Assembly (NCBI GenBank): GCA_905178155.1
Contig: CAJINV010000002.1
Span: forward strand, 7,861,650 to 7,925,649
DNA: 64,000 nt
Source: Amoebophrya sp. A120
Taxonomy: Eukaryota; Protista; Dinoflagellata
Direction of reading: 5' to 3'
Part shown: positions 1 to 64,000 of the stretch, one piece after another
How positions within the stretch are numbered: the stretch's first letter is position 1
How the letters are laid out: every line of letters begins with the position of its first letter
The notes under the pieces: generated by a model
The model's database searches: none
What the model was told of the DNA's origin: nothing
What the model saw: the letters and a program-made list of their open reading frames with translations, nothing else
Program-made: the position numbers and the translations under genes

Positions 1-700
1 TAATATTCTGGATTCAGTTCTTGGAATATCAGCTGTAAAAATGTCTGGGTCTGGAAGGTCACAACTTGTGATGCTGTCTCTGGATTCTGAAAGAAATTTG
101 TATTGCATGACCTTCTTTACCCCTCAACCACTGACCAGCAAGAGGACTCCAGTTTGTGCTACGCGGAGAGGGCATTTCTCGTGCGGTAGAGGTATCACAG
201 AGCCCTTTAAAAATCTGTGATGCTGCGGCATGTATTACAGACATCATGGCTCATGAAAAATATGCATGACAAATCTAGAAATTTTCCAGACCCAGACATT
301 TTTACAGTTGATATGGAATCCAAATCGCACGACGTCCGGCTCCGCGATCGCAGGAGGCAACGGGTTGTGCTGCTGGTGCATACCGCCTACTGTACCGCTT
401 TCCGGTGTTGAACGCATGGTGACTCCCGGCGGAGTTCCGGCTGGAAAAGAACCGCTAAGTTTGTCGGCTCCAAGGGAGTCCGATTTCATAATCGCCTCCT
501 GCCATGGCATTTGCCTGCTCCGGGGGAGTAGCGTGCGCTGCAGAGCCGCGTTGTGAGGATGAAACCTAGTCATGCCAACATCTTCAGGAGAGCGCACGAC
601 CTCCATCACGGTCGCAGGCCCATCGCCCGCCTGACCAAAATTGCACGGTGGTCCTGCGCTGTTCTGCATACACAGCCCCAGCATCCTTAATAGCTTCATC
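1..700 (-). CDS. Hypothetical protein, partial; interrupted by introner 27-313 and running off the window start
   Basis: ORF 244..864 reads ...DVVRFGF into the element. Removing the element plus one TGGAA gives in-frame RFGFQELNPEY to the window edge. The upstream exon boundary is approximate. Confidence 0.5.
27..313. mobile_element. Introner/MITE family A (287 bp), TSD TGGAA
   Basis: 30-bp TIR tatcagctgtaaaaatgtctgggtctggaa (27-56) vs ttccagacccagacatttttacagttgata (284-313), 1 mismatch. TGGAA at 22-26 and 314-318. Confidence 0.92.
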
Positions 701-1603
701 TTGTTTTTCCTCCTTCGTGGTGTGTTGAGTTCCTTTCCCCTACGACTTTTTTCTGTTGGTGCGAGAATCTTCCAATCAAGTTGTACTATCGGAGACGTCA
801 TCGCGTTTCCTCTCGTGGTTTTTGATATGCGTGTTTCTTTTCTGTGGATCCAAAGAAGAACCACTGCCCTCTGCTTATCGCATTGTCAAAATTATAGACC
901 CCACGAACAAAAAAGCGCTTTGCCATCCCTCGGCATCTACAACCATGCGGGCCGGTGGCCTTGTTGTGTTTCTGTGTGAAGTTTCGTGCTAAAGCCGACG
1001 AAAGCGAGACGGTATCAAGCATGAAAAATTGCATGCAGCTCCAATTTGATTTCATCGTCGACTTCGGCCAGCAAAAATGAGGGATATTCTCGAGAGTCAA
1101 ACTGTTCGCAAACTGAAGAAAACGAATAACTACAAAGATAAAACCTTCAACGAAGTCTTTTTTACAAAACTAGTTCCTCTTTTGGCGTCAAAGACAGAAG
1201 ACCACAAGGACTCGAAAAAAAATATGGTAGAGCATAGCGAAAGCGATTCATCACACACTTCTGCCACCTCCCAGTAACAAACTTTCTTCGTGAGGTACCA
1301 CCAGGAAGTAAAACAACAACATGTCGTGACGTTGTTTGGAGCTTGATAAAATGCAATAGAAGTGGAAATCATAAAATTGGAAATTTGTTTATATGTAGAA
1401 AGAAAGAAGTGTGATTATCAGTACTGTATTCTTGAAAGTGCTCGAACAAACCCTGAATTCTCGAAGCATGTGCTGCAGAGCTCAGGTGATCTTTGTCTCC
1501 GTACAACTTCGCGAAGACTCTATTCAACAAATTCAAATTTCATCACTATTTAAGTGAATCACAATCAAGAAGAGTCAATAGCTACCTCTGCTCTTTCTGT
1601 TGA

Positions 1604-4600
1604 CTACACACGAAATTCTCTGCCATACGCAGCCGGATGCACGAGCACTACCGGCTCCATATCCTCAGCGGCTTGCGAGGTCAAGTGTATGTGGTTCACC
1701 CAGAGCGGGTGCTCGACGTCGAACCCCAACCCCGAACCGTCTGGATTTAGCGTCGCCCTCTCGAAGTCCAGCCGTCCCTCGCAAAACTGGTCCGGGGAAC
1801 AGCCGTGGTCGGGCGGCACCAGCTCGCACCGCGAGAGCATTTTCCGGACCTTGTCCCCCACGCTGTGCTTCTCCAGCACTTTCACGTCCGCGGTGAAAAG
1901 CGCCTCGGTGGAGTCCTCCAAAAACTCGCCGGGTGGGATGAAGCCCGTAGTTGCTCCTGATACAGTGGGAGGTGGTCCACCTGCTCCCTTCGGGGGTTTC
2001 CCTGCTTTTTTCGCCGTCGCAGCCCGCTCCTTCGAGCTGGCGCCCGTACTCACCGTGTCGTGGGGGTGTACTAGGACTGGCTGCTGTTCTTGCTGGAACA
2101 TCGGGGCGCTCGTCGCGGGGGCCAGAAAACCTTTATTGTTCTTCTTGTCGTGTTGCTCTAGCTCCTGTGGCGTCGCAGTGTGAGTCTGGTCGGGAAAATC
2201 CTTACTCATCCCGCCTCCACCGACTTCGCAGCTGTAAAGTTGACCTGCAGGACCAGAAGATGAAACACAACCGCGACAGAGGCTCGCATCTTGTTCAACA
2301 TGGGTGCGCCGCGTGTTGGCTGCACAACTAGGAACTCCAGTGATGTCTTCGTCCGCTACTTGCTTTCCGGTGAAAGCGCACCTTTCCAGTTGGTCAGCAA
2401 CATGATCCTGCTCTTCCTCAGCCTCACTCTGCTGGTGGCAAGCGAGAACCATTTCCTTCTGTCTTTCGTACCAGGCTGGCCAGTCGAATGTTCCAGCAGC
2501 TCCTCCAGGGCGCGCAGCTGCACTCGTCGTCCTCGTCGTCCCAGATAATTTAGTACTTGCTACCGCATTTCTGCGCAAAAGCTGTTCCATGTCGGTTTCG
2601 GTCAGGAGCGGAGAGCAAGGTTGTCGCAAGAACCGCGCGGCATTTGCAGTCGAGCAAGAATTGTGATTTTGCTTTCCTCGACCATCATGATGGGCCAATT
2701 TGTTCCGCAGGCCACCGAGCGCGCAACTTCTTCCTCCATGACCTAGAGGACCGTTGCGTTGTTCTCCCTCCTCCGCGGAAGTAGTTGCGTCACCAGTCGT
2801 GTTCTGCCGTGCAAAAGATTGCAGTTGTGGATCCGCCTCGGAGCTGCAAAGGAAGCTGCTGCCCGGCGTGGTGCAGCCCACGGTGGAAGACAGAAACGCG
2901 AGCTCCTTCACAAAGTCTTCCCGACATCGCAAGTACTCCATGTACTCACTCGCCACCCACCCGACTTGCCGGTCTTGCTCATGGACAATAGCCTGCTTCG
3001 CCACGAAATGCCACTTCTGCATAGACCTCTTCAAACTGTACCAAAACAGCTTCACCGGATTTATCTTTTCCACCCTGTGAGAATTATGGTACAGCTGCCC
3101 GCTTGTCGTCCTCAACGAAACAGGTGCTGCCGACGCAGGTACGGATCCTGTGTGGACCTGTTGCAAAAGCGACCCGGTGGTAGAGGAGGCGAGAGCAGCA
3201 GAAGGACTTCCTGGTTCCCGAAGCCCGGTCGCTCCGCTTGTAGTTGCGCTCGTCAGACTTGTGGTGCTAGTAGGAGCTTTGCTATCACTACTGGGCGGCG
3301 CTCCACTGTTCAAAAATTGACAAAACACCCTTTTTCGGTTTGCAATTTGCTTGAAAATCGGCAGCGAAAGCGACTGCAAAAAACGGTGGTCCGCGAAATC
3401 GCCGAGAGAAAAGACATTGTCAGAACTAATCATATCCGGCGCAGACTCGTCTTTTTTGCGACTGCATCTGCCTTCGCCTAGGATACTGTTGGCGCTGCTA
3501 CAAAGATCATGATCCCCTTCGTCGTGTAACATGCTGGTTCTCAAAGACGTGGTCGAGGATACGACGGCAGTGCTGACGGTCGCGAGGCTCTCAGACGAAG
3601 CCTCACAGCCGCTGCTCGTCGCGTGGTGTGAGTCGTCGTTTTTCAGTGCGACTTCTTTGGGATAATTCTCAGCAGTGCTGCTCGGACTTGATGACGACCC
3701 GGTACCGAAAAGACCGAACGTCGGAATGAACCAAAGCAGGGACGAACCAGGCTCCTTCGTGTTTGATGTGGGAGAAGGTGTCTTCATCCCCTCCGCCGCG
3801 TTCTTGCAAGCGGCTTTTAGCGTTCTTGTAGAGGCACGCGCACAGCCGGCAGCCCGTCGGTGTTCCGAGACCGATTCGTAGCGGTTCGTCGTCGAGTAGA
3901 GAAGAATCGATGCGATAAAGTCCAGTGTTTTCGGGCCCAGGGTTTTCCCCTTTGTGCCAAGGTCGAGAGCAGATGTTGGAGCGCTCGTCGTGCGCTGCTG
4001 CGCTAGTGGTCCTCTTTCCACGTGGTGGTCACCTCCTTCCTCTGCTTGTTTCACACAAGAACCAGGACCGCCTTCCAAGCACTGCATCATTTCAAACAGC
4101 TTTTTTTCGAGCTGCTTCTGCGGAAAAAGAAGTATCCCGTGATCAACATGCTCTTCTCGTTCTTTTCCTTGCGCTTCTTCTTGTTCCATGGTGGTTCTGG
4201 CCGCACCAAATCGCTGTCCGGTGAGCAGGTGAAACACCAGAAGCGCGAAACCCACATTCACGTCTCTGGTTCGTCTATCTGACGCAAGGACAGAATCAGA
4301 CTCGACTGCCACATCGTCGACGCTGTTGACACTATCGCTTCGCAGCACTTTCACGCGCTTTGTTTGCGTGCAAATCAACACGTTCTCAACCGTGGGAATC
4401 GGAATTTCGGTGTCGTGTCTCGTTCCTGACGAGTATTCTGTTCCTGCATCACGACGAGGCTGAAGAAAATTTCCGCGATCCACAGCAAACTGTACACTGG
4501 CGCTTGGTACGGCATCGCCATCTTGCTCGCTCTGGCGAGTCCCTCCTGGATGTACTGTAACAGCGGCTGGTACAACACGGTCCGCTCCAGCGCCACCACG

Positions 4601-7303
4601 GGCTCGTCGGGCGCCTTGGAGAAGGACAGCTGGTTGTTAATTTTCGGCTTCTTCGTTTGCAATTGCAGCGGTTCAGGAGGCGGTTTCCTGTTTCTCTTCT
4701 CCACTTCTGCCTCCTGTTCCTTCACCCAATGGGCGGCCCGGAGAAACATGTCTTGCAACTCCAGTGCGGTCTTCTTCTCCCATTCCCGGACTTTTGCAGG
4801 GCAGGTAAAATGAGACAAACCTTCGAGGATTTGCTTTTTATTCTCACTCTGATGATGCTGCAAAACGTCTAGCGTGTTGTCGCAGTAGACCGGAATGCTG
4901 TCGAACTCGCTCGTGATCGTCTTGCTTGGTCCCGTGCAGCTGGTGCTGGTGGTGGGGCTTCTATAATTTGCTCCGTCCACCGTGCTCGAAGCTCCTGCAC
5001 CACGACCCGCGCTTTCATTTCTTTCAACTGTGTAAATGGTCGTTTCCCGCACTCCTGTGCCGTAGACAAACAATCCGGTCGCTTTCGGTTCCAAACTGAC
5101 CTCCTCGAGCATCAAGAGGTCCTGTTTCACCAGATGCTCCTGCGCTTGTCCCTCTCCTTCCTCGGACAAGGCAACATCTTCTGAGGTGTACATCTCGAGA
5201 TCACCATCCTCGTTCAGATTCTCTTTTGCCCCCGGTAGTTGCAATGCCGAAGACTCGGTCTCAGGAGAGGCGCCCGACGCGGAGGTAGATGCAGCTGAGA
5301 CAGTCTTCGACATTTCCGGCACCGAGTACGTAAAGTCCCAGCTGGTGTGCAATTCTGAGAGCCGCAGCATGTCCACCGTGGGTGGGGTGATCAGCACGCG
5401 CGCGGAGTGCCAGTGGGCGAATTGCTTCTCCAAGGCGGCGATTTTGTCCCGTCTGCTCCGAGGACTTTTCATATTCTCATCCCCAGCTTGGTCGACGTGC
5501 TCAGGATTTTGTTCAGCCGCTTCCTCTTCGGGCCGTGATCGCTCTCGCTGCGGATCACTATTACCATGATCGAAAGCGGCTCCCATCCCATGGGCACAGT
5601 GTGGCAGTCGTTCCATAACCCGGAAAGGCAAATTTGGAAGAACCGACCCCAACAAGAGATGCGCTTTGATGGTCTTCGCGTCGTGGTGTGCCTTGCTCGG
5701 ACTCGTCGCTGTCGAACCGTGGTCTTCATGGGACAGCATAAATTTATCGCTGTGCACACTCCAGTCGAAATTTTGAAACACGTCGTTGATGTCCTGCTCT
5801 TCCCTTCTGAAGATCGCAGAAATATTCCTAGACGGTCGCTCTCGCTGTCGGGTTGCAGTACTACTGGTAGTGCTAGTGCCACTTCCACCGTGCCTTGATG
5901 CAAGCATAATCTGTACCCGGCACCAGTTCCCTGCTTGTCCTGTGCACATCCAACACGCCGAGCCAGGGTTTCAATTCTCTTTCCAGCCTTTGCTGGAAGT
6001 CCGCCGCCGTGTCCGTGACGTGTAGTGGCACGTAGACCATTTGGAGGTTGGCCGAGTTGCTCAGGCTAATTTTCTCCCTGCCGCGCGTGCGCGACATGTG
6101 CAGCTTGTGCTTCTTGTGAAGCAACAGAGCGTCCTTCAGGCGGGACAGGTCGCGGTCGGCGTGTTCGACTTCGACCTGTTTGGCTTCAAAAAACTCGGAA
6201 TCCTCACCCTCCTCACCGTGGTGGTACTCACGAAGGAGCCTGGGAAGGTGGAAACGTTGCCGATTGTCTGGTACTTTTTGGAAGGGGGAGGCAGAAGTAG
6301 TAGAAGCCTGATCCACGGACTCGAAACGAGCACTATCACCATGAAGATCAGGCGAGTCGTGGTCTCGCGTATCATCTCGTCGTTCAGTCTTTACCAACAC
6401 ACGAGGCAGCCTCCACTTTGCGGGCGGAAATTTGTTGGCCACCAAACCGGGCATGTAGGTCTCAAAATCCAGAAGAACCGGCACCTCGAAGAGCACAGGG
6501 CGAGGAGCCGGTGGGGGGGAACCTTCATGCCTTAACGTCGGACCAAACGCGCAACCTCCTTGCTGCGCAACACCATCATCTGCATGTGGTCTCTGTCGTG
6601 AGTGGTCAGGCAAAACTTTGTCGTCACTTTCTCGTCTCGAAAAATCCACTGGTATACCTGTTGATGGCGCAGATAACTTGGGAACGACGTTGGCGCGCTC
6701 CGCGTGCTCCGTCTCATTCCGCGCTTGCTCATCAAAGTCTTCTTGAAAATTCCCGGCGCCGTTTTTCTCTTCCTGATGCTGCAGTAGGCCTTCGAAGCCC
6801 CCGAGCCGCTGTTTTTTCCGCGCACTTGCGTAGTCTACTTGGGTATTCGCAAAAGTTTTGGACCTTGGTTCTTTGGTAACGCCGCGCTGCTCTTGCAGCT
6901 GGTGAAGATCTGCCTGATGGTGCTCCACCAAATTCATTGAGAGTGGCAGTGACTCTCCAGCTGCTACAACCGCAGGATCTTCTACAACTTCGTGCAGCAG
7001 TTGTGGAACCAGCAACTTCGACCGCTCCGAAGTCGATACGTAGGGTGGGGAGAGACGATGCGCATGCGGATTCGTCTCTACTTGCGAGCCCAGATAAGTG
7101 GGATCTATCATCCGCAGGTGGTCAACACCACGACGCTCATTCTCATCTGCTGGCCCTGGGACTGCGAGGTTCGTGATACTGCCTGGAGTCAGTGCAGTCG
7201 CCCCGTTTGCGAGAACGTAATGCGGAATCGCATTTTCGGGTTGGGCACCACCGCGCGCCGCGGCGCTGTACCCAATGCAGATCCCGAGCAAGTCGCCTAT
7301 CAT
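1604..7303 (-). CDS. Large low-complexity hypothetical protein; ORFs 5873-7714, 4375-5949 and 1604-4483 are probably exons of one gene
   Basis: Three long co-oriented overlapping S/T/A-rich ORFs. A plausible GT-AG intron at about 4277-4390 joins the last two in frame. No recognisable domain; start and end uncertain. Confidence 0.5.
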
Positions 7304-9239
7304 CGTGAAAAGCAGACCGGCACGTTGAGAAAAGTTAAAGTAGGAGAAGCGAAGTGAGAATGTAAAAGATAAGACTGTTACTTTCGTGTTTGTTCGGCAG
7401 TGTTTCTTTCGCAGCTTGGCAGGGTTAATGTTAAAAAATTGAGTTGCAAAGGAGCGAGTTGCATCAGGAGCTCTATTTGTACTGAAAAAGCCAGATGGAG
7501 AAGTGCATTCTGTGATTCTCCCTGTCCTGAATGTGCTATCTGTGGGTGTTTCTGTTTCGCAGAAAGAAGTAAGTTTGGCAAAAGGCTCTATTTTATCTGT
7601 CGCAAACGATGAAGAGGATGTATAGACGCTGGATGCTGATGTGCTGCTGCACTGGGCCATAGTAGTACTCATGTCAACTTCCAATAGATACCCGTAGATA
7701 GTAGCAGTGGACAAAAAAAATTCTTAGAGTGCGACCAGGAACATCTACAGCGCTAGAGATCAGACAGCATACTAAAGCTAAACAAGACCCTAGTACAATG
7801 ATGAGACTTTTCATGTTCTGGAGGTGCAAAAAAACCTGCATGTCTCTAGTACCGCATTTGACTTCCACGGGTGTACTTACAACCACACCATACAGCAAAC
7901 ACGAACAAAGAAAACGGTGGACGGAAACACGTGTGCGATCAAAAAGACGAAAAAGCGTAGGACGCATCTCCTTGAATGCCGAAACGAGACACGCACCCCA
8001 CTGGAGAATGAACAAGAAATAAAGTCGTCAGCCACAGTTCGTCACGACGCAGCTGCTTCGTTGCTCCTTCATCTTCTGAAGAAGTATATTATATTTTCCG
8101 TTTCCCCAAAAAAAGATAGAAGAAGTCTTTGAAAAAGCCGGACGACTTCGATTTTCCAGTGCGGTCTCTACTCCAACCAGCGCCAAGATTTTGCAGTAGA
8201 AAAACATTACATGTCAGTCAGTCCACACAAGGAACTTCGTCTCTAGTACACGAGTATGTATTTCCTTAAAAACCTGAAACATAGGTCGAAGGTTGTTCGG
8301 TGGCTGTCGTCAGAGGCTTCTTGATGAAAACATGTTTGAGGTGCTTTTTACATCAGGATCAGACACACAATGTTCCAAAACATTAGTGAAGATCTGAAGC
8401 TCCACCTTTGCTTTCAGAAATTCGGTACGAAACGATCGTAAAAAAGATCTATTCGCACATAATTGATTGACCTTCGTTGCATACCGCGAGAAACAAAAAG
8501 CGCAGGTCCGATGGATATAATGTTTTTTGGATCAACAAGAGGTGTCTGTAGTTAGTCGAATTTGATAAAGAATTTGGCTTCCCAGTAATGTTGATGTGTA
8601 GGTCGATTTCAAAATATCAGTTACCATCGTGTTGTGATGCATATGCTGCAACACACACGGGCGCAATCTATCGATCGGCGAAATTTGCCGATTACGGCCT
8701 CACTAGAGCTGTTCCTGCGCGGATGCTGGCAACTGAGATGATTACACAAGAGCTGAATGTATGATCTTGTCCCGATTCCGATTCGCAACCCGAATCTTAG
8801 CTCGGAAATAAGAATAACTATCTAGCCGAAAAGGAAAAAAATGTACTTTTCTACCAAACCACTCTAGGGGATCTTTAACTCTTCACCACTCATTCATGGT
8901 GTGCTTAAAGGGGGAAACTTTTGGATTTTCAAGTGCCATAAAATTATCCGTCAACGCAAAATCCATTTTATCATTCATGCTTTTCTTCAAAAATCTAGTT
9001 CGCTTTAGCTCGTTGCATTTCCTTCTTCCGTCGTTATGTCCGATTCCTGTGAGAAAGCCGTCGATGTGTTTCGGGGGGTGGAAAATGTCTACAAAATCAC
9101 ACCAGTCCTGGCTGTTCACGGATTTATTTCTTGTGCAGAAGGAAACCGTTGAGAAGTTTTATGGGCTGCTTCATTCAGACTTTTTCGTTTTCAGATTCAG
9201 AATTTGGATTTGCTAGTTGATCGTACAAAAATCGGCTTC

Positions 9240-10960
<1,721 letters not shown>

Positions 10961-11864
10961 CTACTTTGGTTACAGGTTTCAAAACGGTTTGAGTTGTCAG
11001 TTGAAGTTTTACACCGAGTTGTAGTATTCTCAGGTCACACCTAACCTTATCTTTTCAAGCTTTCAGAGGGTTAGTAATCTTTGTTGGGTTCGCGAAAGTC
11101 GTCTCTGTGTTGTGACAATTTGAATCTGGTTGCTTGGAAATTTGACAACTTGTGTTTTGAACGATAAGGATAAGAGCCCTATGGTGGAGAATTTCCATTT
11201 ACTACTTACCGCTTTTACCTCTCGCACAGACATGCACGCCTTGGCCTTGTCGAGAATGAATATAAACTACCGCCTCAACAATCTAGTAGGTACTATCCCT
11301 GGTCCTTGAATCCTTGCCTTTCTCAGTGCTATTGAAGAAGCAAAAATTTCACTGGTGTCTGAAGATGAAGTTATCCTGAATCAGGCATGGATCTCGATGT
11401 CCTTCACGAATAGCTTTAATTGCCTATCATGCGAAGTTGGAGCAAATTTGCTGCGGGAAAAAAACGAAAACGGAGGAAAGTGCTAGATTCTTATCAAGTA
11501 AAAAAACACTTCTTTTGCACTACAACATGCCTTGACGCAATCATTGTTGTTCTGCTGCGATTGCACTACTTTTGCTTTTTTAGAAAAACTGCACTCTCAC
11601 GGCTGATATTCAGGCAGGAAAAAACGTCGCAACTACAAATGACCGAAAAACTATCGTGTTCATCATAGACCTAAGATCTCGAACACAGAGTTCCACAAAG
11701 AAAAAAAAAACTCAACACGGCTGTTTTTGCTTCACGGCGAAATTCTCTTACAAATGCGAGGTACATCAAAATGAGTGTGCCTGTTAATTAGAAGCGTCGA
11801 ATTTAAGAACATTAACTATGCGAGAAGTCGTGTTCACATCAATCGGCTTGGCGCCGTGGACCCT

Positions 11865-12445
11865 GAGGTCAAGAAGTTTGGCGTGGCGGCCATACGTGCG
11901 AGCATCTGGTAGTGCCGCTTGTCCATAAGTCGGTCCGGCAGCAGATCAAGCAGCAGTTGCCAAACCCACCGCTCTATGCATTGCAAATCTGTCTGGGTCT
12001 GGATGAGTGGAAGATTTGTCATGCACATTTTGCGTGACTCATAAATCTGTGATGCATGATGCCGTAGCATGACACTGACAGGTCGTTTTGTGAGGGCTTC
12101 CTAATGCCTATACCGCATGAGAAATATCCCCTACTCGTAGCAGCTAATAAAATCCTGTTTCTGCCCATGCAATACAGATTTTTTTAGAATCGAAAGGCAG
12201 CATTACAAGTTCGCATCCTTCCAGAGTCAGACCCAGACAGTTTTGCATTTGATACGCTCTACCCCATGACGACCGAGCAGGAGATGCTGGCGGCAGCGAC
12301 GGTGTTGCAGCAGAACGCGATGAATCGGCAGCGGGAGGAGGAGTTTCTGCTGTATCGGAAGGAGCAGGAGACGCAGCGGCAGGTGTTCAAATCCACCCGT
12401 TTTGAGGACGAGGAAGACGAGGTGGAGCCGATCTATTACAACTAG
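11865..12445 (+). pseudogene. Chimeric gene fragment: copy of the uL24 last exon abutting a plus-strand coding-like fragment (...QQLPNPPL|YPMTTEQEM...EPIYYN*) that carries an introner
   Basis: Frame is open across element 11975-12254 after removing the element plus CGCTC. GC3-rich codons on the plus strand; a TGA just upstream and no start codon. The minus-strand shadow frame is also open. Confidence 0.4.
11975..12254. mobile_element. Introner/MITE family A (280 bp), TSD CGCTC
   Basis: tatgcattgcaaatctgtctgggtctgga ... cagacccagacagttttgcatttgata; CGCTC at 11970-74 and 12255-59. Interior closely resembles 58874-59135. Confidence 0.88.
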
Positions 12446-12471
12446 GAAGGACGTCGAGCAGCTGGTGCTTT

Positions 12472-12697
12472 TATCCTGTGCAAAAGTATCGTACGCGTAG
12501 TAATCGCAGTCATGCATTACAAATCTCCATCCCAAGGCAAAACAGCGTGACAACTTCCATTTGTCATGCTTAACAGACTGCGCTACTGAGCCCGGGGGGG
12601 TGCGGGGTCCGAGGGGTGCACAAAGCACAGCTTCCATTTGTCATGCTGAGCTAATTTGTATTGCGATTACTACTGGTACGATACTTTTGCATTGATA
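12472..12697. mobile_element. Introner/MITE family D (226 bp), TSD GCTTT
   Basis: tatcctgtgcaaaagtatcgtacgcgtagtaatcgca ... tgcgattactactggtacgatacttttgcattgata; GCTTT on both sides. Same TIR type as 58416-58565. Confidence 0.88.
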
Positions 12698-12988
12698 GCT
12701 TTCTTCACACGCCCACTTCAACCTGACAAGAGAAATTTGATTTCCAAGAATTATGGCACAGATAATCTGTCAGATTGAACAGATTTTTGCTTCTATATGA
12801 CCACTTCAGCTTGATCACAAACACAATAATCACTTGGCAGTTTGTAACCAAGAACGCTCAACAGAAGAATGTGAATGGGGTTATGGGTTAGTTTAACTAC
12901 GAGAGGAATCACGATGGTATAAACTTGCGAGTTTTTCTGAGAACTTGCTTCCTAGTGAACCTTCCATGTTATCGACTCCGCCAGCCGA

Positions 12989-13352
12989 GGTCAAAAAATG
13001 CCACGTTTTTTGAGCATTTTTGCTGGGCGTCGATAACATGACCCCGTATTTTGGGCTTTCCGCACGGGAATCTGGACTTTTGCGTAATTTTTGCGGAATC
13101 GATAACATGACCCCGTTATTTGGGCTCTTCGCGCGGGAATCTGGACTTTTGTGGAATTCGCAGAAATTCGCGAAAAATGGCGAATTCTTGAAAAATCCAG
13201 ATTTCCGTGCGACGAGCCTAAATAACAGGGCTATGTTATCGATTCCGCAAATAATCCGGAAAAGTCCAGATTCCCGTGCGGAAAGCCTTAAATACGGGGT
13301 CATGTTATCGACGCCCGGCAAAAATGGTCCAAAAACGTAGCATTTTTTGACC
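12989..13352. repeat. 364-bp foldback palindrome with 69-bp tandem subrepeats in each arm
   Basis: ggtcaaaaaatgc...gcattttttgacc; tcgataacatg at 13030 and 13099 mirrored by atgttatcga at 13233 and 13302; centre at about 13170. Confidence 0.9.
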
Positions 13353-13649
13353 AGTTTTCGGAGTCTTCTGTGAGATGAGGCCAAGGCCTCTACTAGACAA
13401 ATGGGCGTTGCCCATTCGGGCAAGCCGGATAATGGTAAAGAACCAGAAACAGTACCCCCTCTAGGTATGGGAAGCGCATTGCTTGAGCGCCTCCAGGAGG
13501 CTCAGCCCAGCTGCGACCTCAGCCAAGGGTGCGAGTACTGAAGGAAGGCCTCCGGGATGGTAGATCTGGTCCGCGGCTTCCCGGTCCGGTGCAGAAAATC
13601 GACGACGGCCTCAACCTAGCTAGCTCAAAGCAGTGTGAAAAACAAAAAG

Positions 13650-14867
13650 CTATACATAGCTAGTTGTCCCGGAGGTCAAGAAGTTTGGCGTGGCGGCCAT
13701 ACGTGCGAGCATCTGGTAGTGCCGCTTGGCCATCGTCCGCTGCTGCTCCTATCAAAAGGAAAAATCCCCCCTCCCCATATCGAAGTGGAAATCTGTGATG
13801 CGGGATTTGCGTACACAAATGCGCGCTGTCTTGCAATACGGCATCGCAGCCAGATCCTCAGCCTATGGCGGGGCGTTTGGGTCTAGTTGTTTAGCATTGC
13901 AAACGGCTGTCCCCTAGGCCCAACAGCATGCCAAATCGGTTCCATAATGGCATGGAAGCCTGTGCACTTGTGTTCTTGCAAGACAGCCGTGATTTGTGGT
14001 CTCAAATCAGCAACACAAATTTTCGGAAACATGCCTTGCCGATATGGGGAGGGGGGATTTTTCCTCAGAATAGCTCCGTGCTGTGCACCACCGGACTGTT
14101 GACCGAAGTAATTCCCTTGTACTTTTTGTGCACTCTGGACTGGTTTTCGAACCTTTTCAGCAGCTCCTCGCGGTCCTCCCGGATTATTGGCACGGGGTCC
14201 GGCATCGCGCAACCGGACACTTTTGAGATACGCACGCACTCGCCGTGCATGGTGTACCTTTTATTAAAATGTGTGTGTTGATGTAATTTTGTTTGTAAAA
14301 CAAAGAAGCAGGGAAATAATTATCGTGCCTCATAGGTAAAATTTTTTCTCAACAAGAACTTCAACCACCTCTTCACCTCCGCTTCACCCTAGTTGGCTTC
14401 TTGAGAATGGGATCCACCGGCGCCACATTCGTTATGTGAATCGGTAGCTCCGTGGTACACAGGGTCTCCCCAACCGCCGTGTTCACCCGGAAGGTCTTTT
14501 TCATGTTCATCCCGTGGACCAGAACGCAGTTTTCCTTGCGCATCACCTTGCGGACCACCCCCTGCCGCCCGCTGTCTCGGCCGTAGAGCACTTGCACCAG
14601 GTCGCCCTGCTTCACGTTCATGTGGTAGGCGAGGTCCACCTTCTGTGGTATTCTGTTGTCGCGCAGAAAGTGCGGCACCGAGGGGGCGCGCGAAAATTCC
14701 AGAAACTCCTCCTTCATCAGGGGGTTCTTCCTTTTCGCCTTGATGTAGTGCTCGTTGTTCGCCCGGTTCCACCACCGCCGCCACTTCACGCCCTGCATGC
14801 GCCGCTGCATCCGCAAAAACTCTCCGCTGTTGCGGGAGTAGTGCAGGGGGCGGGACAGGGCGTACAT
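13650..14867 (-). CDS. MRPL24: Organellar (probably mitochondrial) ribosomal protein uL24; GT-AG intron 14258-14376 plus introner 13750-14072
   Basis: KOW motif KQGDLVQVLYGRDSGRQGVV, then ELPIHITNVAPVDP...PTRVKRR|YTMHGECVRISKVSG. The last exon EQQRTMAKRHYQM...SYV* is in frame after element removal. Confidence 0.88.
13750..14072. mobile_element. Introner/MITE family B (323 bp), TSD GCTCC
   Basis: tatcaaaaggaaaaatcccccctccccatatcg ... cgatatggggaggggggatttttcctcagaata; GCTCC at 13745-49 and 14073-77. Confidence 0.9.
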
Positions 14868-15623
14868 GGTTTTTTACCGCTGCTAGTGGATCGCTGGATA
14901 GTTCCTTGTTGTGGACGAAATAGTCCGTTTTTCCGTCGAGCTGAGAGATCGAGCTGAGCTTTTTTCTGTGTAAGGATCTTCGAAAACGAGGACTTCGATC
15001 TTCGGTGCTCGCTTATTGATCTAGTAGACCTGGAAACTTAAAAGCCTTTGCCTTTTGCCAGGCTTATGGAATTCAAGCCCGACAAATTTTCAGCGCACAA
15101 CACTACGAATAAAGAAGCAGAACTGGCGAACAAACAGAACTGTCGACTGTAATCAACCGGAATAAAGAGCTGAGGGGGGATTCTGGTGCATCACCAGTTT
15201 AAAAACCTTTTCCTACCCAAAATGTCAAGGTAAACGCAGTACCCGACAAAACCGATTGCGAGGATGATCATGATATCGATTTATCCATCTTACTCTTTAT
15301 ACAAAATTCTAACAAAATCTGAGTGGTGTAGACTCATTGCGGAAAATTTGAATTTTCGTCAAGAACATTCAGATGTTCAAATTGGAAAGAATTATTTGTA
15401 ATGGCGAATATTCGGTGGCAAGGGTGGCAGTGTCATCACGGCTTGTCATTCTTATCTTCTTCGAAACTAAGTGTTAGTACCCGCGACAACTACCTGTGGG
15501 TGGATAAACAAAATCCTGCAGCCGCGAAGAGCAGCGCACAGAGGAAAAATAGAGGGCACCATCAGAAGTGTAGCTTTCTTCTACTGCACATACAATCTTT
15601 TTCCAGTGTCGATTCTCTTGTTT

Positions 15624-16519
15624 TCAATGTTGCGTCTCGCAGGTTTCCAGAAATTTCAAGTATGCGGCTTCGTCCATCAACTTTCCTTGCACGAAATCTT
15701 CCGCAAACTTGCCCTGCGTAAGTCGTTGCAAATCTACTAGCACTGCATGCTACTTGTCCTTGTTCTCGTTTGCTGTCATATTTCACTAACAAATTGCCCA
15801 GCAGCAGCCTACACAAATGGACAAAACATCAAAATACCTTAACAATCCAGCCCTTCCCGTAGCAATCCTCGTTTATGATAGACGGCTCGTCGACCAATTC
15901 GCTGTTGACGGCTTCTACCTCGCACTCCTGCGGGGTGTACACCTCTCCCACGGCTTTGCCGTCCCCACACTCGATAGCCGCCACGGACTCGTTGGCCGGC
16001 ACAAAGTGCGGCGGATCGGGCATGTCCACGTAAACAATCTTCCCTAGCTCCTTCTGTGCGAAGTCCGACACACCGATGGTCACTGGAGTTTTGGATTTCA
16101 TAGAAATAGAATCAAACCGATATTATGCAAAAGCAGAAACCAAAATGGCCCGCGGCTACCCGAGAAAGCAATTTCCGTCGCGACATGATAAGTAGACGCG
16201 GCCATATTTCCTTCTTCTTTTATCAAGATCACATACCAGTTCTCTTGTCGTCCTCGACTTTGAGCCACTCGTGTGTCTCTGCGAAATACGTCGCCGCTTG
16301 GTACAGCGGTCGGCTTGTGGTGTGGAGAAACCTCCGGGAGGATTGGCTCCGTGTGCTGGTAGCGGCACCGAAGGTTGTTATTCCTGTTTGCCCCGCCAAT
16401 CGACCGAGTACGGAAGCCAGCCCTTTTGTAGTCCGACTCTGGTGACTCCGGAAAATCTCGGCCTTTTGTCCGCTCGAGAAGTTGACTCTGTGAAGTTCGC
16501 GAAACGCAGGCCGCATCAT
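15624..16519 (-). CDS. GCSH: Glycine cleavage system H protein with mitochondrial presequence; 3 exons
   Basis: YFAETHEWLKVE|VTIGVSDFAQKELGKIVYVDMP...INEDCYGKGWIVK|...LMDEAAYLKFLE. Intron 16083-16236 is GT-AG; the second acceptor is uncertain. Confidence 0.88.
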
Positions 16520-17799
16520 GGTTTCCGATTGTTCTAGCGAAAAACTTTTTCAGGTGAAAAAAACCACGACTCTTAAGAAGCAAAAATTTCTGTCATGCGT
16601 TTATATAATTTGACTGTGACTTTTTAATAGCGCTAGACGACCGGATGGAATGAAGAAGAAGAACCGCTCTTGCTTTTGTAATGATCCGCTCCCTCCCAGC
16701 TTTGCAGGGAATTTCCTGTCCGCTCAAGCAGATGTGCGTCGTCTGGCTGTATTTATTTTGCCCTCGTGAATATGTTTTTGGTTTGCAAAAGTGGCTCAAG
16801 GACGCGTCTTGGCTAAACAGCGGCTCTACATAAGGAAAGAAGGAAAACGAAAGCCCGGGCACACGCACACCCGGAGCGCAAGCCGTGAAACAAAACAGCT
16901 AACCCCAAGCCCCAAAACGCACGGAGCCGGCACCGCAGCCTGTGCGGACGACGCCGACGGCACACGCTGAGGCTTTGTTTAGCAACTTTGACTATTTCTG
17001 AAAACATTTGTGTTGTCGCAGAAACTTGTGGTAAGTCAAAGACCACTACGCATGCAACGTCCTGTTTCGCAAGTAAGAAGTAGGAATTTCACTTTCAGTA
17101 CGTACCAATATGCTAAAACGGAGTGAAAATATTTCAAACTCCGAATACTCATTCAAACAAATAGAAAAGTAAAAAACCTGAGTGAAGCTTCTATCGAACA
17201 CCAGTGAAAAGATTGTTCCTTTCGTGGTTGTATTCATTTCATTTACAAACGCAAGCTCTACAATTCAGAGGCATCGGGGAAGTAACAGCAGATGAAGTTC
17301 TATATTCTACTAGAATGTAATCCACAACACAATCACAACCATACGGTTTCGGGTTCTTTCGTCTTTCCAGCTATTTATCTATCATACTTCTCAGAAGTCA
17401 TTTCAAACCACTGCCTCCAATACGGATGATCTTGATAACAATAAGCTCGCGTTTTCATTGAGGCAGTAACATTGTCTCCTCGCACATGAGTCCTTCGTGC
17501 AATAAATAAACAAGGTGTACGTAGTAGATACGTGTCGACATTACGCCTGCTCTTTCCGAGTACTTGAGTGAGCAATCAGTTGTCATTCCGTGGGAGCCCA
17601 CGGCTGGACCAGTTCTTGTCTGCCAACGATGGTCGTGGAAAACGAGAGCGACATACTACTCCCCGCCTCCGTTGTATCCAAGAAAAAAAGTGTGTAAGTG
17701 TAACTTTCTTTGAGAAACAGCATCACAAATTTGCTCTACATGACAGAGAAAACCTGTCATGCGTGGCTTGTAAGGGAAAACACACATGAAAAGAGGACT

Positions 17800-20700
17800 T
17801 CATGGCTGTCTGGCATGACAAGCGCAACTCTGTTGCATGTTCTTCAACACAAACTTACACTTACACAGTTTTTTTCTTGCGTACGTTGCGGACCACTCGT
17901 CGTCGGCATCGGAGCCGTCTTGGTTCCTCGACAGAAGCCCGGAGGACGAGGGAGACGCGGTCGCAATGCTCGACAACTGCAACGGCGGAATAGCGATGGA
18001 GGTATCCGTCTTCGAGTTGTAGAAAATTCTAGGCACGGCAGCATGGTCCGCTGCCGTTTCAACATCCACTTCTCTGTTATTCATCCTGTTGCCCTCTTGA
18101 TCATGCGGATGTCCATCCTCGTCGTCCAAGAGTTGTTCCTGCACCAGGCCGGCCACTCTTGCCGTCTTGTTTCGCTCTGCTGGATCAAGAACCTCGTCCT
18201 CTTGTTGAATTCTCGTCCCCGCGGCGGCGCTGTCCGACGAGGGGGGCAGATTGTGCGGAAGCAGAGATGTTGAACCGGTGTTGAAATCTTTCGAGCCCCT
18301 GGCAGGAGCTCCGCGCTGTTGATGCAGTCGAAGGTGAGATTGTGTCTGCGGATAATGTTGACGCAGGGCCATAAGCTTACTCGCAGTTGTACTCGCATGC
18401 CTCTGCCTTGCCGGAACCCAACTTTCCCGCTTGCGCGTGTGCTGGTGGTCTACGAGAGGACTTAGATCTGCCGCACCGGTGGCGCGAACAGAATCGCCGC
18501 TTCCCTCCGCAACAAGTCCCAGAGCCGTATGAAGAAGCTCTCCATCGCCTCTGCCGCGGTGTAGGAACTGGTCGCGATCTCCAGCTGCGAGAAAGGCCTC
18601 CTGCAGCTCGGACGTTGCGCTGCTTACACCGGGCAGCGAGGGCTGCAGGGTAGTCCCTTTTTGCAATATTTCCGGCGGCAGGAGTACCAAATTGCCCTTG
18701 CTGTCTGTGCCGTTTTTCGAAGTGCTGCCCGTTGGCGTTGATTTTGCGGATGGGGGGGCGGATGTTCCGGATAAAACAACCGCGCCGCTCTTCAGCCGAT
18801 TAGAATTTGTCCAACTCCAGGATTTCCTCATTTTGGCAGGGTGGTGCGGCAAAACAAAGCCTGCTTTGTGATTCGCCCCGGAGGATGTCACGGAAAACGC
18901 CGGAGCACTTGTGTACGGCCCACGCGGCGCAACGAGTGGGCTCAGGTCATCTTGCTCGTGTAAAAGTTCCGCGGACAACACTGGAGGCTGGGGTTGTGGT
19001 GCCTTTCCTGATGTGCCCGATCCGTGACGCTGTTGCATCAGAGCCGACGTGGTCGCAGTCATGCAGGCCGAGTGAATATTTTCCTGCATCATCAAGTGTC
19101 CCCGCTGCTCGGAACTACACAAAGCTGCTTGGAGTTGTTGGGTATGTTGCTGCAGACCGGCAAGAATCCCCGCACCTCCAGCTGAAGCAGGAGTACCATG
19201 ACGCCGCACTAGTAGATCCTGCCTGGTAGCGCTAAAAGCGTCCCCTTCGCACAGCGACGACTCCCCTGGGTCCTGCGCACAGTGCGTCGACTGGCAACTG
19301 GTACTACATTGATTCGACGTTGTCACACTCGAGGAGGTATCCTGTACAAAGAAAAACGACAGATCTGGGTCCACGCGGGAAAAAACGCACAGTGTGGCTA
19401 TGAATTTCCTACGCGGGGAAAAAACACCAGCACGAGTACGAAGTGGATGAAACTAATACTAATCTCAGAACCTTTGCAGAAACTACTTGATATTTTTCCT
19501 CGTGGTGACGACCCCGACCTGCTTTATATTCTTCCCCTCGCGTAAGACGACTGACTGAAGGGGCTTGACTCTGCGGTGGTTGTGGCGCCAGAGAAATCCT
19601 GATCATCGAGCATATCTCCGTGTTTGCAGGACAGGTCTGGCGCCGTGGTCGCGGTCCCTGCATCATTGTCAAACTCATCATCGTCATTATTTGCTTGGTC
19701 CTGCTGACTCTCAGCCGATAGAAGATGAAGTTCCGGTTCTTTACAAGACACCACGTTGACGACCTGGTCCCCGGCGATATCATTCTCTACTACATTCTCC
19801 AGCTCCATCTCCATAGTGTCATCCACTTTCATTTCCACGTCATCTTTGTCGCTTGATGTTCTTTTTTTCTTTTTTTCCGGAAAGTTGTGGGACGATTGTG
19901 ACAGCATGCCTGCTTTCTGTTCGACCGGCTGTAGAACTACTACTTCACGTTGCTTTTGATCTTTTCCTTCCACATCATTCTTGCAGCTACTATTCACGAT
20001 CTTTATGACCGCATCGCCCTCAAGAAAAACAGATTGTTCCCGTGGGGGCGCAGTCGCTTGCGGACCGCGATTCGGAACGAAAGCTGAGGGTGCCGAACCT
20101 ACTGTGGCAGAAGCTGTTGTGCTTCTCTGTTCTCCGTCATTCCGTTTCGCAACGACCCGACTCGGAATTTTTGTACTCTCCTCGTCCTCACTGTCGTCCC
20201 GAGGTGAAACGTAGTCTACCTCGCTCTGGTACTTTTGTTGCAGCGCCAGCCAGGAGTCGGTCAGTCTTCGCCGCAGCCGGCTCATCTCCTCTTCGTTCGT
20301 GGACTTTGTTGTAGGCTGCGATAACGCGGGACTTACCTTTCGTGTAAACGGCAAATCGCCCGACGGCAGAACCGAACTACTCGATTTTGGAGCTTGTTGC
20401 GTTTGATGCTCCCTAGACGAGGATGAGGATGATGCTCTAGCTCCTCCTGGTGCCACCATAATTTGTGTTGCTGCCTCGTCTACTGCCGTCGGGCCGCTTG
20501 TCGCTGTCACGGTGGTAGGCGAAGCAGAAAGCAAAGAAGGAAAATTCTCTGCGAAGAAGCTTGAGGTCGCTTGAAAGAAGCTCGGCGTGGGAGCGCTCGC
20601 CGACGTGCTCGAAGGTGACGGCGCGGCCGCGGGGGCAGACGTTGCTGCAGTAGTTGCGCCTCCGCCGGTGTAAGGCACGAACGAACCACCGGCTGCGGGT

Positions 20701-23700
20701 GTAGTCTGCTGTTCTTGCTTGAATAGACCGCCTCCTCCGCGGTCTGCAGACCCAGAGCACGATTCTGGAACCACAAAATGCTCCACACTGGTTCTGCAGT
20801 CTGCCGCATTGGGAAGATCAAACCTCTCCATATCCGCGTACACCCGAGTCAAAAAAGCGGCTCGCTGCTCGTCGCTCAGCAGAGGGTAGAGAACTCCCTG
20901 CTTCAAAATCACAGTCGGCTTCTTCTGCGTCCGAGATGCCGACGAAGAGGATCCCGTGCAACTGCCTGAGGAGCTAGTACTCACAGACGCTGTAGGTCGT
21001 CCACCAAACCCCGCACTAGAGCCACTTGCTCCGCCCTGGAAGATGGAATCACCGCCAGCAATGGTCCTCGCTCCGGTGGTCGTGCTATGCCTCGCTAAGA
21101 CCACCTTCTTCACTACGTAGGGCTCCAAACTCTTCAAGAGAAACTCGTTGGAAATCCGGATTAGGGACTCGTTCTCTTTTTCCCCAACCGAACTGATCAC
21201 CGAGCTGGCGCAGCTGAGCTTTTTCTCGTTCGTCACAGCCGTGGAGGGGGAGAAAAAGGGATAATTGAGATTCGAGGCGGCGGAAGAACATGAGGCAGCA
21301 GAAGTAGAAGGAAAACCACCCTGACTTTTATGACCACCACTTCCCTCGTCCTCTTTCGAACCACGAGTTGTAGGATCACCAGCCGTGCGGTCTTCGGGTT
21401 CATCGGCGTTCAAACGGTACAATCGGTTCAAATCGCCTCTGTTCCTCGATTCGTTGAACCTCGCGAGACTAGCGTTGTGCAGGTCGTTGCCGAAGAGGTA
21501 ATCCAGGTCCTGCATCAGCGCGTCGGCTTGCTCGTGGTCCCTTCTGCTGTTCGCCGAGCACGGGATGGAAAGACTGGTCAACGACTCGCGCAGCGCGGTG
21601 AAGTTGAACAGGTAGTCGAGAAAGGAGGTAGAAGTCGGAGACTCTACCTCAACCGAGGCGGAATTCCTGTTTGTAGATCGAAGAGATGAATTTGCAGACG
21701 CGCCGGCGGTAGACGTAGTCGCAGTAGTTTTCAGCGTCCTACAGCTGCTGCTCCGAGCTGGCTCAAGCTTATCACTCATCTCACAGCTGCCGCCCTGATC
21801 ATGATGTTCACCCATCTTCATCGTGATTGAAGATCTACTACATGATCCTACGGCGGTCGGACCGGTGGGAGTAGATGTTGGCCGATTCTGTTTTTGATCT
21901 CTGATCTCCACCCCATCCGATTTTCGATTAGCCGTTGTCATGCAGAGCGACTCGGTGAGGTTTAGCCCCAGAAAGGAAAACAGGCCTGAGGAAGACTTAG
22001 TAGTGGTGGAATTCTTCTTTTTGTTATCTACTGGTGCAAGAACTGCGGAATCTTCTTCACTGGTAGTTTTTTTCCCGCCAACGGTGTTTGTATTTATCCC
22101 GCTATGGTCCTTCAAAGCGAGAACATCAGGCTGCTTCGTGAGCGCCTTCTCCGGGTCGTCCGGTCTGCTAAAAACTCGGAAGAACGCATCACTGGACTCG
22201 TCCATCCTTCCGTATCCAGAAAAAGTTGTACTGTGCAATTTTGTATTTCCAGGGTGGCCGTGCGTTTTTGACAAAAAAATGCCGGAAGCTCTACTAGCTG
22301 TATTTTTACCGGTCTGCATCAGCAAGACTGGGGATTGACTTTCCGGCACTGGGTCCACGGCCGAATCTTCTTCCTCCACACGAAACGGATGCGCACCTTG
22401 TACTTGGTCACGACCACAACTCTGTTTCTGCAGCCTTCCGGAGGACAGGGGGCTGGTGGGCTGCTGCAGGTGTGCTGGTCCTAATAATCCCCCTCCGGAC
22501 GACCCGCGCGCGGAGGCACAAGGCGACAGCAGAGAAGTGCTGTTCTTGTCACTACTATTCGGGTCGACAAAAACCACATACTTCTGCACCCAGACGGCGC
22601 CAAAGTGGAGAAAGTAGGCGACGATCAAGGTGATGGCTTCTTCCCGGTTCGGAATGTTCAGGTCGTTTTGCAGCAAGTCGTCATCGATGTGAAAATCATG
22701 CTGGGAAGAGGTGGCGGTTTCTTGTTCTTGGTTTAGCACCGAAGGAGGAGCTCCAGAACTGCCGGTGCTGCTACGAGCAGCTTCTCCGGAGGTTGTCAAA
22801 CCGTTACAGCCGAAATTTTCATCTACGTCCCCTTCATTGATATGGATTCCCGACTCGGTATGTATTCCCTCCTCAAAGGCCTCCACAATGGTCTCCAGAT
22901 CGGCGATCTGCAAAGGATCCACGATCTCCTTGCACTTCTTGTAAATCATGCGGATCTCCTCGCAGGCTGAAGAATTTTCGCAGATTTCCTCCTGCAGCCA
23001 CTGCTTGCGCTCTTCGAGTAACCGCTGAAAGTCAACCAGAGGTGGACGAGGTGGCTCTTCTGCATAATTATGGTAATCTTCACTGCTAGGAGAGGACAGG
23101 TTGTACACTACCTTGCTCTGTGCCGCACACCCGGAGATGGTGCTGTCAGAGGTACTAGTGCAACCCGTCTGCCGGTGGAGCTGCTCCTGCTGGGAACCAC
23201 CTTTGGTAACTGCTTGTACTTGCGGAGGTGCAGCAGATAATAGCACTGTGGGTGCTGCCTTCACTCGCTGGGTTGTAGCGGCCAAATTTGTGGAGTGACG
23301 CTCTCCTGGCAAAACAACACTCTTCGACGGCGCAGCGGTGAATTTATTTTGTTTATTGGTTGCACCCCCGGAGGGCAGCGAGATGGTGGGAACGACAGGC
23401 CGGTGTTGCGACGTTTGCGAGGAAGAGGATGCTGAGGATGATGACGCAAGAACACCAGTTGACAAACGTGTAAATGACGTCTGTCCTGGCTTTCCGACCG
23501 TTGTAGAGGAAAGAACTGTCGTGTGAGAAGCCTGACGTGGCGGATGTTGATGATGTCCCAGCGATGATCTTGCGGTACTTGTACCAACTGCACTTGTGAA
23601 ACTTGCAAGCTCCTCCGCATTTCTCCCGCTCGCCTGCAGCCAAGAGAGGCTGTGCGATTTGGTGGCCCACACTCCTGGTGGACATAGAGAGCCGCTGATT

Positions 23701-24002
23701 GATGTTCCAACCGAAAACAAAACTGCTAAGAAACACCGGAACAAAAAGGAGATCTTGATCTCCAGTGTGCAGGTCGTGCGCTTTTCCTTTTTTAGTTTTG
23801 CGACCTCCTCTAGACCGGGAAAAATAAACTGGCAGGGCCGCTTTCCGGACGCAATCCGTGATGACGTCCGGCATCTTCGGCCACCTTTTCCGTGGAGGGC
23901 CTTCCCCATTTCTTGTGCTATTTCATCGTCTCCCGGATCATAGATGAGAAAATAGACCGCTCTTCTCCGGTGCGAGCGCGTCGGCGAAGATTGCCACATC
24001 AA
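17800..24002 (-). CDS. Very large Ser/Thr-rich hypothetical protein (ORFs 19524-24002 and 17800-19374, probably one spliced gene)
   Basis: Co-oriented ORFs of 1492 and 524 aa separated by about 150 nt. No recognisable domain. Confidence 0.55.
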
Positions 24003-24851
24003 AAAGATGGACGAAGAACATCACATATTTATCCTGGTAAAGCTACAACAGAAAAAAACTCGGGCGTAATCAAACTTCTGAACTTAAATAATCCGATCAA
24101 AATCAAAATGTCAAACAGGTTACAAAGTCGATCTCAAAGATACTGATACGCGAAAGAAAAATACAGATCGTTCTCCTTCTTGAAATAGTACACGCAACGT
24201 CACCGTCGAAAACTTTATTATGTCAAGCAAATACTGTAAAAGTGATCTGCTTTCGGAAGCGAAATCTTTTAAAATGAAGTTAAAGAGAAAAAAAAACTTT
24301 CAAAATCTACGAAACGAGTGAAATCGGACTGAGACTAATCAGAATCAGAATCAGAAAATTTTGGCTTGGCTTGGCTGCGGGGCGGCGTTCCAGAACTTTA
24401 AGAGTGCAGCTGGAGCTATTCATGAGCTATAACTTGACCACGCGTACTAATTTCTAGTAGAGGCGGCTAACAACGAACTTGTCCTCCCCCCGCGTTAATA
24501 CAAACCCCCGGCCTGAAACTCATGCTTACTGGGTGGGGCAGGGAAAATTTAGGCCATGAACCCGGCAAGAACGCTGAAAGTCTTGTACTTGGCCAACGAC
24601 ATAACTTCACGCGCCTGACGGGAGCACCACGTCTTTAACCCTTTTCGGTTACAGCGCGTGTCCACGGTCGAAACCGACCGACTTTTTTTTTTGCGGCCGA
24701 CGCCAATGCTACACTTCTGGTGGTGTACGTGAGGCGTGGTATGACAAAGAGCCAGCTAATCCGACTTCTCATCGGAATTCGCATATACCCTGCATGGAGA
24801 GGTTGCTGTCTCCGGGTACTTCACCGACCGACTGGTCGCGAAATCAGCATT

Positions 24852-24918
24852 GGCAATGGTGAAAACCGCAATGGCAATGGAAGAGGAAAACCGCAATGGC
24901 AATGGTGAAAACCGCAAT
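24852..24918. repeat. Short minisatellite, 3 units of about 21 bp
   Basis: ggcaatggtgaaaaccgcaat twice, flanking a 25-bp variant. Confidence 0.8.
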
Positions 24919-25994
24919 GCAAACAAAAGTTTACCATGCTCACGCACGTGGTAAAACGCATTGCTGCAGCTGCGTCGAAAGATCCGGAGAACAGGATTTC
25001 TGTAGTGGTGCTTTATGCTATTCATGTGCACCAGAACCCGTTTCAGCGGTCGATCATTTTTAACTTGAGTGCGAATAAGAAATCGGGTTCGTTGCAGCGT
25101 CCTTGCAAGTCCAAAAAGTCAGATAGCGCAGTAGGTCATTACGGGAAGAAGGTAAATACTTCCGGTTCAGCAGTTCTGGGAACATTCATTTCTGGGGTGT
25201 TTCATTGTTGCGTTTTCTCCCCGAGGTACTTACTGCAAGAAACATTCTCGCTTCTGAGGCCAGCGCCAGACAAAAAGTCCTGCCTGAGCGACAGCGAAAC
25301 TACTAGGACCGGGTTGTCCGCAAAATCCATAGGGGAAGATATCTACCGGAACTGAAAGAAACAATATTTTTGCCGTGTACCAAAAGTACTTAAGTTCGAA
25401 ACTCTAACTCAATGTCAATACGGAGGTCCCTGCGTTTTGCACTTATTTTTGTTCGACATTGCTTGCATTGCAAATGGCACTGAAAGAGTGGAAAATGGGA
25501 AAAATTTTGAATTTTGAATGTATCATACAAGGAAGTTCTTCGTTAATCCTGCGCCGCCATCGTCCTCTCTGGGTACATTCTGTGGGATTTGAAAATAGCA
25601 AAAAACCAAAACATGGACTAGCATTGCTGTCCGCAGAGAGAAATGGATCCCGTCTCCTGAACGGGAGTCATAGTTCCGGTCACCAAAAGTTCATCAGTCA
25701 CGTGTGGTTTCGATTTCCCCGAAGTGCGGCCAGACGTCATGAAGGCCAAAGAGCAACTCGATCCACAGCCGCAAATCTGCTAGTAAGACCCACAGAGGAT
25801 GTTGCCAATGATCCGTGAGCGATGGCTTGATTTCGAACAGGATGACGCTACCCAGGACGGAAAGGTTTCTGGAGTAGGGAGTATGTAGATGCTCATGCAG
25901 ATGCTTGTGCTTCGCAGTTTTGTCGTGCAAAAAATAAAAATGCGGTTACCGAGCTCGTATCAAAAAATAGTCCTGGTACTTCTCAAACTCAATT

Positions 25995-26330
25995 CTAACT
26001 GTACCTGATTCCCACCGCTAAGAGAAGGCTCTTCCACGTTTGCGTTATGTTTCCGCCGTAAACGCCCCATATCAGCACCCACGCGGCGAGACTGTTCCCG
26101 AAAAAATGCGATAGCTTCGTCCACTTCTGTTTCCGCTTGCTCAGGTACAGAGTGTGGTAGAAATCGCGGAAGGAATAGGTCAGCGGTTTGCTGGCAGCAG
26201 TTGCACCCACTGTGTGCTCCTCGTCCTTATCCGGGAGAAACGCGCGGGTGACTTGATGACGACGAAGGTGGTACTCCGTAAACTCCCACATGTGTTGTAG
26301 TCTTTCTCTTCTCCGATTTTTACCGGACAA
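25995..26330 (-). CDS. Hypothetical protein exon
   Basis: 111-aa ORF with gene-like codon usage on the cluster strand. No homology recognised. Confidence 0.35.
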   Translation of the reverse strand: MSGKNRRRERLQHMWEFTEYHLRRHQVTRAFLPDKDEEHTVGATAASKPLTYSFRDFYHTLYLSKRKQKWTKLSHFFGNSLAAWVLIWGVYGGNITQTWKSLLLAVGIRYS

Positions 26331-28479
26331 CCTGGTTTCGATCGACGTTCTCGCAGATCAGACTGTAAGTACTCCTTTCGGTTTCTTCTTGTTCTGATTA
26401 CCTCGTTCCTGCGAATACGGAAAACCGCAGCTAGGCGACTGCTCGACGTACAACTCTTGTTACAGAAGCGCGGAGCCAGGTTCTGGTGGCAGCGCTTGCC
26501 TGCTGGCGCTTTTTCTGGTGCTAGACGGGGAAGCAGTAGGTGAACGCAATGATGTGTCGTGATAACGATTTGCGCATAACGGAGCCGAAATACAAGCTCT
26601 GGTGAAAATCCTAGGCGACTTTGATAGCACAGAGTATTGGTCAACGCGACGTCTTTCTGACACAGCAAAATGCAAATAGCATTCCATATTTTTCATTTGG
26701 TGGCAAAAAAAAACTAGAGAAAAATGACGGTCGGTGAGTCGGACAGCCGTATAAAAGATGAAATTGAGGCGGATAAGATATTTATGATATTCTCAAACAC
26801 GACGAGCACAAATACTACACAAGTTAGTTTGCTGGTTCGACTCTCTCTGTCTAGGACCTGGCAGTCGTCATACAGCTTGCACTGATGAGGCACCACTAGT
26901 TTTTGTACTTACTACTCTCGAGGTCGATCGCTCGCAGCTCTCGCACTACAAAGTTCCGAGGTTGCTGAAAACTAAAGCAATGCGGGTCGATACTACTCTC
27001 TCGAGAAGTTTGCCGTGAACGCACTTATCGCAAATAATGAATCGAAGGAATGCGAATGCCACCGATGAGGAACAGACTGCGTCGGAACCGATATTGACCC
27101 CGATGCAAAAGTATCTGACCGAAGAATGTCATTGCTTTAGGAATGGCTCCGAGCTATCGGGCTTCGCCTGAGTATTCGTAATATGAGTCACTATTTGTTT
27201 GCTAAATGCTATCATAATGGTCTACCGCCCAAGGACTACCATCAGGAAAATCATCGGCATACATGGGTGCAGTACGGAGTAGGCCTACTGCTGCACCCTT
27301 GACCTTTTTACTTTGAGCACCTATTAAACGGAATGCTCTGCCGATGTCAGATTTGTTTACACGAGCGATAGCGAAGATCACGCCACATCTTTGGTTTTAC
27401 ATCTTCCGAGTAGTATTACGGTATTCGGGCAAGAACCGGTTGGAATCGATGGAGGTGAAACTACGTACAGCAACGACGGCTTGTAGATTGCTTCTAGGCG
27501 AGAAGTGGCAGAACCGCTATCTTGTTGCTGGTGACAAATCACTAGATATGTTTTCGCCCTTGATGCCACCCATACGGTAGGTTTGATATCTTCTTGCTTT
27601 CCCTTACACTAGACGCAGAAGATCTTCTGGCCGACTCTACAACGGCACGACTACTTCGACAAACCCATTGGGATTCTTTCTTACTGTATACTTCAAATCT
27701 TAAAAATTCCATGGTGTTGAGACATTTCGTCGATGAAATGACTCATACCACCGACGCAACTCTTTGTGTGAGACTTTTCAAGAACCTTCAATCTGTCATT
27801 AACTGCGGGTGAGAGCACGACTAGAATTAGATAGTACCTGCAGAATTATTTGTACTAGTGGACTTATATATTCCTTATTTGACACTGCTTTTTTTCCTAA
27901 ATTTGTTGTACAAGCACCGACCGCAGAACCATCCAGTGAAACTTCCAGCGACCCCACCTTCGAGGTGGCTGGTCCCGCGGTGGCAAAGACTCCTTTACGC
28001 CGCGTAGACCTCCTTGACCTGAGATGGTGAACAAAACGAAATTTGAATCGCATGAAGAACAGCCCAAAGCCGAGAAAAAAAGCACCCGCTCAGGCTCGCT
28101 TTTTCTTTCAACCACTAGAAAAAAGTATTTTCTTATCGTGCTCAAAAGTGGAAGTGCTGGCATTGCCTTCAGTCTTGGTGCCATTGCCTACAGTATTCAG
28201 GATCGGATTCATCGAGTCCACTCTCGTCGCGACCACCAGTGGTAAAGCATTGAGAGAAAAAAAAGCTCACGATGCTGCGACCCGACAATGTGCTTAGATC
28301 ATTTTGTGCTATTGAAAAATCCGCAGAAATCATTCCAAAAAGCTGAGTGATGATGTACATTCGAAAATAGTCAAATACGACTTCTCGTCTACCAATTCTG
28401 CAAAACCTCACAGCGTGGCGAAAGAACGTGCGCGACTGCAGCACCACCGTCAAAATATTTCCACAAGGAAAGTGAATCG

Positions 28480-31400
28480 CTATGCAGCAAAAATTTCCTT
28501 CACCTTGGTGGCCAGGCCTTCGCAGGTGCCCTTTGCGTCTCCCAAGAGCATTTCCGTGTTGTCCTTGAAGAACACGGGGTTCTCCAAGTCCGCATAGCCG
28601 CCGCCCATGGTGCGCTTCATGAACACCGTCTTTTTCGACTTCCACACCTCGATAACCGGCATGCCCCAGATGCTGCAGCCCTCGATCTCCTGCGCGGCGG
28701 AATTTGTGATGTCGTATCAAATGCAAAAATGTCTGGGTCTGGAACAAAGCAACTTGTCATGCTAAATCTCAATCATGTAAAAATCTGTGTTGCATGATTA
28801 CCAAAAGCTGTTCACTTTTGACCTAATCGCGAGGCAGTTTCTCATGCAGGATAGGCATGATAGAACGCTCACAGAATCTGTCATGCTATGTCCTACATAC
28901 CAGACCTCATGGGTCATGAAAAACCTGCATGACAAGTCTGGCATTCTTCCAGACCCAAACATATTTGCATTTGATATGTCGTTGGCGCCGACAACGAGGG
29001 TAACGTCCACGTCGGTGATGTCCGGGTTGACTTCGTCCATCTCCAGCACGTGGTCGTAGCTCACGCCCGCCTCCGCGAGCAGGACGTTCATCTGCCCCGG
29101 CATGCGGCCGGCCACCGGGTGGATGCCGAATTCCACGTGCACGCCATTGTCGATCAACGCGTTTGCCAAGTCCGCGCACGCGTTCTGTGCCCGGCTGACC
29201 GCCATCCCGTAGCCTGGAACGATCAGAACTTTCTGCGCGGTTGCCAGAGCGTTCGCCGTCGCTTCAATGTTGGTTTCCACGTGCTCCTTTGGCGTGTCGT
29301 CGCCCGCGGCCGCGGGCGCGGCGACGTTCATGCCACCGAAGAGGACGTTCATGATGTCGCGGTTCATCGCGTCGCACATAATCTTCGTCAAAATACCACC
29401 GGAGAAACCAATCAGGGACCCAACCACGGTGAGAATCGGGGAATTCAGCAGAAATCCCTCGGCGACCAGCGCCCACCCGGAATAACTGTGTGTGGGCGAG
29501 GAAGAGATATAAATTTGTGGGATTTTTTCGAAAGGTATTTTGCTTGGATACACGCATGAAGAACGTTTAGATTTCTCAGTATCGCAAGCCAAGGAAAATC
29601 TGCACAAAATGAAAACAAAAAAGATGCAACTCATTGTCAGTTCTTTTAAGTACGAGTTCAGAACGGTGATGCACACTGGCATATCCGCTCCGCCGACGCT
29701 ACCGACCAAGTGGTATCCCATTACGTTCGACAAAACCGCAGTCAGCCACAGGTCCATCACTCCTCCGCCCGAGCTCAAGAAGTGCGCGCCGATCAGCCCC
29801 TGCAGCCCGAGCCCGCCCAGGTTCAACAGATTCTTGTTGGGCAGGTTCAGGGGTTTGGAATCCAGTCTGCCGTCCAGCTTCGCGAAGGCGACGATGGACC
29901 CGGTGAGCGTGACGCCCCCGATGAAATCCCCGAGCAGGGCACTGGTGTTGTGCATGGTCGCGCCCGCGACAGGATGGGCCGCGAAGGACCCAATGGACGC
30001 AAACATTGCCGCCGCACCGACCAAACTGTGGAACGCAGCCACGGTCTGCGGGAGCTGGATCGGGGAGACCATATTGGCCACGTGGTACCCACCGGCGCCC
30101 CCGGCACCGAGGAGGGCGAGGGCCGGGACCGTGTACCCCGGCTCGACGCCTGATAGGTTGGTTATCGTTATGGATCTTCTTCAATTCACGACATCACTAT
30201 ACTGCATGCAATCATTGACATTACGTCGACATCAAGTTCGGCAAAAAAAAAATGTGAAAACGATGAAATAAGTGTAGTGAGTACTCATCAGCGTGGTTGT
30301 GACCGCTCCGGCGATTCCGCACATGCCCAGCTTGCAGCCCATTTATCCAGTGGAAAAACGTCCCCACCCCATAGTCAACATGGGGACTCGGCTAGACAAA
30401 TCCACAAGCTTTGGCTCTTTTGCATGACAAATTTGGACTCGTAGTGTAGTGCTATTTGAGCTAGCCCAGCAGCATCACAGACATAGTGTATCAAGCTGAT
30501 TGGAGCATGACACATTTCAAAACACGACTGAAGCATGCTTCTCATGGGGCTCCGCATGAGAAGCTTTTTCTGCATGCAGATTTGCATGACAACTCTGGGG
30601 TGGGGACGTTTTTACACAGGATACCATGTCCGCAGTGGTCATCTTCGACAACCCGCCAATGGCGCCGATGCACATGAGCCCGCACACCGTGTTCGTCGGC
30701 TCGATCAGGTCCGCTCCGCCTACCAGCGGCGCGGCCACGACCATCCCGCCCGGTATTGCGAGCAAATTCGAGTGGTCCACGTCGCCGGGGCGCTTGAACA
30801 GATCCAGCATCTTCTTCGTGACCAGAAACCCACCGACAATGTTGACCGCGGAGATGCTCGTCGCGGTTGCGGCGAGCAGGTCCACCCCAACCCCGCCCTT
30901 CCCCAGCAGCATCATGCCGCCCAGCGCGGTGGCACCGGAGATCGCGTTGGTGACGGACATCAACGGGGTGTGTAACGCGTGCGCGACGCCCATGACGACC
31001 TGGTACCCCGCGGCGCCCGCGAGCGTGAAGGAGTTCAACAGACTGGGCGGAACGCCGGTCCCGATCGCCATCACAGTGGCGCCACCGGCCGCAATCATCT
31101 GGCTCGTTTGCATCATCTCTTTTTTCGGGTCAACTTTCTCGACTTCCTTCGCCTCTACCGTCTTCGGCTTGGAGACCGGCGTCGGCTGTGGGGGCGGCGG
31201 CATCTCCAGCTCCTTACCTGCAGATATGGAATTTTGGTTTTGCATAGCTCACTTTTTTTTTTCCATTACAGATTTGCAGCTCCATAAACTACTGAAAACT
31301 GTTTCTCATGTGGGCCTAGCACCTGACACGTAAGAGGATGCAACCTCGCAGCACATTTGGTTAAAACTACCGTCTCTGCAGGTGACCATGCTTCGCACGA

Positions 31401-32895
31401 TGATATCTCCGTCGTCTCCGGCCTTCAGCGCCGCGTCTACCGCTGGCACGAAGCCCTCGGCCTTCTCCTTGCCGTGCACGTGCGAGATAAAATTGTACAT
31501 GTTCTGTGCGTACATCGAACTGGCGATGTGCCCCATACGGGCTGGGAGATCGTCGTAGCCAATGATGGTAACACCGTTGTCCGTGACGACAGTGGTGCCC
31601 GGTTTGGTCATAGTACAGTTCCCCCCCCCGGCGGCCGCCAAATCAACGATTACCGACCCCGGCTTCATGGCTTGCACCATGTTGTCTGGATTTTCGTTTG
31701 TTTGGGAGCAATAGGTCGTTGATGTGTCAAACTGAAGCTTCATCGTTTAGCCTGATGCTGATCATGTTTCATCTGCATTTGTAAAATTTTCAACACGTTC
31801 TGTCTTTAGTGCTAGGACAGAGCGGGTGTTGTACAGGTATTCCAAATACCTTCGATCAACTTTGGACTGGGCCGTCCGGGAATCGCGGCCGTTGTGATCA
31901 CAATGTCGCATTCCTTGCAGTGCTTCGCAAAGGTTTCCTTCTGCGCCTTCAAAAACTCCGGACTGGACTCCTTCGCATATCCGCCCGCGCCCGCGCCATC
32001 TTCCTTAAAGTCCACGGTGACCCACTTTGCGCCCATACTCTGCACCTGGTCGCTGACGTCCCGCACGTCCCACGCCCGCACCTGGGAACCTAAAGCCTTC
32101 GAGGTTCCCATGGCCGCGAGCCCGGCGACGCCGACACCCAGCACGAAGGTGTTACTCGGCGGGTACTTCCCCGCGGCGGTCACCTCGGGACTGTGGAACT
32201 TTTCAAACGCGTACGCCCCCTCGATCACCGCCCGGTGCCCGGCAACCTTGGCCTGCGAGGAGAGGACATCCAGCTTCTGTGCGATGGTGATCCGCGGCGC
32301 CGCCGTGGTGTCCACGAGGGTGCAGCCGGCCTTCGCGGCCGCGGCAACTTTCGCTTTACCGGCAGGCAGCATGCGGCCAACCTAGGAGCATTTGAGGTGC
32401 GAGGTACGACACTTTAATATTTCATGCGAAGATTCTTACAACAAGCATGAACAAGAATTGCAGATACAACAGCAGCCGCGTCGCGGTCGCCTTCTGGAAA
32501 TTATAGATAAGTACCCAGTTGACGAGCATTTTGTCCTTGAACTTCGTCAGTTCCTTGTCCTCCGGTGGGTGCAGGCCAAAAATCAACTTGGAGGAGGCAA
32601 TCATCTTGTCCCGCGCTAGGACCTCGCACCCCGCGTCCTTAAACGCTTGGTCAGAAAAACCCGATTTCGCCCCCGCGTTGGTTTCCACCGTGACCTTGTA
32701 TCCGTCCTTGATGAATTTCTGCGCCACGGCGGGTACCATGGTCACGCGGCGTTCCTTCCCGGCTTCCTTCAGCACACCTATGTTGAGGTTGCGTCGCTGC
32801 TGCCTCTGGTTGTTGCAAACCCTGGAGGTGGAGGAAGACGTGCCGCCCCGGGCAGCAGCAAAGCTGCCGCTCGACTTCGCCGCGAAAACGCGCAT
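28480..32895 (-). CDS. NNT: Proton-translocating NAD(P) transhydrogenase, fused alpha-beta, with N-terminal presequence; 5 GT-AG introns (32382-32514, 31686-31849, 31218-31370, 30150-30284, 29486-29653) plus 2 introners
   Basis: Conserved motifs [71 protein letters not shown]|[17 protein letters not shown]. Confidence 0.96.
28715..28976. mobile_element. Introner/MITE family A (262 bp), TSD TGTCG, in the NADP(H)-binding domain of NNT
   Basis: tatcaaatgcaaaaatgtctgggtctggaa ... ttccagacccaaacatatttgcatttgata. Removal restores [11 protein letters not shown]. Confidence 0.95.
30344..30623. mobile_element. Introner/MITE family C (280 bp), TSD CCATT/CCATG, in NNT
   Basis: tatccagtggaaaaacgtccccacccca ... 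tggggtggggacgtttttacacaggata. Removal restores [22 protein letters not shown]. Confidence 0.9.
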
Positions 32896-33430
32896 CTTGA
32901 GGGGACGCGGCTGGGAAACCTCTTACATGAAATTTTGTGTTTTCGTCTCTCGGTAAAAGTAAATTGCCTATTGGTCAGCAAAAAGAACAACGGTCATTTT
33001 TCTGCCCGTGAAAAGAAGAAACGTCGGTCATTTATCCTTCTCATCGTCTGCAGGCATCAAGAGTAAAAGCCGATAGCGCGCCCGTTCGGAACTAGATTGT
33101 GGCGTTGAACAACTTGGGTCCAAAAAAAAAAATTTGCAGTTCTGGCACCAGAGTGGCAGACAAGAGAGCTACAACTTCTCGATAACAAAGCCACGACAGA
33201 AGAAACCAGTTTCCGGGGTCCTCTTCTATCTGTTCCATTCGACCAAGGGATTCGTGGACCTTGGCTGCCCGGTCCGCGAACACCAGAAGAAGCAACAGCA
33301 AGAAGCCGATGCCGGTGCTGCTATAACATCAACAGCATTGCTCTTGTTTACTGCTGTACTATGCAGATTCCATACTTACGCGTGAGACAAAGCGATCTCG
33401 GCGAAGGGAGAAGAAGATAAATTCTGTCTC

Positions 33431-35004
33431 CTACATGTTTTCAATCATGAACGACATGTGTGGATCGTGGATGTCTTTCGTGATACTGCGCCTCCGCAGC
33501 GTTTCCCCCACGCCGCCCTCCAGATCGTCTTCGCCACTGGACCAGACACCGGAACTGAGCGAAGAGGAACTGCTTTCCTTGATCGCGCTCTGTAGCACAT
33601 TTTTCCTTCGCTCGTATTCCTGAGCCGAAATTGCGTGCTTTTCCGCGATGGAGATCCTAGACAGGTCGTCCGGGGAGGAACTACTCAGCCCGCGGTCCGC
33701 TCCCGACAGGAGGCTAGTTGCAGTAGACTCTGCGGGAACATTAGGCGCACCTGCGGCCGTAGTGCCCCCGCCCCCGAGTTTGGTTGTTGTGGTCCCGGAG
33801 ACCAGGGCGCGCGCCGCGTCGTGCAAGGGGAAGGCTTTGAAGAACCAAACCAGCGCGGCAACCAGCGGGAACCAGTCGGCGTGCGACCCCAGGTTGTCCC
33901 TCCAAGTGTCCTTTTTGCGCATGCGACTGTCCTTGTACAGGTACTGCATGGATTCGTAGAGGGAATTGGTCAGGGGGTACTTCATGTGGTACTGGTACAG
34001 CACCGTGCCCCAACAGACGGCCGCCCAGAGGCGGCGGATGACGGTGCGCTGGAAGGACGTGGTTTTGAAGAGCAGCACATTCTTGCTGTTGCTGCTTCCC
34101 GCGCACCGCTTCACGAAGGCGACCAGGACGCGGGACATGATGTACATGTTCATCAGGTCGTGGAACCCAGATTTGTATCAAATGTAAAAATGTCTGGGTC
34201 TGGAAACTTGTGATGCTAAAATGTGCATGATGAAGACACTTCCGAATGCAGTCCGGCATGACAACTTCCCAAAACTCTTTCTCATAGGCAATCCGCATGA
34301 GAAACTGCGTTTTTGCATGACGATGGAGGCTGCGACTTTTGTTGGTTATGCAATACAGATTTTCTAGGTATGGAAAGCTAGCATTACAAGTTCCAACCTT
34401 CCAGACCCAGACATTTTTACAATCCATAATTTGCTGCCCCAAACGATACCGCCCGACAAAAAGCCCGACACGAACCAGTGCCACGGGCGCTCGAAATTCC
34501 CCGGCGTTATCCTGTCAGTCGGTTTGGATTTCGTTCTGCTCTGAACAAGTCACAAAGAGTGAGGAATTTGCACCGGTAAAAAGTAAGTATCTAGAAGCTG
34601 TTTATTGAGTTCATCACATTTTGATTTTTAGGTTTAACAGGTACAACAAATACGCCGCCAAATACTACAAACACCCTCCGTCCTTACCTTCTCAACAGAA
34701 AGAGCCAGGTCTTCGCGAGCGCGACGTTTAGGCCGAGCGAGCTTCCGTGGTCGAAGGCTGCGTTGGTGATGGTGTTAATGAAAAACGCCGGCGTGAGTAC
34801 CTTGTTTTCACTGGCGAACAGCCACGTCTTCACTAACGCGTCCACCACGCGTATCCTGGTTCCGTAGAGGATCCCGTGGAAAAACCCGTTGCGGATAGTT
34901 CGCGTGTTGTCGTGGGGAAAGTAGTACTGGGCATACCGCGACGGGGTCACCTGCCGCAACAGCGAGGCGCTCGGGTTGTCGTCGTCCATCATAGGGACGT
35001 TCAT
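33431..35004 (-). CDS. PXMP4: Peroxisomal membrane protein 4 (PXMP4/PMP24); GT-AG intron 34512-34687 plus introner
   Basis: RNGFFHGILYGTRIR..LVKTWLF, GGIVWGSK|SGFHDLMNMYIMSRVL, WAAVCWGTVL and SLYESMQYLYKDS match the PXMP4 pattern. Confidence 0.8.
34176..34428. mobile_element. Introner/MITE family A (253 bp), TSD ATTTG
   Basis: tatcaaatgtaaaaatgtctgggtctggaa ... ttccagacccagacatttttacaatccata; ATTTG at 34171-75 and 34429-33. Confidence 0.93.
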
Positions 35005-36219
35005 TGTGGGCAGCTGCACGAACAACAAGTTGTTAGTACTTACACCGCCTCTGGTATTTTGCTCGCGAGGAACAAAAATCTGTCCCCGCCGAAGAGCACT
35101 TTACGCGGTCACCCGCAAATTCCGAATTTTATCCACGACACATAGCGAATTGAAAAATTTGTTCTTCCATCATGTTCCGAGCACCAAAAGGCAGCTCCCG
35201 CTTGTCCTCTGTGCAGCAAAAAATTGCGACATCCGTCGCGGTGGATCGCGGTGGCCCCGCCTCGATCCGTCTACCTAACGCGACTGCCCGATAAGGCAGT
35301 AAAACTCATTGCAGAGAGGCAAAATGCATGTCATGGCTCCAGATCATCAAGTGCGACTCCTTGATCTGCTGAGAGGGTTGATCATCCTGATGAACATTCT
35401 GGCACAAGAGGACCACAAGGACCCGGGCGCTGTCTGGCGTCTCTTCGAAAATGCAAAAAACTTTGGCAATACTTATCCGATCCAACTCCGTGTTGAAGTG
35501 AACAACGGCACGAATTGCCTGTCAATGTCCAGAAAAATCCAGCAGCACTCTTTAAGTCCTCGGTGCGAATTTGCGATGTGCTTTTACATTTTTCTTCCTG
35601 TCACGGCGCTACTGGAAGCAGTGATCTTTGTGCATTTGCACAGAATATGCAGCCGGAATTTGTCTTCCTTCGAGGAAATCATTCCACCACTAATATTGCG
35701 TCGCAAATTTTCACTTCTGTGCTCGATCCATTCGTAGCCCCCCTATGACATAGACACTTTTTCTCGTGCAGCAGCAAACTTTGACAACCACAAGCGTACT
35801 GTTGAAAGTCCATAAGGTCTGAAGTAAAAAAGATGCGGATTAAGCCACTTTCAAAAAAAAACCAATTTGTCATACGTCTACACACGAGTAGAATACTTAC
35901 TGCGAACAATTACGCTACAATTTGCATACTCACTTTTTTGTGGCTTGGCAGAGCAGCAGCAGTAGCACAAAAAATTTTACATGTGTAAAAAGGGGTGAGT
36001 GGACGTGTTTACTTTTCGTCTTTGTAGACTTTCCACCCAGAACCAACTAAATCATACACGTATCTGTAGGTAAAAAACTAAAAAAATCTAAACGAAGAAC
36101 CCTAGGACCAGTAACTAAGTATACTTCTCTCCGGCTGACAGCATTTTAATTTGTAGTGCCTTATGTTCTTAATAAGTACTTACTACTATCTTGTCAACAC
36201 GCATGAAGAGTGGACAAAT

Positions 36220-37014
36220 GTTCCATAGATCAACGATGCGAGGAAGATCACTCAGAAAACAAAAGTATCTTGTCTTTTGGTCTTTTTTGTCTACTCCTGT
36301 AGGCCTCACGCATTCACGCTATTAATTTCTATACTTTTACGACTTACATGCTGAGTGCGCGCACAGATAGCAAGGCGCCCTGTTTCTGGGATACCTGGGA
36401 GCCTTATCCTCCCTTGCTGGGTACAAGCGATTTCGCCCGTATGTGGTCCGCCTCGGTGGACTGAAAAAAGCGATCGATGAACGGATACATTGGAAAAATT
36501 CGCACTGTCCAAAAGATTAATAGATTGTAGCTGATGCATTGCCACCCGGGGGGAGGCGAAAGTTTCAAAAGCGGCACTATTCATACCTGATAAAGCACCA
36601 GGGGTGATAGCAAGTAGTGTTGCGTGGATCTTCGAATGTTTTGGCGTCCGCGCACTTGTCGGCTGCGATGGCACATTCCGCTTTGGTGCCGGATTTTCAT
36701 TATCGACTGCAAATAAACCAATTAGGGAAAGCGCCAGTGAAGGAGTCCGCGCGACGACGCAGGCTCAGCCCCTTTTCCATTACTCTAGAGGGACAAACAA
36801 GATGATGAGCATCAACATGTTGTACCGAGTCCAAGACACTATAAAGTCAATACAGACAATATGTAGTACCGGCTGTCGCAGTTCCGGCTGACGCAGCTAT
36901 TACTCGGTAACTTCGCCTCTGCCGTGTTGCCGCCAACAAACCCGGAGGGTTCCATAGATCAACGATGCGAGGAAGATCACTCAGAAAGCGCGCTTAGATC
37001 AACGATGCGAGGAA
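36220..37014. repeat. 39-bp exact direct repeat (36220-36258, 36949-36987) plus a 20-bp third copy (36995-37014)
   Basis: gttccatagatcaacgatgcgaggaagatcactcagaaa occurs twice; tagatcaacgatgcgaggaa occurs a third time. Confidence 0.85.
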
Positions 37015-37594
37015 CTTGCTTGCGTGGCCGCCCGTGTCGCAGCGCCTCCTAAAGTAACCCGACTGGCTAAACCCGGGACACCAGACACGACCACAGGTAT
37101 GATCAAATAAAATAACCTAAGCTAAAAATAATGATTCATATTTGATAAAGAGCCTAAGTTGTAATTAAAAATGAATGAATAAAACTCTGACGATTTTTTA
37201 GTTTTAGATTTTCCCAGTCGGTGCTGGGGTTGGACAGATATTTTATTATAAACATAGGAATGCGCAGATACTGGTGCCAATGCACTTTGCGCAACAAGAA
37301 CTACTCGCGCTTCGTCTCCAACTCCATCTTCTTTGGTATATTAAAACAAAAGGACGACGATGACCTGGTCGGTCTCAGGCTGTTTCTTTTCAGATGAAAC
37401 CTCCTTTCGACTTACGATACCAATACGTCCTGCTCCACAACCAGCCAGCAACAGCATCTTCCGTCAGACAACTACGATAAGGCGCAACGATATTAAGGAG
37501 CGCTGGGAGATGATGTCCGTCGGATGTTGACGAGGAAATGACGGGCCGTTTCGTTCATCATGGACACAACTTCAAATCGTCGTGACGAACTGAT

Positions 37595-37862
37595 TATGAA
37601 ATGCAAACATGTAGTCTCGGTCTGGAACTTGTGATGCGCGGAAGGGAATACCTAGCGCGCACACTGCATATGCGATGCAAAGCATGACAAGTTTTCCCGC
37701 GGTTCTGAGTTGTGTACTTACTCCGGATGAGAAACTGCGTTTTTGCATGACAGGCCAGGGGGGCTCTTTGCGGCCACGCAATACAGAGTTCGGAGCCATG
37801 CCAGACTAGCGCGACAAGTGAGTCTCGCAATGTCCCAGACCCAGACATAATTGCATTTGATA
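37595..37862. mobile_element. Degenerate family A element (268 bp), TSD eroded, not in a recognised CDS
   Basis: tatgaaatgcaaacatgtagtctcggtctggaa ... cccagacccagacataattgcatttgata. Interior shares atgagaaactgcgtttttgcatgac with 34176-34428. Confidence 0.8.
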
Positions 37863-39010
37863 CTACCTATGATGACTACAGCTGTTGGAGACACAACTAA
37901 ATACTACGCGCGACTCTCCTTCGAGACTCACACATCCGTCGTTTTCGGCCTCTGAGGGCGCCACCCTTCGCGACGTTCCTCCTGCGTGTTCCTGCTCAGC
38001 AGTTGCAAAAGTGTAGGTCGTCAAGAGATGGCGCAGGTACTCTGCCCTACGCTTGTTACGGCATCTGCATCCGGTGCAGGCGTAGGTGCAGGTGAAGGCG
38101 GCTCACCTTCCACGTGTTCCAGAACCGCTTGAAAGGTAGAGGAGGGCAGCACCAGTTGCAATTCATCTTTCAGGCTTTTCAGCATCTCCGCAACAAGATC
38201 GGGGAAACGCCGGGAGGGAAGGAGTATTGCGCTCTATCCAACAAAACAACTGTGGCTCGCCAGAAAATTTCAAAATTTACAAATCAATGTGCGAAGAACT
38301 CAAAAAAATGCAAGGCAAGGCACCGCAATCCGCCAAAATGAGCGATCGTCGTGCTGGTCGTACCGTCGCAGCTTGTTCAGAATTAATCTCACATATCATC
38401 AGGGCAAGTACTTTAAGTACTTGCCCTTATGAGCACAGTTATGAGCTTGTTCAGAACAGTTAGTTTTCTAATAGCAAACTAACTGTTCTCGCAAATTCCG
38501 AAAACTTGGTGGATACACTTGCATGTAAGGCCGCTGGCATGTGCTGCTGCTCACTTAAAAGAAATCTTGCATCAGCGGCCTTTTTTGTTTTCTTGGATAA
38601 TAAGCCCGCGCGGTCAACTTCAGCCATTTTCAAAAGGGTTCCAAATTATGCATTGCAAATGCAATAGTATCTGGCTCTGGAGAAGTGGAGCTCCTTAGGT
38701 GTGGTAGGCGCGCGCCTGTTTTGCGTTGCTGGAAAATCTGTAGTGCGTGACCCGAAAATAAATGGGTGGGTGAATGCGTGGCGCCGCGTGACATACCTCA
38801 TCAGTAATAGATCCGATCGGCCTGCTTGCTTCGACGCCATTTGGCCAGCACGAGCGCCCACCAAGCATGCAGATTTGAGAGAGAGAGAGAGAGAGTTAGT
38901 GATGCAAAACCATGATTATCCGGCGCCGGCCCCGGCCCGGGGCCCGGCCTCCTGCAGGGGTGATTCAGTTGCTTCGGTTACCCATACCTTCGAAAGCGCA
39001 CACTCTCTAG

Positions 39011-42000
39011 CTATTCGTCATGCAGTATTACCGCTTGCAATAATGAGAATTCCGTACTAGAAAGCGTTCGAAACGCTTGCCGGCGTGCTTGGGTACGAAT
39101 AAATGTATATGTGTCAGCAGTCCCACATCCAGAATGTCCAGACGACAAGAAAGATACTACATTTGCAATGCATATCACTTCCTCTGCAATTTTGTTCTTG
39201 CTCGCTTCGCCCTGAAATTGTTCTGCCTCCGCCGCCCTGAAATACAGGGCATAAAGTTTCAGGACAACGCGGTAGGTGCTCGGAGTCGGCTCCAAATTTT
39301 CTGAACGGATTTCCTCCAGCATGTCCTCGGCGTCTTTGATCCGCCTTGCTACGTCGCTAAAAGATGAAGCGTCGCTTGCTTTTTCGAGATATCGGCTGAT
39401 CAACGCGTAGTACGTGAGAGCATCGTGATCCACGTTGTATTTTAGCATCGAATCCAGAACCCACTTAACCCCCTCTTCTGTTTTCGAAGCGGGCATCCGG
39501 GGCGTTCTTCTGCTTCGGGTCCTGTCTTGCTCTTGATTCTGATAGTTGGTGCCGCAGTACGCAAACAAGAACTTGTTATACGTTTCTACCTTGGGGGGTC
39601 CTACGTGTGTTGTACCGCCAGGCTGCTGCTCCTGCGCCATCTGCTCATGCATCATTTCGAGAACCCTCCGTGCGCTATCGGTATCGTCCGCGTTTAGGTA
39701 ACGCACAACCAGTTCTTCCGCAATCCCAAATGTGAACTTGTCTGGCGTCCCCACTGCCCGCAACATCTGTCCCAGGATCCGTCTTTGCTCTTCTTTCGGG
39801 ACACTTTTGGGCGGGTTGCGATGCTCGCGTCTAGTTCTAGGCCTGCTATAGAGGCGTAGGAGGTTGTAGAGATGCTCCCTACTGTCTCTGGTGGTGGCGT
39901 CCATTGCTTCCAGATGCGCAACGAGCAGACCGAGCCGCGCGTTATCCCTACAAAACCACGGACCAGTCCCTGCCTGCTGCGTAAGTAGGAGGTTGTCGTA
40001 AAAGGCCAGGTCGACCGGTGCGCCGCTACTCATCGAACTTCCCTTATTGTTCCCCTTGCCGCCATCGCTGCTGCTTCTGGGCCACCAACCAGACCGCAAC
40101 TGCACTGTCCCCAGCTTTGCTGCCACCTCAATATCGCATGCAAATGTGTCTGGGTCGGGAAAACTCTGATACGCATTTTTTTTAAGATCGCGGCCACGGA
40201 AAGATCTGTCATGCTTGGGCAGTAAAAGTTGCTCTTCTTGTTGTTACCAAGAGAAGTTAGTTATTTGTCACGCAGTGGCCTAGGCATTTAAGAAACAGTC
40301 TCAAGAAGAACAGCTGTGGGCGTGGTTCCAGGGCTTTGCGTGGCAGATCATCTTCTGGGCCACGGAGACACTGCATCACAGGCTTCAGCAATCTTCCAGA
40401 CCCAGACACATTTGGATTTGATACTCCATTTCGCGGAGCAGCTCCCTGGCCTGCTCTGTCCTGCCCGTCCTAGCATACTGTTGCAAAATAATACGGAAGG
40501 TAGCAACGCTAGGCATCACATTTGCGTCCTGTTCCATCAAGTCCAGCACGCGGCTAATGCCGTCGCGGATAATGTCGCCACGCTTTTCGTTGTCGCCTTC
40601 CGCGTCAGCCGCATGACCGTGCGCATCCAACAGCGCGTGGTAGGTGGCGACATTCGGCGCAATGCCTTCCACTATCATCATTTGAAACTCATCATATGCG
40701 CCCCGAACGTTGCCGCTCGTAGCGCAGGCACCAACTAGCGCGTTGTAGGTGGCGACATTCGGCGCCACGTCTGCGCTCTTCATCATTTGAAATACACAGC
40801 GCGCACCCAGTTCGTCGCGATTGCGGGCGTAGGCCTGTATAAGAACGTTGTAGGTGGCTACATCCGGCGCCACGCCTTCCGCTGCCATCATTTTAAACGC
40901 ACGGCATGCACCCGGAACGTCGCCCTTCTTAGCGTAGGCATCCACTAGCGCGTTGTAGGTGAAGACATTCGGCGCCACGCCTTCCGCTCTCATCTTTGGA
41001 AGCACATCGCATGCGCCCGGAACGTTGCCACTCTTGGCGCAGGCACCAACTAGCGTGTTGTAGGTGACCACATCCGGCGCCACGTCTGCGCTTCTCATCA
41101 TTTGAAATACACGGCGCGCACCCAGTTCGTCGCGATTGCGGGCGTAGGCCTGTATCAGAACGTTGTAGGTGCCGACATTCGGCGCTACGCCTTCGGCTAT
41201 CATCCTTTTAAACACATCCCATGCGCCCGGAACGTCGCCACTCTTAGCGAAGGCATCCACTAGCGCGGTGTAGGTTAAGGCGTTCGGCGTCAGACCTGCG
41301 GCTCTCATCATTGGAAGCACACTGTATGCGCCCGGGGCGTCGCCATTCCGAGCGTGAGCTCCTATGAGCATGGTGTAGGTGGCGACATCCGGCTCCAGGC
41401 CTGCGTCTTTCATCTTTTGAAACACACGGAATGCGCCCAGAACGTCGCCCCTCTTGGCGTAGGCATCCAGCACCGCACCGTAGGTGGCGACATCCGGCGG
41501 CGCGTTGTCCTTCGTCATCCTTGTCAGGATAGCCTCGGCGCCCTCCAGATCGCTAATATTCAGATATCCTCTCCGCAGCGTGTTGTAGGTGACGACATTC
41601 CGCGGCACGTGGTCGCGCTTCATCCTCTGCAGGACATCTTCTGCGCCCTCGAGATTGCCAACCTTCACATAGCCGCTCAACAACGTGTTGTAGGTGACGA
41701 CATTCCGCGGCACGTGGTCGCGCTTCATCCTCCGCAGGACATCTTCTGCGCCCTCGAGATTGCCAGCCTTCCCATAGCCGCTCAACAACGTGCTGTAGGT
41801 GACGACATTCGGCGCAACTTTGTTCTCGTCGGCCTTCATCCTCGTCAGGATAGCTTCTGCGCCCTCCAGATCGCCAGCCTCCACATAGCCGCTCAGCAGC
41901 GTGTTATAGGTGACGACATTCGGCGCCTCTTTGATCTCTACCATCATCCTCGACAGGATAGCTTCTGCGCGCTTTAGATTGGACCTGCCAGCCTTCACAT

Positions 42001-42977
42001 AGACGCTCAGCAACGTGTTGCACGTGACGACATCCGGCACCACGTTGTCCCCCTTCATACGCGACAGGATAGCCTCTGCGCCCGCCTCATCCCCAGCCTT
42101 CACATAGCCGCGCAGCAACGTGGTGTAGGTGACGACATCCCGCGCCACGTTGTCCTCCTTCATCCTCGACAGGACAGCTTCTGCGCCCTCCAGATTGCTA
42201 GCCTTCTCCTCTACATGGCCGCCCGGCAAAATGTTGCAGGAGGAGGTGTTCTATACAATGCAAAGATGATGTCTGGGTCTGGAAGACTCCAGGCGTTCTG
42301 GTCATGTCGCTCTTCCACGCACCAGCCACAAGAGGCCAGCACCGTTGGGAAGAGCATGTCGGGCTGCCTGTAGTTGTTCCGGAAGGTCTTTCTCTTTGTC
42401 TTTCTCTTTTCATCAGTCCCTGAATTGCATGAGAAACATCATCCCCCAGCTTGACTAAAAGTGGGCAGCGCGACGGACTCTTCTGCTGGGAGCCATGCAA
42501 GACAGATTTAGTCTGTATCTGTGACCTACCGAGGGTGGAACAAGTCTGCATCCCTCCAGACCCGGACATTGTAGCTGCGGTTGATATATCTTCATCCACG
42601 TAGCGCTGAATTTCCTTGTTGAAGAACATGGACACAGATTTATGATATCCACCTTTCCCGCCCCCCACGCGCGACGGGGATCCATGACGAGACGCCGGCC
42701 CTTTGCCACTGCCTTTGCCGCCGCTGCCTCGTCCTCTTCCCTTCATCGAACCAGTTCCCTTATTCCCCTTGCCGCCATGGCTGCTGGTTCCGAGCTGCAA
42801 ACCAGATTGAAACTTCACAGCCACCACTGTTTGGAAAAAGTAGGTAGTGCTCGGAGTAGTCTGAAAACGTTCCCCACTCAGCAACGCTCCCAAGAAATCT
42901 CCTTGCATGTTGAAAAACAGGCCACCGGCGTAGGTCGTTGCAAGGACGCGACGAACAGAGGGGAGCATTTTCATTTT
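39011..42977 (-). CDS. Pentatricopeptide repeat (P-class PPR) protein, about 14 canonical plus several degenerate motifs; interrupted by 2 introners
   Basis: 35-aa repeats PDVVTYNTLL..Y.K.G....A..I...M in ORF 40385-42229. Flanking ORFs join in frame after removing elements 42252-42586 and 40132-40423 (+5 nt each). Start and 3' end uncertain. Confidence 0.88.
40132..40423. mobile_element. Introner/MITE family A (292 bp), TSD CTCAA/CTCCA
   Basis: tatcgcatgcaaatgtgtctgggtcgggaa ... ttccagacccagacacatttggatttgata. Confidence 0.85.
42252..42586. mobile_element. Diverged family A introner (about 335 bp), TSD degenerate
   Basis: tatacaatgcaaagatgatgtctgggtctggaa ... tccagacccggacattgtagctgcggttgata. 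Removing 340 nt gives YVDEDTSSCNILPGGHV in frame with the PPR ORF. Confidence 0.72.
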
Positions 42978-44281
42978 TATCGAGACCGTCTGTAACTGAA
43001 GCACTCTAATGAAGTAGAAAGATAAAGATAAACCAATATTTTAAATTACTCGGATAAAGTCAGAAGCAACCTTTCTGTTCAAAGCGAAAATCAAGAGGAG
43101 AAGAGAATTTTTAAGAGACAAATGAAAGAGTAAGAGACCGCGTCTTGCAGCCAAATAATAAATATCCTAGGCCTTGACGATTCTAGCAGAAGACAGTAGG
43201 GGTTGTGGTTTTATTTGGAAAATCAGGGTATATCAGCGCTCACTATGTATAGTTAAATGTAGATGTTTTCAGTACCGGAGAATCAAACCCAGAAACAATG
43301 AAAGCTCCTGCGCCGAAAGCTTGTTTCTTGGTTTTTTCCAAAATGTCAAATTGTATTTCCGCTGCCCATTAGCATCAACAGGAGGGAAGTGATGTCATGA
43401 TCTCAAATTTTTCAGCTGCGCCAGCACGCGTACTTAGTCAACAATCTTCGCGATTCGTGACATCTGGCCGCACAACCGACAGTTCTCTACTACTCCCCTC
43501 GAAAATGAGTGATCCATTTCTTTTGTAGTGATCCATTTCCAATTCACTAATTAGTCTCACCACGGTACCGAGTGAAATTTTCCTTGCCTTCAGGTGGTAG
43601 GTTGCAGTAGAGAAGAGCAGTTTGTTTCTTCAGAAGACTTTTCGACTTTGATTTTGCTTTCGAACATTTTTAGCTTTGAACTCGCATTTGATCCGATGTC
43701 GTCAAAGATCCGATCGGATTTGTTTCGGCAAACATTTCACCGACTGGATGAAGCAAACTTACTGGAGAAAGCTGATTTTTGGCCCAGTAATCAACTTCGA
43801 ACTCTGGATCCAAAAAGCTTCAAACAAAAGCAAAACATTATCTATACTAAGAGGAGATCAGAATGTACTTAAGTACCTCTCCATCGATCCAGATTGCATA
43901 CTTACACCTCCCTCTCGATCTTCAAATAACGCCGAAAATCTTCTTCGGAGACGGCGCGACTACACCGAAATGCATGATCTCTACTCTACCTCGGTGTACA
44001 TTCACGGACTGAACGCCAAGGAACTTCATGCTGAGTCTTCACCTTTCAGGCTGTCAAGTACTAAGGTACTCGCTGAACAAAGTCGGCAACTGCGGTTGCG
44101 ACTACGTACTGCATTTTTGTGCTGTTTAGAGCCAAATTCTTGTTTTAGTGTTCCTCGTCGTTGATCGCTACAAGAACGCCAACAAAGCAAACCCGGAACC
44201 GAGTTTCATCGGCACTAGCTCTGGTGTTCAACTGGAGATCAGACGAAAAAATCCCGTTTACTGAATCAAGTACGACGAGCT

Positions 44282-45715
44282 TCAGGTCAGAATCTGAAGC
44301 CTTCCGGCTGGGGTGAACTGCAGATGCTGCGCTTGTAGGTAGTCGCACTGATTCGCCAGCTTCCCACCCGAGAAGGTGTCTGCCAAGCCGCCCCTGCACA
44401 GGGCCAGGATTTGCGCCACAAGATCGACACACGCCTGGTCCGAGGGAACGGGCTCCCGGAGCGGCGTCAGGTACCACCATTGGGTTGCGCGGCGACTACC
44501 GAGCAGGAGCCCGGGCGCTTCGTAGTCCAGACGTACGTACCCCTCGACGTCGGCCAGGCCCCAACTCGCGTGCGCGCATTGGTTTTCGCACTCGTGCAAC
44601 TGGAAGGGCGTTGAGAGACATCGCACCAGAACCTCTGCTACCTGAAGCCGTCCTCCCTCCTGGGACTTCAGCGACGTCCCCGCAACTTCCGAGGACGTAG
44701 ATGTTCCAGAACTATTTCCTTCGTCAACGCTAGTTGCTGTTGTAGCATTCAATCGCTCCGTCGTAGAAGTCACGGGAGCTGGTGCGGACGCTGTCTTTTC
44801 TTCTTCTGCAGTAGAGGTCCCCGCTTCATCGGTCCACAGTGCGAGCTGTCCCAATACAGGGCGTTGCAGAACGGCGAAGAGATCGGAGATGCCCCGGTGC
44901 ACCGATTGCAGATCTGGCTCCCATTGGAGCAACAGTCCGGACCCGTAGTGCATGCATCCGTAGGCCCGGGCTACGAAGAGACTTTCGGACAGACAGCAAA
45001 AGTGATCGTTTCTGGCGCCCTGTACTCGGAAGAGCTGGTCATGGTAGTTCAACCGGTACCGCACGTCACAATCATCAGGAACGTAGACGCGCCCACAACA
45101 GTGGTACAGTAAATCACGGAAGCGAAATCCCTCGTCGGTTTGCAACTCCAAGACCGCATCGTGCTGCGCCTTGGCCGCGACGCTGGAAGTCCAGAGAACC
45201 TGATCTGGATACGGATACCGCGCACGGGTGCATAACGGGGAGCTGGACGGAAAAGCAACCGTATTGCCTTCCTTTGCCGACGAGTCCTCGGCGTCGGACC
45301 CCGTGGTCCACCAGGCAGCCAGACAAGGCGACCGCTGCGACCAATCGAGCCAGGAAGTTTGCGACGTGCAGCCGTACCTGGCCGCCACGAGGGTCCAACT
45401 CGACAGCAAGGCCGCGCCCTCCCTCGACGTGGCCACCTCGCAGCAGTGGTGCTGCGTATTGGCTCGCGCGAGGTGCTTGTCGTGCACCCGGAACAGGTAG
45501 CGCACGTCGCAGTCGAGCGGCACCGCGCCCACCGCCTGACAGCACCGCTCCGCGCTGCCGGCTTCGCCGTAGGCGTGCAGCCCGGGGCAGGTTGCCGCAG
45601 TCAACTCCGCTCCGCTCTTGAACCACTGCAAGTGACAATTTACCGACTGATCAGGAACAGCGGAGCAAGTCAAGACCTGGGCAAGAACAGCGAGGAGGAG
45701 GGTCAGAGAGGACAT
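44282..45715 (-). CDS. Secreted Cys-rich protein with an internally duplicated domain
   Basis: Signal-like MSSLTLLLAVLAQVLTCSA; CC-x(6-7)-DCDVRY...HD...HxCC...YGC occurs twice. Confidence 0.65.
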   Translation of the reverse strand: MSSLTLLLAVLAQVLTCSAVPDQSVNCHLQWFKSGAELTAATCPGLHAYGEAGSAERCCQAVGAVPLDCDVRYLFRVHDKHLARANTQHHCCEVATSREGAALLSSWTLVAARYGCTSQTSWLDWSQRSPCLAAWWTTGSDAEDSSAKEGNTVAFPSSSPLCTRARYPYPDQVLWTSSVAAKAQHDAVLELQTDEGFRFRDLLYHCCGRVYVPDDCDVRYRLNYHDQLFRVQGARNDHFCCLSESLFVARAYGCMHYGSGLLLQWEPDLQSVHRGISDLFAVLQRPVLGQLALWTDEAGTSTAEEEKTASAPAPVTSTTERLNATTATSVDEGNSSGTSTSSEVAGTSLKSQEGGRLQVAEVLVRCLSTPFQLHECENQCAHASWGLADVEGYVRLDYEAPGLLLGSRRATQWWYLTPLREPVPSDQACVDLVAQILALCRGGLADTFSGGKLANQCDYLQAQHLQFTPAGRLQILT

Positions 45716-46228
45716 GGCTTCGAGTTTCGGCCCGAAGATCCAGCTCGGCTCTCTCATGTTTTCGAAAATCGTGAACGCAAAGGGACGAACTAAACGAAGA
45801 CGACAACGACCTCGAGGCGGGATACACTCACTCATAACTCGTCCATCTTAACACATGCAAAGGCAAACACGTCATTGCTTGAGCAAAGAAAACCGTAATC
45901 TTATCTTGGAAAAGTGCAGGCCTTCCTGCCGCCATGACTGCGCCCCAGGTTGCAGGTTCTCTTTCGGATCTTTCTACAGATGGATCCGTTCTCAATCAGG
46001 AAAACAGTACGGATACGTACGAACACGTGGAAAAGACGTGCGAAAAGGCTTAGGACCGTTGTCTTTGTCCTTTTGATTTCTGAATTTGCGCTATCGTGCT
46101 TGTGTCGCTCGTTTGTCGTAGTTGCGTTACTGAGACTTTCTAGCTCCGGAGCCAAACAAATCTGAACAGGAGTACAACTTATACGGACTCGAACGACGCA
46201 ACAAGTTGAGCATACAGGCTCTACTACT

Positions 46229-48835
46229 TTAGTCATCTACAAAAACCCCCGCGTTCGCACCGGTTAAGTCCGCGATGTTTACTACTCTCTCCTCAATCTG
46301 TTGTTGCGTCGTATGAAGAACCGCTTCCTGCGTAGTACCTTGGGCAGCTGCTTGCCCAGATACGGTCAGGTTCAAATCCTCCCCCTCGTCCCCGACAAAC
46401 ATCTCAATTTCTTCGTCTAAATTCTGGTACTTTTGCAACACGTGCTGCAGCAGCTTTCGTTCCGCCTCGGCGCCCTTGTAGATGAACGCGTTGTCGGGTT
46501 GTTCCACGACCGCGTCCTCGTACAGGGTATCCACGATTTTGTACGCGTAGCCCTGCTCCACCAGGTACTGCTGTCTCTTCGACGCGTAGTACATCTCTTG
46601 CGTGTCCTTCGACACCAGCGAATAGAAGTACGCGTTCACGTCGCTCGCGCTCTTGGTCGCGCTGGTGATCTTCTTCGGCCGCAGAATCCGGCCCAGCCGC
46701 TGCGCCTCCTGCCGTCGCGAGGCGAAGTGCGCGTTGATCTGGATCACCACATTCGCGGACGGCAGGTCGATCGCGTTGTCGCCGACTTTGGACAGAAACA
46801 ACGTCCCCACCGCCGGATCCTCCTTGAACTTCCGCAGAATCACTTCCCGCTCCCGGTTCGGCACCTCCCCGTAGATGTAGTACCGCTTCATCGCCTCGGC
46901 GAAGGTTTTCAAAATCTCCGTGTTGTCGGAGAAAACGAGGATTTTGTCGCCCCGCTTCTCGTGGAACCGAATGAGAAACTCCGCGAGGCACAGTTTGATC
47001 GGGTTGCACGTGAACAACAGCCGCGCGGTCGCGTGCTTGCCGCGTTCGTTGATCTTTTTCAGGTACTCCTCGTAAAACCTCTCCGACATCTGGCACCACA
47101 CCTCCACACACTGCACCTTCGCGAGGTAGCCGAGGTCTTGCAGCTGGTGCCAGTTCGCCTCGTACAGCTTCGGCCCGATCAGCCACTGCAAATCCGTGAT
47201 CAGGTCGTCCTCCCTGACTAATGTCGCGGTGAGCCCGAGCTTGCACCGGGACCGCACCGTCAACGCGACTTGGCGAAACGTCTTCGCCGGCATCACCTGC
47301 ACCTCGTCGCAAATCAACAGCCCCCACTCCACCGCGCGGATCTGGTTCATGATGTAGCGCGTGTCTTGGCCGCGGCGGCCGGAAAACCCGATCATGGAGT
47401 AGGTGGAGATCACGACGCAGGCCTCGAACACGTCCTTGATCGCGGTCTTGTGGTCCGCCGTGAACTGGAAAATGTCGTCCTTCTTGATCGTCGAGAACTG
47501 CAGGAACTGCTGTTGCCACTGGGACACCGCCATCGCGGTCGAGGTCAGAACTAACGTTCGCTTCTTGATCGTCGAGCACGCGGTGATCCCCACGCAGGTC
47601 TTCCCCGCGCCGCAGGGGAGGACAATGATCCCGGACCGCGCGCGCGTGCTCGTGGTGAACATTTTGGACAACGCGATCTCCTGGTACTCGCGGATGTGGG
47701 TCGAGGGCTTCATGGAGATGTCCAAATCCGGCGCTTTCTTGTCCAGCTTGTACTCGTACTCCTCGAGGAGGGGAAAGTTGTTCACGAAAGCCAGCTTTTT
47801 CACCTCTTCCGCGCGATTGCCATCGACGCGAATGTAGTACAGCTCCGTGGGAAAGTCGTCGTCAAAGTCGGACGTGGACAACTCCTCCTCATACTCTTCC
47901 ATCAGCAGGTCACTCAGCGCGTTTGAAGAGGACGAGGATCTGTTCATTTGCCACCTCCTGCGCTTGTTCGAGGGGTGGTCATTTGCCGAGTTGTTTGTTC
48001 TAACTGGCAGCGACTCGGTGACGAGGTTCTGTTCCTGCAGAATTTCCTGCAACTGCTCCAACGCATCGTAATCGGTTGATTCCAAGTAGTGATGCACCGA
48101 CTCGCCGACGTCCTGGAAAGCGCGAGAAAAAACTGAAGCGCCACCCGCTGATCCAGCTCCTGTAGTTGCAGCTGCACCTGGGCCTAGTTGTGCGGGATGA
48201 AGCAGTGGCTGAAACTGGGATGATGAACCAGATGCAGTTGCTGTGCCTGCAGTACTTCTACCTCCCTGCTGGTCAACAAAATTATTTGTTCCTAGTGCAG
48301 CTCCTGTGTTATTTCTTGCGAAGTTTGCTGCTGAGTTCAACGCCAACTGGCTTTTGTTCCACAGGTACTTCACCTTTCCCAAATTTTGCGCGTACTGCCG
48401 AATCCACTTGAGCAAAACGTCGTCCACCTTGTTCTTCGAGAGTTTGTGCAGACTCTCTTCGATGTCCGATATCGTTAGGCCCGAAGAAACGGCGGAATAC
48501 AGGGAAAATGTGGTGATTTGGTACTCCTGCAGCCCCTCCGGGCGGGCCACCGGCTCGGCGACCGTGATGCAGAAGTCCTCGGCGTGGGCGAAGAACTTGT
48601 GGAAGGTTTCGAGCAGGATGAGTCCGTCCTTGAAAACGGTGAGCGGGCGGGATTCGTAGCCCTTTACCAACTGCATCGGCCCGTCGTCGAAGGTGCAATG
48701 GATGTTCGGGCGCCCGGGCATGGCCTCCAGCGTCGCCTCCAGCCCCGATTCGCCCGTGTCGTTGACATTGTAGTCCTGGTCGCTGAAGGCGTCTTCGGCG
48801 ACCAGGAGTTGGCGGCCCCGCGAGGAAGTGGCCAT
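46229..48835 (-). CDS. XPB: TFIIH DNA helicase/translocase XPB (ERCC3/Ssl2)
   Basis: RSGIIVLPCGAGKT, LLICDEVQ, LGLTATLVREDD, LIGPKLYEANW, SRRQEAQRLGRILRPK, FYSLVSKDTQEMYYASKRQQYL. Confidence 0.97.
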   Translation of the reverse strand: MATSSRGRQLLVAEDAFSDQDYNVNDTGESGLEATLEAMPGRPNIHCTFDDGPMQLVKGYESRPLTVFKDGLILLETFHKFFAHAEDFCITVAEPVARPEGLQEYQITTFSLYSAVSSGLTISDIEESLHKLSKNKVDDVLLKWIRQYAQNLGKVKYLWNKSQLALNSAANFARNNTGAALGTNNFVDQQGGRSTAGTATASGSSSQFQPLLHPAQLGPGAAATTGAGSAGGASVFSRAFQDVGESVHHYLESTDYDALEQLQEILQEQNLVTESLPVRTNNSANDHPSNKRRRWQMNRSSSSSNALSDLLMEEYEEELSTSDFDDDFPTELYYIRVDGNRAEEVKKLAFVNNFPLLEEYEYKLDKKAPDLDISMKPSTHIREYQEIALSKMFTTSTRARSGIIVLPCGAGKTCVGITACSTIKKRTLVLTSTAMAVSQWQQQFLQFSTIKKDDIFQFTADHKTAIKDVFEACVVISTYSMIGFSGRRGQDTRYIMNQIRAVEWGLLICDEVQVMPAKTFRQVALTVRSRCKLGLTATLVREDDLITDLQWLIGPKLYEANWHQLQDLGYLAKVQCVEVWCQMSERFYEEYLKKINERGKHATARLLFTCNPIKLCLAEFLIRFHEKRGDKILVFSDNTEILKTFAEAMKRYYIYGEVPNREREVILRKFKEDPAVGTLFLSKVGDNAIDLPSANVVIQINAHFASRRQEAQRLGRILRPKKITSATKSASDVNAYFYSLVSKDTQEMYYASKRQQYLVEQGYAYKIVDTLYEDAVVEQPDNAFIYKGAEAERKLLQHVLQKYQNLDEEIEMFVGDEGEDLNLTVSGQAAAQGTTQEAVLHTTQQQIEERVVNIADLTGANAGVFVDD

Positions 48836-49578
48836 GCTATAAGAGGTGCCTCGCTGGCTCGATAGTGTTATACTAGAAGGAGATTTTGCAGGATGTACAA
48901 GTAGAGTACCTCCTCGAGGGTTCCTCCACCATCATCGTGGTGATGTCCAGGGGAGGACGGGGGGCTTTGCTTCTGTAGTGATCTTGACTCGCACTTACAA
49001 GAAGCGTGAACAGGGGTAATGGGGGAGTAAGAGTCGACTGAGAAAGTAAGAGGTGTTCTTCGGTGAAGTGAAGGAAAGTAAGGAAAAAAATCTCTGTCTA
49101 AACAAGCCTGCAATGAATCGTAGGGCATGACGGTCGCAACTAGCTTCCAATAAGACAAGATTGTTCTACTTCTAGGACAAGCAAATGAAGGCGTGTTGCT
49201 CATCGTAATAAGCTGCATCTGAGATCTTCAGTCACATCGTTGTTCAACAACGAGCTTCTGAGCTGAGTCGTGATCTGTGATTCGATAGCGCCACCGTCAG
49301 ACGTCCAGATCATTTTCTGACCTCTGTGCATCGTTGTTGGTCGTGAACCAGAATCTTCAGAAAGCGTCATCAGCAACAGCATTATAACAAGTACGGTGAG
49401 TTTCTCTTCTAATGGCGACCGACTCTTTTTGCAGGCACGAAAAGTACACCTCTTGCACCGCGAAAACATGGCGAGAGCTTGCTATCGGTCTTTGGACCAC
49501 AATTGGCACGAAGCTTGGTGACTCCTCGTCGTGCTTGCCGTCAAATACTTTTTTTAGTGGCGCCTCTGCGCGCGCGGC

Positions 49579-51063
49579 TTAATACCACTCCACAGTTGAT
49601 GCGTCATCCCCACTGGCCTCGTCGTTTATTCTTGACAAAAAACTTAACTCACCAATGCCCACAAATTCGCTCTCGAACTCTTCGAACAGCAATAACAGCT
49701 TCCGGGACAGCAGGTCCCAGAAAAAGTACAGCAAGAATAACGTGCAGATGAGCGTGAGCACCATCAGACAGGTGTAGACCTTCGTCTGTTTCCGCAGATA
49801 GCGCTCCGTCTGTTGTATCTCGGTGAAGGCGTTGCTCGTATGGTCCACGGTGGAGGAGATGGTCTCTTCCATCTGGATGATGGACTGCCCCTGCTCCTCC
49901 ACGTGCGTAGAGAGCTCCTTGTAGAGGCTTTGAATCGTCGCCATGTCACGGTGGATGCCGCTGATCTCCTGGTTGCGCTCCGCAATCAGCTCGTGCTCGA
50001 ATTCCTGCTTGGAGTCCCCCTGGATCATCCGCTGCTCCGCGCGGATCTGGGAATTCGCTTCCTTCGACGCGGACTCGAGCTCTTGCAGAAGTAGCTCGTT
50101 GGAGGAAGTGGCATTCAGACCGTTGTATAATTGTCGCCCGTCTACAGTTGTCGTGTCCGTCGGGCTTCTTTTGTTGCCACTAGTACTGGACGAGGCACTA
50201 CTTGTTCCTTTCGCAGTACCTCCACCCTTGGTCGACGTGCTCATCAGTGTCGTGGAAGACGCGGCCGCTCTCGGCGAAAGCACCGCTCCCTTCGAGGAAG
50301 ACGACGGAGCGGTCGAAGACCCGACTGGAAGATTCACAGCGATCGTGTCGTCGGAATCTAGTCTCGGGTAGAGGTTCTCCTCGCGCTCCAGTTTCGCGAC
50401 CTTCTCCATCCCGATGGAAGTCAAGCGTTCGTTCTCCTTGGAAAGTTGCGCCAGCGATGCGGAGAGCTTGCGCTGTTGGCCCTGCATATGTTTGTTCGGT
50501 GTAGTTTCTTTGCACTCAGTTGACTACATAAGCGACAAGAAAACGAAAGCATCAAGGTGCTCACGCTCAAAAATTCTTGTTTCGCACAAAAGTAAGTTTC
50601 CTTTGATTTTATTATTCCTCCCAAGCTACAATTTCAGCCTGTTTATACGTTATACCTTGAACAATTCCTTTTCCGACAGAGACATGGCTGCCGGGTCCCC
50701 GGCCTGCTGAAACTGAGCGAACAGCGCGCTCGCTTCGGCGACCAGCACTTTTGCCGATTCAATTTCCTCCAGAAGTTCCTTCTTTTTGGCCGCGTTGTTG
50801 TCATTCTCTTTCAAGTCCACCACTCTGGTCAGTCGATCGATCTTGCTATTCTGCTTGGACAGGAGTTTGAAAAACCCGGCCAGTTTCGCGGGGATCTGGT
50901 TCTGCGTGGGCTTACTCGAGGAGCTCGTGGTGTTGGAGATACTGTCTTGGGACTCACTGTGCAGCGTGCCGCTCGTCGCGACGGAAGTGGGGCTGGAATC
51001 CGAGTTGTAGGTGTCCATACGGCCGCGATTGCCCGCACTGCCTTGTTTCTGGCGAAAAGACAT
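49579..51063 (-). CDS. Syntaxin-family (Qa) SNARE; probable GT-AG intron 50524-50655
   Basis: SNARE motif ERNQEISGIHRDMATIQSLYKELSTHVEEQGQSI followed by the TM segment YTCLMVLTLICTLFLLYFFW; upstream helical exon 50656-51063. Confidence 0.85.
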
Positions 51064-51695
51064 TCTTTCTGTCTACTTATACAAATGGATTTCCACTTAA
51101 TACTGTTCTTCACGACTGCACTTCTGGTCCTTCTGGCACGCGGCCTGCTTCCGCGTAAAGAAAAACAGCGATGCTGTTTTGAAAACGAGCGCGGGGCCAC
51201 GGACGCGCAATCCAAGTGACGAGGGTTGCAATGCAAAAATGCAGACGAAGATGAAACCAAAATGATAGCCAGACTCTTCAGCTCAGCAGGCAGTCGAAAG
51301 CGAGAATATCGAAAATAACAGGCTGCTTGATTGTCCATCTTTTGAAGAACACTCAGGCTATTCTTGGAGCGGCTGCTTCCAAAGCAGCAGCGTCGTTGAA
51401 GCAACCAGAGCATTGCTACAGAAAGTACGCCATTGATGCCATTGCGTCTAGAAACCTAATCTGTTGCATTTGCTTTGCTTTGCTGTGGAAGCAATGAGCT
51501 TTGCGGCTCCGAACTTGGTTATCATACATCGAAAACATGAGACTTTTACGAATAATGTGACCATACGCTTCGCTGGGAAGAAAAACATCTTACATCATGC
51601 ATGCTCCAAAACGTTGCTCATGTGGTCTCTCTTCAAAAAAGAAGCATTTTTATTTTTCATTTAAAGCCGAGACTTGTTCCAACATCTTCATCTAT

Positions 51696-54600
51696 CTAAT
51701 ACTTGAACTTCTCATCCCATGCGGTTGGACTGACTGCCACTGCGTACCCTGCTCGTCTCCTCGGACTCACCCACATTACCGGCGGCTCGTGCTTCAAAAT
51801 GGGGTCCGAGTGCTGCAACAGTGTCGGTGTATGCGGCAAAACAGGTAATTGAAATTCTTCTTCTGGAGCGTGGCCGCGACACAGGACCACGCTTTTCTTG
51901 TGACTGTCGCCCTCCCCGGGAGATGTTGCAGTTGTTCCGAGAGTTTTTCCATAGCGAATTTGCAGCGGCGAAAAAGGCTGTCGTGATTTCACTAGACTGT
52001 TGCTGGAACAAAGCGGAGACGAAGACTCAGCGATTTGCATGGAGGGTTGACGGTCGAAACTCTGGCCGTGGTCTCTTGGAGAAAAACCGTGGTCGACTGT
52101 GGAAGAAAACTGCTGTGCTCGCCCCGCCGGCGGAGCTCGTCCCATGGGCAGGGTTCTTGTTTTTTCCCCTGTAGTGCGACAAGGTGTCGGTACCTTTCGG
52201 AGATGGTTATTTTCAGACTGGTTTATTTCAAGTGTCCTTGTTGCGACGGAAAATCTCTTCGTTTCCTGCTCCTCTGTTCTAAAATCCATCTTCCTTGAAG
52301 CTGTTGTGGCATTAGCGCCTGGAGGTCCTCGCCGGCCTGCTGTTCTACAACTTTTGTCATCACCGTCCAACTCCGAACTTTTCTTCGCCTGCTCCTTTTG
52401 CGCCTTCCTCCATTTCTGGTAGCCTTCGTAGCTCATGTTCCTCGGTCGCTGCAACGGCTTCATCGTCCGTTGCTGCCTGCTCGCATCTTCTTCCAACTGC
52501 GGTGATGGACTAAAGGTCGTGTTACAACTACACACGTCTTGCACCACCAGCACGTCAGATGGCGCCGACAAGCTGCTGCACTTCCCCGAATTATACTGGA
52601 AGTTATTTCTTCTTGAGTTCGTTGCGCTCACGAATGGCTTCTGCGGCGTGACGACTGGACCTATCGGCGATACCCCTTCGGAGTCAAACAACTTGAACGA
52701 CCGCGCCCCCTGCTGCTGTTGCTGGTGTCCCCGCGCTGCTGTCAAAAACTCGCTGCTCGGACTGTCAATTTCTAAACTGAAGAAATCGCTACCTCCCATT
52801 ACTCCCGTCGTGGCCGCGCTGCCCGGTTTGTTGTTGAAACCACCGCTATCAAGCGGGTCACTTTTTGAGCTGCTTTTCTTTATCCCTGTAGCCCCTCTAA
52901 CACCTTTCCCGCAATAAAAGCTCCGGACTAACAGCAGCACGAACGCCAAGAGCAGCGAGCCAATAACAACGACGCCAATCACGAAACTTTTTTTCGTCAA
53001 GATTTTCGTGGCGTCATCGTCTTCCCCACTTCCATTGCCCTTCCATTGACCAGAACCCGGAAACACCTGCTCCCCGTTTGCAGCGTAGCACTCGGTGACC
53101 ATTTGGTAATACTTCAGCACCTGCTTCCGTCCGAGCTCATCCACGGCGTTGGAGGTCACTTGGAAACACTCGCCCAGGGGCAGCGAACCCAAAGTAGGCG
53201 CGCCGACGCAGTCCGGCCGGCGGTACAGGTCCGCGACCAGACGGGGAGGGCCGAAGGTGTGCGGTGTGACCACACCTGCATCGGTATTCTCTACAACTGG
53301 AGTCGCAGCGTCTGCTGCGCCGGCATTCATCCCACTAGTTAAGACCCTCCGCTCCGTTGCAGACGAAGAAGAACTCGGAACCTCCAGCGCCCGACACGCA
53401 CGCATTCTGGCGTAGATTTTCGCATCCGGCCAGAGACTGGTATAGCCGTAGGAGGACGCCGAGCCCTTCCACTCGATGCACATCCCCGCGTCAGAGAGCA
53501 CTAGGTTGCCGCCACCAATCACGTGGTTACCTGTGGCAACCGGGGAGAGCGGTTGTGTGCACCCTGCGTCGGCAAAATTCAGAATTTTCGCCACACCAAA
53601 ATCATTTTCGTCCTTCGCACAAAACGTTTGCACCTGTGCACCGGAAGACTCTTTCGCAGTGGTCAAGGAGCGCTGTTGTTCACTTTCTGGCGGTTGGTAG
53701 TTCGTCACTGATCTAGTATCCGTTGTTGTCGCCCTAGTTGTCCGCAACAATTTGTCACTCTCAGTGCGGAAGATAAACCTGCGGTCCTTCGCACGAAGAA
53801 ACTCCTCACCCCCACCTCGCAGCAAAGTCCTCCGTGGCTCCGGGTCCCGGCTGCCTAGGAACCAGGGCGGTAGCGTTGCTTCCGCGTAGCACCCGAAGCA
53901 GCCGCTGCCGTCGAGGTAGTGCTTGCAGAACTCCGCCGCAGTGGTGCATTGTCCGGGCGGGTTCGGTACGGCCACAAACCCACTCTTGCACCGCTGCTCC
54001 TCGCCCCAGGTCTCGGACGCGCAGCAGTCGTTGTGACGATCGTCGCACATGCCGGGGTCGTGATCGCTCAAAAAGTAGGTCTGCAGCAACTTCAAGCTTT
54101 CGGGGTAGCACCCGAAGCAACCGATCCCGTTTTCGATGTACTGGCACTCGTCCCAGGAACTCATGCAGAACCCGTTCTCCGGCATCTTCACAATCATGTA
54201 GCCGGGTTCACACGATTGGTACAGATTCCAGCTTTCGTGCGCGCAACAGTCGCCGCCCGTGTTCGCGCACTTCGAACCGTCGTGACCTGACAAACCGATC
54301 AAATCCATCAGAAAGTGTAACACTCACTTGCACTAGAAAAACCATAAGTAGCCAGCACGGCACATGCACAAAAAGGCAAAAAACAAAAACTGAGACTAGA
54401 AAACTCTGTATGAACACGAGCTCTGTTCGGAAATAATATTAATAACTTGATCCACTACATTAAAGTCATCGCTACTTGTTGGTCCTGGGGGGTAGCAGCC
54501 GTAGCACCCCACGCCGCCGTGCAGCGCGCTGCACTCCTCGGCGTTCTTGCTGCTGCACACGCCCTCCATGTTCGGGATGGGGATGTAGCCGTCCGCGCAC

Positions 54601-55559
54601 TTCTGCGGCTCGCCCCACACCTCCGAGGCGCAGCAATCTTCCCCCTCGTCCGCACACTTGTCTGTATCGTGCAAAAAAACGTGTCTCGGGCGATCCGCAA
54701 AGGGCTTGAAAATCATCTGCGGCGGGCTCGTGGTCTCGGGCTTGCTTCCGTAGGGCGTAGCCGCAGCCCATGCGGACGCATTGTACGGCGGTGGTGTGGT
54801 GGTTGTGAACAAAGATGTGTAAAATCCAGACCGGTAGTGCACGGGCTGCGGGAGGAGGTCCAGGGACGCGCCGGACGGCGAGGCAGCAGTTGATGTAGAC
54901 CCGCTATTTACGACCCCCGTGGAGGTGCTTGCTGGAACTACTAAATTGGCTATTGCCGTCGCACTAATAGAAGTACCCCCGGTTGCTTTATTGTCTCTTG
55001 CGCTGTTGTCCCGTCCAACGCATTGGATAACCGGTCGGCGCCAGGAATCGACGGCGGGCAGGTGCGCTTCCGGCACGTGGGCAGCTTGGGGGTGACATAT
55101 TTCTTGCTCACGGTCCTCGTACTCGGAAATGCAGTAGCCGGAATGCCCGTAGCCTGCGAACTCGGCGGTGCAGTACCCCCTGCGTGGCGCCGCGTGCTCC
55201 GCACTGGGACTTGTAGTGGCAGTCTCGGTCGTTGAAGCCGGCGGATCTGCGGTGCTGGCTTCTGATGATGCGGTAATCGTCGCTGTGGATGGACGAGCAA
55301 TGTACTCCGTGCAGTTTCCTTGGCAGTCGGCGTGGGTCCGGCAGCGTCGCGCGGCGACAGGTACTAGAAATGTTCCCAAGAATCTTCCACATCCGCCACC
55401 GCCAGCTAGAACGAGGAAGGAGAGAAACAACGATGTGTCCCGGAGGCAGTACAAATGACGAACGAGGAGACCAACTACAGCACTGGCTGTGCAATCATGG
55501 TCCCGCGGTGGAATCTCCCCAGCAGTAGAATCTCGCCGTCTCTGACACGCAACCCGCAT
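51696..55559 (-). CDS. Type I membrane/surface protein with three 8-Cys repeat modules (two ORFs joined by an intron of about 150-190 nt)
   Basis: HD...C..DCCA.E.W...Q.C..G....GC(F/Y)GCY once in ORF 54396-55559 and twice in ORF 51696-54323. N-terminal hydrophobic stretch; TM FVIGVVVIGSLLLAFVLLLV. Confidence 0.7.
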
Positions 55560-56770
55560 GGTGATCCGCAGCGAGACTAGTACAGCCTGGTACTTGACAG
55601 CTCTTTCCAGTTGACCATGGTGGGCCGGTACCTTTCAGCATCAGGGTAAGTACATGATGATCTCCCAGATGTCAGTCAAGTAGTCGCTGGGCATCTCCAT
55701 CGCTCTACAACTCAGAAGCAACAAATTTATCTTCATACCATACTCCTCACTCGGGCGGCAGCGAAACGGCGCTCGTCGTTTCGGAACACGAGTGTTTTAC
55801 ATCGACCTACACGGCCCTCATTCAGCAGAAGCAGAACAGCTGCTTCATAGCTGCATCGCATAGAAAATTTAAATTCCCGAAAGGGCACTGGGAATAAAAA
55901 GCGTGTAGTCCTGTGTCTCATTCCATCGCACCACGTCTCGGTGACACAAATTTGGAACAGATCAGTGCCGAGGGGGTGAGTAGTACGGGGTAGAACCAAA
56001 GGTACAAAAATCGGAATCAGATTACAAATACAAGGTTCTTGTGGGTATCAACTACGGAAGAAAAAAAGCGCACGGGTTACGTTAGAGGTTCAGGAAGAGC
56101 AGAGCTCTTGTCTTTGAAATTCCCAAAATGCCACATGCCTGTACGTAGCGTCTTGATAAATTCCCAGTCTCATCAAAAATCCCGGTAAGAAATTACGACT
56201 TTTGGTATCTTGCCGCCGCGTAAAGAAAAATGATATGATGAAGTACGATATCTTTTTGCTTTTGGTATTTATATTTCACCTCGAGGTACAGAAAGTTATG
56301 CGCGTGGGTATCCCGGTAGAAATGAAGATCTTCTGAAACATGCGACAAACTAACAGGCTCTAAGAGCAGTCAGACCGTTGACGATTGATGTTTAGCAGTT
56401 GGACCATCGTCTGACTGTCAAGGGGGCCTTTACGGCTACTCAGCCTACCGATTCCAGGCAAGTTCCCCGACAGAAAAACGGATGGCTTTCTGCTGAATAA
56501 AAGAACTGCTGAAGATAGTGATTGCACAAACTGCCTTTATCAACTACCTTTGACTTTGTTTTTGACGTAGATCATTCATCAAAAATCGGAAGTGAAAAAA
56601 ATCTGAAAAATAGTTCACAGTCGCTTTACAAGAGTTTCAAATAAAGCATTTTTCTTTGGCCACCGCTTTCTGACACCAGAACGCGTTACTTGTCCGCATG
56701 ACGTTCAACACGCTACTGGTGCTTATGTTCAGGAAAATGATCCAGCAGCCAAATAAAGTCGCCCAGCACT

Positions 56771-59700
56771 TCAGGGGCTCGTCATTTCTGTGCCCTTTTC
56801 CGCGTCCTTCCCAGCTGCGGGGCTGACCTTTTTGTTGTCGCCTCCGTAGAACTTGGCCATCGATTCCTTGCAGAAGTAGCACATGGCCGCGAAGGCCACG
56901 CCCGCACAGAAGCACAGGCCGAACAACACTCCGATCAGAATCCACAGCCACGTCAAGGAATCTCCCTCGTCGTCCTTCTTCTCTTCGGCCGCAGTGCCCC
57001 CCGTGGCCGCTCCACTGCTTTGCGGCGATCCCTGCGTTCCGGCGTTGGCCACGGCGCTCGGAACGCTGTCCCAGCCGGAGCCCTGCACGGAGGGGTTTTG
57101 CCAGTTCGCGCCGCCCTCCGCCGCCGCACCGCCCGCGACGTTGGACAACGCCGGCTTGGAAGCCAACCCGTTCACGGCGAGCACCAGGCTTGCGGAGGAC
57201 AGCGTGCTGTCCGCCTGCGATTCCTGCCCGAAGTAGTCGACCAAAAGATTCCCGAACCCCGGGTCCGCGACCTGCTCCATCAGTTCGTCGGGGGACTGCG
57301 GCGGGGCGGAGTCACTGGCACTACTGCCCATGCTACTCCCCGTCGGAGGAGTTACCGTCGCGTCCGCCTGGATCAGCTTCTGCGTACCGTTGGAACCGGC
57401 CTGCAACAGACGGAGCAACAGGCCCTGCTCGGAAGCCGCGGAGGAGGAAACCCAAGACGAAGACGCCGCTTTGTTGTTACGCTGTTCCATTTCGAACACC
57501 TGCAGCGCTTCCTCCAGATCCGGGTCCGCAAGCAGCATTCGGGCGGTCGACACGGCGGCCGTCCCGGCCGCGTCGGTGTAGTTCAGCTTGCTCGCATCGA
57601 TGGTCACGGCGCTGCTGCTGAGACCGAGCGCGCGGGACACTGTCCGCGACAGCGCACTTACCAGTGCAGACTTGACCGTCGAGGACAGACTCGCCACGTC
57701 CGACTGGATGAGCAGCTCCAGCTTCATGTCGAACGACCCCGCGGGATCCGTGTCGAACTGCGCGAAGTGGCACCACAGGCGGTCGGCGCGGAAGACCGAG
57801 TACCGCGAGCTGTGCGTGTAGTTCATCTTCCCCACGGAAAACAGGCCGGGCTGCATGAAGCTGCAGAACCTCCGGGACAATTCACGCGCGTGCACCCCAG
57901 GCATCGCCACTCGCCGGTTCGTGTCGTCCAAGCTCGTCGGGTTGAAGGCGCCGACGAACTTCGACGCGCTCGTGTTGTTCGCGATCGCGGCGGTTGCCTG
58001 GTGCATCTTCGAGTTCCCCTTGTATTTCATGTCCAGCGTCGCGGCCGGAAACCAGGGCATGCCGGTGGGCACCGGCTTGCCGGAACCAAACACGGCGGAC
58101 TTCGCGGACCGCGACCGGATGTTCGCCGGCAGCTCCGCGCACGTGCTGGCCGACACCTCGTTGCAGAAGCCCACCGTACTGCCGTACTGCACGTTGGACG
58201 ACGCGACCGCGTCGCGGTTGCACCGCGTCTTGCTGTCGCACAGGTTGTACTCGAGCCGGTTTTCGCTCCCGGGAAGTTTCAACGCGGACCCGCGACTCGC
58301 GATCTTGTCGAACGCATTGTACTTGGTGGCCGTGAACCCGTTGTGGTTGCGGATGGCGCCCCAGGACTTGACCAGGTTGAACTCGTCGGATCCCATGTTG
58401 TTCACGATCGTGTGGTATGCAGTGCAAAAGTATCGCACTCGTAGTAGTTGCAGTCATGCATGACAAATCTGGTTCCTTAGCTCATTCAGCAATACAAATC
58501 CCATTTCTCCTTCTGGACAAATTTGCAATGCTATTTCTACTAGTACGATACTTTTGCAATGCATATGTGATTGTCCCCCTTGACGGTGAACGGGTCGTTT
58601 CCGAACAGAACGTTGCGCACCACGGTGGTGAACCGCCCCGGGTTCGTGGCGGTGCTGCTGGTGTCCAGCCGGATGGACTTGATCTTGGTCGGGCCGAAGA
58701 TGAAGTTCCCGGAAATCAGGGTCCAGTACTGGCCGTCGATCTGGATGTGGAAGCTGGCCGTGTCCTTCCAGCTGCCCATGTACCCCGTCCCCACGATCAG
58801 GTTGTTCTTGCACTGGTACCCCCGCGCCCAGTGCTTGAAGCCCCCGCCGTGCCCGTTGTACAAAAGCGTGTTCTATCAAATGTAAAAATGTCTGGGTCTG
58901 GAAGATTGGCAGGTTTGTCATGCACATTTTGCATGACTCCTGATGTCTGTGATGCATGCCCTAGCATCACAGATTTTGTGAGGGCTTCCTGATGCCTATA
59001 CCGTATGACAAATGCTCTTTCCGTGTAGCAAAACTTGGACTCTCTTTGCTGCTCATGCAATACAGATTTTTTTAGAATCCAAAATCAGCATAACAAGTTG
59101 GATTCTTCCAGACCCAGACATTTTTACATTTCATATGTTCTGCTGGAGGGTGTCCTTGAACCCGTCCCCCTGTATCCCACAGAAAAAAGCTGGCAGGTGC
59201 AGGTCATATTTGTAATGCAAAAATAAATAGACAAAAAAATTTGTATTGCATATCCTAAATAGCATGCTATGAGGCCGCCCATGGCAGATTTTTCTGTGTA
59301 TTTATTTTTGCATTACAAATATGCCCCGCCAGCTTTTTTCTGTGGGATACCCTGGAAGCAGTACTCGTAGCCGTCCGTGTTCTTCCGGTGCGCGTACCCG
59401 TTGAAGGCCACGTAGTTCCGGCTCACGAACGCGTTGCTCGCCTTGTAGCGGACCGCCCGCTTGGTGGCGCCGGCGACGATCGCGTTGTCCGCGATGAAGA
59501 GCCGCTTCCCGCTGCCCCGCCCGTTCTGCTTGGTAGTGAAGATCTGCACCGTGGCCCAGCTGCTGTGCGGGGGGGAGTACAGAAAGTGGTTGTACAGGAG
59601 GTAAATGTTCAGGTTGAACTTGTTCCCCACCAGGGGCTGGCTTTTGGAGCAGCAGTTGGTCCCGAAAAAGTGCAGCCCCTCGATCCAGATGTAGGTGTTG

Positions 59701-61121
59701 CGCTGCTTCAAGTTGATCGGCCACGCCTTCGACTGGTCCTTGACCCGGACGTGCGGCGGCCAGCCGTCGCGGTTCACGTAGTTGTGCTGCACCGACAGCG
59801 CGTGCGGGGCCCCGGACGCGGCGTAGAACAGCTTCTTGCTCGCGGTGTCGTACCACCACCAGGTGGAAGTCGAGGTGTCCAGCGTGGCCTCGGCGTTGCT
59901 GGCCAGCGTCGAGAAGTACTTGGTCGGCAGGTTTTTCCCGAAAGTTCGCCCGTACCCGAGCGGCGAGTAATGGTTCACGGTTTGGACGGTCTGTGTTTGT
60001 CGTTGATTTGATGACACTTCCATCTTTCAAGATATATTTGAGGACTCGTCTCATGGCTAGATTCATTCAATGTGGTACGTTGGTACGTTATACTCCTGGT
60101 TGTGGAAGTTTAAGCAAATTATGTCGACTTTTATTCAGCACCAGACGCTACCCATATTTATTACATTGCTCTAATGTCATCGTAGGTAATGCGCGAAGAC
60201 CTATATTCTACTTACCCCGTTCGCGTCCACTTTCGGCCCGGTGATCCGCTGCGTGTCCTGGTGCCCCACGTGCATGGGGTCATAGACTACACAGGGCACG
60301 CTCGAGTGCGCCAGGCCGTGGCCGCCGCTGGAGTCGCCGGTCGCGCACTGCATGGACTCGGCCATGAAGACAAAGGAGGCGATGTTGTTGGTCACGTTGG
60401 TGCCGTCGACGAGCGCGGACACGTCGGCCTCGTAGTACGCCTTGTTGTTTCCCGCCGCGGACGTGGTGTTCACCAGACTCCAGACCAGCTCCTGCGTGAC
60501 GTTTCGCGTGCCGTCCAGGATGGCGATGGTGGAGTCCGACTGGATGGCCAGGTTTTGCCGGTCCTCGACCACGGCCCCGTGCAGCGCCTGGTCGTAGAAC
60601 CCGGCTGCCAGCTTGCAGTTCGTGAACTGCAGGTTCCGGCTGCTCGACGTGGACGTGCCGTACACGTCCGCCTGGTCCACGCATTTTTGGATGGTTTGAA
60701 AGGCGTCGCCGAGGCTCTGCCCGCTGTTCAGGTCCGACCCGAGCTCGGGGCTCACGTAGTAGCAGTTCATGGTGCAAGATTCCTGTGTACTCGGCTTCGA
60801 CGGCTCGTGCGCGCTGCACAGGTCGTTGGGCACCACCTCCCACTTGTTATCGTCGAACCAGACGCCAATCGTGTCGGCCGGGGCGGAGGACATCCCGATG
60901 TTGCCCATGCACTTCACCGTGTAGTACCGAATCCCCTGCGTGCCGCACTCCGCCCACTTCCGCGGCTCACCCAACTTCGCGCATCCGACGGTGTAGGAGT
61001 CCACCATCTTTTCGTACTTACCGCGGATCTGCGCTCGGGCGGGTAGGAAAATTCCGAAGTGAACATGCTGCACAACTGCCAGGAAGTGGGCAAGCAGTGC
61101 GCCGCTTCTTGTGGAGGGCAT
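56771..61121 (-). CDS. Large type I surface protein: signal peptide, TSP1-like Cys module, pectate-lyase-like beta-helix region, C-terminal TM; GT-AG intron 59991-60215 plus 3 introners
   Basis: W.ECGTQGIRYYTVKC...LC....KPSTQESCTMNC; YVSPELGSDLNSG....AFQTIQKCVD; TM WLWILIGVLFGLCFCAGVAFAAMCYFC. The frame is continuous after removing the three elements. Confidence 0.75.
58416..58565. mobile_element. Introner/MITE family D (150 bp), TSD TGTGG/TGTGA
   Basis: tatgcagtgcaaaagtatcgcactcgtag ... ctactagtacgatacttttgcaatgcata. Removal gives KGDNHTIVNNMG. Confidence 0.9.
58874..59135. mobile_element. Introner/MITE family A (262 bp), TSD TGTTC
   Basis: tatcaaatgtaaaaatgtctgggtctggaaga ... tcttccagacccagacatttttacatttcata. 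Removal gives DTLQQNTLLYNGHG. Confidence 0.94.
59173..59349. mobile_element. Introner/MITE family E (177 bp, largely palindromic), TSD CCCTG
   Basis: tatcccacagaaaaaagctggc ... gccagcttttttctgtgggata, with further arms catatttgtaatgcaaaaataaata / tatttatttttgcattacaaatatg. Removal gives CFQGDGFK. Confidence 0.93.
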
Positions 61122-62704
61122 CCGACTGCGTGCGGAAAATGAAAACTTCAGTTGTCCCATGGTTTCGATACACTTATCACTGGAAGCCGAAGCACACACA
61201 GTGAAAAATTGTGGAAATATTTACTGCACAAATAATACAGGAAAGTCAGGAAGCCATACAAAGAAAAAACACTGCCTTTACACAAGTGGAGGTCCCTATC
61301 TACTCTAGGTGTGAGAGTACTTTACAGCTTGCGGTGGTCTGGTCCGTTTTCTTGCAATTACATAGAGTTTCCTCCTTGGGAAAGAGATCAATGAACCTGG
61401 TAAGTAGTTTTTTTCTTCAAAGAACTACCCAAAAGATACCTCCAGAAGAGTTGTCCAGCGTGATAAAAACGATTGCAAAATTGACAGTGTACGTGGACGT
61501 GAACGTGAACGTTTCTTTTGCCGCGATGCACGAGAAAAGTAGAGTCACGATGATCAAACCGACCCCAAGCGCAGTACATCTTGCTTCCTTTTCTTTTCTT
61601 CTGTACGATGGAAGCAGCGGTTAGCCGAGGAATAGACTTGTCACATACCGATGTTGGTATGGGAGGACGGAGGAGAAAGCAGCTTGCTACAAGCAAAGCT
61701 TGTTCCTGATCAATATCAGTGCCGATCGGAATCGGGTGTAGTTCCTACGATCCACAGTATTTTTCTTTACTCATTGCACCTGCGTACACAACAAAAAATC
61801 TGATTATTCGTAGTTTCAGTGTGCTGTAATCAATAGGTCATCTTGTTGAGCAGCTGGATATGCTGCACTGTACAAGTACAAGTTCATTCGCGGGACCTCA
61901 ACACTAGCTGTGCTAGCTTTCTAGTATGTGCAAGGCATTTTCAGTTCAAAGTCAAAACAATTGCATATGGTACAAGACATTTTGTTTCTGTAAGCGAAAT
62001 AATAACCTAAAACCTGTATCCCGACCGGAGAGTTTTTGTCACAACTCTCGTCTCAATTCTCGGATACTCTGTCTGACGATTGATTCAACAACGATTTCAC
62101 TACCTGATGTCACAACCTTAAACCTTTTGTCTGTATATCAACCTGTGTCTGATGAAGATCATGATCTTTCCTCGATTACTTTGGAGCAACTTCCAGGAAG
62201 CTTGTTCTACTTGTGTGAAGATGCTCCTGGCCCATACAAGCACACCGTTAACGTTCAACCGGAGTTGGCGACTCCAGGAAAACGAGCGGTCCTTGACAAG
62301 GCAAGATACTACTGCAGTCCAGACAATGGAACCGCTCTGTGTACAAGCTACCAGCGCTGCTGTGCCTATATCAATGGCCAGCACTGTGCTATTGCTATAT
62401 TTTTCTGAGTCTGATTCGATAAAAGTTTCAGATTTACAAAAAGTGTGCAAGCAGGATCGCGAGCACTATAACTGTGAACTCATAAAGTAAGAACCTTCCG
62501 TGAGCGTGAGCAGTTCCTTCCATTCTTACCTTTTCCGCCTATGGAGGAGTCAGCTGAGACAATCTCAACTACTACAATGACGACCTTTTATGACGTAGGT
62601 CAGGCACCTCATCATTGTGGTCGTGTACTTATGTCTCAAACCATGCTGCTAACCAACGTCGATGCAAAACCGGTCATGCACAATCACGAACTGCAAGCTG
62701 CAGG

Positions 62705-63701
62705 TTAGTTTCGCCTCAACAATATTGCCGCAGAAGATGCAAGATAGATTCTTGCGACTGACTCTACTACGTTGTCATTACAGTTGAGATTGTCCTCGCA
62801 GCTGAGCAGGCCATACGTCCGAAGTTTCGCGTTTTTCCTTGCTTGGTAGAATGTGTAGGCCTCGTCGTCGCCCTGAAACCGCTGCGCTTCCAGCATGTCG
62901 TACTGCTCTTTGGAGTCCCGCGTTTGCGCCATCTGCATGGAGGCGGCCAGCGGCGAGCGCGAGGTCACGTTCGTGTTCGAAAACTTCTCGTACTTCGCAG
63001 CATACCACTGCTCGAAGGCCTGCACCAACTCCCGCTTGCACACCTGCATCTCCTGCTCCCCGACGACGATGGCCTGGTCCAGTTGTCGCTTCTCCTCGAG
63101 CATTTTTCGGTGCTCGGTGCGCTCCTTCTGCTTCGTCGACAGGAGTGCAAATTCCTCCTCGTCAATCAGATCGGACTGCGCGCCGCCGGCGCCGCTGGCA
63201 GACGCCCCTGTCGTCGTGGAGATGATCAATGCTAGTAAACTCTTTTTAACTGGCTGTCGGTTAATATAATTTTCTCAGAAGTTGTCACTGGCTGGCGCCA
63301 GTTCTAAAATTTCCTGTCATCATGTTGACCGCACTAGTGTGCAGCTCTTCTCATGGAATCGGAAATCTGTCTTGAGCGACATGACAACATCTCCAGCTCC
63401 CGCAACAAGAAAATAAGCAGTAGTTCATTATCATTTACAAATCTCACAGTACTTTGCGTTATTCTCTGGTCCAGCGCTTCCACGGTTTGCTTTTTCTGGT
63501 TCAGTTTCTGGATCAGCAGCTTGCACTCCTGTTTGCGCTGCATCACACTCGATTTCAAATTCTGGAACTGCCTCTCGAAAGCGCCGCCCTCTTTCCTCTT
63601 CCAAGACAAGAAAACTGCTGCCTTGTCCTCGGGTGCACGGGAGGCCTTCGCAGATCCGGGACGCTGTGGCCTCCGCGGCGTCAGCACCTCGCCTTCCTCG
63701 C
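62705..63701 (-). CDS. C-terminal exons of a kinesin-9 (KIF9/KIF6-like) protein; the motor domain would lie beyond the window
   Basis: LIDEEEFALL...CKRELVQAFEQWY...GDDEAYTFYQARK and a coiled-coil exon resemble KIF9/KIF6 tails. No motor domain seen here. Confidence 0.6.
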
Positions 63702-64000
63702 CTGCAAAATAAAAGTGTTTTTAGTGGGATCATGGATCATGCTCACTTAGTCACTCAGTTAATTACATGGCGCAACTACTCGCTCATTTCGACATGTCCA
63801 AGCTCAGTGACAATTTCCACTGGCACTGCACCAGCTGCCGAATACGATACTTTACGTTTCCTGCCTCAACAGATTGATATTTATCCGGTCTAGTAGATGA
63901 AACACTCGATAGACACTACGCTGCAGACATGACCTCCACGCTGCACACTGAAATAATAGAACGCGATAATATCATCCCGAAGCAACTATACCGTCCCCCG

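Follow-up and report, generated by a model that had tools for sequence, protein, structure and literature searches.

RNA-level removal of terminal inverted-repeat introners without GT-AG ends is supported at five sites in a 64-kb window of Amoebophrya sp. A120

Introners in Amoebophrya sp. A120 have been described as elements of about 240 nt with an inverted-repeat motif (TAT followed by seven variable bases and at least three A residues), short direct repeats given as 3 to 5 nt, non-canonical ends, and RNA support, in co-oriented genes (PMC7789003). Non-canonical introns make up more than 60% of the total in strains A25 and A120, with no U1 detected; A120 keeps U2, U4, U5, U6, and most spliceosomal proteins (PMC7789003). 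Because no transposase was found in A120, Farhat et al. (2021) argued against general mobilization by a transposase (PMC7789003). The elements in the window analyzed here, a 64-kb stretch of the A120 genome, belong to this published class, the grammar and RNA support of which are already in print; the link to Farhat et al. drawn in the initial annotation proved to be exact, down to the same TAT-N7-AAA end motif. They are the same in kind, with the repeat resolved here to exactly 5 bp. In the accessible part of the text of PMC7789003, we found no mention of orientation independence, cut register, or codon-register bias.

One A120 introner family, family 38 (fam38), is listed as Ginger, with “5-bp TSD, TA/TA Termini” (Gozashti et al. 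2025, PMC12130899). Compared by description, it resembles the window elements in its 5-bp target site duplication (TSD), TA/TA termini, terminal inverted repeats (TIRs), and non-canonical ends, but it is about 808 bp long and has ORFs similar to Copia/Gypsy, no counterpart of which was found among the long ORFs of the window or the ORFs scanned in an 834-bp element from related contigs. According to the accessible parts of two sources on Ginger-type transposons (PMC6839031, PMC2836005), GingerRoot has TA..TA ends and a target without base specificity, and TDD-4/5 have 5-bp TSDs, as do the window elements. GingerRoot differs in its 6-bp TSDs and TIRs of 100 to 150 bp (5-bp repeats and TIRs of about 30 to 60 bp here), and Ginger1 and Ginger2 differ in their TGTNR termini, in contrast to the TAT ends of the window elements. 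The same parts describe no intron role for GingerRoot or Ginger2/TDD.

Two other intron systems invite comparison. Euglenid nonconventional introns share paired ends, direct repeats at the junctions, coexistence with GT-AG introns, and a 3' spacer longer than the 5' spacer, but they follow the motif N3CDG..CHGN5-6|R, a code that was not found here, require a purine at the exon start, have been shown to form circles, and belong to an unrelated lineage (PMC12501133, PMC11282704). The non-canonical introns of the tunicate Fritillaria borealis likewise have a TIR/TSD transposon origin and are spliced genome-wide without GT-AG; that species prefers AG-AC or AG-AT ends and retains U1 with m6A and a divergent U2AF (PMC13326754, PMC11282704), whereas the window elements show no preferred dinucleotide within the repeats.

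Thirteen TIR elements of 150 to 335 bp, in five TIR types, were confirmed in the window (12 well formed, plus a partly decayed copy at 42252 to 42586), reproducing the count, sizes, and types of the initial annotation, and three further decayed copies lie at 19338 to 19544, 37596 to 37862, and 38647 to 39174. The flanking 5-bp repeats are exact in 9 of the 13, with one mismatch at 30344, 40132, and 58416 and three at 42252. The strict end grammar together with an exact repeat occurred 8 times, whereas none of 200 block shuffles contained a single instance. The elements are short, have TIRs and a fixed-length TSD, and lack coding capacity, all of which are traits of non-autonomous TIR transposons of the MITE type. 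As claimed earlier, no transposase domain was detected among the 48 long ORFs of the window, and searches of Rfam and of viral contigs each returned 0 matches. Folding prediction gave sense-strand z scores of −2.2 to −18 across all 16 elements.

Removing an element plus 5 bp opens the minus-strand frame at 12 of the 13 elements, in line with the frame restoration first noticed; the exception, a type C element (12472 to 12697), has no open frame across it. One type A element lies at the window edge with a left flank of only 21 nt (27 to 313), and another has a strand-ambiguous host frame (11975 to 12254); a type B element sits in the 3' portion of a minus-strand gene resembling ribosomal L24 (13750 to 14072). 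None of the listed RNA contigs bridges the latter two. A pentatricopeptide repeat (PPR) gene, for which an exon search found no protein, contains a type A element (40132 to 40423), the partly decayed type A copy at 42252 (removal of 335 + 5 bp yields a 1,136-codon frame), and the 528-bp decayed copy at 38647, where the frame is also kept on removing the element plus 5. The decayed type A copy at 37596 has repeats that no longer match and no open frame. An unannotated minus-strand gene carries elements of type C (58416 to 58565), type A (58874 to 59135), and type D (59173 to 59349), and the three removals produce an 883-codon frame.

The gene labeled NNT (28138 to 32969, minus strand) contains five GT-AG introns and two elements, one of type A directly after the GAND motif (28715 to 28976) and one of type B (30344 to 30623). 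When its exons are joined at the junctions seen in the RNA contigs, a 1,036-codon ORF results that is intact and conserved, which bears out the label; the short last exon had no PDB match. Retaining either element shortens the ORF to 642 or 1,019 codons with a foreign tail. A second label, PXMP4, had no Pfam support.

At all five sites bridged by RNA-type contigs, the element plus exactly 5 nt is absent: 214 nt at 17675 to 17883 (type E, with TAC at one terminus; close to where a 1,996-codon ORF ends; two contig records), 212 nt at the decayed copy 19338 (0 other letters), 267 nt at 28715, 285 nt at 30344, and 258 nt at 34176 to 34428 (type A, in a 379-codon membrane-protein gene). The skips at 30344 and 34176 occur in 4/4 runs, and GT-AG introns are skipped on the same contigs as elements 28715, 30344, and 34176. 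These five are among 16 elements, with little or no RNA cover at 37596, 38647, and 40132. The evidence consists of assembled contigs, which drop rare forms, from one sample of one study, and their RNA status is a software guess. A DNA run retains the elements at all four bridged sites compared, with contigs entering from the flanks and passing straight through 19338. Because RNA-type contigs skip every bridged element and the DNA run keeps the elements, removal at the RNA level without GT-AG is supported, and reading junctions in transcripts, the check proposed with the initial annotation, upheld its claim of such removal. Its further statement that elements are about as numerous as canonical introns also held (five versus six RNA-bridged joints). 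A raw RNA run from 2026 matched with only 43 partial reads and is not from this strain.

The elements lack the GT/GC..AG ends of canonical U2 introns. For none of the 13 elements does a register inside the repeats offer GT-AG, as the initial annotation had argued, or GC-AG; one correction is that same-length placements lie just off-register, GT..AG at 30344 and GC..AG at 17675. Neither is used in the RNA contigs; that the in-frame GT-AG option of the NNT element 30344 is passed over is new here. GA..AG is possible in register at 13750 and 42252, and GY-AG is possible at 5/91 sense versus 4/91 antisense sites. Removal of this kind requires neither GT nor AG nor a polar branch signal, and it is equally compatible with a non-spliceosomal route.

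The cut positions can be read at 19338 because its two repeat copies mismatch at their second and fifth bases: each cut lies within a repeat, and 2 to 4 nt of the upstream copy are kept. This register, which is new here, comes from one site and one contig (depth, 6.4). A candidate canonical intron at 19334 to 19545 was rejected, the region being this decayed element. Elements 28715 and 34176 belong to one family in opposite orientations (interior score, 73.5 versus 29; shuffle maximum, 22), and both are skipped in RNA. Removal is thus independent of element orientation, also a new observation. Orientations in coding sites were 20:27 for type A, 2:6 for type B, and 5:8 for type C.

Related contigs contain copies 70 to 96% identical to 12 of the 16 window elements; no unique sequence common to the window and these contigs was found. 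A single match outside the JACKZZ01 records lacked a partner end and seems to be coincidental. Summed contig depth over element bins in the DNA run was hundreds to thousands of times that of the flanks, a figure that is not a copy number. An exact 5-bp repeat flanks 202 of 252 TIR pairs of up to 400 bp, no repeat matching at 6 to 8 bp occurs among all 275 pairs, and the repeat bases are unbiased across those 275 (in the end logo, TAT and AA reflect the search criteria). Target duplication is strictly 5 bp, a length that had been given less exactly before. Most of the 23 pairs longer than 400 bp combine ends that do not belong together; exact repeats flank four of the 23, at 457 to 834 bp, and 7 of the 13 listed ORFs of the 834-bp element had no Pfam match. 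Of 119 sites whose flanks look coding on one strand, 107 stay in phase once the element plus 5 is removed. At 70 of 111 coding sites (63%), the repeats have a codon at their center, against a null of about one third. This codon-register bias is new, and we found no explanation for it; earlier stop codons upon retention do not account for it. A search for homologs that would tell which repeat copy codes gave no match above the Pfam cutoff for 19 flanking exons.

Tests of stem pairing did not reveal selection on the RNA strand (80 G.U versus 70 A.C; P = 0.46), and of 111 cases, 64 had the stronger duplex on the sense strand (P = 0.14). The eight best-matched elements, one of several subsets, lean toward sense by 7:1 (P = 0.04). 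End identity within elements was 14.64 of 16 versus 14.38 for shuffled partners, a slight excess that can be explained by common descent. The stem of the decayed copy at 19338 is weak and out of register, but this copy is removed exactly.

We propose, with a probability of about one half, that these elements are non-autonomous TA..TA transposons spliced from pre-mRNA, with a terminal stem replacing GT-AG, most likely by a remodeled, U1-less spliceosome. An integrase-related cut-and-paste transposase encoded elsewhere would insert them in either orientation through a 5-bp staggered cut with little sequence preference; a Ginger-like mobilizer is supported because fam38 of A120 is listed with a 5-bp TSD and TA/TA termini. 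The element ends are predicted by folding to pair in the transcript, and the element plus 5 nt would be removed exactly whatever the repeat sequence or orientation, as in the cDNA contigs. Both cuts would lie inside the repeats, as at 19338, our best guess being one base before TAT and four after ATA. The catalyst would most likely be a spliceosome remodeled without U1 and positioned by the stem; it would recognize N|NTA as a relaxed form of a G|GTA-type donor. This step is supported because A120 keeps U2, U4, U5, and U6 without a detected U1, because 6/6 canonical donors in the window start with GTA (5/6 without a G at +5), and because there is a tunicate precedent. Against this proposal, we saw neither a lariat or circle nor an enzyme or transposase. 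The argument of Farhat et al. (2021) against general transposase mobilization (PMC7789003), the negative pairing tests, and the exact removal of the weakly paired copy at 19338 also weigh against it.

The same stem-guided removal from RNA might instead be the work of an endonuclease-ligase or transesterification system distinct from the spliceosome, such as has been put forward for euglenids; we regard this as a tentative but serious alternative. The indifference to orientation and junction sequence and the neglect of an available in-frame GT-AG speak for it, as do those Euglena introns that carry paired ends and direct repeats, which exit as full-length circles under their own spacing code (PMC12501133, PMC11282704); however, Fritillaria shows that a spliceosome is able to adapt (PMC13326754, PMC11282704). 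No candidate enzyme was seen for such a system, and our best-guess register would align the element start with the GTA donors of canonical introns. The structure-guided excision pathway suggested in the initial annotation stands as far as RNA-level removal without GT-AG at the five bridged elements is concerned, and its DNA-level version has lost support. We consider doubtful a more far-reaching form, in which a second, sequence-blind splicing system measures from the RNA stem (one base before and four after, whichever way the element faces), cancels the insertions of this transposon superfamily, and is coupled to the reading frame. The frame-tied element is suggested because the repeats are codon centered in 63% of coding sites without recruited splice bases, and, if true, frame-tied splicing would follow from translation-coupled or cytoplasmic excision.

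It is highly improbable that the cDNA skips are reverse-transcriptase jumps over a hairpin between short repeats, with the mRNA keeping the element and the frame being rescued otherwise, for example, by ribosomes bypassing between matching repeat codons. A hairpin plus a short repeat is a further feature reminiscent of reverse-transcriptase template switching. Non-canonical ends also resemble its products, according to the accessible part of the source, any 5-nt repeat contains a full codon, and the codon-register bias fits bypassing; but at two sites the path listed in all four runs is the skipped one, the listed interior positions of 34176 are matched only by contigs with other letters, and the weakly paired 19338, with repeats matching at 3/5 bases, is skipped as well. 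Even less probable is excision from DNA at a developmental stage, as for ciliate IESs, with RNA made from repaired DNA. The TIR and direct-repeat anatomy would suit it, and one DNA run cannot span all stages, but among the matches listed, contigs of that run continue from the flanks into the elements or across them without a break, at depths of 41 to 45 and with no differences. This lineage is not known to possess a separate somatic nucleus. Least probable of all are ordinary spliceosomal introns using nearby GT, GC, or GA with AG, or dead genes. The placements at 30344, 17675, 13750, and 42252 and the IR/DR organization of 15% of A120 canonical introns (PMC7789003) point that way, but the RNA joints exclude both off-register options, GY-AG is not enriched, and NNT is an intact and conserved frame once joined; this reading is largely refuted at the five bridged sites.

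The class is known, and the window narrows the likely cut positions. Sites with mismatched repeats expose the true cut positions, and opposite-facing copies imply that the signal is symmetric. The codon-register bias is at odds with the recruited-splice-site explanation reported for Polarella. Should the cuts keep a fixed geometry with respect to the stem, this would constitute a new splicing code and would account for how a transposon could flood coding DNA cheaply.

We scanned the window for TAT-N7-AAA..TTT-N7-ATA ends flanked by a 5-bp repeat, and the strict pattern gave eight matches versus none in every one of 200 block shuffles. Relaxed scans recovered the 13 elements of the initial annotation (12 well-formed copies and one at 42252-42586) and, with later checks, three decayed copies, which start at 37596, 38647, and 19338. 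All five types of terminal inverted repeat (TIR; A to E) share a subterminal motif, with 59 matches in 4,131 nt of element sequence (15 elements) versus 39 across the remaining 59,869 nt of the window; this common motif points to one superfamily. In the window and in 181 metagenome loci, the seven variable bases at element ends are drawn from a small set common to the TIR types, and positions 4 to 7 are frequently mismatched between the two ends of a single element, which suggests an internal loop beside a terminal 3-bp helix or an exchange of ends. The elements appear to have inserted by DNA transposition, with target cuts staggered by 5 bp. The TA..TA ends and 5-bp repeat agree with A120 family 38, a TIR introner family tied to integrase-related elements in the account of Gozashti et al. 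2025 (PMC12130899). At one metagenome locus (L037:632-1465), an exact 5-bp repeat flanks an element of 834 bp, near family 38 in size; a Pfam search of seven of its 13 listed ORFs gave no match.

The window's minus-strand genes include NNT (28138-32969), a PPR protein, an L24-like gene, and several orphans. As the initial annotation had proposed, deleting an element with one copy of its repeat (element+5) restores the reading frame, giving 1036 codons in NNT, 379 in a membrane protein, 1136 in the PPR protein, and 1996 and 883 in orphans. Alignment to solved mammalian NNT extends flush to both elements in that gene (28715 and 30344). The large PPR gene (38300-43100) holds three elements, two of them with decayed repeats, and had no RNA cover in the portion compared with contigs. 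The 3' end of the L24-like gene is present as a 71-nt duplicate (94%; 11856-11926 and 13663-13733), each copy just past an element. The XPB/ERCC3 helicase (46232-48931) is a single, element-free ORF of 900 codons, and a polyubiquitin array with a 228-bp period lies at 9250-10890. A glycine cleavage H protein exon (PF01597) occupies 15832-16122; H protein requires lipoate. The PDH, BCKDH, and KGDH complexes and two cofactor pathways are reported as lost in the text of Farhat et al. 2021 (PMC7789003).

Other repeats were also present. An inverted repeat at 12989-13352, with 173-nt arms (88%) and GG..CC-type ends unlike those of the TAT elements, had near-single-copy depth in DNA run X5, and a search for a flanking repeat of 7 bp or more found none. 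A repeated sequence at ~24300-24860, not a TAT element, breaks the DNA contigs, reaches a summed depth ~13x that of its flanks, and has variant copies in RNA-type contigs. An exact 39-nt direct repeat (36220-36258 and 36949-36987, 729 nt apart) has a partial third copy.

Contigs were compared with two stretches holding 11 of the 16 elements (all except 27, 42252, 58416, 58874, and 59173). Contigs from four runs of one sample (X1-X4), whose RNA status is a computational guess, skip six GT-AG introns and bridge five elements, each time without the element plus exactly 5 nt: 17675 in X1 and X2, 19338 and 28715 in X2, and 30344 and 34176 in all four runs. For the remaining six compared elements, no bridging RNA-type contig was found among the joints listed. 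Elements 28715 and 34176 have opposite orientations, and both are skipped. Ordinary splicing could have used same-length placements nearby, a GT..AG 8 nt inside element 30344 and a GC..AG 3 nt off at 17675; the RNA-type contigs pass over both. Removal without GT-AG, as first claimed, is supported at all five bridged elements. As for DNA excision, X5 contigs, compared over the first stretch only, enter 13750, 17675, 28715, and 30344 and cross 19338 end to end with no differences; a rare empty site beyond the joints listed is possible. About 40 reads of X8, a 2026 RNA run with the same species label and a different strain, match a 50-nt piece (28751-28801) within a type A element, indicating that the RNA of this run includes related elements.

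Metagenome contigs contained at least 185 matches to the type A end pattern, and a scan of viral contigs gave none; the 181 loci (509 kb) come, all except one, from JACKZZ01 records. The copies in these loci reach 96% identity to elements of the window, and the loci have no unique sequence in common with it; they may therefore represent the same organism or a close one and so not an independent sample. An exact 5-bp repeat flanks 206 of 275 distinct TIR pairs (202/252 at ≤400 bp); 6- to 8-bp repeats flank none of the 275, and the 5-bp repeats are unbiased in base. We trained a codon model on ORFs of the window and applied it to 225 elements with usable flanks, 10 of them from the window. Both flanks were coding-like for 158 elements in the loci, on the same strand in 119, and in these predicted frames deletion of element+5 kept phase in 107/119. 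Sixty-eight of 111 coding-assigned sites were orientable (A, 20:27; B, 2:6; C, 5:8), and GY-AG was possible at 5/91 sense versus 4/91 antisense.

In frames that are predicted rather than RNA based, the repeat centre falls at codon position 2 in 70 of the 111 sites, versus 23 at position 1 and 18 at position 3 (4/8 checked window sites at position 2), while random pseudo-sites split into 197, 221, and 236 of 654 assigned (3000 drawn). The bias persists at four thresholds. A symmetric base-preference model (6 bases per side) predicted 43% versus 63% observed, and a phase term stayed significant beside it (p 1.7e-7); a longer-range target preference possibly lies behind the bias. Phase bias is attributed to recruited splice bases in the preprint text of Roy et al., whereas the elements here recruit none.

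Perfect repeats hide the junction, and mismatched repeats reveal it. At 30344, RNA-type contigs keep position 1 of the upstream copy. At 19338, one contig retains the upstream base at position 2 and the downstream base at position 5; therefore, only registers retaining 2, 3, or 4 upstream bases fit, none of which gives GT or AG ends, and both cuts lie inside the repeats, away from the TIR ends. At 40132, the upstream copy encodes Met, which we take to be the residue expected in PPR motifs, in agreement with these cuts. Our best guess is that four upstream bases are kept, because this would make the intron begin with N-T-A, in line with the six canonical donors (all G-T-A), and would place 70/111 junctions in phase 0.

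On the minus strand, 16/16 elements fold better than shuffles (z -2.2 to -18; 25 shuffles each), and further calculations gave z of -8.9 and -6.7. The ends of the decayed 19338 pair on the transcribed strand only (z -2.9 versus +0.9), a single hint of possible RNA-level selection; a strand signal sought across the 111 sites was absent, and for this reason the stem is only a plausible guide for removal. We consider removal at the RNA level, by either of two routes, likely (probability about 0.83). The route we favour, at about even odds, is a U1-less spliceosome that would be positioned by the symmetric stem. A separate RNA-level removal system is a more doubtful candidate. Reverse transcription artefact, DNA excision, and ordinary splicing together take up most of the small remainder.

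Farhat et al. 2021 (PMC7789003) described the same element grammar, RNA support, and a missing U1, and reported 29,850 repeated introns in A120 and, in their text, no transposase there; that text, figures apart, contains nothing on phase, orientation, lariat, or branch. Our literature search found no resolution of the Amoebophrya mechanism, to which subscription journals, figures, and supplements may add. The element class is real and already known, and the points added here make the question of its mechanism easier to test.

Follow-up and report, generated by a model that had tools for sequence, protein, structure and literature searches.

The window, by which we mean the whole 64,000-nt stretch of DNA analyzed here, holds eight copies of one repeated element (family A) as well as introners of other families, and they are listed below together with two of the host genes; elements are referred to by their first coordinate.

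27..313, family A introner, orientation 1 (as 28715); duplication at 22-26 and 314-318; host strand probably minus
11975..12254, family A introner, oriented as 58874; 5-nt duplication without mismatch; host strand uncertain (plus by the codon model)
27900..33100 (approximate), minus strand, NNT gene; six GT-AG introns and two introners, giving a 1036-aa frame once spliced
28715..28976, orientation-1 member of family A within the NNT beta domain; flanked by its duplication at 28710-28714 and 28977-28981; transcripts skip 267 nt
30344..30623, inside NNT, from another introner family; first sense position of the duplication mismatched; transcripts skip 285 nt
33178..35476, minus strand, PXMP4-like gene; GT-AG intron 34512-34687 and one introner; 379-aa frame
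34176..34428, orientation-2 member of family A within the PXMP4-like gene; flanked by its duplication at 34171-34175 and 34429-34433; transcripts skip 258 nt
37595..37862, diverged family A copy, oriented as 58874; without intact duplication
40132..40423, diverged family A copy, oriented as 28715, inside a PPR gene; duplication with one mismatch
42252..42586, diverged family A copy, oriented as 58874; without intact duplication
58416..58565, from another TAT...ATA introner family; duplication copies differ at one position
58874..59135, orientation-2 member of family A; flanked by its duplication at 58869-58873 and 59136-59140
59173..59349, from another TAT...ATA introner family; duplication copies identical

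The elements at 27, 28715, 34176 and 58874 run from TAT to ATA between identical 5-nt repeats at exactly these coordinates, and are confirmed as members of a single family of terminal-inverted-repeat (TIR) elements of about 260 nt. Relative orientation was evaluated from alignments of the interiors, with 36 nt of TIR removed at each end; shuffled controls scored -23 to -33 (s.d. 9-10). The interiors of 27 and 28715 align forward (score 123, against -3 reversed), and that of 58874 aligns with 27 and 28715 when reversed (191 and 148, against 12.5 and 14 unreversed). Element 34176, a more distant member of family A, aligns with 58874 forward (65.5, against 0 reversed) and with 27 and 28715 in reverse (40.5 and 61.5, against -7.5 and 17.5 forward). 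As judged by these scores, the initial annotation was correct in placing one introner family in both orientations, 27 and 28715 one way and 34176 and 58874 the other.

Family A has the features of MITEs or other non-autonomous TIR DNA transposons: TIRs, a duplication of fixed length and no coding capacity. The exact repeat is 5 nt long in 112 of 182 candidates, 3 nt in three, and 4 or 6-9 nt in none, in a count for which the element finder placed many ends wrongly, at TIR-like motifs inside the elements. Six copies longer than 400 nt contain no frame above 150 aa, all three frames are stopped in 69 of the 76 copies in coding context, and no transposase was seen. Summed DNA contig depth in the family A bins is very high, although depth does not equal copy number. 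Because TIRs and a duplication occur together, the elements probably arose as non-autonomous DNA transposons.

All four noted elements had been assigned to minus-strand hosts. This holds for 28715 and 34176, where transcript contigs carry CT..AC joints, and at 28715 the Pfam PNTB profile also matches both flanking exons on the minus strand; for 58874 and 27 the codon model and the reading frames suggest the same strand. At 58874 the codon model calls minus with a margin of 22, and the 883-aa minus frame, which is shared with two other introners, is accompanied by a likewise open 878-aa shadow frame on the plus strand. At 27 the codon model leaves the junction uncalled (margin 2.0), and the minus frame is the only one in the flank that is both stop-free and positive. 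The description of both NNT and PXMP4 as conserved genes is upheld for NNT by Pfam and by the 1036-aa spliced frame. For PXMP4, a Pfam search with the 33178..35476 gene gave no hit and its Atlas entry is blank, and we call it PXMP4-like by resemblance. The window also contains an XPB gene, whose best named relative is from Amoebophrya sp. A25 (66%); this gene supports the genus of the host, and the published end motif suggests strain A120.

Removal from mRNA was evaluated with transcript contigs from four runs (X1-X4) of one sample in one study, the RNA status of the runs being a guess. Contigs of all four runs skip the element plus one duplication copy exactly, both at 28715 (267 nt) and at 34176 (258 nt), so that splicing of opposite orientations, as proposed in the initial annotation, is seen to the base. 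At 30344, exactly 285 nt are skipped in four of four runs despite the mismatch in the duplication, and the transcripts keep the upstream duplication copy, which places the cut at least 1 nt inside the duplication. The contigs with skips at these three sites also skip GT-AG introns, and none of the three elements offers a GT/GC-AG reading in any register. Contig cover in X1-X4 is little or none at 37595, 38647 and 40132, and the raw-read runs X9 and X10 contributed three reads and one read.

A hairpin with a short direct repeat is a classic setting for template-switch artefacts. Both are present here and the RNA data consist entirely of cDNA contigs, so the joined form might be a product of reverse transcriptase; alternatively, the element might be removed from the DNA before expression, and the DNA-like run X5 has 142 joint rows beyond those listed. 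We regard either origin as extremely unlikely. The elements are present in the DNA: X5 contigs continue, at background depth, through each duplication into the TIR of all four elements. The joined transcript contigs also lack GT-AG introns. Retention breaks the reading frames of both NNT and the PXMP4-like gene, removing positions 388-454 of the PNTB profile in NNT, and since it truncates both genes, and 69 of 76 coding-context copies are stopped in all frames, removal must take place in vivo.

Orientation relative to the host strand, the tally called for in the initial annotation, was counted in 144 other loci from another assembly, perhaps of a different species, in which the best copies are 73-91% alike. 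These loci yielded 272 candidates, of which 39 with three to five duplication mismatches and six with two were excluded from the count; no host strand was called for 40 of 126 family A copies and 30 of 90 other copies. The 86 called family A copies divide 48:38 (p=0.33), and the nearest neighbor lies in the opposite orientation class for 49 of them. The Pfam-anchored copies divide 7:6 (n=13), with the codon model in agreement in all 12 that it called. No published orientation count for Amoebophrya was found in a literature search of openly accessible article text and part of the supplements. Insertion in either direction is what one expects of any TIR element by default, and does not alone tell a retuned spliceosome from a new machine.

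The sequence of the duplication is random. At none of the five positions does its base composition differ from that of the flanks (p 0.05-0.86, n=125), and GT/GC-AG boundaries are possible in some register in 11 of 125 copies, about the chance level, and impossible in 114; the GT/GC donor and AG acceptor that U2-type spliceosomal introns or Aureococcus-Polarella-type introners carry or co-opt are thus not found. The two duplication copies differ at one position in 32 of 233 elements (about 14%) and at two in six. Given the random sequence, these mismatches and the splicing of mismatched 30344, the idea that the direct repeats are themselves recognized is not supported. The mismatches with a defined sense position (n=24) fall 9, 5, 2, 3 and 5 at positions 1 to 5, with a polarity (14 vs 8) that is not significant; 13 of the 24 are synonymous, which fits a fixed or a variable register alike, and protein plausibility at seven mismatched sites gave no cut register.

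These data also bear on a scheme without splicing, in which RNA polymerase skips the hairpin and the nascent 3' end re-anneals at the second duplication copy. Such skipping would require nothing beyond a hairpin and direct repeats, whatever their sequence, would be blind to orientation, and predicts retention of the upstream copy as seen at 30344; sense positions 1 and 2 also hold somewhat more of the mismatches (14 of 24). However, eight of the 24 lie at positions 4-5, where priming should fail, and in the RNA-like runs loose-ended contigs join the TIR to other loci as pre-mRNA would, with DNA carry-over as a possible source. We know of no eukaryotic precedent for polymerase skipping at such a scale, and consider it very unlikely.

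Position counts over 146 copies give an inverted repeat of TAT, seven nucleotides and AAA at both ends, as in all four noted elements of the window, whereas element length can vary over 150-972 nt and interiors can be unrelated. TAT is found at both ends of 204 elements, with nine deviants picked by eye, where a 3.5% per-site decay of the duplications leads to an expectation of 22-34 deviants in the terminal triplets. Elements of both orientations fold to an end-closing stem (z -8.9 and -5.8), which does not show function, since any TIR element is expected to form one. The suggestion that a symmetric terminal stem is recognized must be qualified in that the stem need not be perfect: positions 4, 5 and 7 are paired in only 62%, 62% and 47% of the 146 copies, and 34176 is mismatched in this region, yet spliced. 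Over stem positions 1-24 of these copies G.U and A.C pairs are balanced (104 vs 108), with A.C in excess at positions 1-14 (69 vs 44) and G.U at 15-24 (60 vs 39), the latter window having been chosen post hoc and being open to transcription-linked mutation. Sense and antisense folds are equally good (73 of 142), and overall there is no clear sign of selection for RNA pairing.

A scan of three branch-like patterns found no interior motif shared by both orientations. A YTRAY-like match whose A lies three bases from the 3' end is seen in 38 of 48 copies of one orientation and 20 of 38 of the other, against only 10 of 60 in other families, and is confined to the TIR; a branch-like motif on the sense strand of both orientations, which had been named as evidence against the original proposal, is therefore partly present, trivially by way of the TIR. 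That proposal held that excision uses no directional donor, branch point or acceptor and recognizes the terminal stem plus the direct repeats. It draws support from the precise removal of both orientations, the lack of a shared interior motif in the scan and the 114 of 125 copies without a GT/GC-AG reading, but the absence of directional signals does not follow: a donor or branch point within the TIR would be compatible with either orientation, because the ~30 nt that the TIR places at the 5' end, and those at the 3' end, do not change with the strand that is read. The proposal is thus half right, and the supported part is that the removal machinery reads neither the polarity of the interior nor the exon sequence.

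Directional spliceosomal signals could accordingly reside inside the TIR, the stem being a transposon legacy only. The intron would then start one base before the element, so that N-U-A matches the +2 U and +3 A of the host GU-A donors, the branch point would be an A of the terminal AUA with the 3' cut fixed 4 nt beyond, and the spliceosome would be relaxed at +1 and at AG. In line with this, seven of eight canonical donors read from joints have A at +3, the A25 inverted repeat starts with TTA (PMC7789003), from which the same U+2 and A+3 would result, and among six host-called deviants the first two TIR bases are changed in none at the sense 5' end and in four at the 3' end. The G4 end variant of family A occurs at the 3' end only in 24 copies and at the 5' end only in eight (p=0.007), and an overall G.U excess is absent. 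A120 further retains U2, U4, U5, U6 and 83 of 89 spliceosomal proteins, and Fritillaria, as described in PMC11282704, offers an earlier example of a U2 spliceosome that has been retuned. However, the G4 skew is missing in other families (9 vs 12) and in 21 copies outside the search-pattern ascertainment (8 vs 8), making the difference in 5' and 3' TIR conservation a family A feature that is not robust, and spliced 34176 carries the variant at its 5' end. There is neither a G preference at duplication position 5 nor an AG preference, the 3' dinucleotide is random in every register except the excluded one, unlike in Fritillaria, and the register is constrained only to at least 1. We consider TIR-borne spliceosomal signals possible but rather doubtful.

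Based on these observations, we lean towards the proposal that TIR elements, inserted in either orientation in coding exons, are lost from mRNA together with one duplication copy by a machinery that probably reads only their mirror-image ends. This RNA machinery would recognize the two ends UAU-N7-AAA and its complement, probably held together by pairing, and would cut, ruler-like, at a fixed distance from them within the duplications; the terminal TAT/ATA would have been under selection after insertion. The catalyst may be the spliceosome, with a lariat as product, or a separate nuclease-ligase that would release a circle or a linear molecule. Euglena nonconventional introns, described in PMC12501133 as dependent on terminal inverted repeats, provide a precedent for end recognition. 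That a separate, spliceosome-independent system recognizes the two-fold symmetric transposon-end stem and joins any exons with base precision is a tentative extension that we judge less probable; if true, placing the 30-nt ends and a 5-nt duplication around any DNA would make it a scarless, orientation-free intron, and the system would serve to detoxify transposons and could be used as a portable tool.

According to the text of PMC7789003, Amoebophrya removes tens of thousands of introns without GT-AG, and U1 snRNA was not detected. The orientation count places the signals in the last ~30 nt of each end, outside the interior, exon and duplication sequences, and so narrows the search to these ends; what is new here is that the signals for removal probably do not extend beyond them.

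The window elements match the introner elements published for Amoebophrya sp. A120 (Farhat et al. 2021, PMC7789003) and are already known. That paper describes an inverted repeat of TAT, seven looser bases and AAA with border direct repeats of 3-5 nt, a 5-bp example in the legend of Fig. S19 and a hairpin model in Fig. 4. The features found here, namely TAT+7+AAA ends, a border repeat, genomic repetition (8 family A copies in the window, 126 in the 144 loci of the other assembly) and GT-AG-free removal (28715, 34176), agree with it. The end motif, border repeats, a mean length near 240 nt and the lack of fixed splice dinucleotides are shared, as are co-oriented gene blocks in the genome, with no difference in kind from the published description. 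In the text of the paper, figures apart, "strand" does not occur and "orientation" refers to genes only, the orientation of elements relative to their hosts being untallied.

Introners in both orientations are already known elsewhere, there with spliceosomal sites, from Polarella glacialis (Roy et al., bioRxiv 10.1101/2020.10.14.339549) and Aureococcus anophagefferens (Huff et al. 2016, as cited in bioRxiv 10.1101/2020.10.14.339549 and PMC10228655). As described in these sources they are, like the window elements, TIR DNA transposons inserted either way and removed with one duplication copy, but they bring along or recruit G[TCA] and AG sites and depend on constrained duplications (GHNN, AGGH etc.), whereas the duplications of the window family are random and 114 of 125 lack such sites. 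Euglena nonconventional introns, according to PMC12501133 and PMC11282704, share a MITE-like origin, TIRs, border direct repeats, variable junction dinucleotides and coexistence with GT-AG introns; full-length circle excision is reported there, in an unrelated lineage. Their ends differ, with CAG at +4..6 and CTG at -8..-6, and their borders follow a purine/pyrimidine rule (PMC12501133); in these respects the window elements do not match the Euglena type, ending in TAT...ATA with random border bases in place of CAG/CTG pairing and Y|R borders. Finally, the introns of Fritillaria borealis (Henriet 2019, as cited in PMC11282704 and PMC13326754) are likewise MITE-derived, with TIRs, a duplication and non-GT-AG borders, but differ in preferring AG-AC and AG-AT borders and an exonic motif; in the account of these sources, U1 is conserved and removal is by the U2-type spliceosome.

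The four family A introner elements were recovered where the initial annotation had placed them, at 27-313, 28715-28976, 34176-34428 and 58874-59135, each starting with TAT, ending with ATA, carrying terminal inverted repeats (TIRs) of about 30 nt and flanked by two identical 5-nt repeats (the duplication). We scored orientation on interiors after removal of the TIRs (shuffle controls about -30, s.d. 9-10). The interior of 27 matches that of 28715 in the forward sense (score 123; reversed, -3), that of 58874 aligns to 27 and 28715 in reverse only (191 and 148; forward, 12.5 and 14), and that of 34176 is oriented like 58874 (65.5 vs 0). These alignments bear out the presence of both orientations in one family, with 27 and 28715 one way and 58874 and 34176 the other. 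A profile search found four further family members in the window. Family A interiors (e.g. at 28769 and 12195) are partly self-complementary and repeat a TIR-like motif about 53 nt in from one end.

Removal was followed in contigs of four RNA-like runs (X1-X4), which come from one sample of one study, are presumed to represent RNA, and give joins rather than splicing efficiency. In all four runs, 28708 is joined to 28976 (267 nt skipped, 262 + 5) and 34170 to 34429 (258 nt skipped, 253 + 5). These contigs are spliced transcripts, since seven GT-AG introns, taken in the minus-strand sense, are missing from them as well; both orientations are removed from RNA, as seen for one copy of each (28715 and 34176). 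At the joints listed, the DNA-like run X5 continues through each duplication into the TIR, and it is very unlikely that the joins reflect a cDNA artefact or excision from DNA. At element 30344, 285 nt are lost and the upstream copy of a mismatched duplication is retained, so that the cut falls one or more bases inside the duplication.

All hosts had been assigned to the minus strand, which minus-strand GT-AG joints in transcript contigs support for 28715 and 34176, and the codon model alone for 58874 and 27. The name NNT stands: the exons flanking 28715 hit Pfam PNTB on the minus strand (217-385 and 388-454 of the profile), and transcript-style splicing yields a 1036-aa NNT frame. The same splicing gives a 379-aa frame around 34176, for which Pfam and Atlas returned no name, and the PXMP4 label is provisional. 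The canonical NNT intron 28017-28501, near the 3' end, occurs in spliced and retained forms in contigs of all four runs; another, 29486-29653 (168 nt), is in frame and stop-free and is therefore concealed within a 460-aa ORF. At 56771-60030, introners 58416, 58874 and 59173, of three families, share one 883-aa minus-strand frame with no Pfam match. Other genes in the window are also on the minus strand, in agreement with co-oriented gene blocks:

9250-10900, minus strand, 228-nt repeats, which we take to be polyubiquitin-like
14373-14873, minus strand, mitochondrial-type ribosomal L24
39011-43040, minus strand, PPR repeat genes
46229-48931, minus strand, XPB helicase

The best named relative of the XPB helicase is from Amoebophrya sp. 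A25 (66%), and the element ends agree with the motif described for A120, TAT + seven bases + AAA (PMC7789003); on this basis the four elements are in all likelihood introner elements of Farhat et al. 2021.

Metagenome contigs searched for exact TIR matches yielded at least 144 loci of another assembly, none overlapping the window flanks. Together with the window, these loci hold 272 TAT...ATA candidates, with duplications that are exact (195) or carry one (32), two (6) or more (39) mismatches. Outside the window, 126 family A copies have a duplication with no more than one mismatch; orientation was counted in these, host strand being called by a codon model (95/96 correct in cross-validation at 240 nt). 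Strand was called for 86 of the 126, 48 in one orientation and 38 in the other (p = 0.33). An independent Pfam scan of 150 of 182 flanking frames placed 13 copies beside a domain (7 vs 6 by orientation), and the codon model agreed for all 12 of these to which it had assigned a strand. Both orientations are found together in one DGAT-like locus (L061). Two family A copies lie in an RNA polymerase II largest subunit (L049:478-739 and 1501-2472); one of them measures 972 nt, contains an unrelated insert and has an exact duplication. In the window, the family A-like copies 37595-37862, 38647-39174 and 42252-42586 lack an intact duplication, and transcript-contig cover is little or none in the stretch that holds 37595 and 38647; such copies possibly decayed where removal was no longer selected.

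Free orientation rules out a required polar signal in the interior, and since the duplication shows no sequence preference, an exonic signal is excluded as well. To this extent the proposal of excision without directional donor, branch point or acceptor holds. It does not follow for signals inside the TIR, which are compatible with both orientations because the 30 nt at each end read alike on either strand. A branch-point-like motif, whose occurrence in both orientations the initial annotation took to speak against its model, is indeed present in both (38/48 and 20/38), only within the TIR; it matches 10/60 copies of other families, and the sole invariant is the terminal AUA. GT/GC...AG ends are possible in 11/125 copies in any of six registers, about as expected by chance. 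Directional spliceosomal chemistry retained within the TIR is the main rival, tenable if less probable: an intron starting one base before the element would begin N-U-A, like +2/+3 of 7/8 canonical donors here, and A25 repeats begin TTA, which fits such a start (PMC7789003). The "missing U1" is itself uncertain, since A25 has a U1-70K homologue according to a review (PMC12787238). Hints of polarity are weak: among six strand-called deviants the first two TIR bases are changed in none at the 5' end and four at the 3' end, and a G4 variant in family A is skewed towards the 3' end (24 vs 8), a skew absent in other families and in unascertained copies.

On balance we favor removal by a machinery that reads the ends. 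A MITE-like element would insert at random in either direction, producing the 5-nt duplication; it would be transcribed and then removed from RNA, a step observed here, by a machinery that would read the two ends and cut at a set distance within the duplications. Both terminal TAT/ATA are intact in 204 elements, with 9 deviants (chosen by eye) vs 22-34 expected from duplication decay; this better-than-neutral retention suggests that the host selects for them after insertion. Pairing per se gave no clear signal of selection: stem changes are G.U 104 vs A.C 108 with opposite trends in outer and inner stem, both strands fold equally, and stem positions 4, 5 and 7 are unpaired in 38-53%. The spliced copies 28715 and 34176 both fold into end-closing stems (z -8.9 and -5.8). 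Skipping of the element by the polymerase is improbable, as duplication mismatches, numbering 9, 5, 2, 3 and 5 at sense positions 1 to 5 (for the 24 of 32 whose strand was called), do not support a jump.

Other repeats were noted in the window. A large palindrome at 12989-13352 (arms of 173 nt, 88% complementary, with inner repeats) is not a TAT...ATA element. A 71-nt duplication (94%), 11856-11926 and 13663-13733, adjoins introners 11975 and 13750, at which the codon model calls the plus and the minus strand, respectively; the region may therefore be a decayed or rearranged gene. The segment at about 24366-24861 is repeated elsewhere, judging by raised DNA contig depth and variant letters, and no TIR was found there.

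The observation is real, confirmed and now quantified, yet it is a property expected of a known element class, and the mechanistic leap first drawn from it is only partly warranted. It confines the removal signals to the element ends, and mismatched duplications offer a direct test of the cut register. The Amoebophrya elements and their inverted- and direct-repeat anatomy have already been described, along with a hairpin model (PMC7789003). The method of Gozashti 2022 made room for opposite-orientation insertions; Gozashti 2025 lists 58 A120 families, with no statement on orientation in the passages and supplement files searched, and the wider literature searched yielded no orientation count for Amoebophrya. 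Mechanistic precedents are found in Euglena (PMC12501133) and Fritillaria (PMC11282704; PMC13326754 and preprint). Both orientations work in the introners of Polarella (bioRxiv 10.1101/2020.10.14.339549) and Aureococcus (PMC10228655), but in both organisms the introners use spliceosomal sites from constrained duplications.

Follow-up and report, generated by a model that had tools for sequence, protein, structure and literature searches.

In a 64,000-bp stretch of Amoebophrya sp. A120 (GCA_905178155.1 CAJINV010000002.1:7861650-7925649; the whole of it is hereafter the window), introns bounded by differing inverted repeats share a short internal word, GCA(A/T)NACA, raising the question of whether this word acts on DNA, while the elements spread, or on RNA, while they are removed. 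Both the mode of introner movement and the mode of splicing are left open in the available portions of the literature on A120.

Introners of the window and their ends

The TAT…ATA elements of the window are known introners of the Amoebophrya A120 type. The available passages of Farhat et al. 2021 (PMC7789003) describe A120 introners as non-canonical introns of ~240 nt in many families, with 3-5 nt direct repeats and with inverted repeats made of TAT, seven variable nt and at least three A; the window elements agree in their TAT start, A-tract, direct repeats and non-GT-AG removal. The class itself is already known; the motif, the spacing of its pairs, the tandem cores of the terminal inverted repeats (TIRs) and a fixed splice register were not found in the literature searched, and the PMC7789003 passages describe no internal motif, spacing or tandem core, although the supplementary figures of that source (S19-S25) may bear on them. 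The literal motif 9-mer gave 0 matches in the literature and 0 in the supplement text searched, and the motif is absent from the passages available of bioRxiv 10.64898/2026.07.09.736142, PMC11282704 and PMC11453091.

Fifteen elements were recovered in the window from TA(T/C)…(A/G)TA ends, an A-tract and 5-bp flanking repeats, combined with inspection by eye, and a sixteenth (38235-38599) was added from RNA data (Table 1). A scan with the family-A TIR reached at least 145 loci (796 kb, under a single accession prefix), and the elements are the only sequence common to the 145 listed loci and the window. Window and listed loci together yielded 345 distinct elements with a median length of 262 bp, using a filter that required TA(T/C), at least three A and a match between the copies of the target-site duplication (TSD) and thereby excluded very old copies. 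Among the matches listed, 331 of the 345 sort into 13 core families and 14 are unassigned; family A (170 elements) is over-sampled by design.

The observed traits of the elements are those of non-coding insertions with TIRs and 5-bp TSDs, found without target preference, in both orientations and exactly removed from RNA. TSDs are perfect in 281 of the 345 listed elements and carry one mismatch in 45, a TSD match having been part of the filter. No target preference appeared among the 201 TSD sites examined, and a proto-splice-site bias was rejected (AGG in 4 of 201). Orientation relative to the transcript, callable for 253 of the 345 listed elements, is balanced (67 to 62 in family A); the strand caller was correct for six of six window elements in genes of known strand, with a seventh uncalled. 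Among the matches listed, elements longer than 380 bp are open for at most 150 aa, and the longest measures 972 bp. Three long introners (L068:11014-11985, L045:3862-4492 and L023:10304-10760) keep ends and motif sites intact around non-coding filler, suggesting that interior length is free. In run X6, the summed contig depth of family-A ends in 58754-59236 reaches up to ~7e5 against ~45 for single-copy DNA, which suggests thousands of copies, this depth being no copy number in itself.

TIR positions 1-15 (TAT-C/G-N4-G/A-N-AAAA) are common to the families and only the core at about positions 16-30 differs; arm identity falls beyond ~30 bp. An A occupies positions 11-13 at 96-99% across 10 families, at least three A having been part of the search filter. 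The initial annotation had called the TIR cores unrelated and counted five TIR types; taken as a whole the TIRs are not unrelated, and six types of core occur in the window. Tandem runs with a period of 6 and a length of at least four bases, family-specific in sequence, are present in the core of 9 of the 13 family consensuses, which are not 13 independent cases because six of the families are related; 2000 shuffles gave a mean of 0.55 and a maximum of 4, and other periods occur in 0 to 2 families. Cores built as family-specific 6-bp tandem repeats, rather than arbitrary sequence, are as compatible with a set of related transposases as with a single enzyme. An example lies at 58890-58901 of the window; on visual inspection, the cores of G and D are almost reverse complements of each other, and H combines one unit in either direction.

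With the motif masked, the interiors of D, G, H and J and those of M and N are still homologous (z is 9-19 in M-N and in most D/G/H/J comparisons), while those of A, B, C, E, I, K and F are mostly unalignable (z mostly <3). Homology combined with differing cores indicates that, in this one group, cores turn over on one backbone. The exchangeable cores proposed at the outset are therefore borne out for D/G/H/J and M/N and not for the other seven families, whose unalignable interiors, along with the lack of a long or coding element among those found, lend no support to the common master element proposed with them. Families B, D and K have a motif-like site within the TIR at position 4, and in B and K the distance from this site to the first inner one is 30-31 bp. 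The outer TIR (positions 4-12) scores as a degenerate motif copy in B, D and K and at 38650 and 39164 of the window.

Additional features of the window touch on its genes and repeats. The pieces of the 1186-aa host protein (56771-61160) have no Pfam match; a hydrophobic stretch lies close to its C-terminus, and it may be a surface protein. The PPR transcript (36958-43313, minus strand) holds five introners of differing ages, four of them inside a 1137-aa ORF. The XPB gene at ~46.3-48.8 kb is a single uninterrupted ORF, and among named relatives of this helicase the best, with 68% identity, belongs to Amoebophrya sp. A25. The family-F element is nearly palindromic over its full length (a second inverted repeat, of 45 nt, lies in 59199-59329), so its outer motif pair belongs to the extended arm. 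A 364-bp GG…CC foldback with internal repeats (12989-13352) lacks the motif and forms a separate element class; the families listed for A120 include one of GG/CC Mutator type. A 71-bp duplicate (94%) at 11856-11926 and 13663-13733, with no copy in the 145 listed loci, has an introner within 50 bp after each copy, the two introners belonging to different families. Two identical 39-bp sequences in direct orientation lie at 36220-36258 and 36949-36987, 729 bp apart, and an X1 contig spans 36229-36978.

Table 1. Introners, motif sites and reference features of the window
Coordinates	Feature	Strand	Size, TSD and motif sites	RNA or other evidence
27-313	Family-A introner		4 sites	Outside RNA contig coverage
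11975-12254	Family-A introner		5 sites	Outside RNA contig coverage
12472-12697	Family-B-type introner		5 sites; TSD GCTTT	Outside RNA contig coverage
13750-14072	Family-C introner		Pairs 13794/13827 (33 bp) and 13978/14010 (32 bp)	Outside RNA contig coverage
17675-17883	Family-D introner		3 exact sites	Outside RNA contig coverage
28715-28976	Family-A introner, transhydrogenase gene		4 sites
30344-30623	Family-E introner, NAD(P) transhydrogenase gene		Six weight-matrix sites, one direction; three pairs with spacings of 31, 33 and 30 bp
34176-34428	Family-A introner		4 sites
37595-37862	Older family-A introner		4 sites; TSD copies differ at 3 positions
38235-38599	Old introner		No motif; no matching TSD	Removed as 38231-38600
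38647-39174	Old introner		528 bp; 1 exact site	Removed as 38643-39175
40132-40423	Family-A introner, PPR gene		2 sites
42252-42586	Old family-A-like introner, PPR gene		1 exact site
56771-61160	Host gene	minus	1186 aa	Once three introners and one GT-AG intron are removed
58416-58565	Family-B introner		150 bp; sites 58458 and 58489 (plus), 31 bp apart	RNA contigs connect 58410 with 58566
58874-59135	Family-A introner		262 bp; TIRs ~30 bp; TSD TGTTC	Probably missing with one TSD (58869-59135), from record coordinates and the 1186-aa ORF
58916-58923, 58948-58955	Same-direction motif pair	minus	32 bp apart
58964-58971, 59003-59010	Inner sites of 58874-59135	plus	Exact; degenerate	Weight matrix
59057-59064, 59088-59095	Same-direction motif pair	plus	31 bp apart
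59136-59167	Exon between two introners	minus	32 nt	X1/X4 contig coordinate gap; ORF continuity
59173-59349	Family-F introner		177 bp; TSD CCCTG; sites 59211 and 59242 (minus), 31 bp apart, and 59310 (plus)	Probably skipped in RNA contigs
59991-60215	Canonical GT-AG intron	minus	Motif-free	Serves as control

The motif and the spacing of its pairs

The GCA(A/T)NACA motif in introners is real. Within the window, GCATNACA has 41 matches against 7.6±2.9 in 100 shuffles (maximum 15), and 36 of the 41 fall in the 15 TIR elements, which occupy 4,131 of the 64,000 bp. The wider form GCAWNACA (W = A or T) occurs 64 times, 51 inside these elements and 13 outside. Across the window and the listed loci, which are the scope of all enrichment results here, its density is 15.0/kb in the 345 listed elements, compared with 1.22/kb in the non-redundant sequence outside them (552 kb); the 87,532 bp of listed elements hold 1313 sites, where 30 dinucleotide shuffles give 59±6.5, and 342 of the 345 listed elements hold at least one. 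AT-matched tiles outside elements reach 1.49/kb, and the motif-rich ones among them more often hold TIR-like ends (0.48 vs 0.15), so this background probably consists in part of missed elements. Eight RNA-confirmed canonical GT-AG introns (1,639 bp) contain no exact motif and two weak matrix matches. In this sample, the motif is thus commoner in introners than in canonical introns or background, as the initial annotation had expected.

The five elements in which the motif was originally noticed (58874-59135, 30344-30623, 13750-14072, 58416-58565 and 59173-59349) all carry it. The estimate of about seven copies in 58874-59135 came close (4 GCATNACA, 5 GCAWNACA, 6 by weight matrix), the four copies in 30344-30623 were recovered (4 GCATNACA, 6 by weight matrix), and the further copies are present (GCAWNACA: 3 in 59173-59349, 2 in 58416-58565 and 4 in 13750-14072). 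The proposal that every family carries the motif agrees with an unbiased ranking of one-wildcard 8-mers, in which GCAT.ACA comes first and is found in at least half of the copies in 8 of 8 lineages. Single elements can lack it, however: 38235-38599 has no site, and 38647-39174 and 42252-42586 have one exact site each.

Motif columns are more conserved than other interior columns in 13 of 13 family alignments. They vary at 3.9% against 7.0% in other conserved interior columns, about half, in counts that mix selection before and after insertion. In family A, motif number is not significantly related to age (Spearman 0.11, p 0.16, very old copies having been filtered out), with mean site counts of 4.23, 4.53 and 3.6 at 0, 1 and at least 2 TSD mismatches.

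The recurring unit is a same-direction pair of sites 31-33 bp apart, rather than an inverted pair. Among the matches listed, it occurs in 117 of 170 family-A elements (null 16), 17 of 40 in B (1.4), 26 of 41 in C (2.3) and 21 of 32 in E (4.8), as well as in 7 of 9 in D, 4 of 4 in J and 3 of 3 in K. None of 200 random placements matched its frequency in families A, B, C, D, E, H, J and K, whereas in G, I, M and F the frequency equals the null maximum; N has none. An opposite-direction site often lies 15-17 bp along from the paired sites. Site orientation varies between families, and the exact sites of family E all point in one direction, forming three pairs. The inverted pair just inside the TIRs that had been called typical describes 167 of the 331 family-assigned elements among the matches listed, whose outermost sites are inverted and at most 60 bp from both ends; these sites are inverted but deeper in 63 and same-direction in 88 (27 of 32 in family E and the majority of D/G/H, among the matches listed), and 13 elements have fewer than two sites. 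Three helical turns span 31.5 bp, so a spacing of 31-33 bp points to double-stranded DNA.

Removal from RNA and the splice register

Contigs of runs X1 and X4, classed as RNA by guess, skip GT-AG introns and agree with the window letter for letter, and were on these grounds read as mRNA; the DNA-like run X6 retains the GT-AG intron 59991-60215. The RNA contigs lack 11 of 11 covered elements (11 of the 16 window elements are covered), each time the element plus 5 nt and without GT-AG, on the basis of eight listed joints, one case of contiguous record coordinates and two cases in which a 32-nt gap is taken as the intervening exon. Once elements are removed, the genes read as ORFs of 1186 aa (56771-61160), 1036 aa (transhydrogenase) and 1137 aa (PPR). 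The 119 raw reads of run X9 match element ends only, with no junction among them.

At 38231-38600 and 38643-39175, the TSD copies have fully diverged, making the cut unambiguous: the element is removed together with 1 nt of flank on its upstream side and 4 nt on its downstream side. No register other than this 1+4 form, counted outwards from TAT and from ATA, fits all eight listed joints, all of them in minus-strand genes, with both unambiguous joints from run X1 and one gene. The intron starts with N-U-A-U-(C/G), which resembles spliceosomal donor positions +2 to +5, and has no AG. The excised intron has a strong predicted hairpin (z -8). In the available passages of Farhat et al. (PMC7789003), U1 is described as apparently missing in A120 and splice sites are called variable relative to the hairpin; the eight listed joints in one register suggest that this variability is partly an artefact of TSD alignment.

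What may read the motif

On balance, we consider it probable that GCA(A/T)NACA(A/G) pairs are a double-stranded DNA site for a mobilising, likely integrase-type, protein. Indirect support for an integrase type comes from a family of A120 that the available passages of PMC12130899 list as 'Ginger; 5-bp TSD, TA/TA termini' and whose ORFs are Copia/Gypsy-related. The transposase would act in trans, supplied from elsewhere in the genome, binding motif pairs and ends and inserting copies with a 5-bp stagger. A motif pair, three turns apart on one DNA face, would load or multimerise it, in the manner of subterminal repeats in other miniature inverted-repeat transposons (MITEs), and the 6-bp tandem core may confer family specificity. 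The outer TAT-N7-AAA, together with arm-to-arm pairing, would serve both cleavage and removal from RNA. Splicing would read the ends only, and copies losing the motif would stop spreading and stay spliced; 37595-37862, which is old and keeps four sites, counts against motif loss with age. No transposase is reported in A120 in the passages available of Farhat et al. (PMC7789003), which argue against general transposase-mediated mobilisation. Among the 42 ORFs of the window, Pfam revealed no autonomous element or integrase; a crude screen of 859 locus ORFs in the matches listed gave one weak flag for an integrase signature, no candidate protein was found, and no distant TIR pairs with matching TSD were found in the window and listed loci.

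A splicing role of the motif is unlikely, and we regard an RNA splicing signal, whether a splicing-factor site or an extension of the terminal hairpin, as most improbable. The elements are indeed introns without GT-AG, and predicted RNA folds pair motif bases more often (0.69-0.86) than other interior bases (0.54-0.64). However, the motif has no fixed transcript strand among the matches listed: family E, whose sites lie mostly on one strand, sits in transcripts either way round (17 sense, 11 antisense), so that one strand of the motif predominates in some pre-mRNAs and the opposite strand in others, and family A divides 67 to 62. Mirrored sites show an offset of -2 or +8, their N base matches in 34 of 116 against a null of 52.7, with no co-variation, and the two end sites in the predicted fold of 58874-59135 are unpaired with each other. 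Moreover, weight-matrix scoring likewise gives no site in 38235-38599, an element that keeps its terminal stem and is skipped in one X1 RNA contig, which argues that the motif is not needed for removal; two other old elements have one exact site each, and this case for dispensability draws on three old elements, one gene and single RNA contigs. The shared site for one transposase or excision factor suggested by the initial annotation is thus upheld as a sequence-specific site across families, whereas excision, understood as RNA splicing, is disfavoured. RNA could also enter as the vehicle of spread, the excised hairpin intron being reverse-transcribed and inserted by a retrotransposon integrase, with the motif recognised on the excised intron or its cDNA. 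Integrase-like 5-bp TSDs, which have a parallel in LTR elements, the strong hairpin (z -8) and the lack of a reported DNA transposase in the PMC7789003 passages would suit such a route. We nevertheless find it distinctly unlikely, as the excised intron has 1+4 nt of host flank, yet the elements end cleanly in TAT…ATA and no carried flank is seen among the 281 perfect-TSD copies in the matches listed; both orientations are also equally common (67 to 62 in A).

A serious rival at the level of DNA is a host DNA-binding protein (architectural, chromatin, repair or transcription factor) that binds the motif and helps elements move or be tolerated, with family-specific transposases reading the 6-bp cores. 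It would explain a common motif alongside differing, structured cores and fits the same DNA-level spacing, and MITEs that amplify host factor sites are known (PMC5950925, in the passages available). We judge it rather unlikely, since the motif is rare outside elements, where many matches are clustered and often lie beside TIR-like ends, and the motif-like TIR site of B, D and K (spaced at 30-31 bp in B and K) ties the motif to the cleavage end. A last reading, in which the motif is a functionless residue of common ancestry and of internal duplication of a ~32-bp unit, draws on the shared ancestry of D/G/H/J/M/N and on families amplified from few founders. The motif persists, however, in seven lineages whose spacers and interiors are unalignable, its columns vary at roughly half the rate of their neighbours (3.9% vs 7.0%) and site orientation differs between families, all of which make a mere residue very unlikely.

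Elements of the Tn7, Mu, CACTA and hAT groups bear multiple transposase sites at set spacings within their ends, and Tn7 and Mu make 5-bp TSDs; their termini and motifs differ from those of introners. The available passages on the Emigrant MITE (PMC1636448) report that Lemi1 transposase binds its TIRs and, cooperatively, subterminal repeats. Introners resemble it as non-coding MITEs with subterminal repeats and a repeated motif at set positions, whereas Emigrant belongs to the Pogo superfamily, is one family with a known partner and is not an intron, and the motif here is common to lineages with different TIR cores. Family 38 of A120, termed 'Ginger-like' (Gozashti et al. 2025, PMC12130899, passages available), is a TIR DNA element with the same 5-bp TSD and TA/TA termini, but differs in its length of ~808 bp, TIRs of 49-53 bp and Copia/Gypsy-related ORFs. 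Ginger1 and Ginger2/TDD are likewise TIR elements, with TGTNR termini, TIRs of 40-270 bp, an integrase ORF and mostly 4-bp TSDs with target preference, according to the available parts of PMC2836005; TDD-4 and TDD-5 make 5-bp TSDs as here, whereas introner termini are TAT(C/G), TIRs ~30 bp and target preference absent in 201 sites. The end-plus-pair pattern had 0 matches in the prokaryote genomes and viral contigs searched, the family-A TIR had 0 in the viral contigs searched, and an Rfam search gave 0.

More tentatively, it is possible that the thousands of non-canonical introns of A120 are modular transposons of an undescribed integrase-type superfamily, with one protein serving all families through GCAWNACA pairs and with the ends setting the splice register. 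Pairs would be read on one helical face, TIR cores would turn over as 6-bp tandem units, and the register, N/UAU… to …AUA NNNN/, would be measured from the hairpin without GT or AG. A register fixed by the ends would allow insertion anywhere, in either orientation, to restore the mRNA exactly.

For Amoebophrya A120, a motif of defined sequence and spacing can be used directly as bait to capture the mobilising protein and as a signature in the hunt for a master element, and the 1+4 register opens the chemistry of splicing to testing. Spreading, signalled by the inner motif, would thereby be separated from splicing, signalled by the ends, and scar-free removal from mRNA without target preference is of interest for the theory of intron gain.
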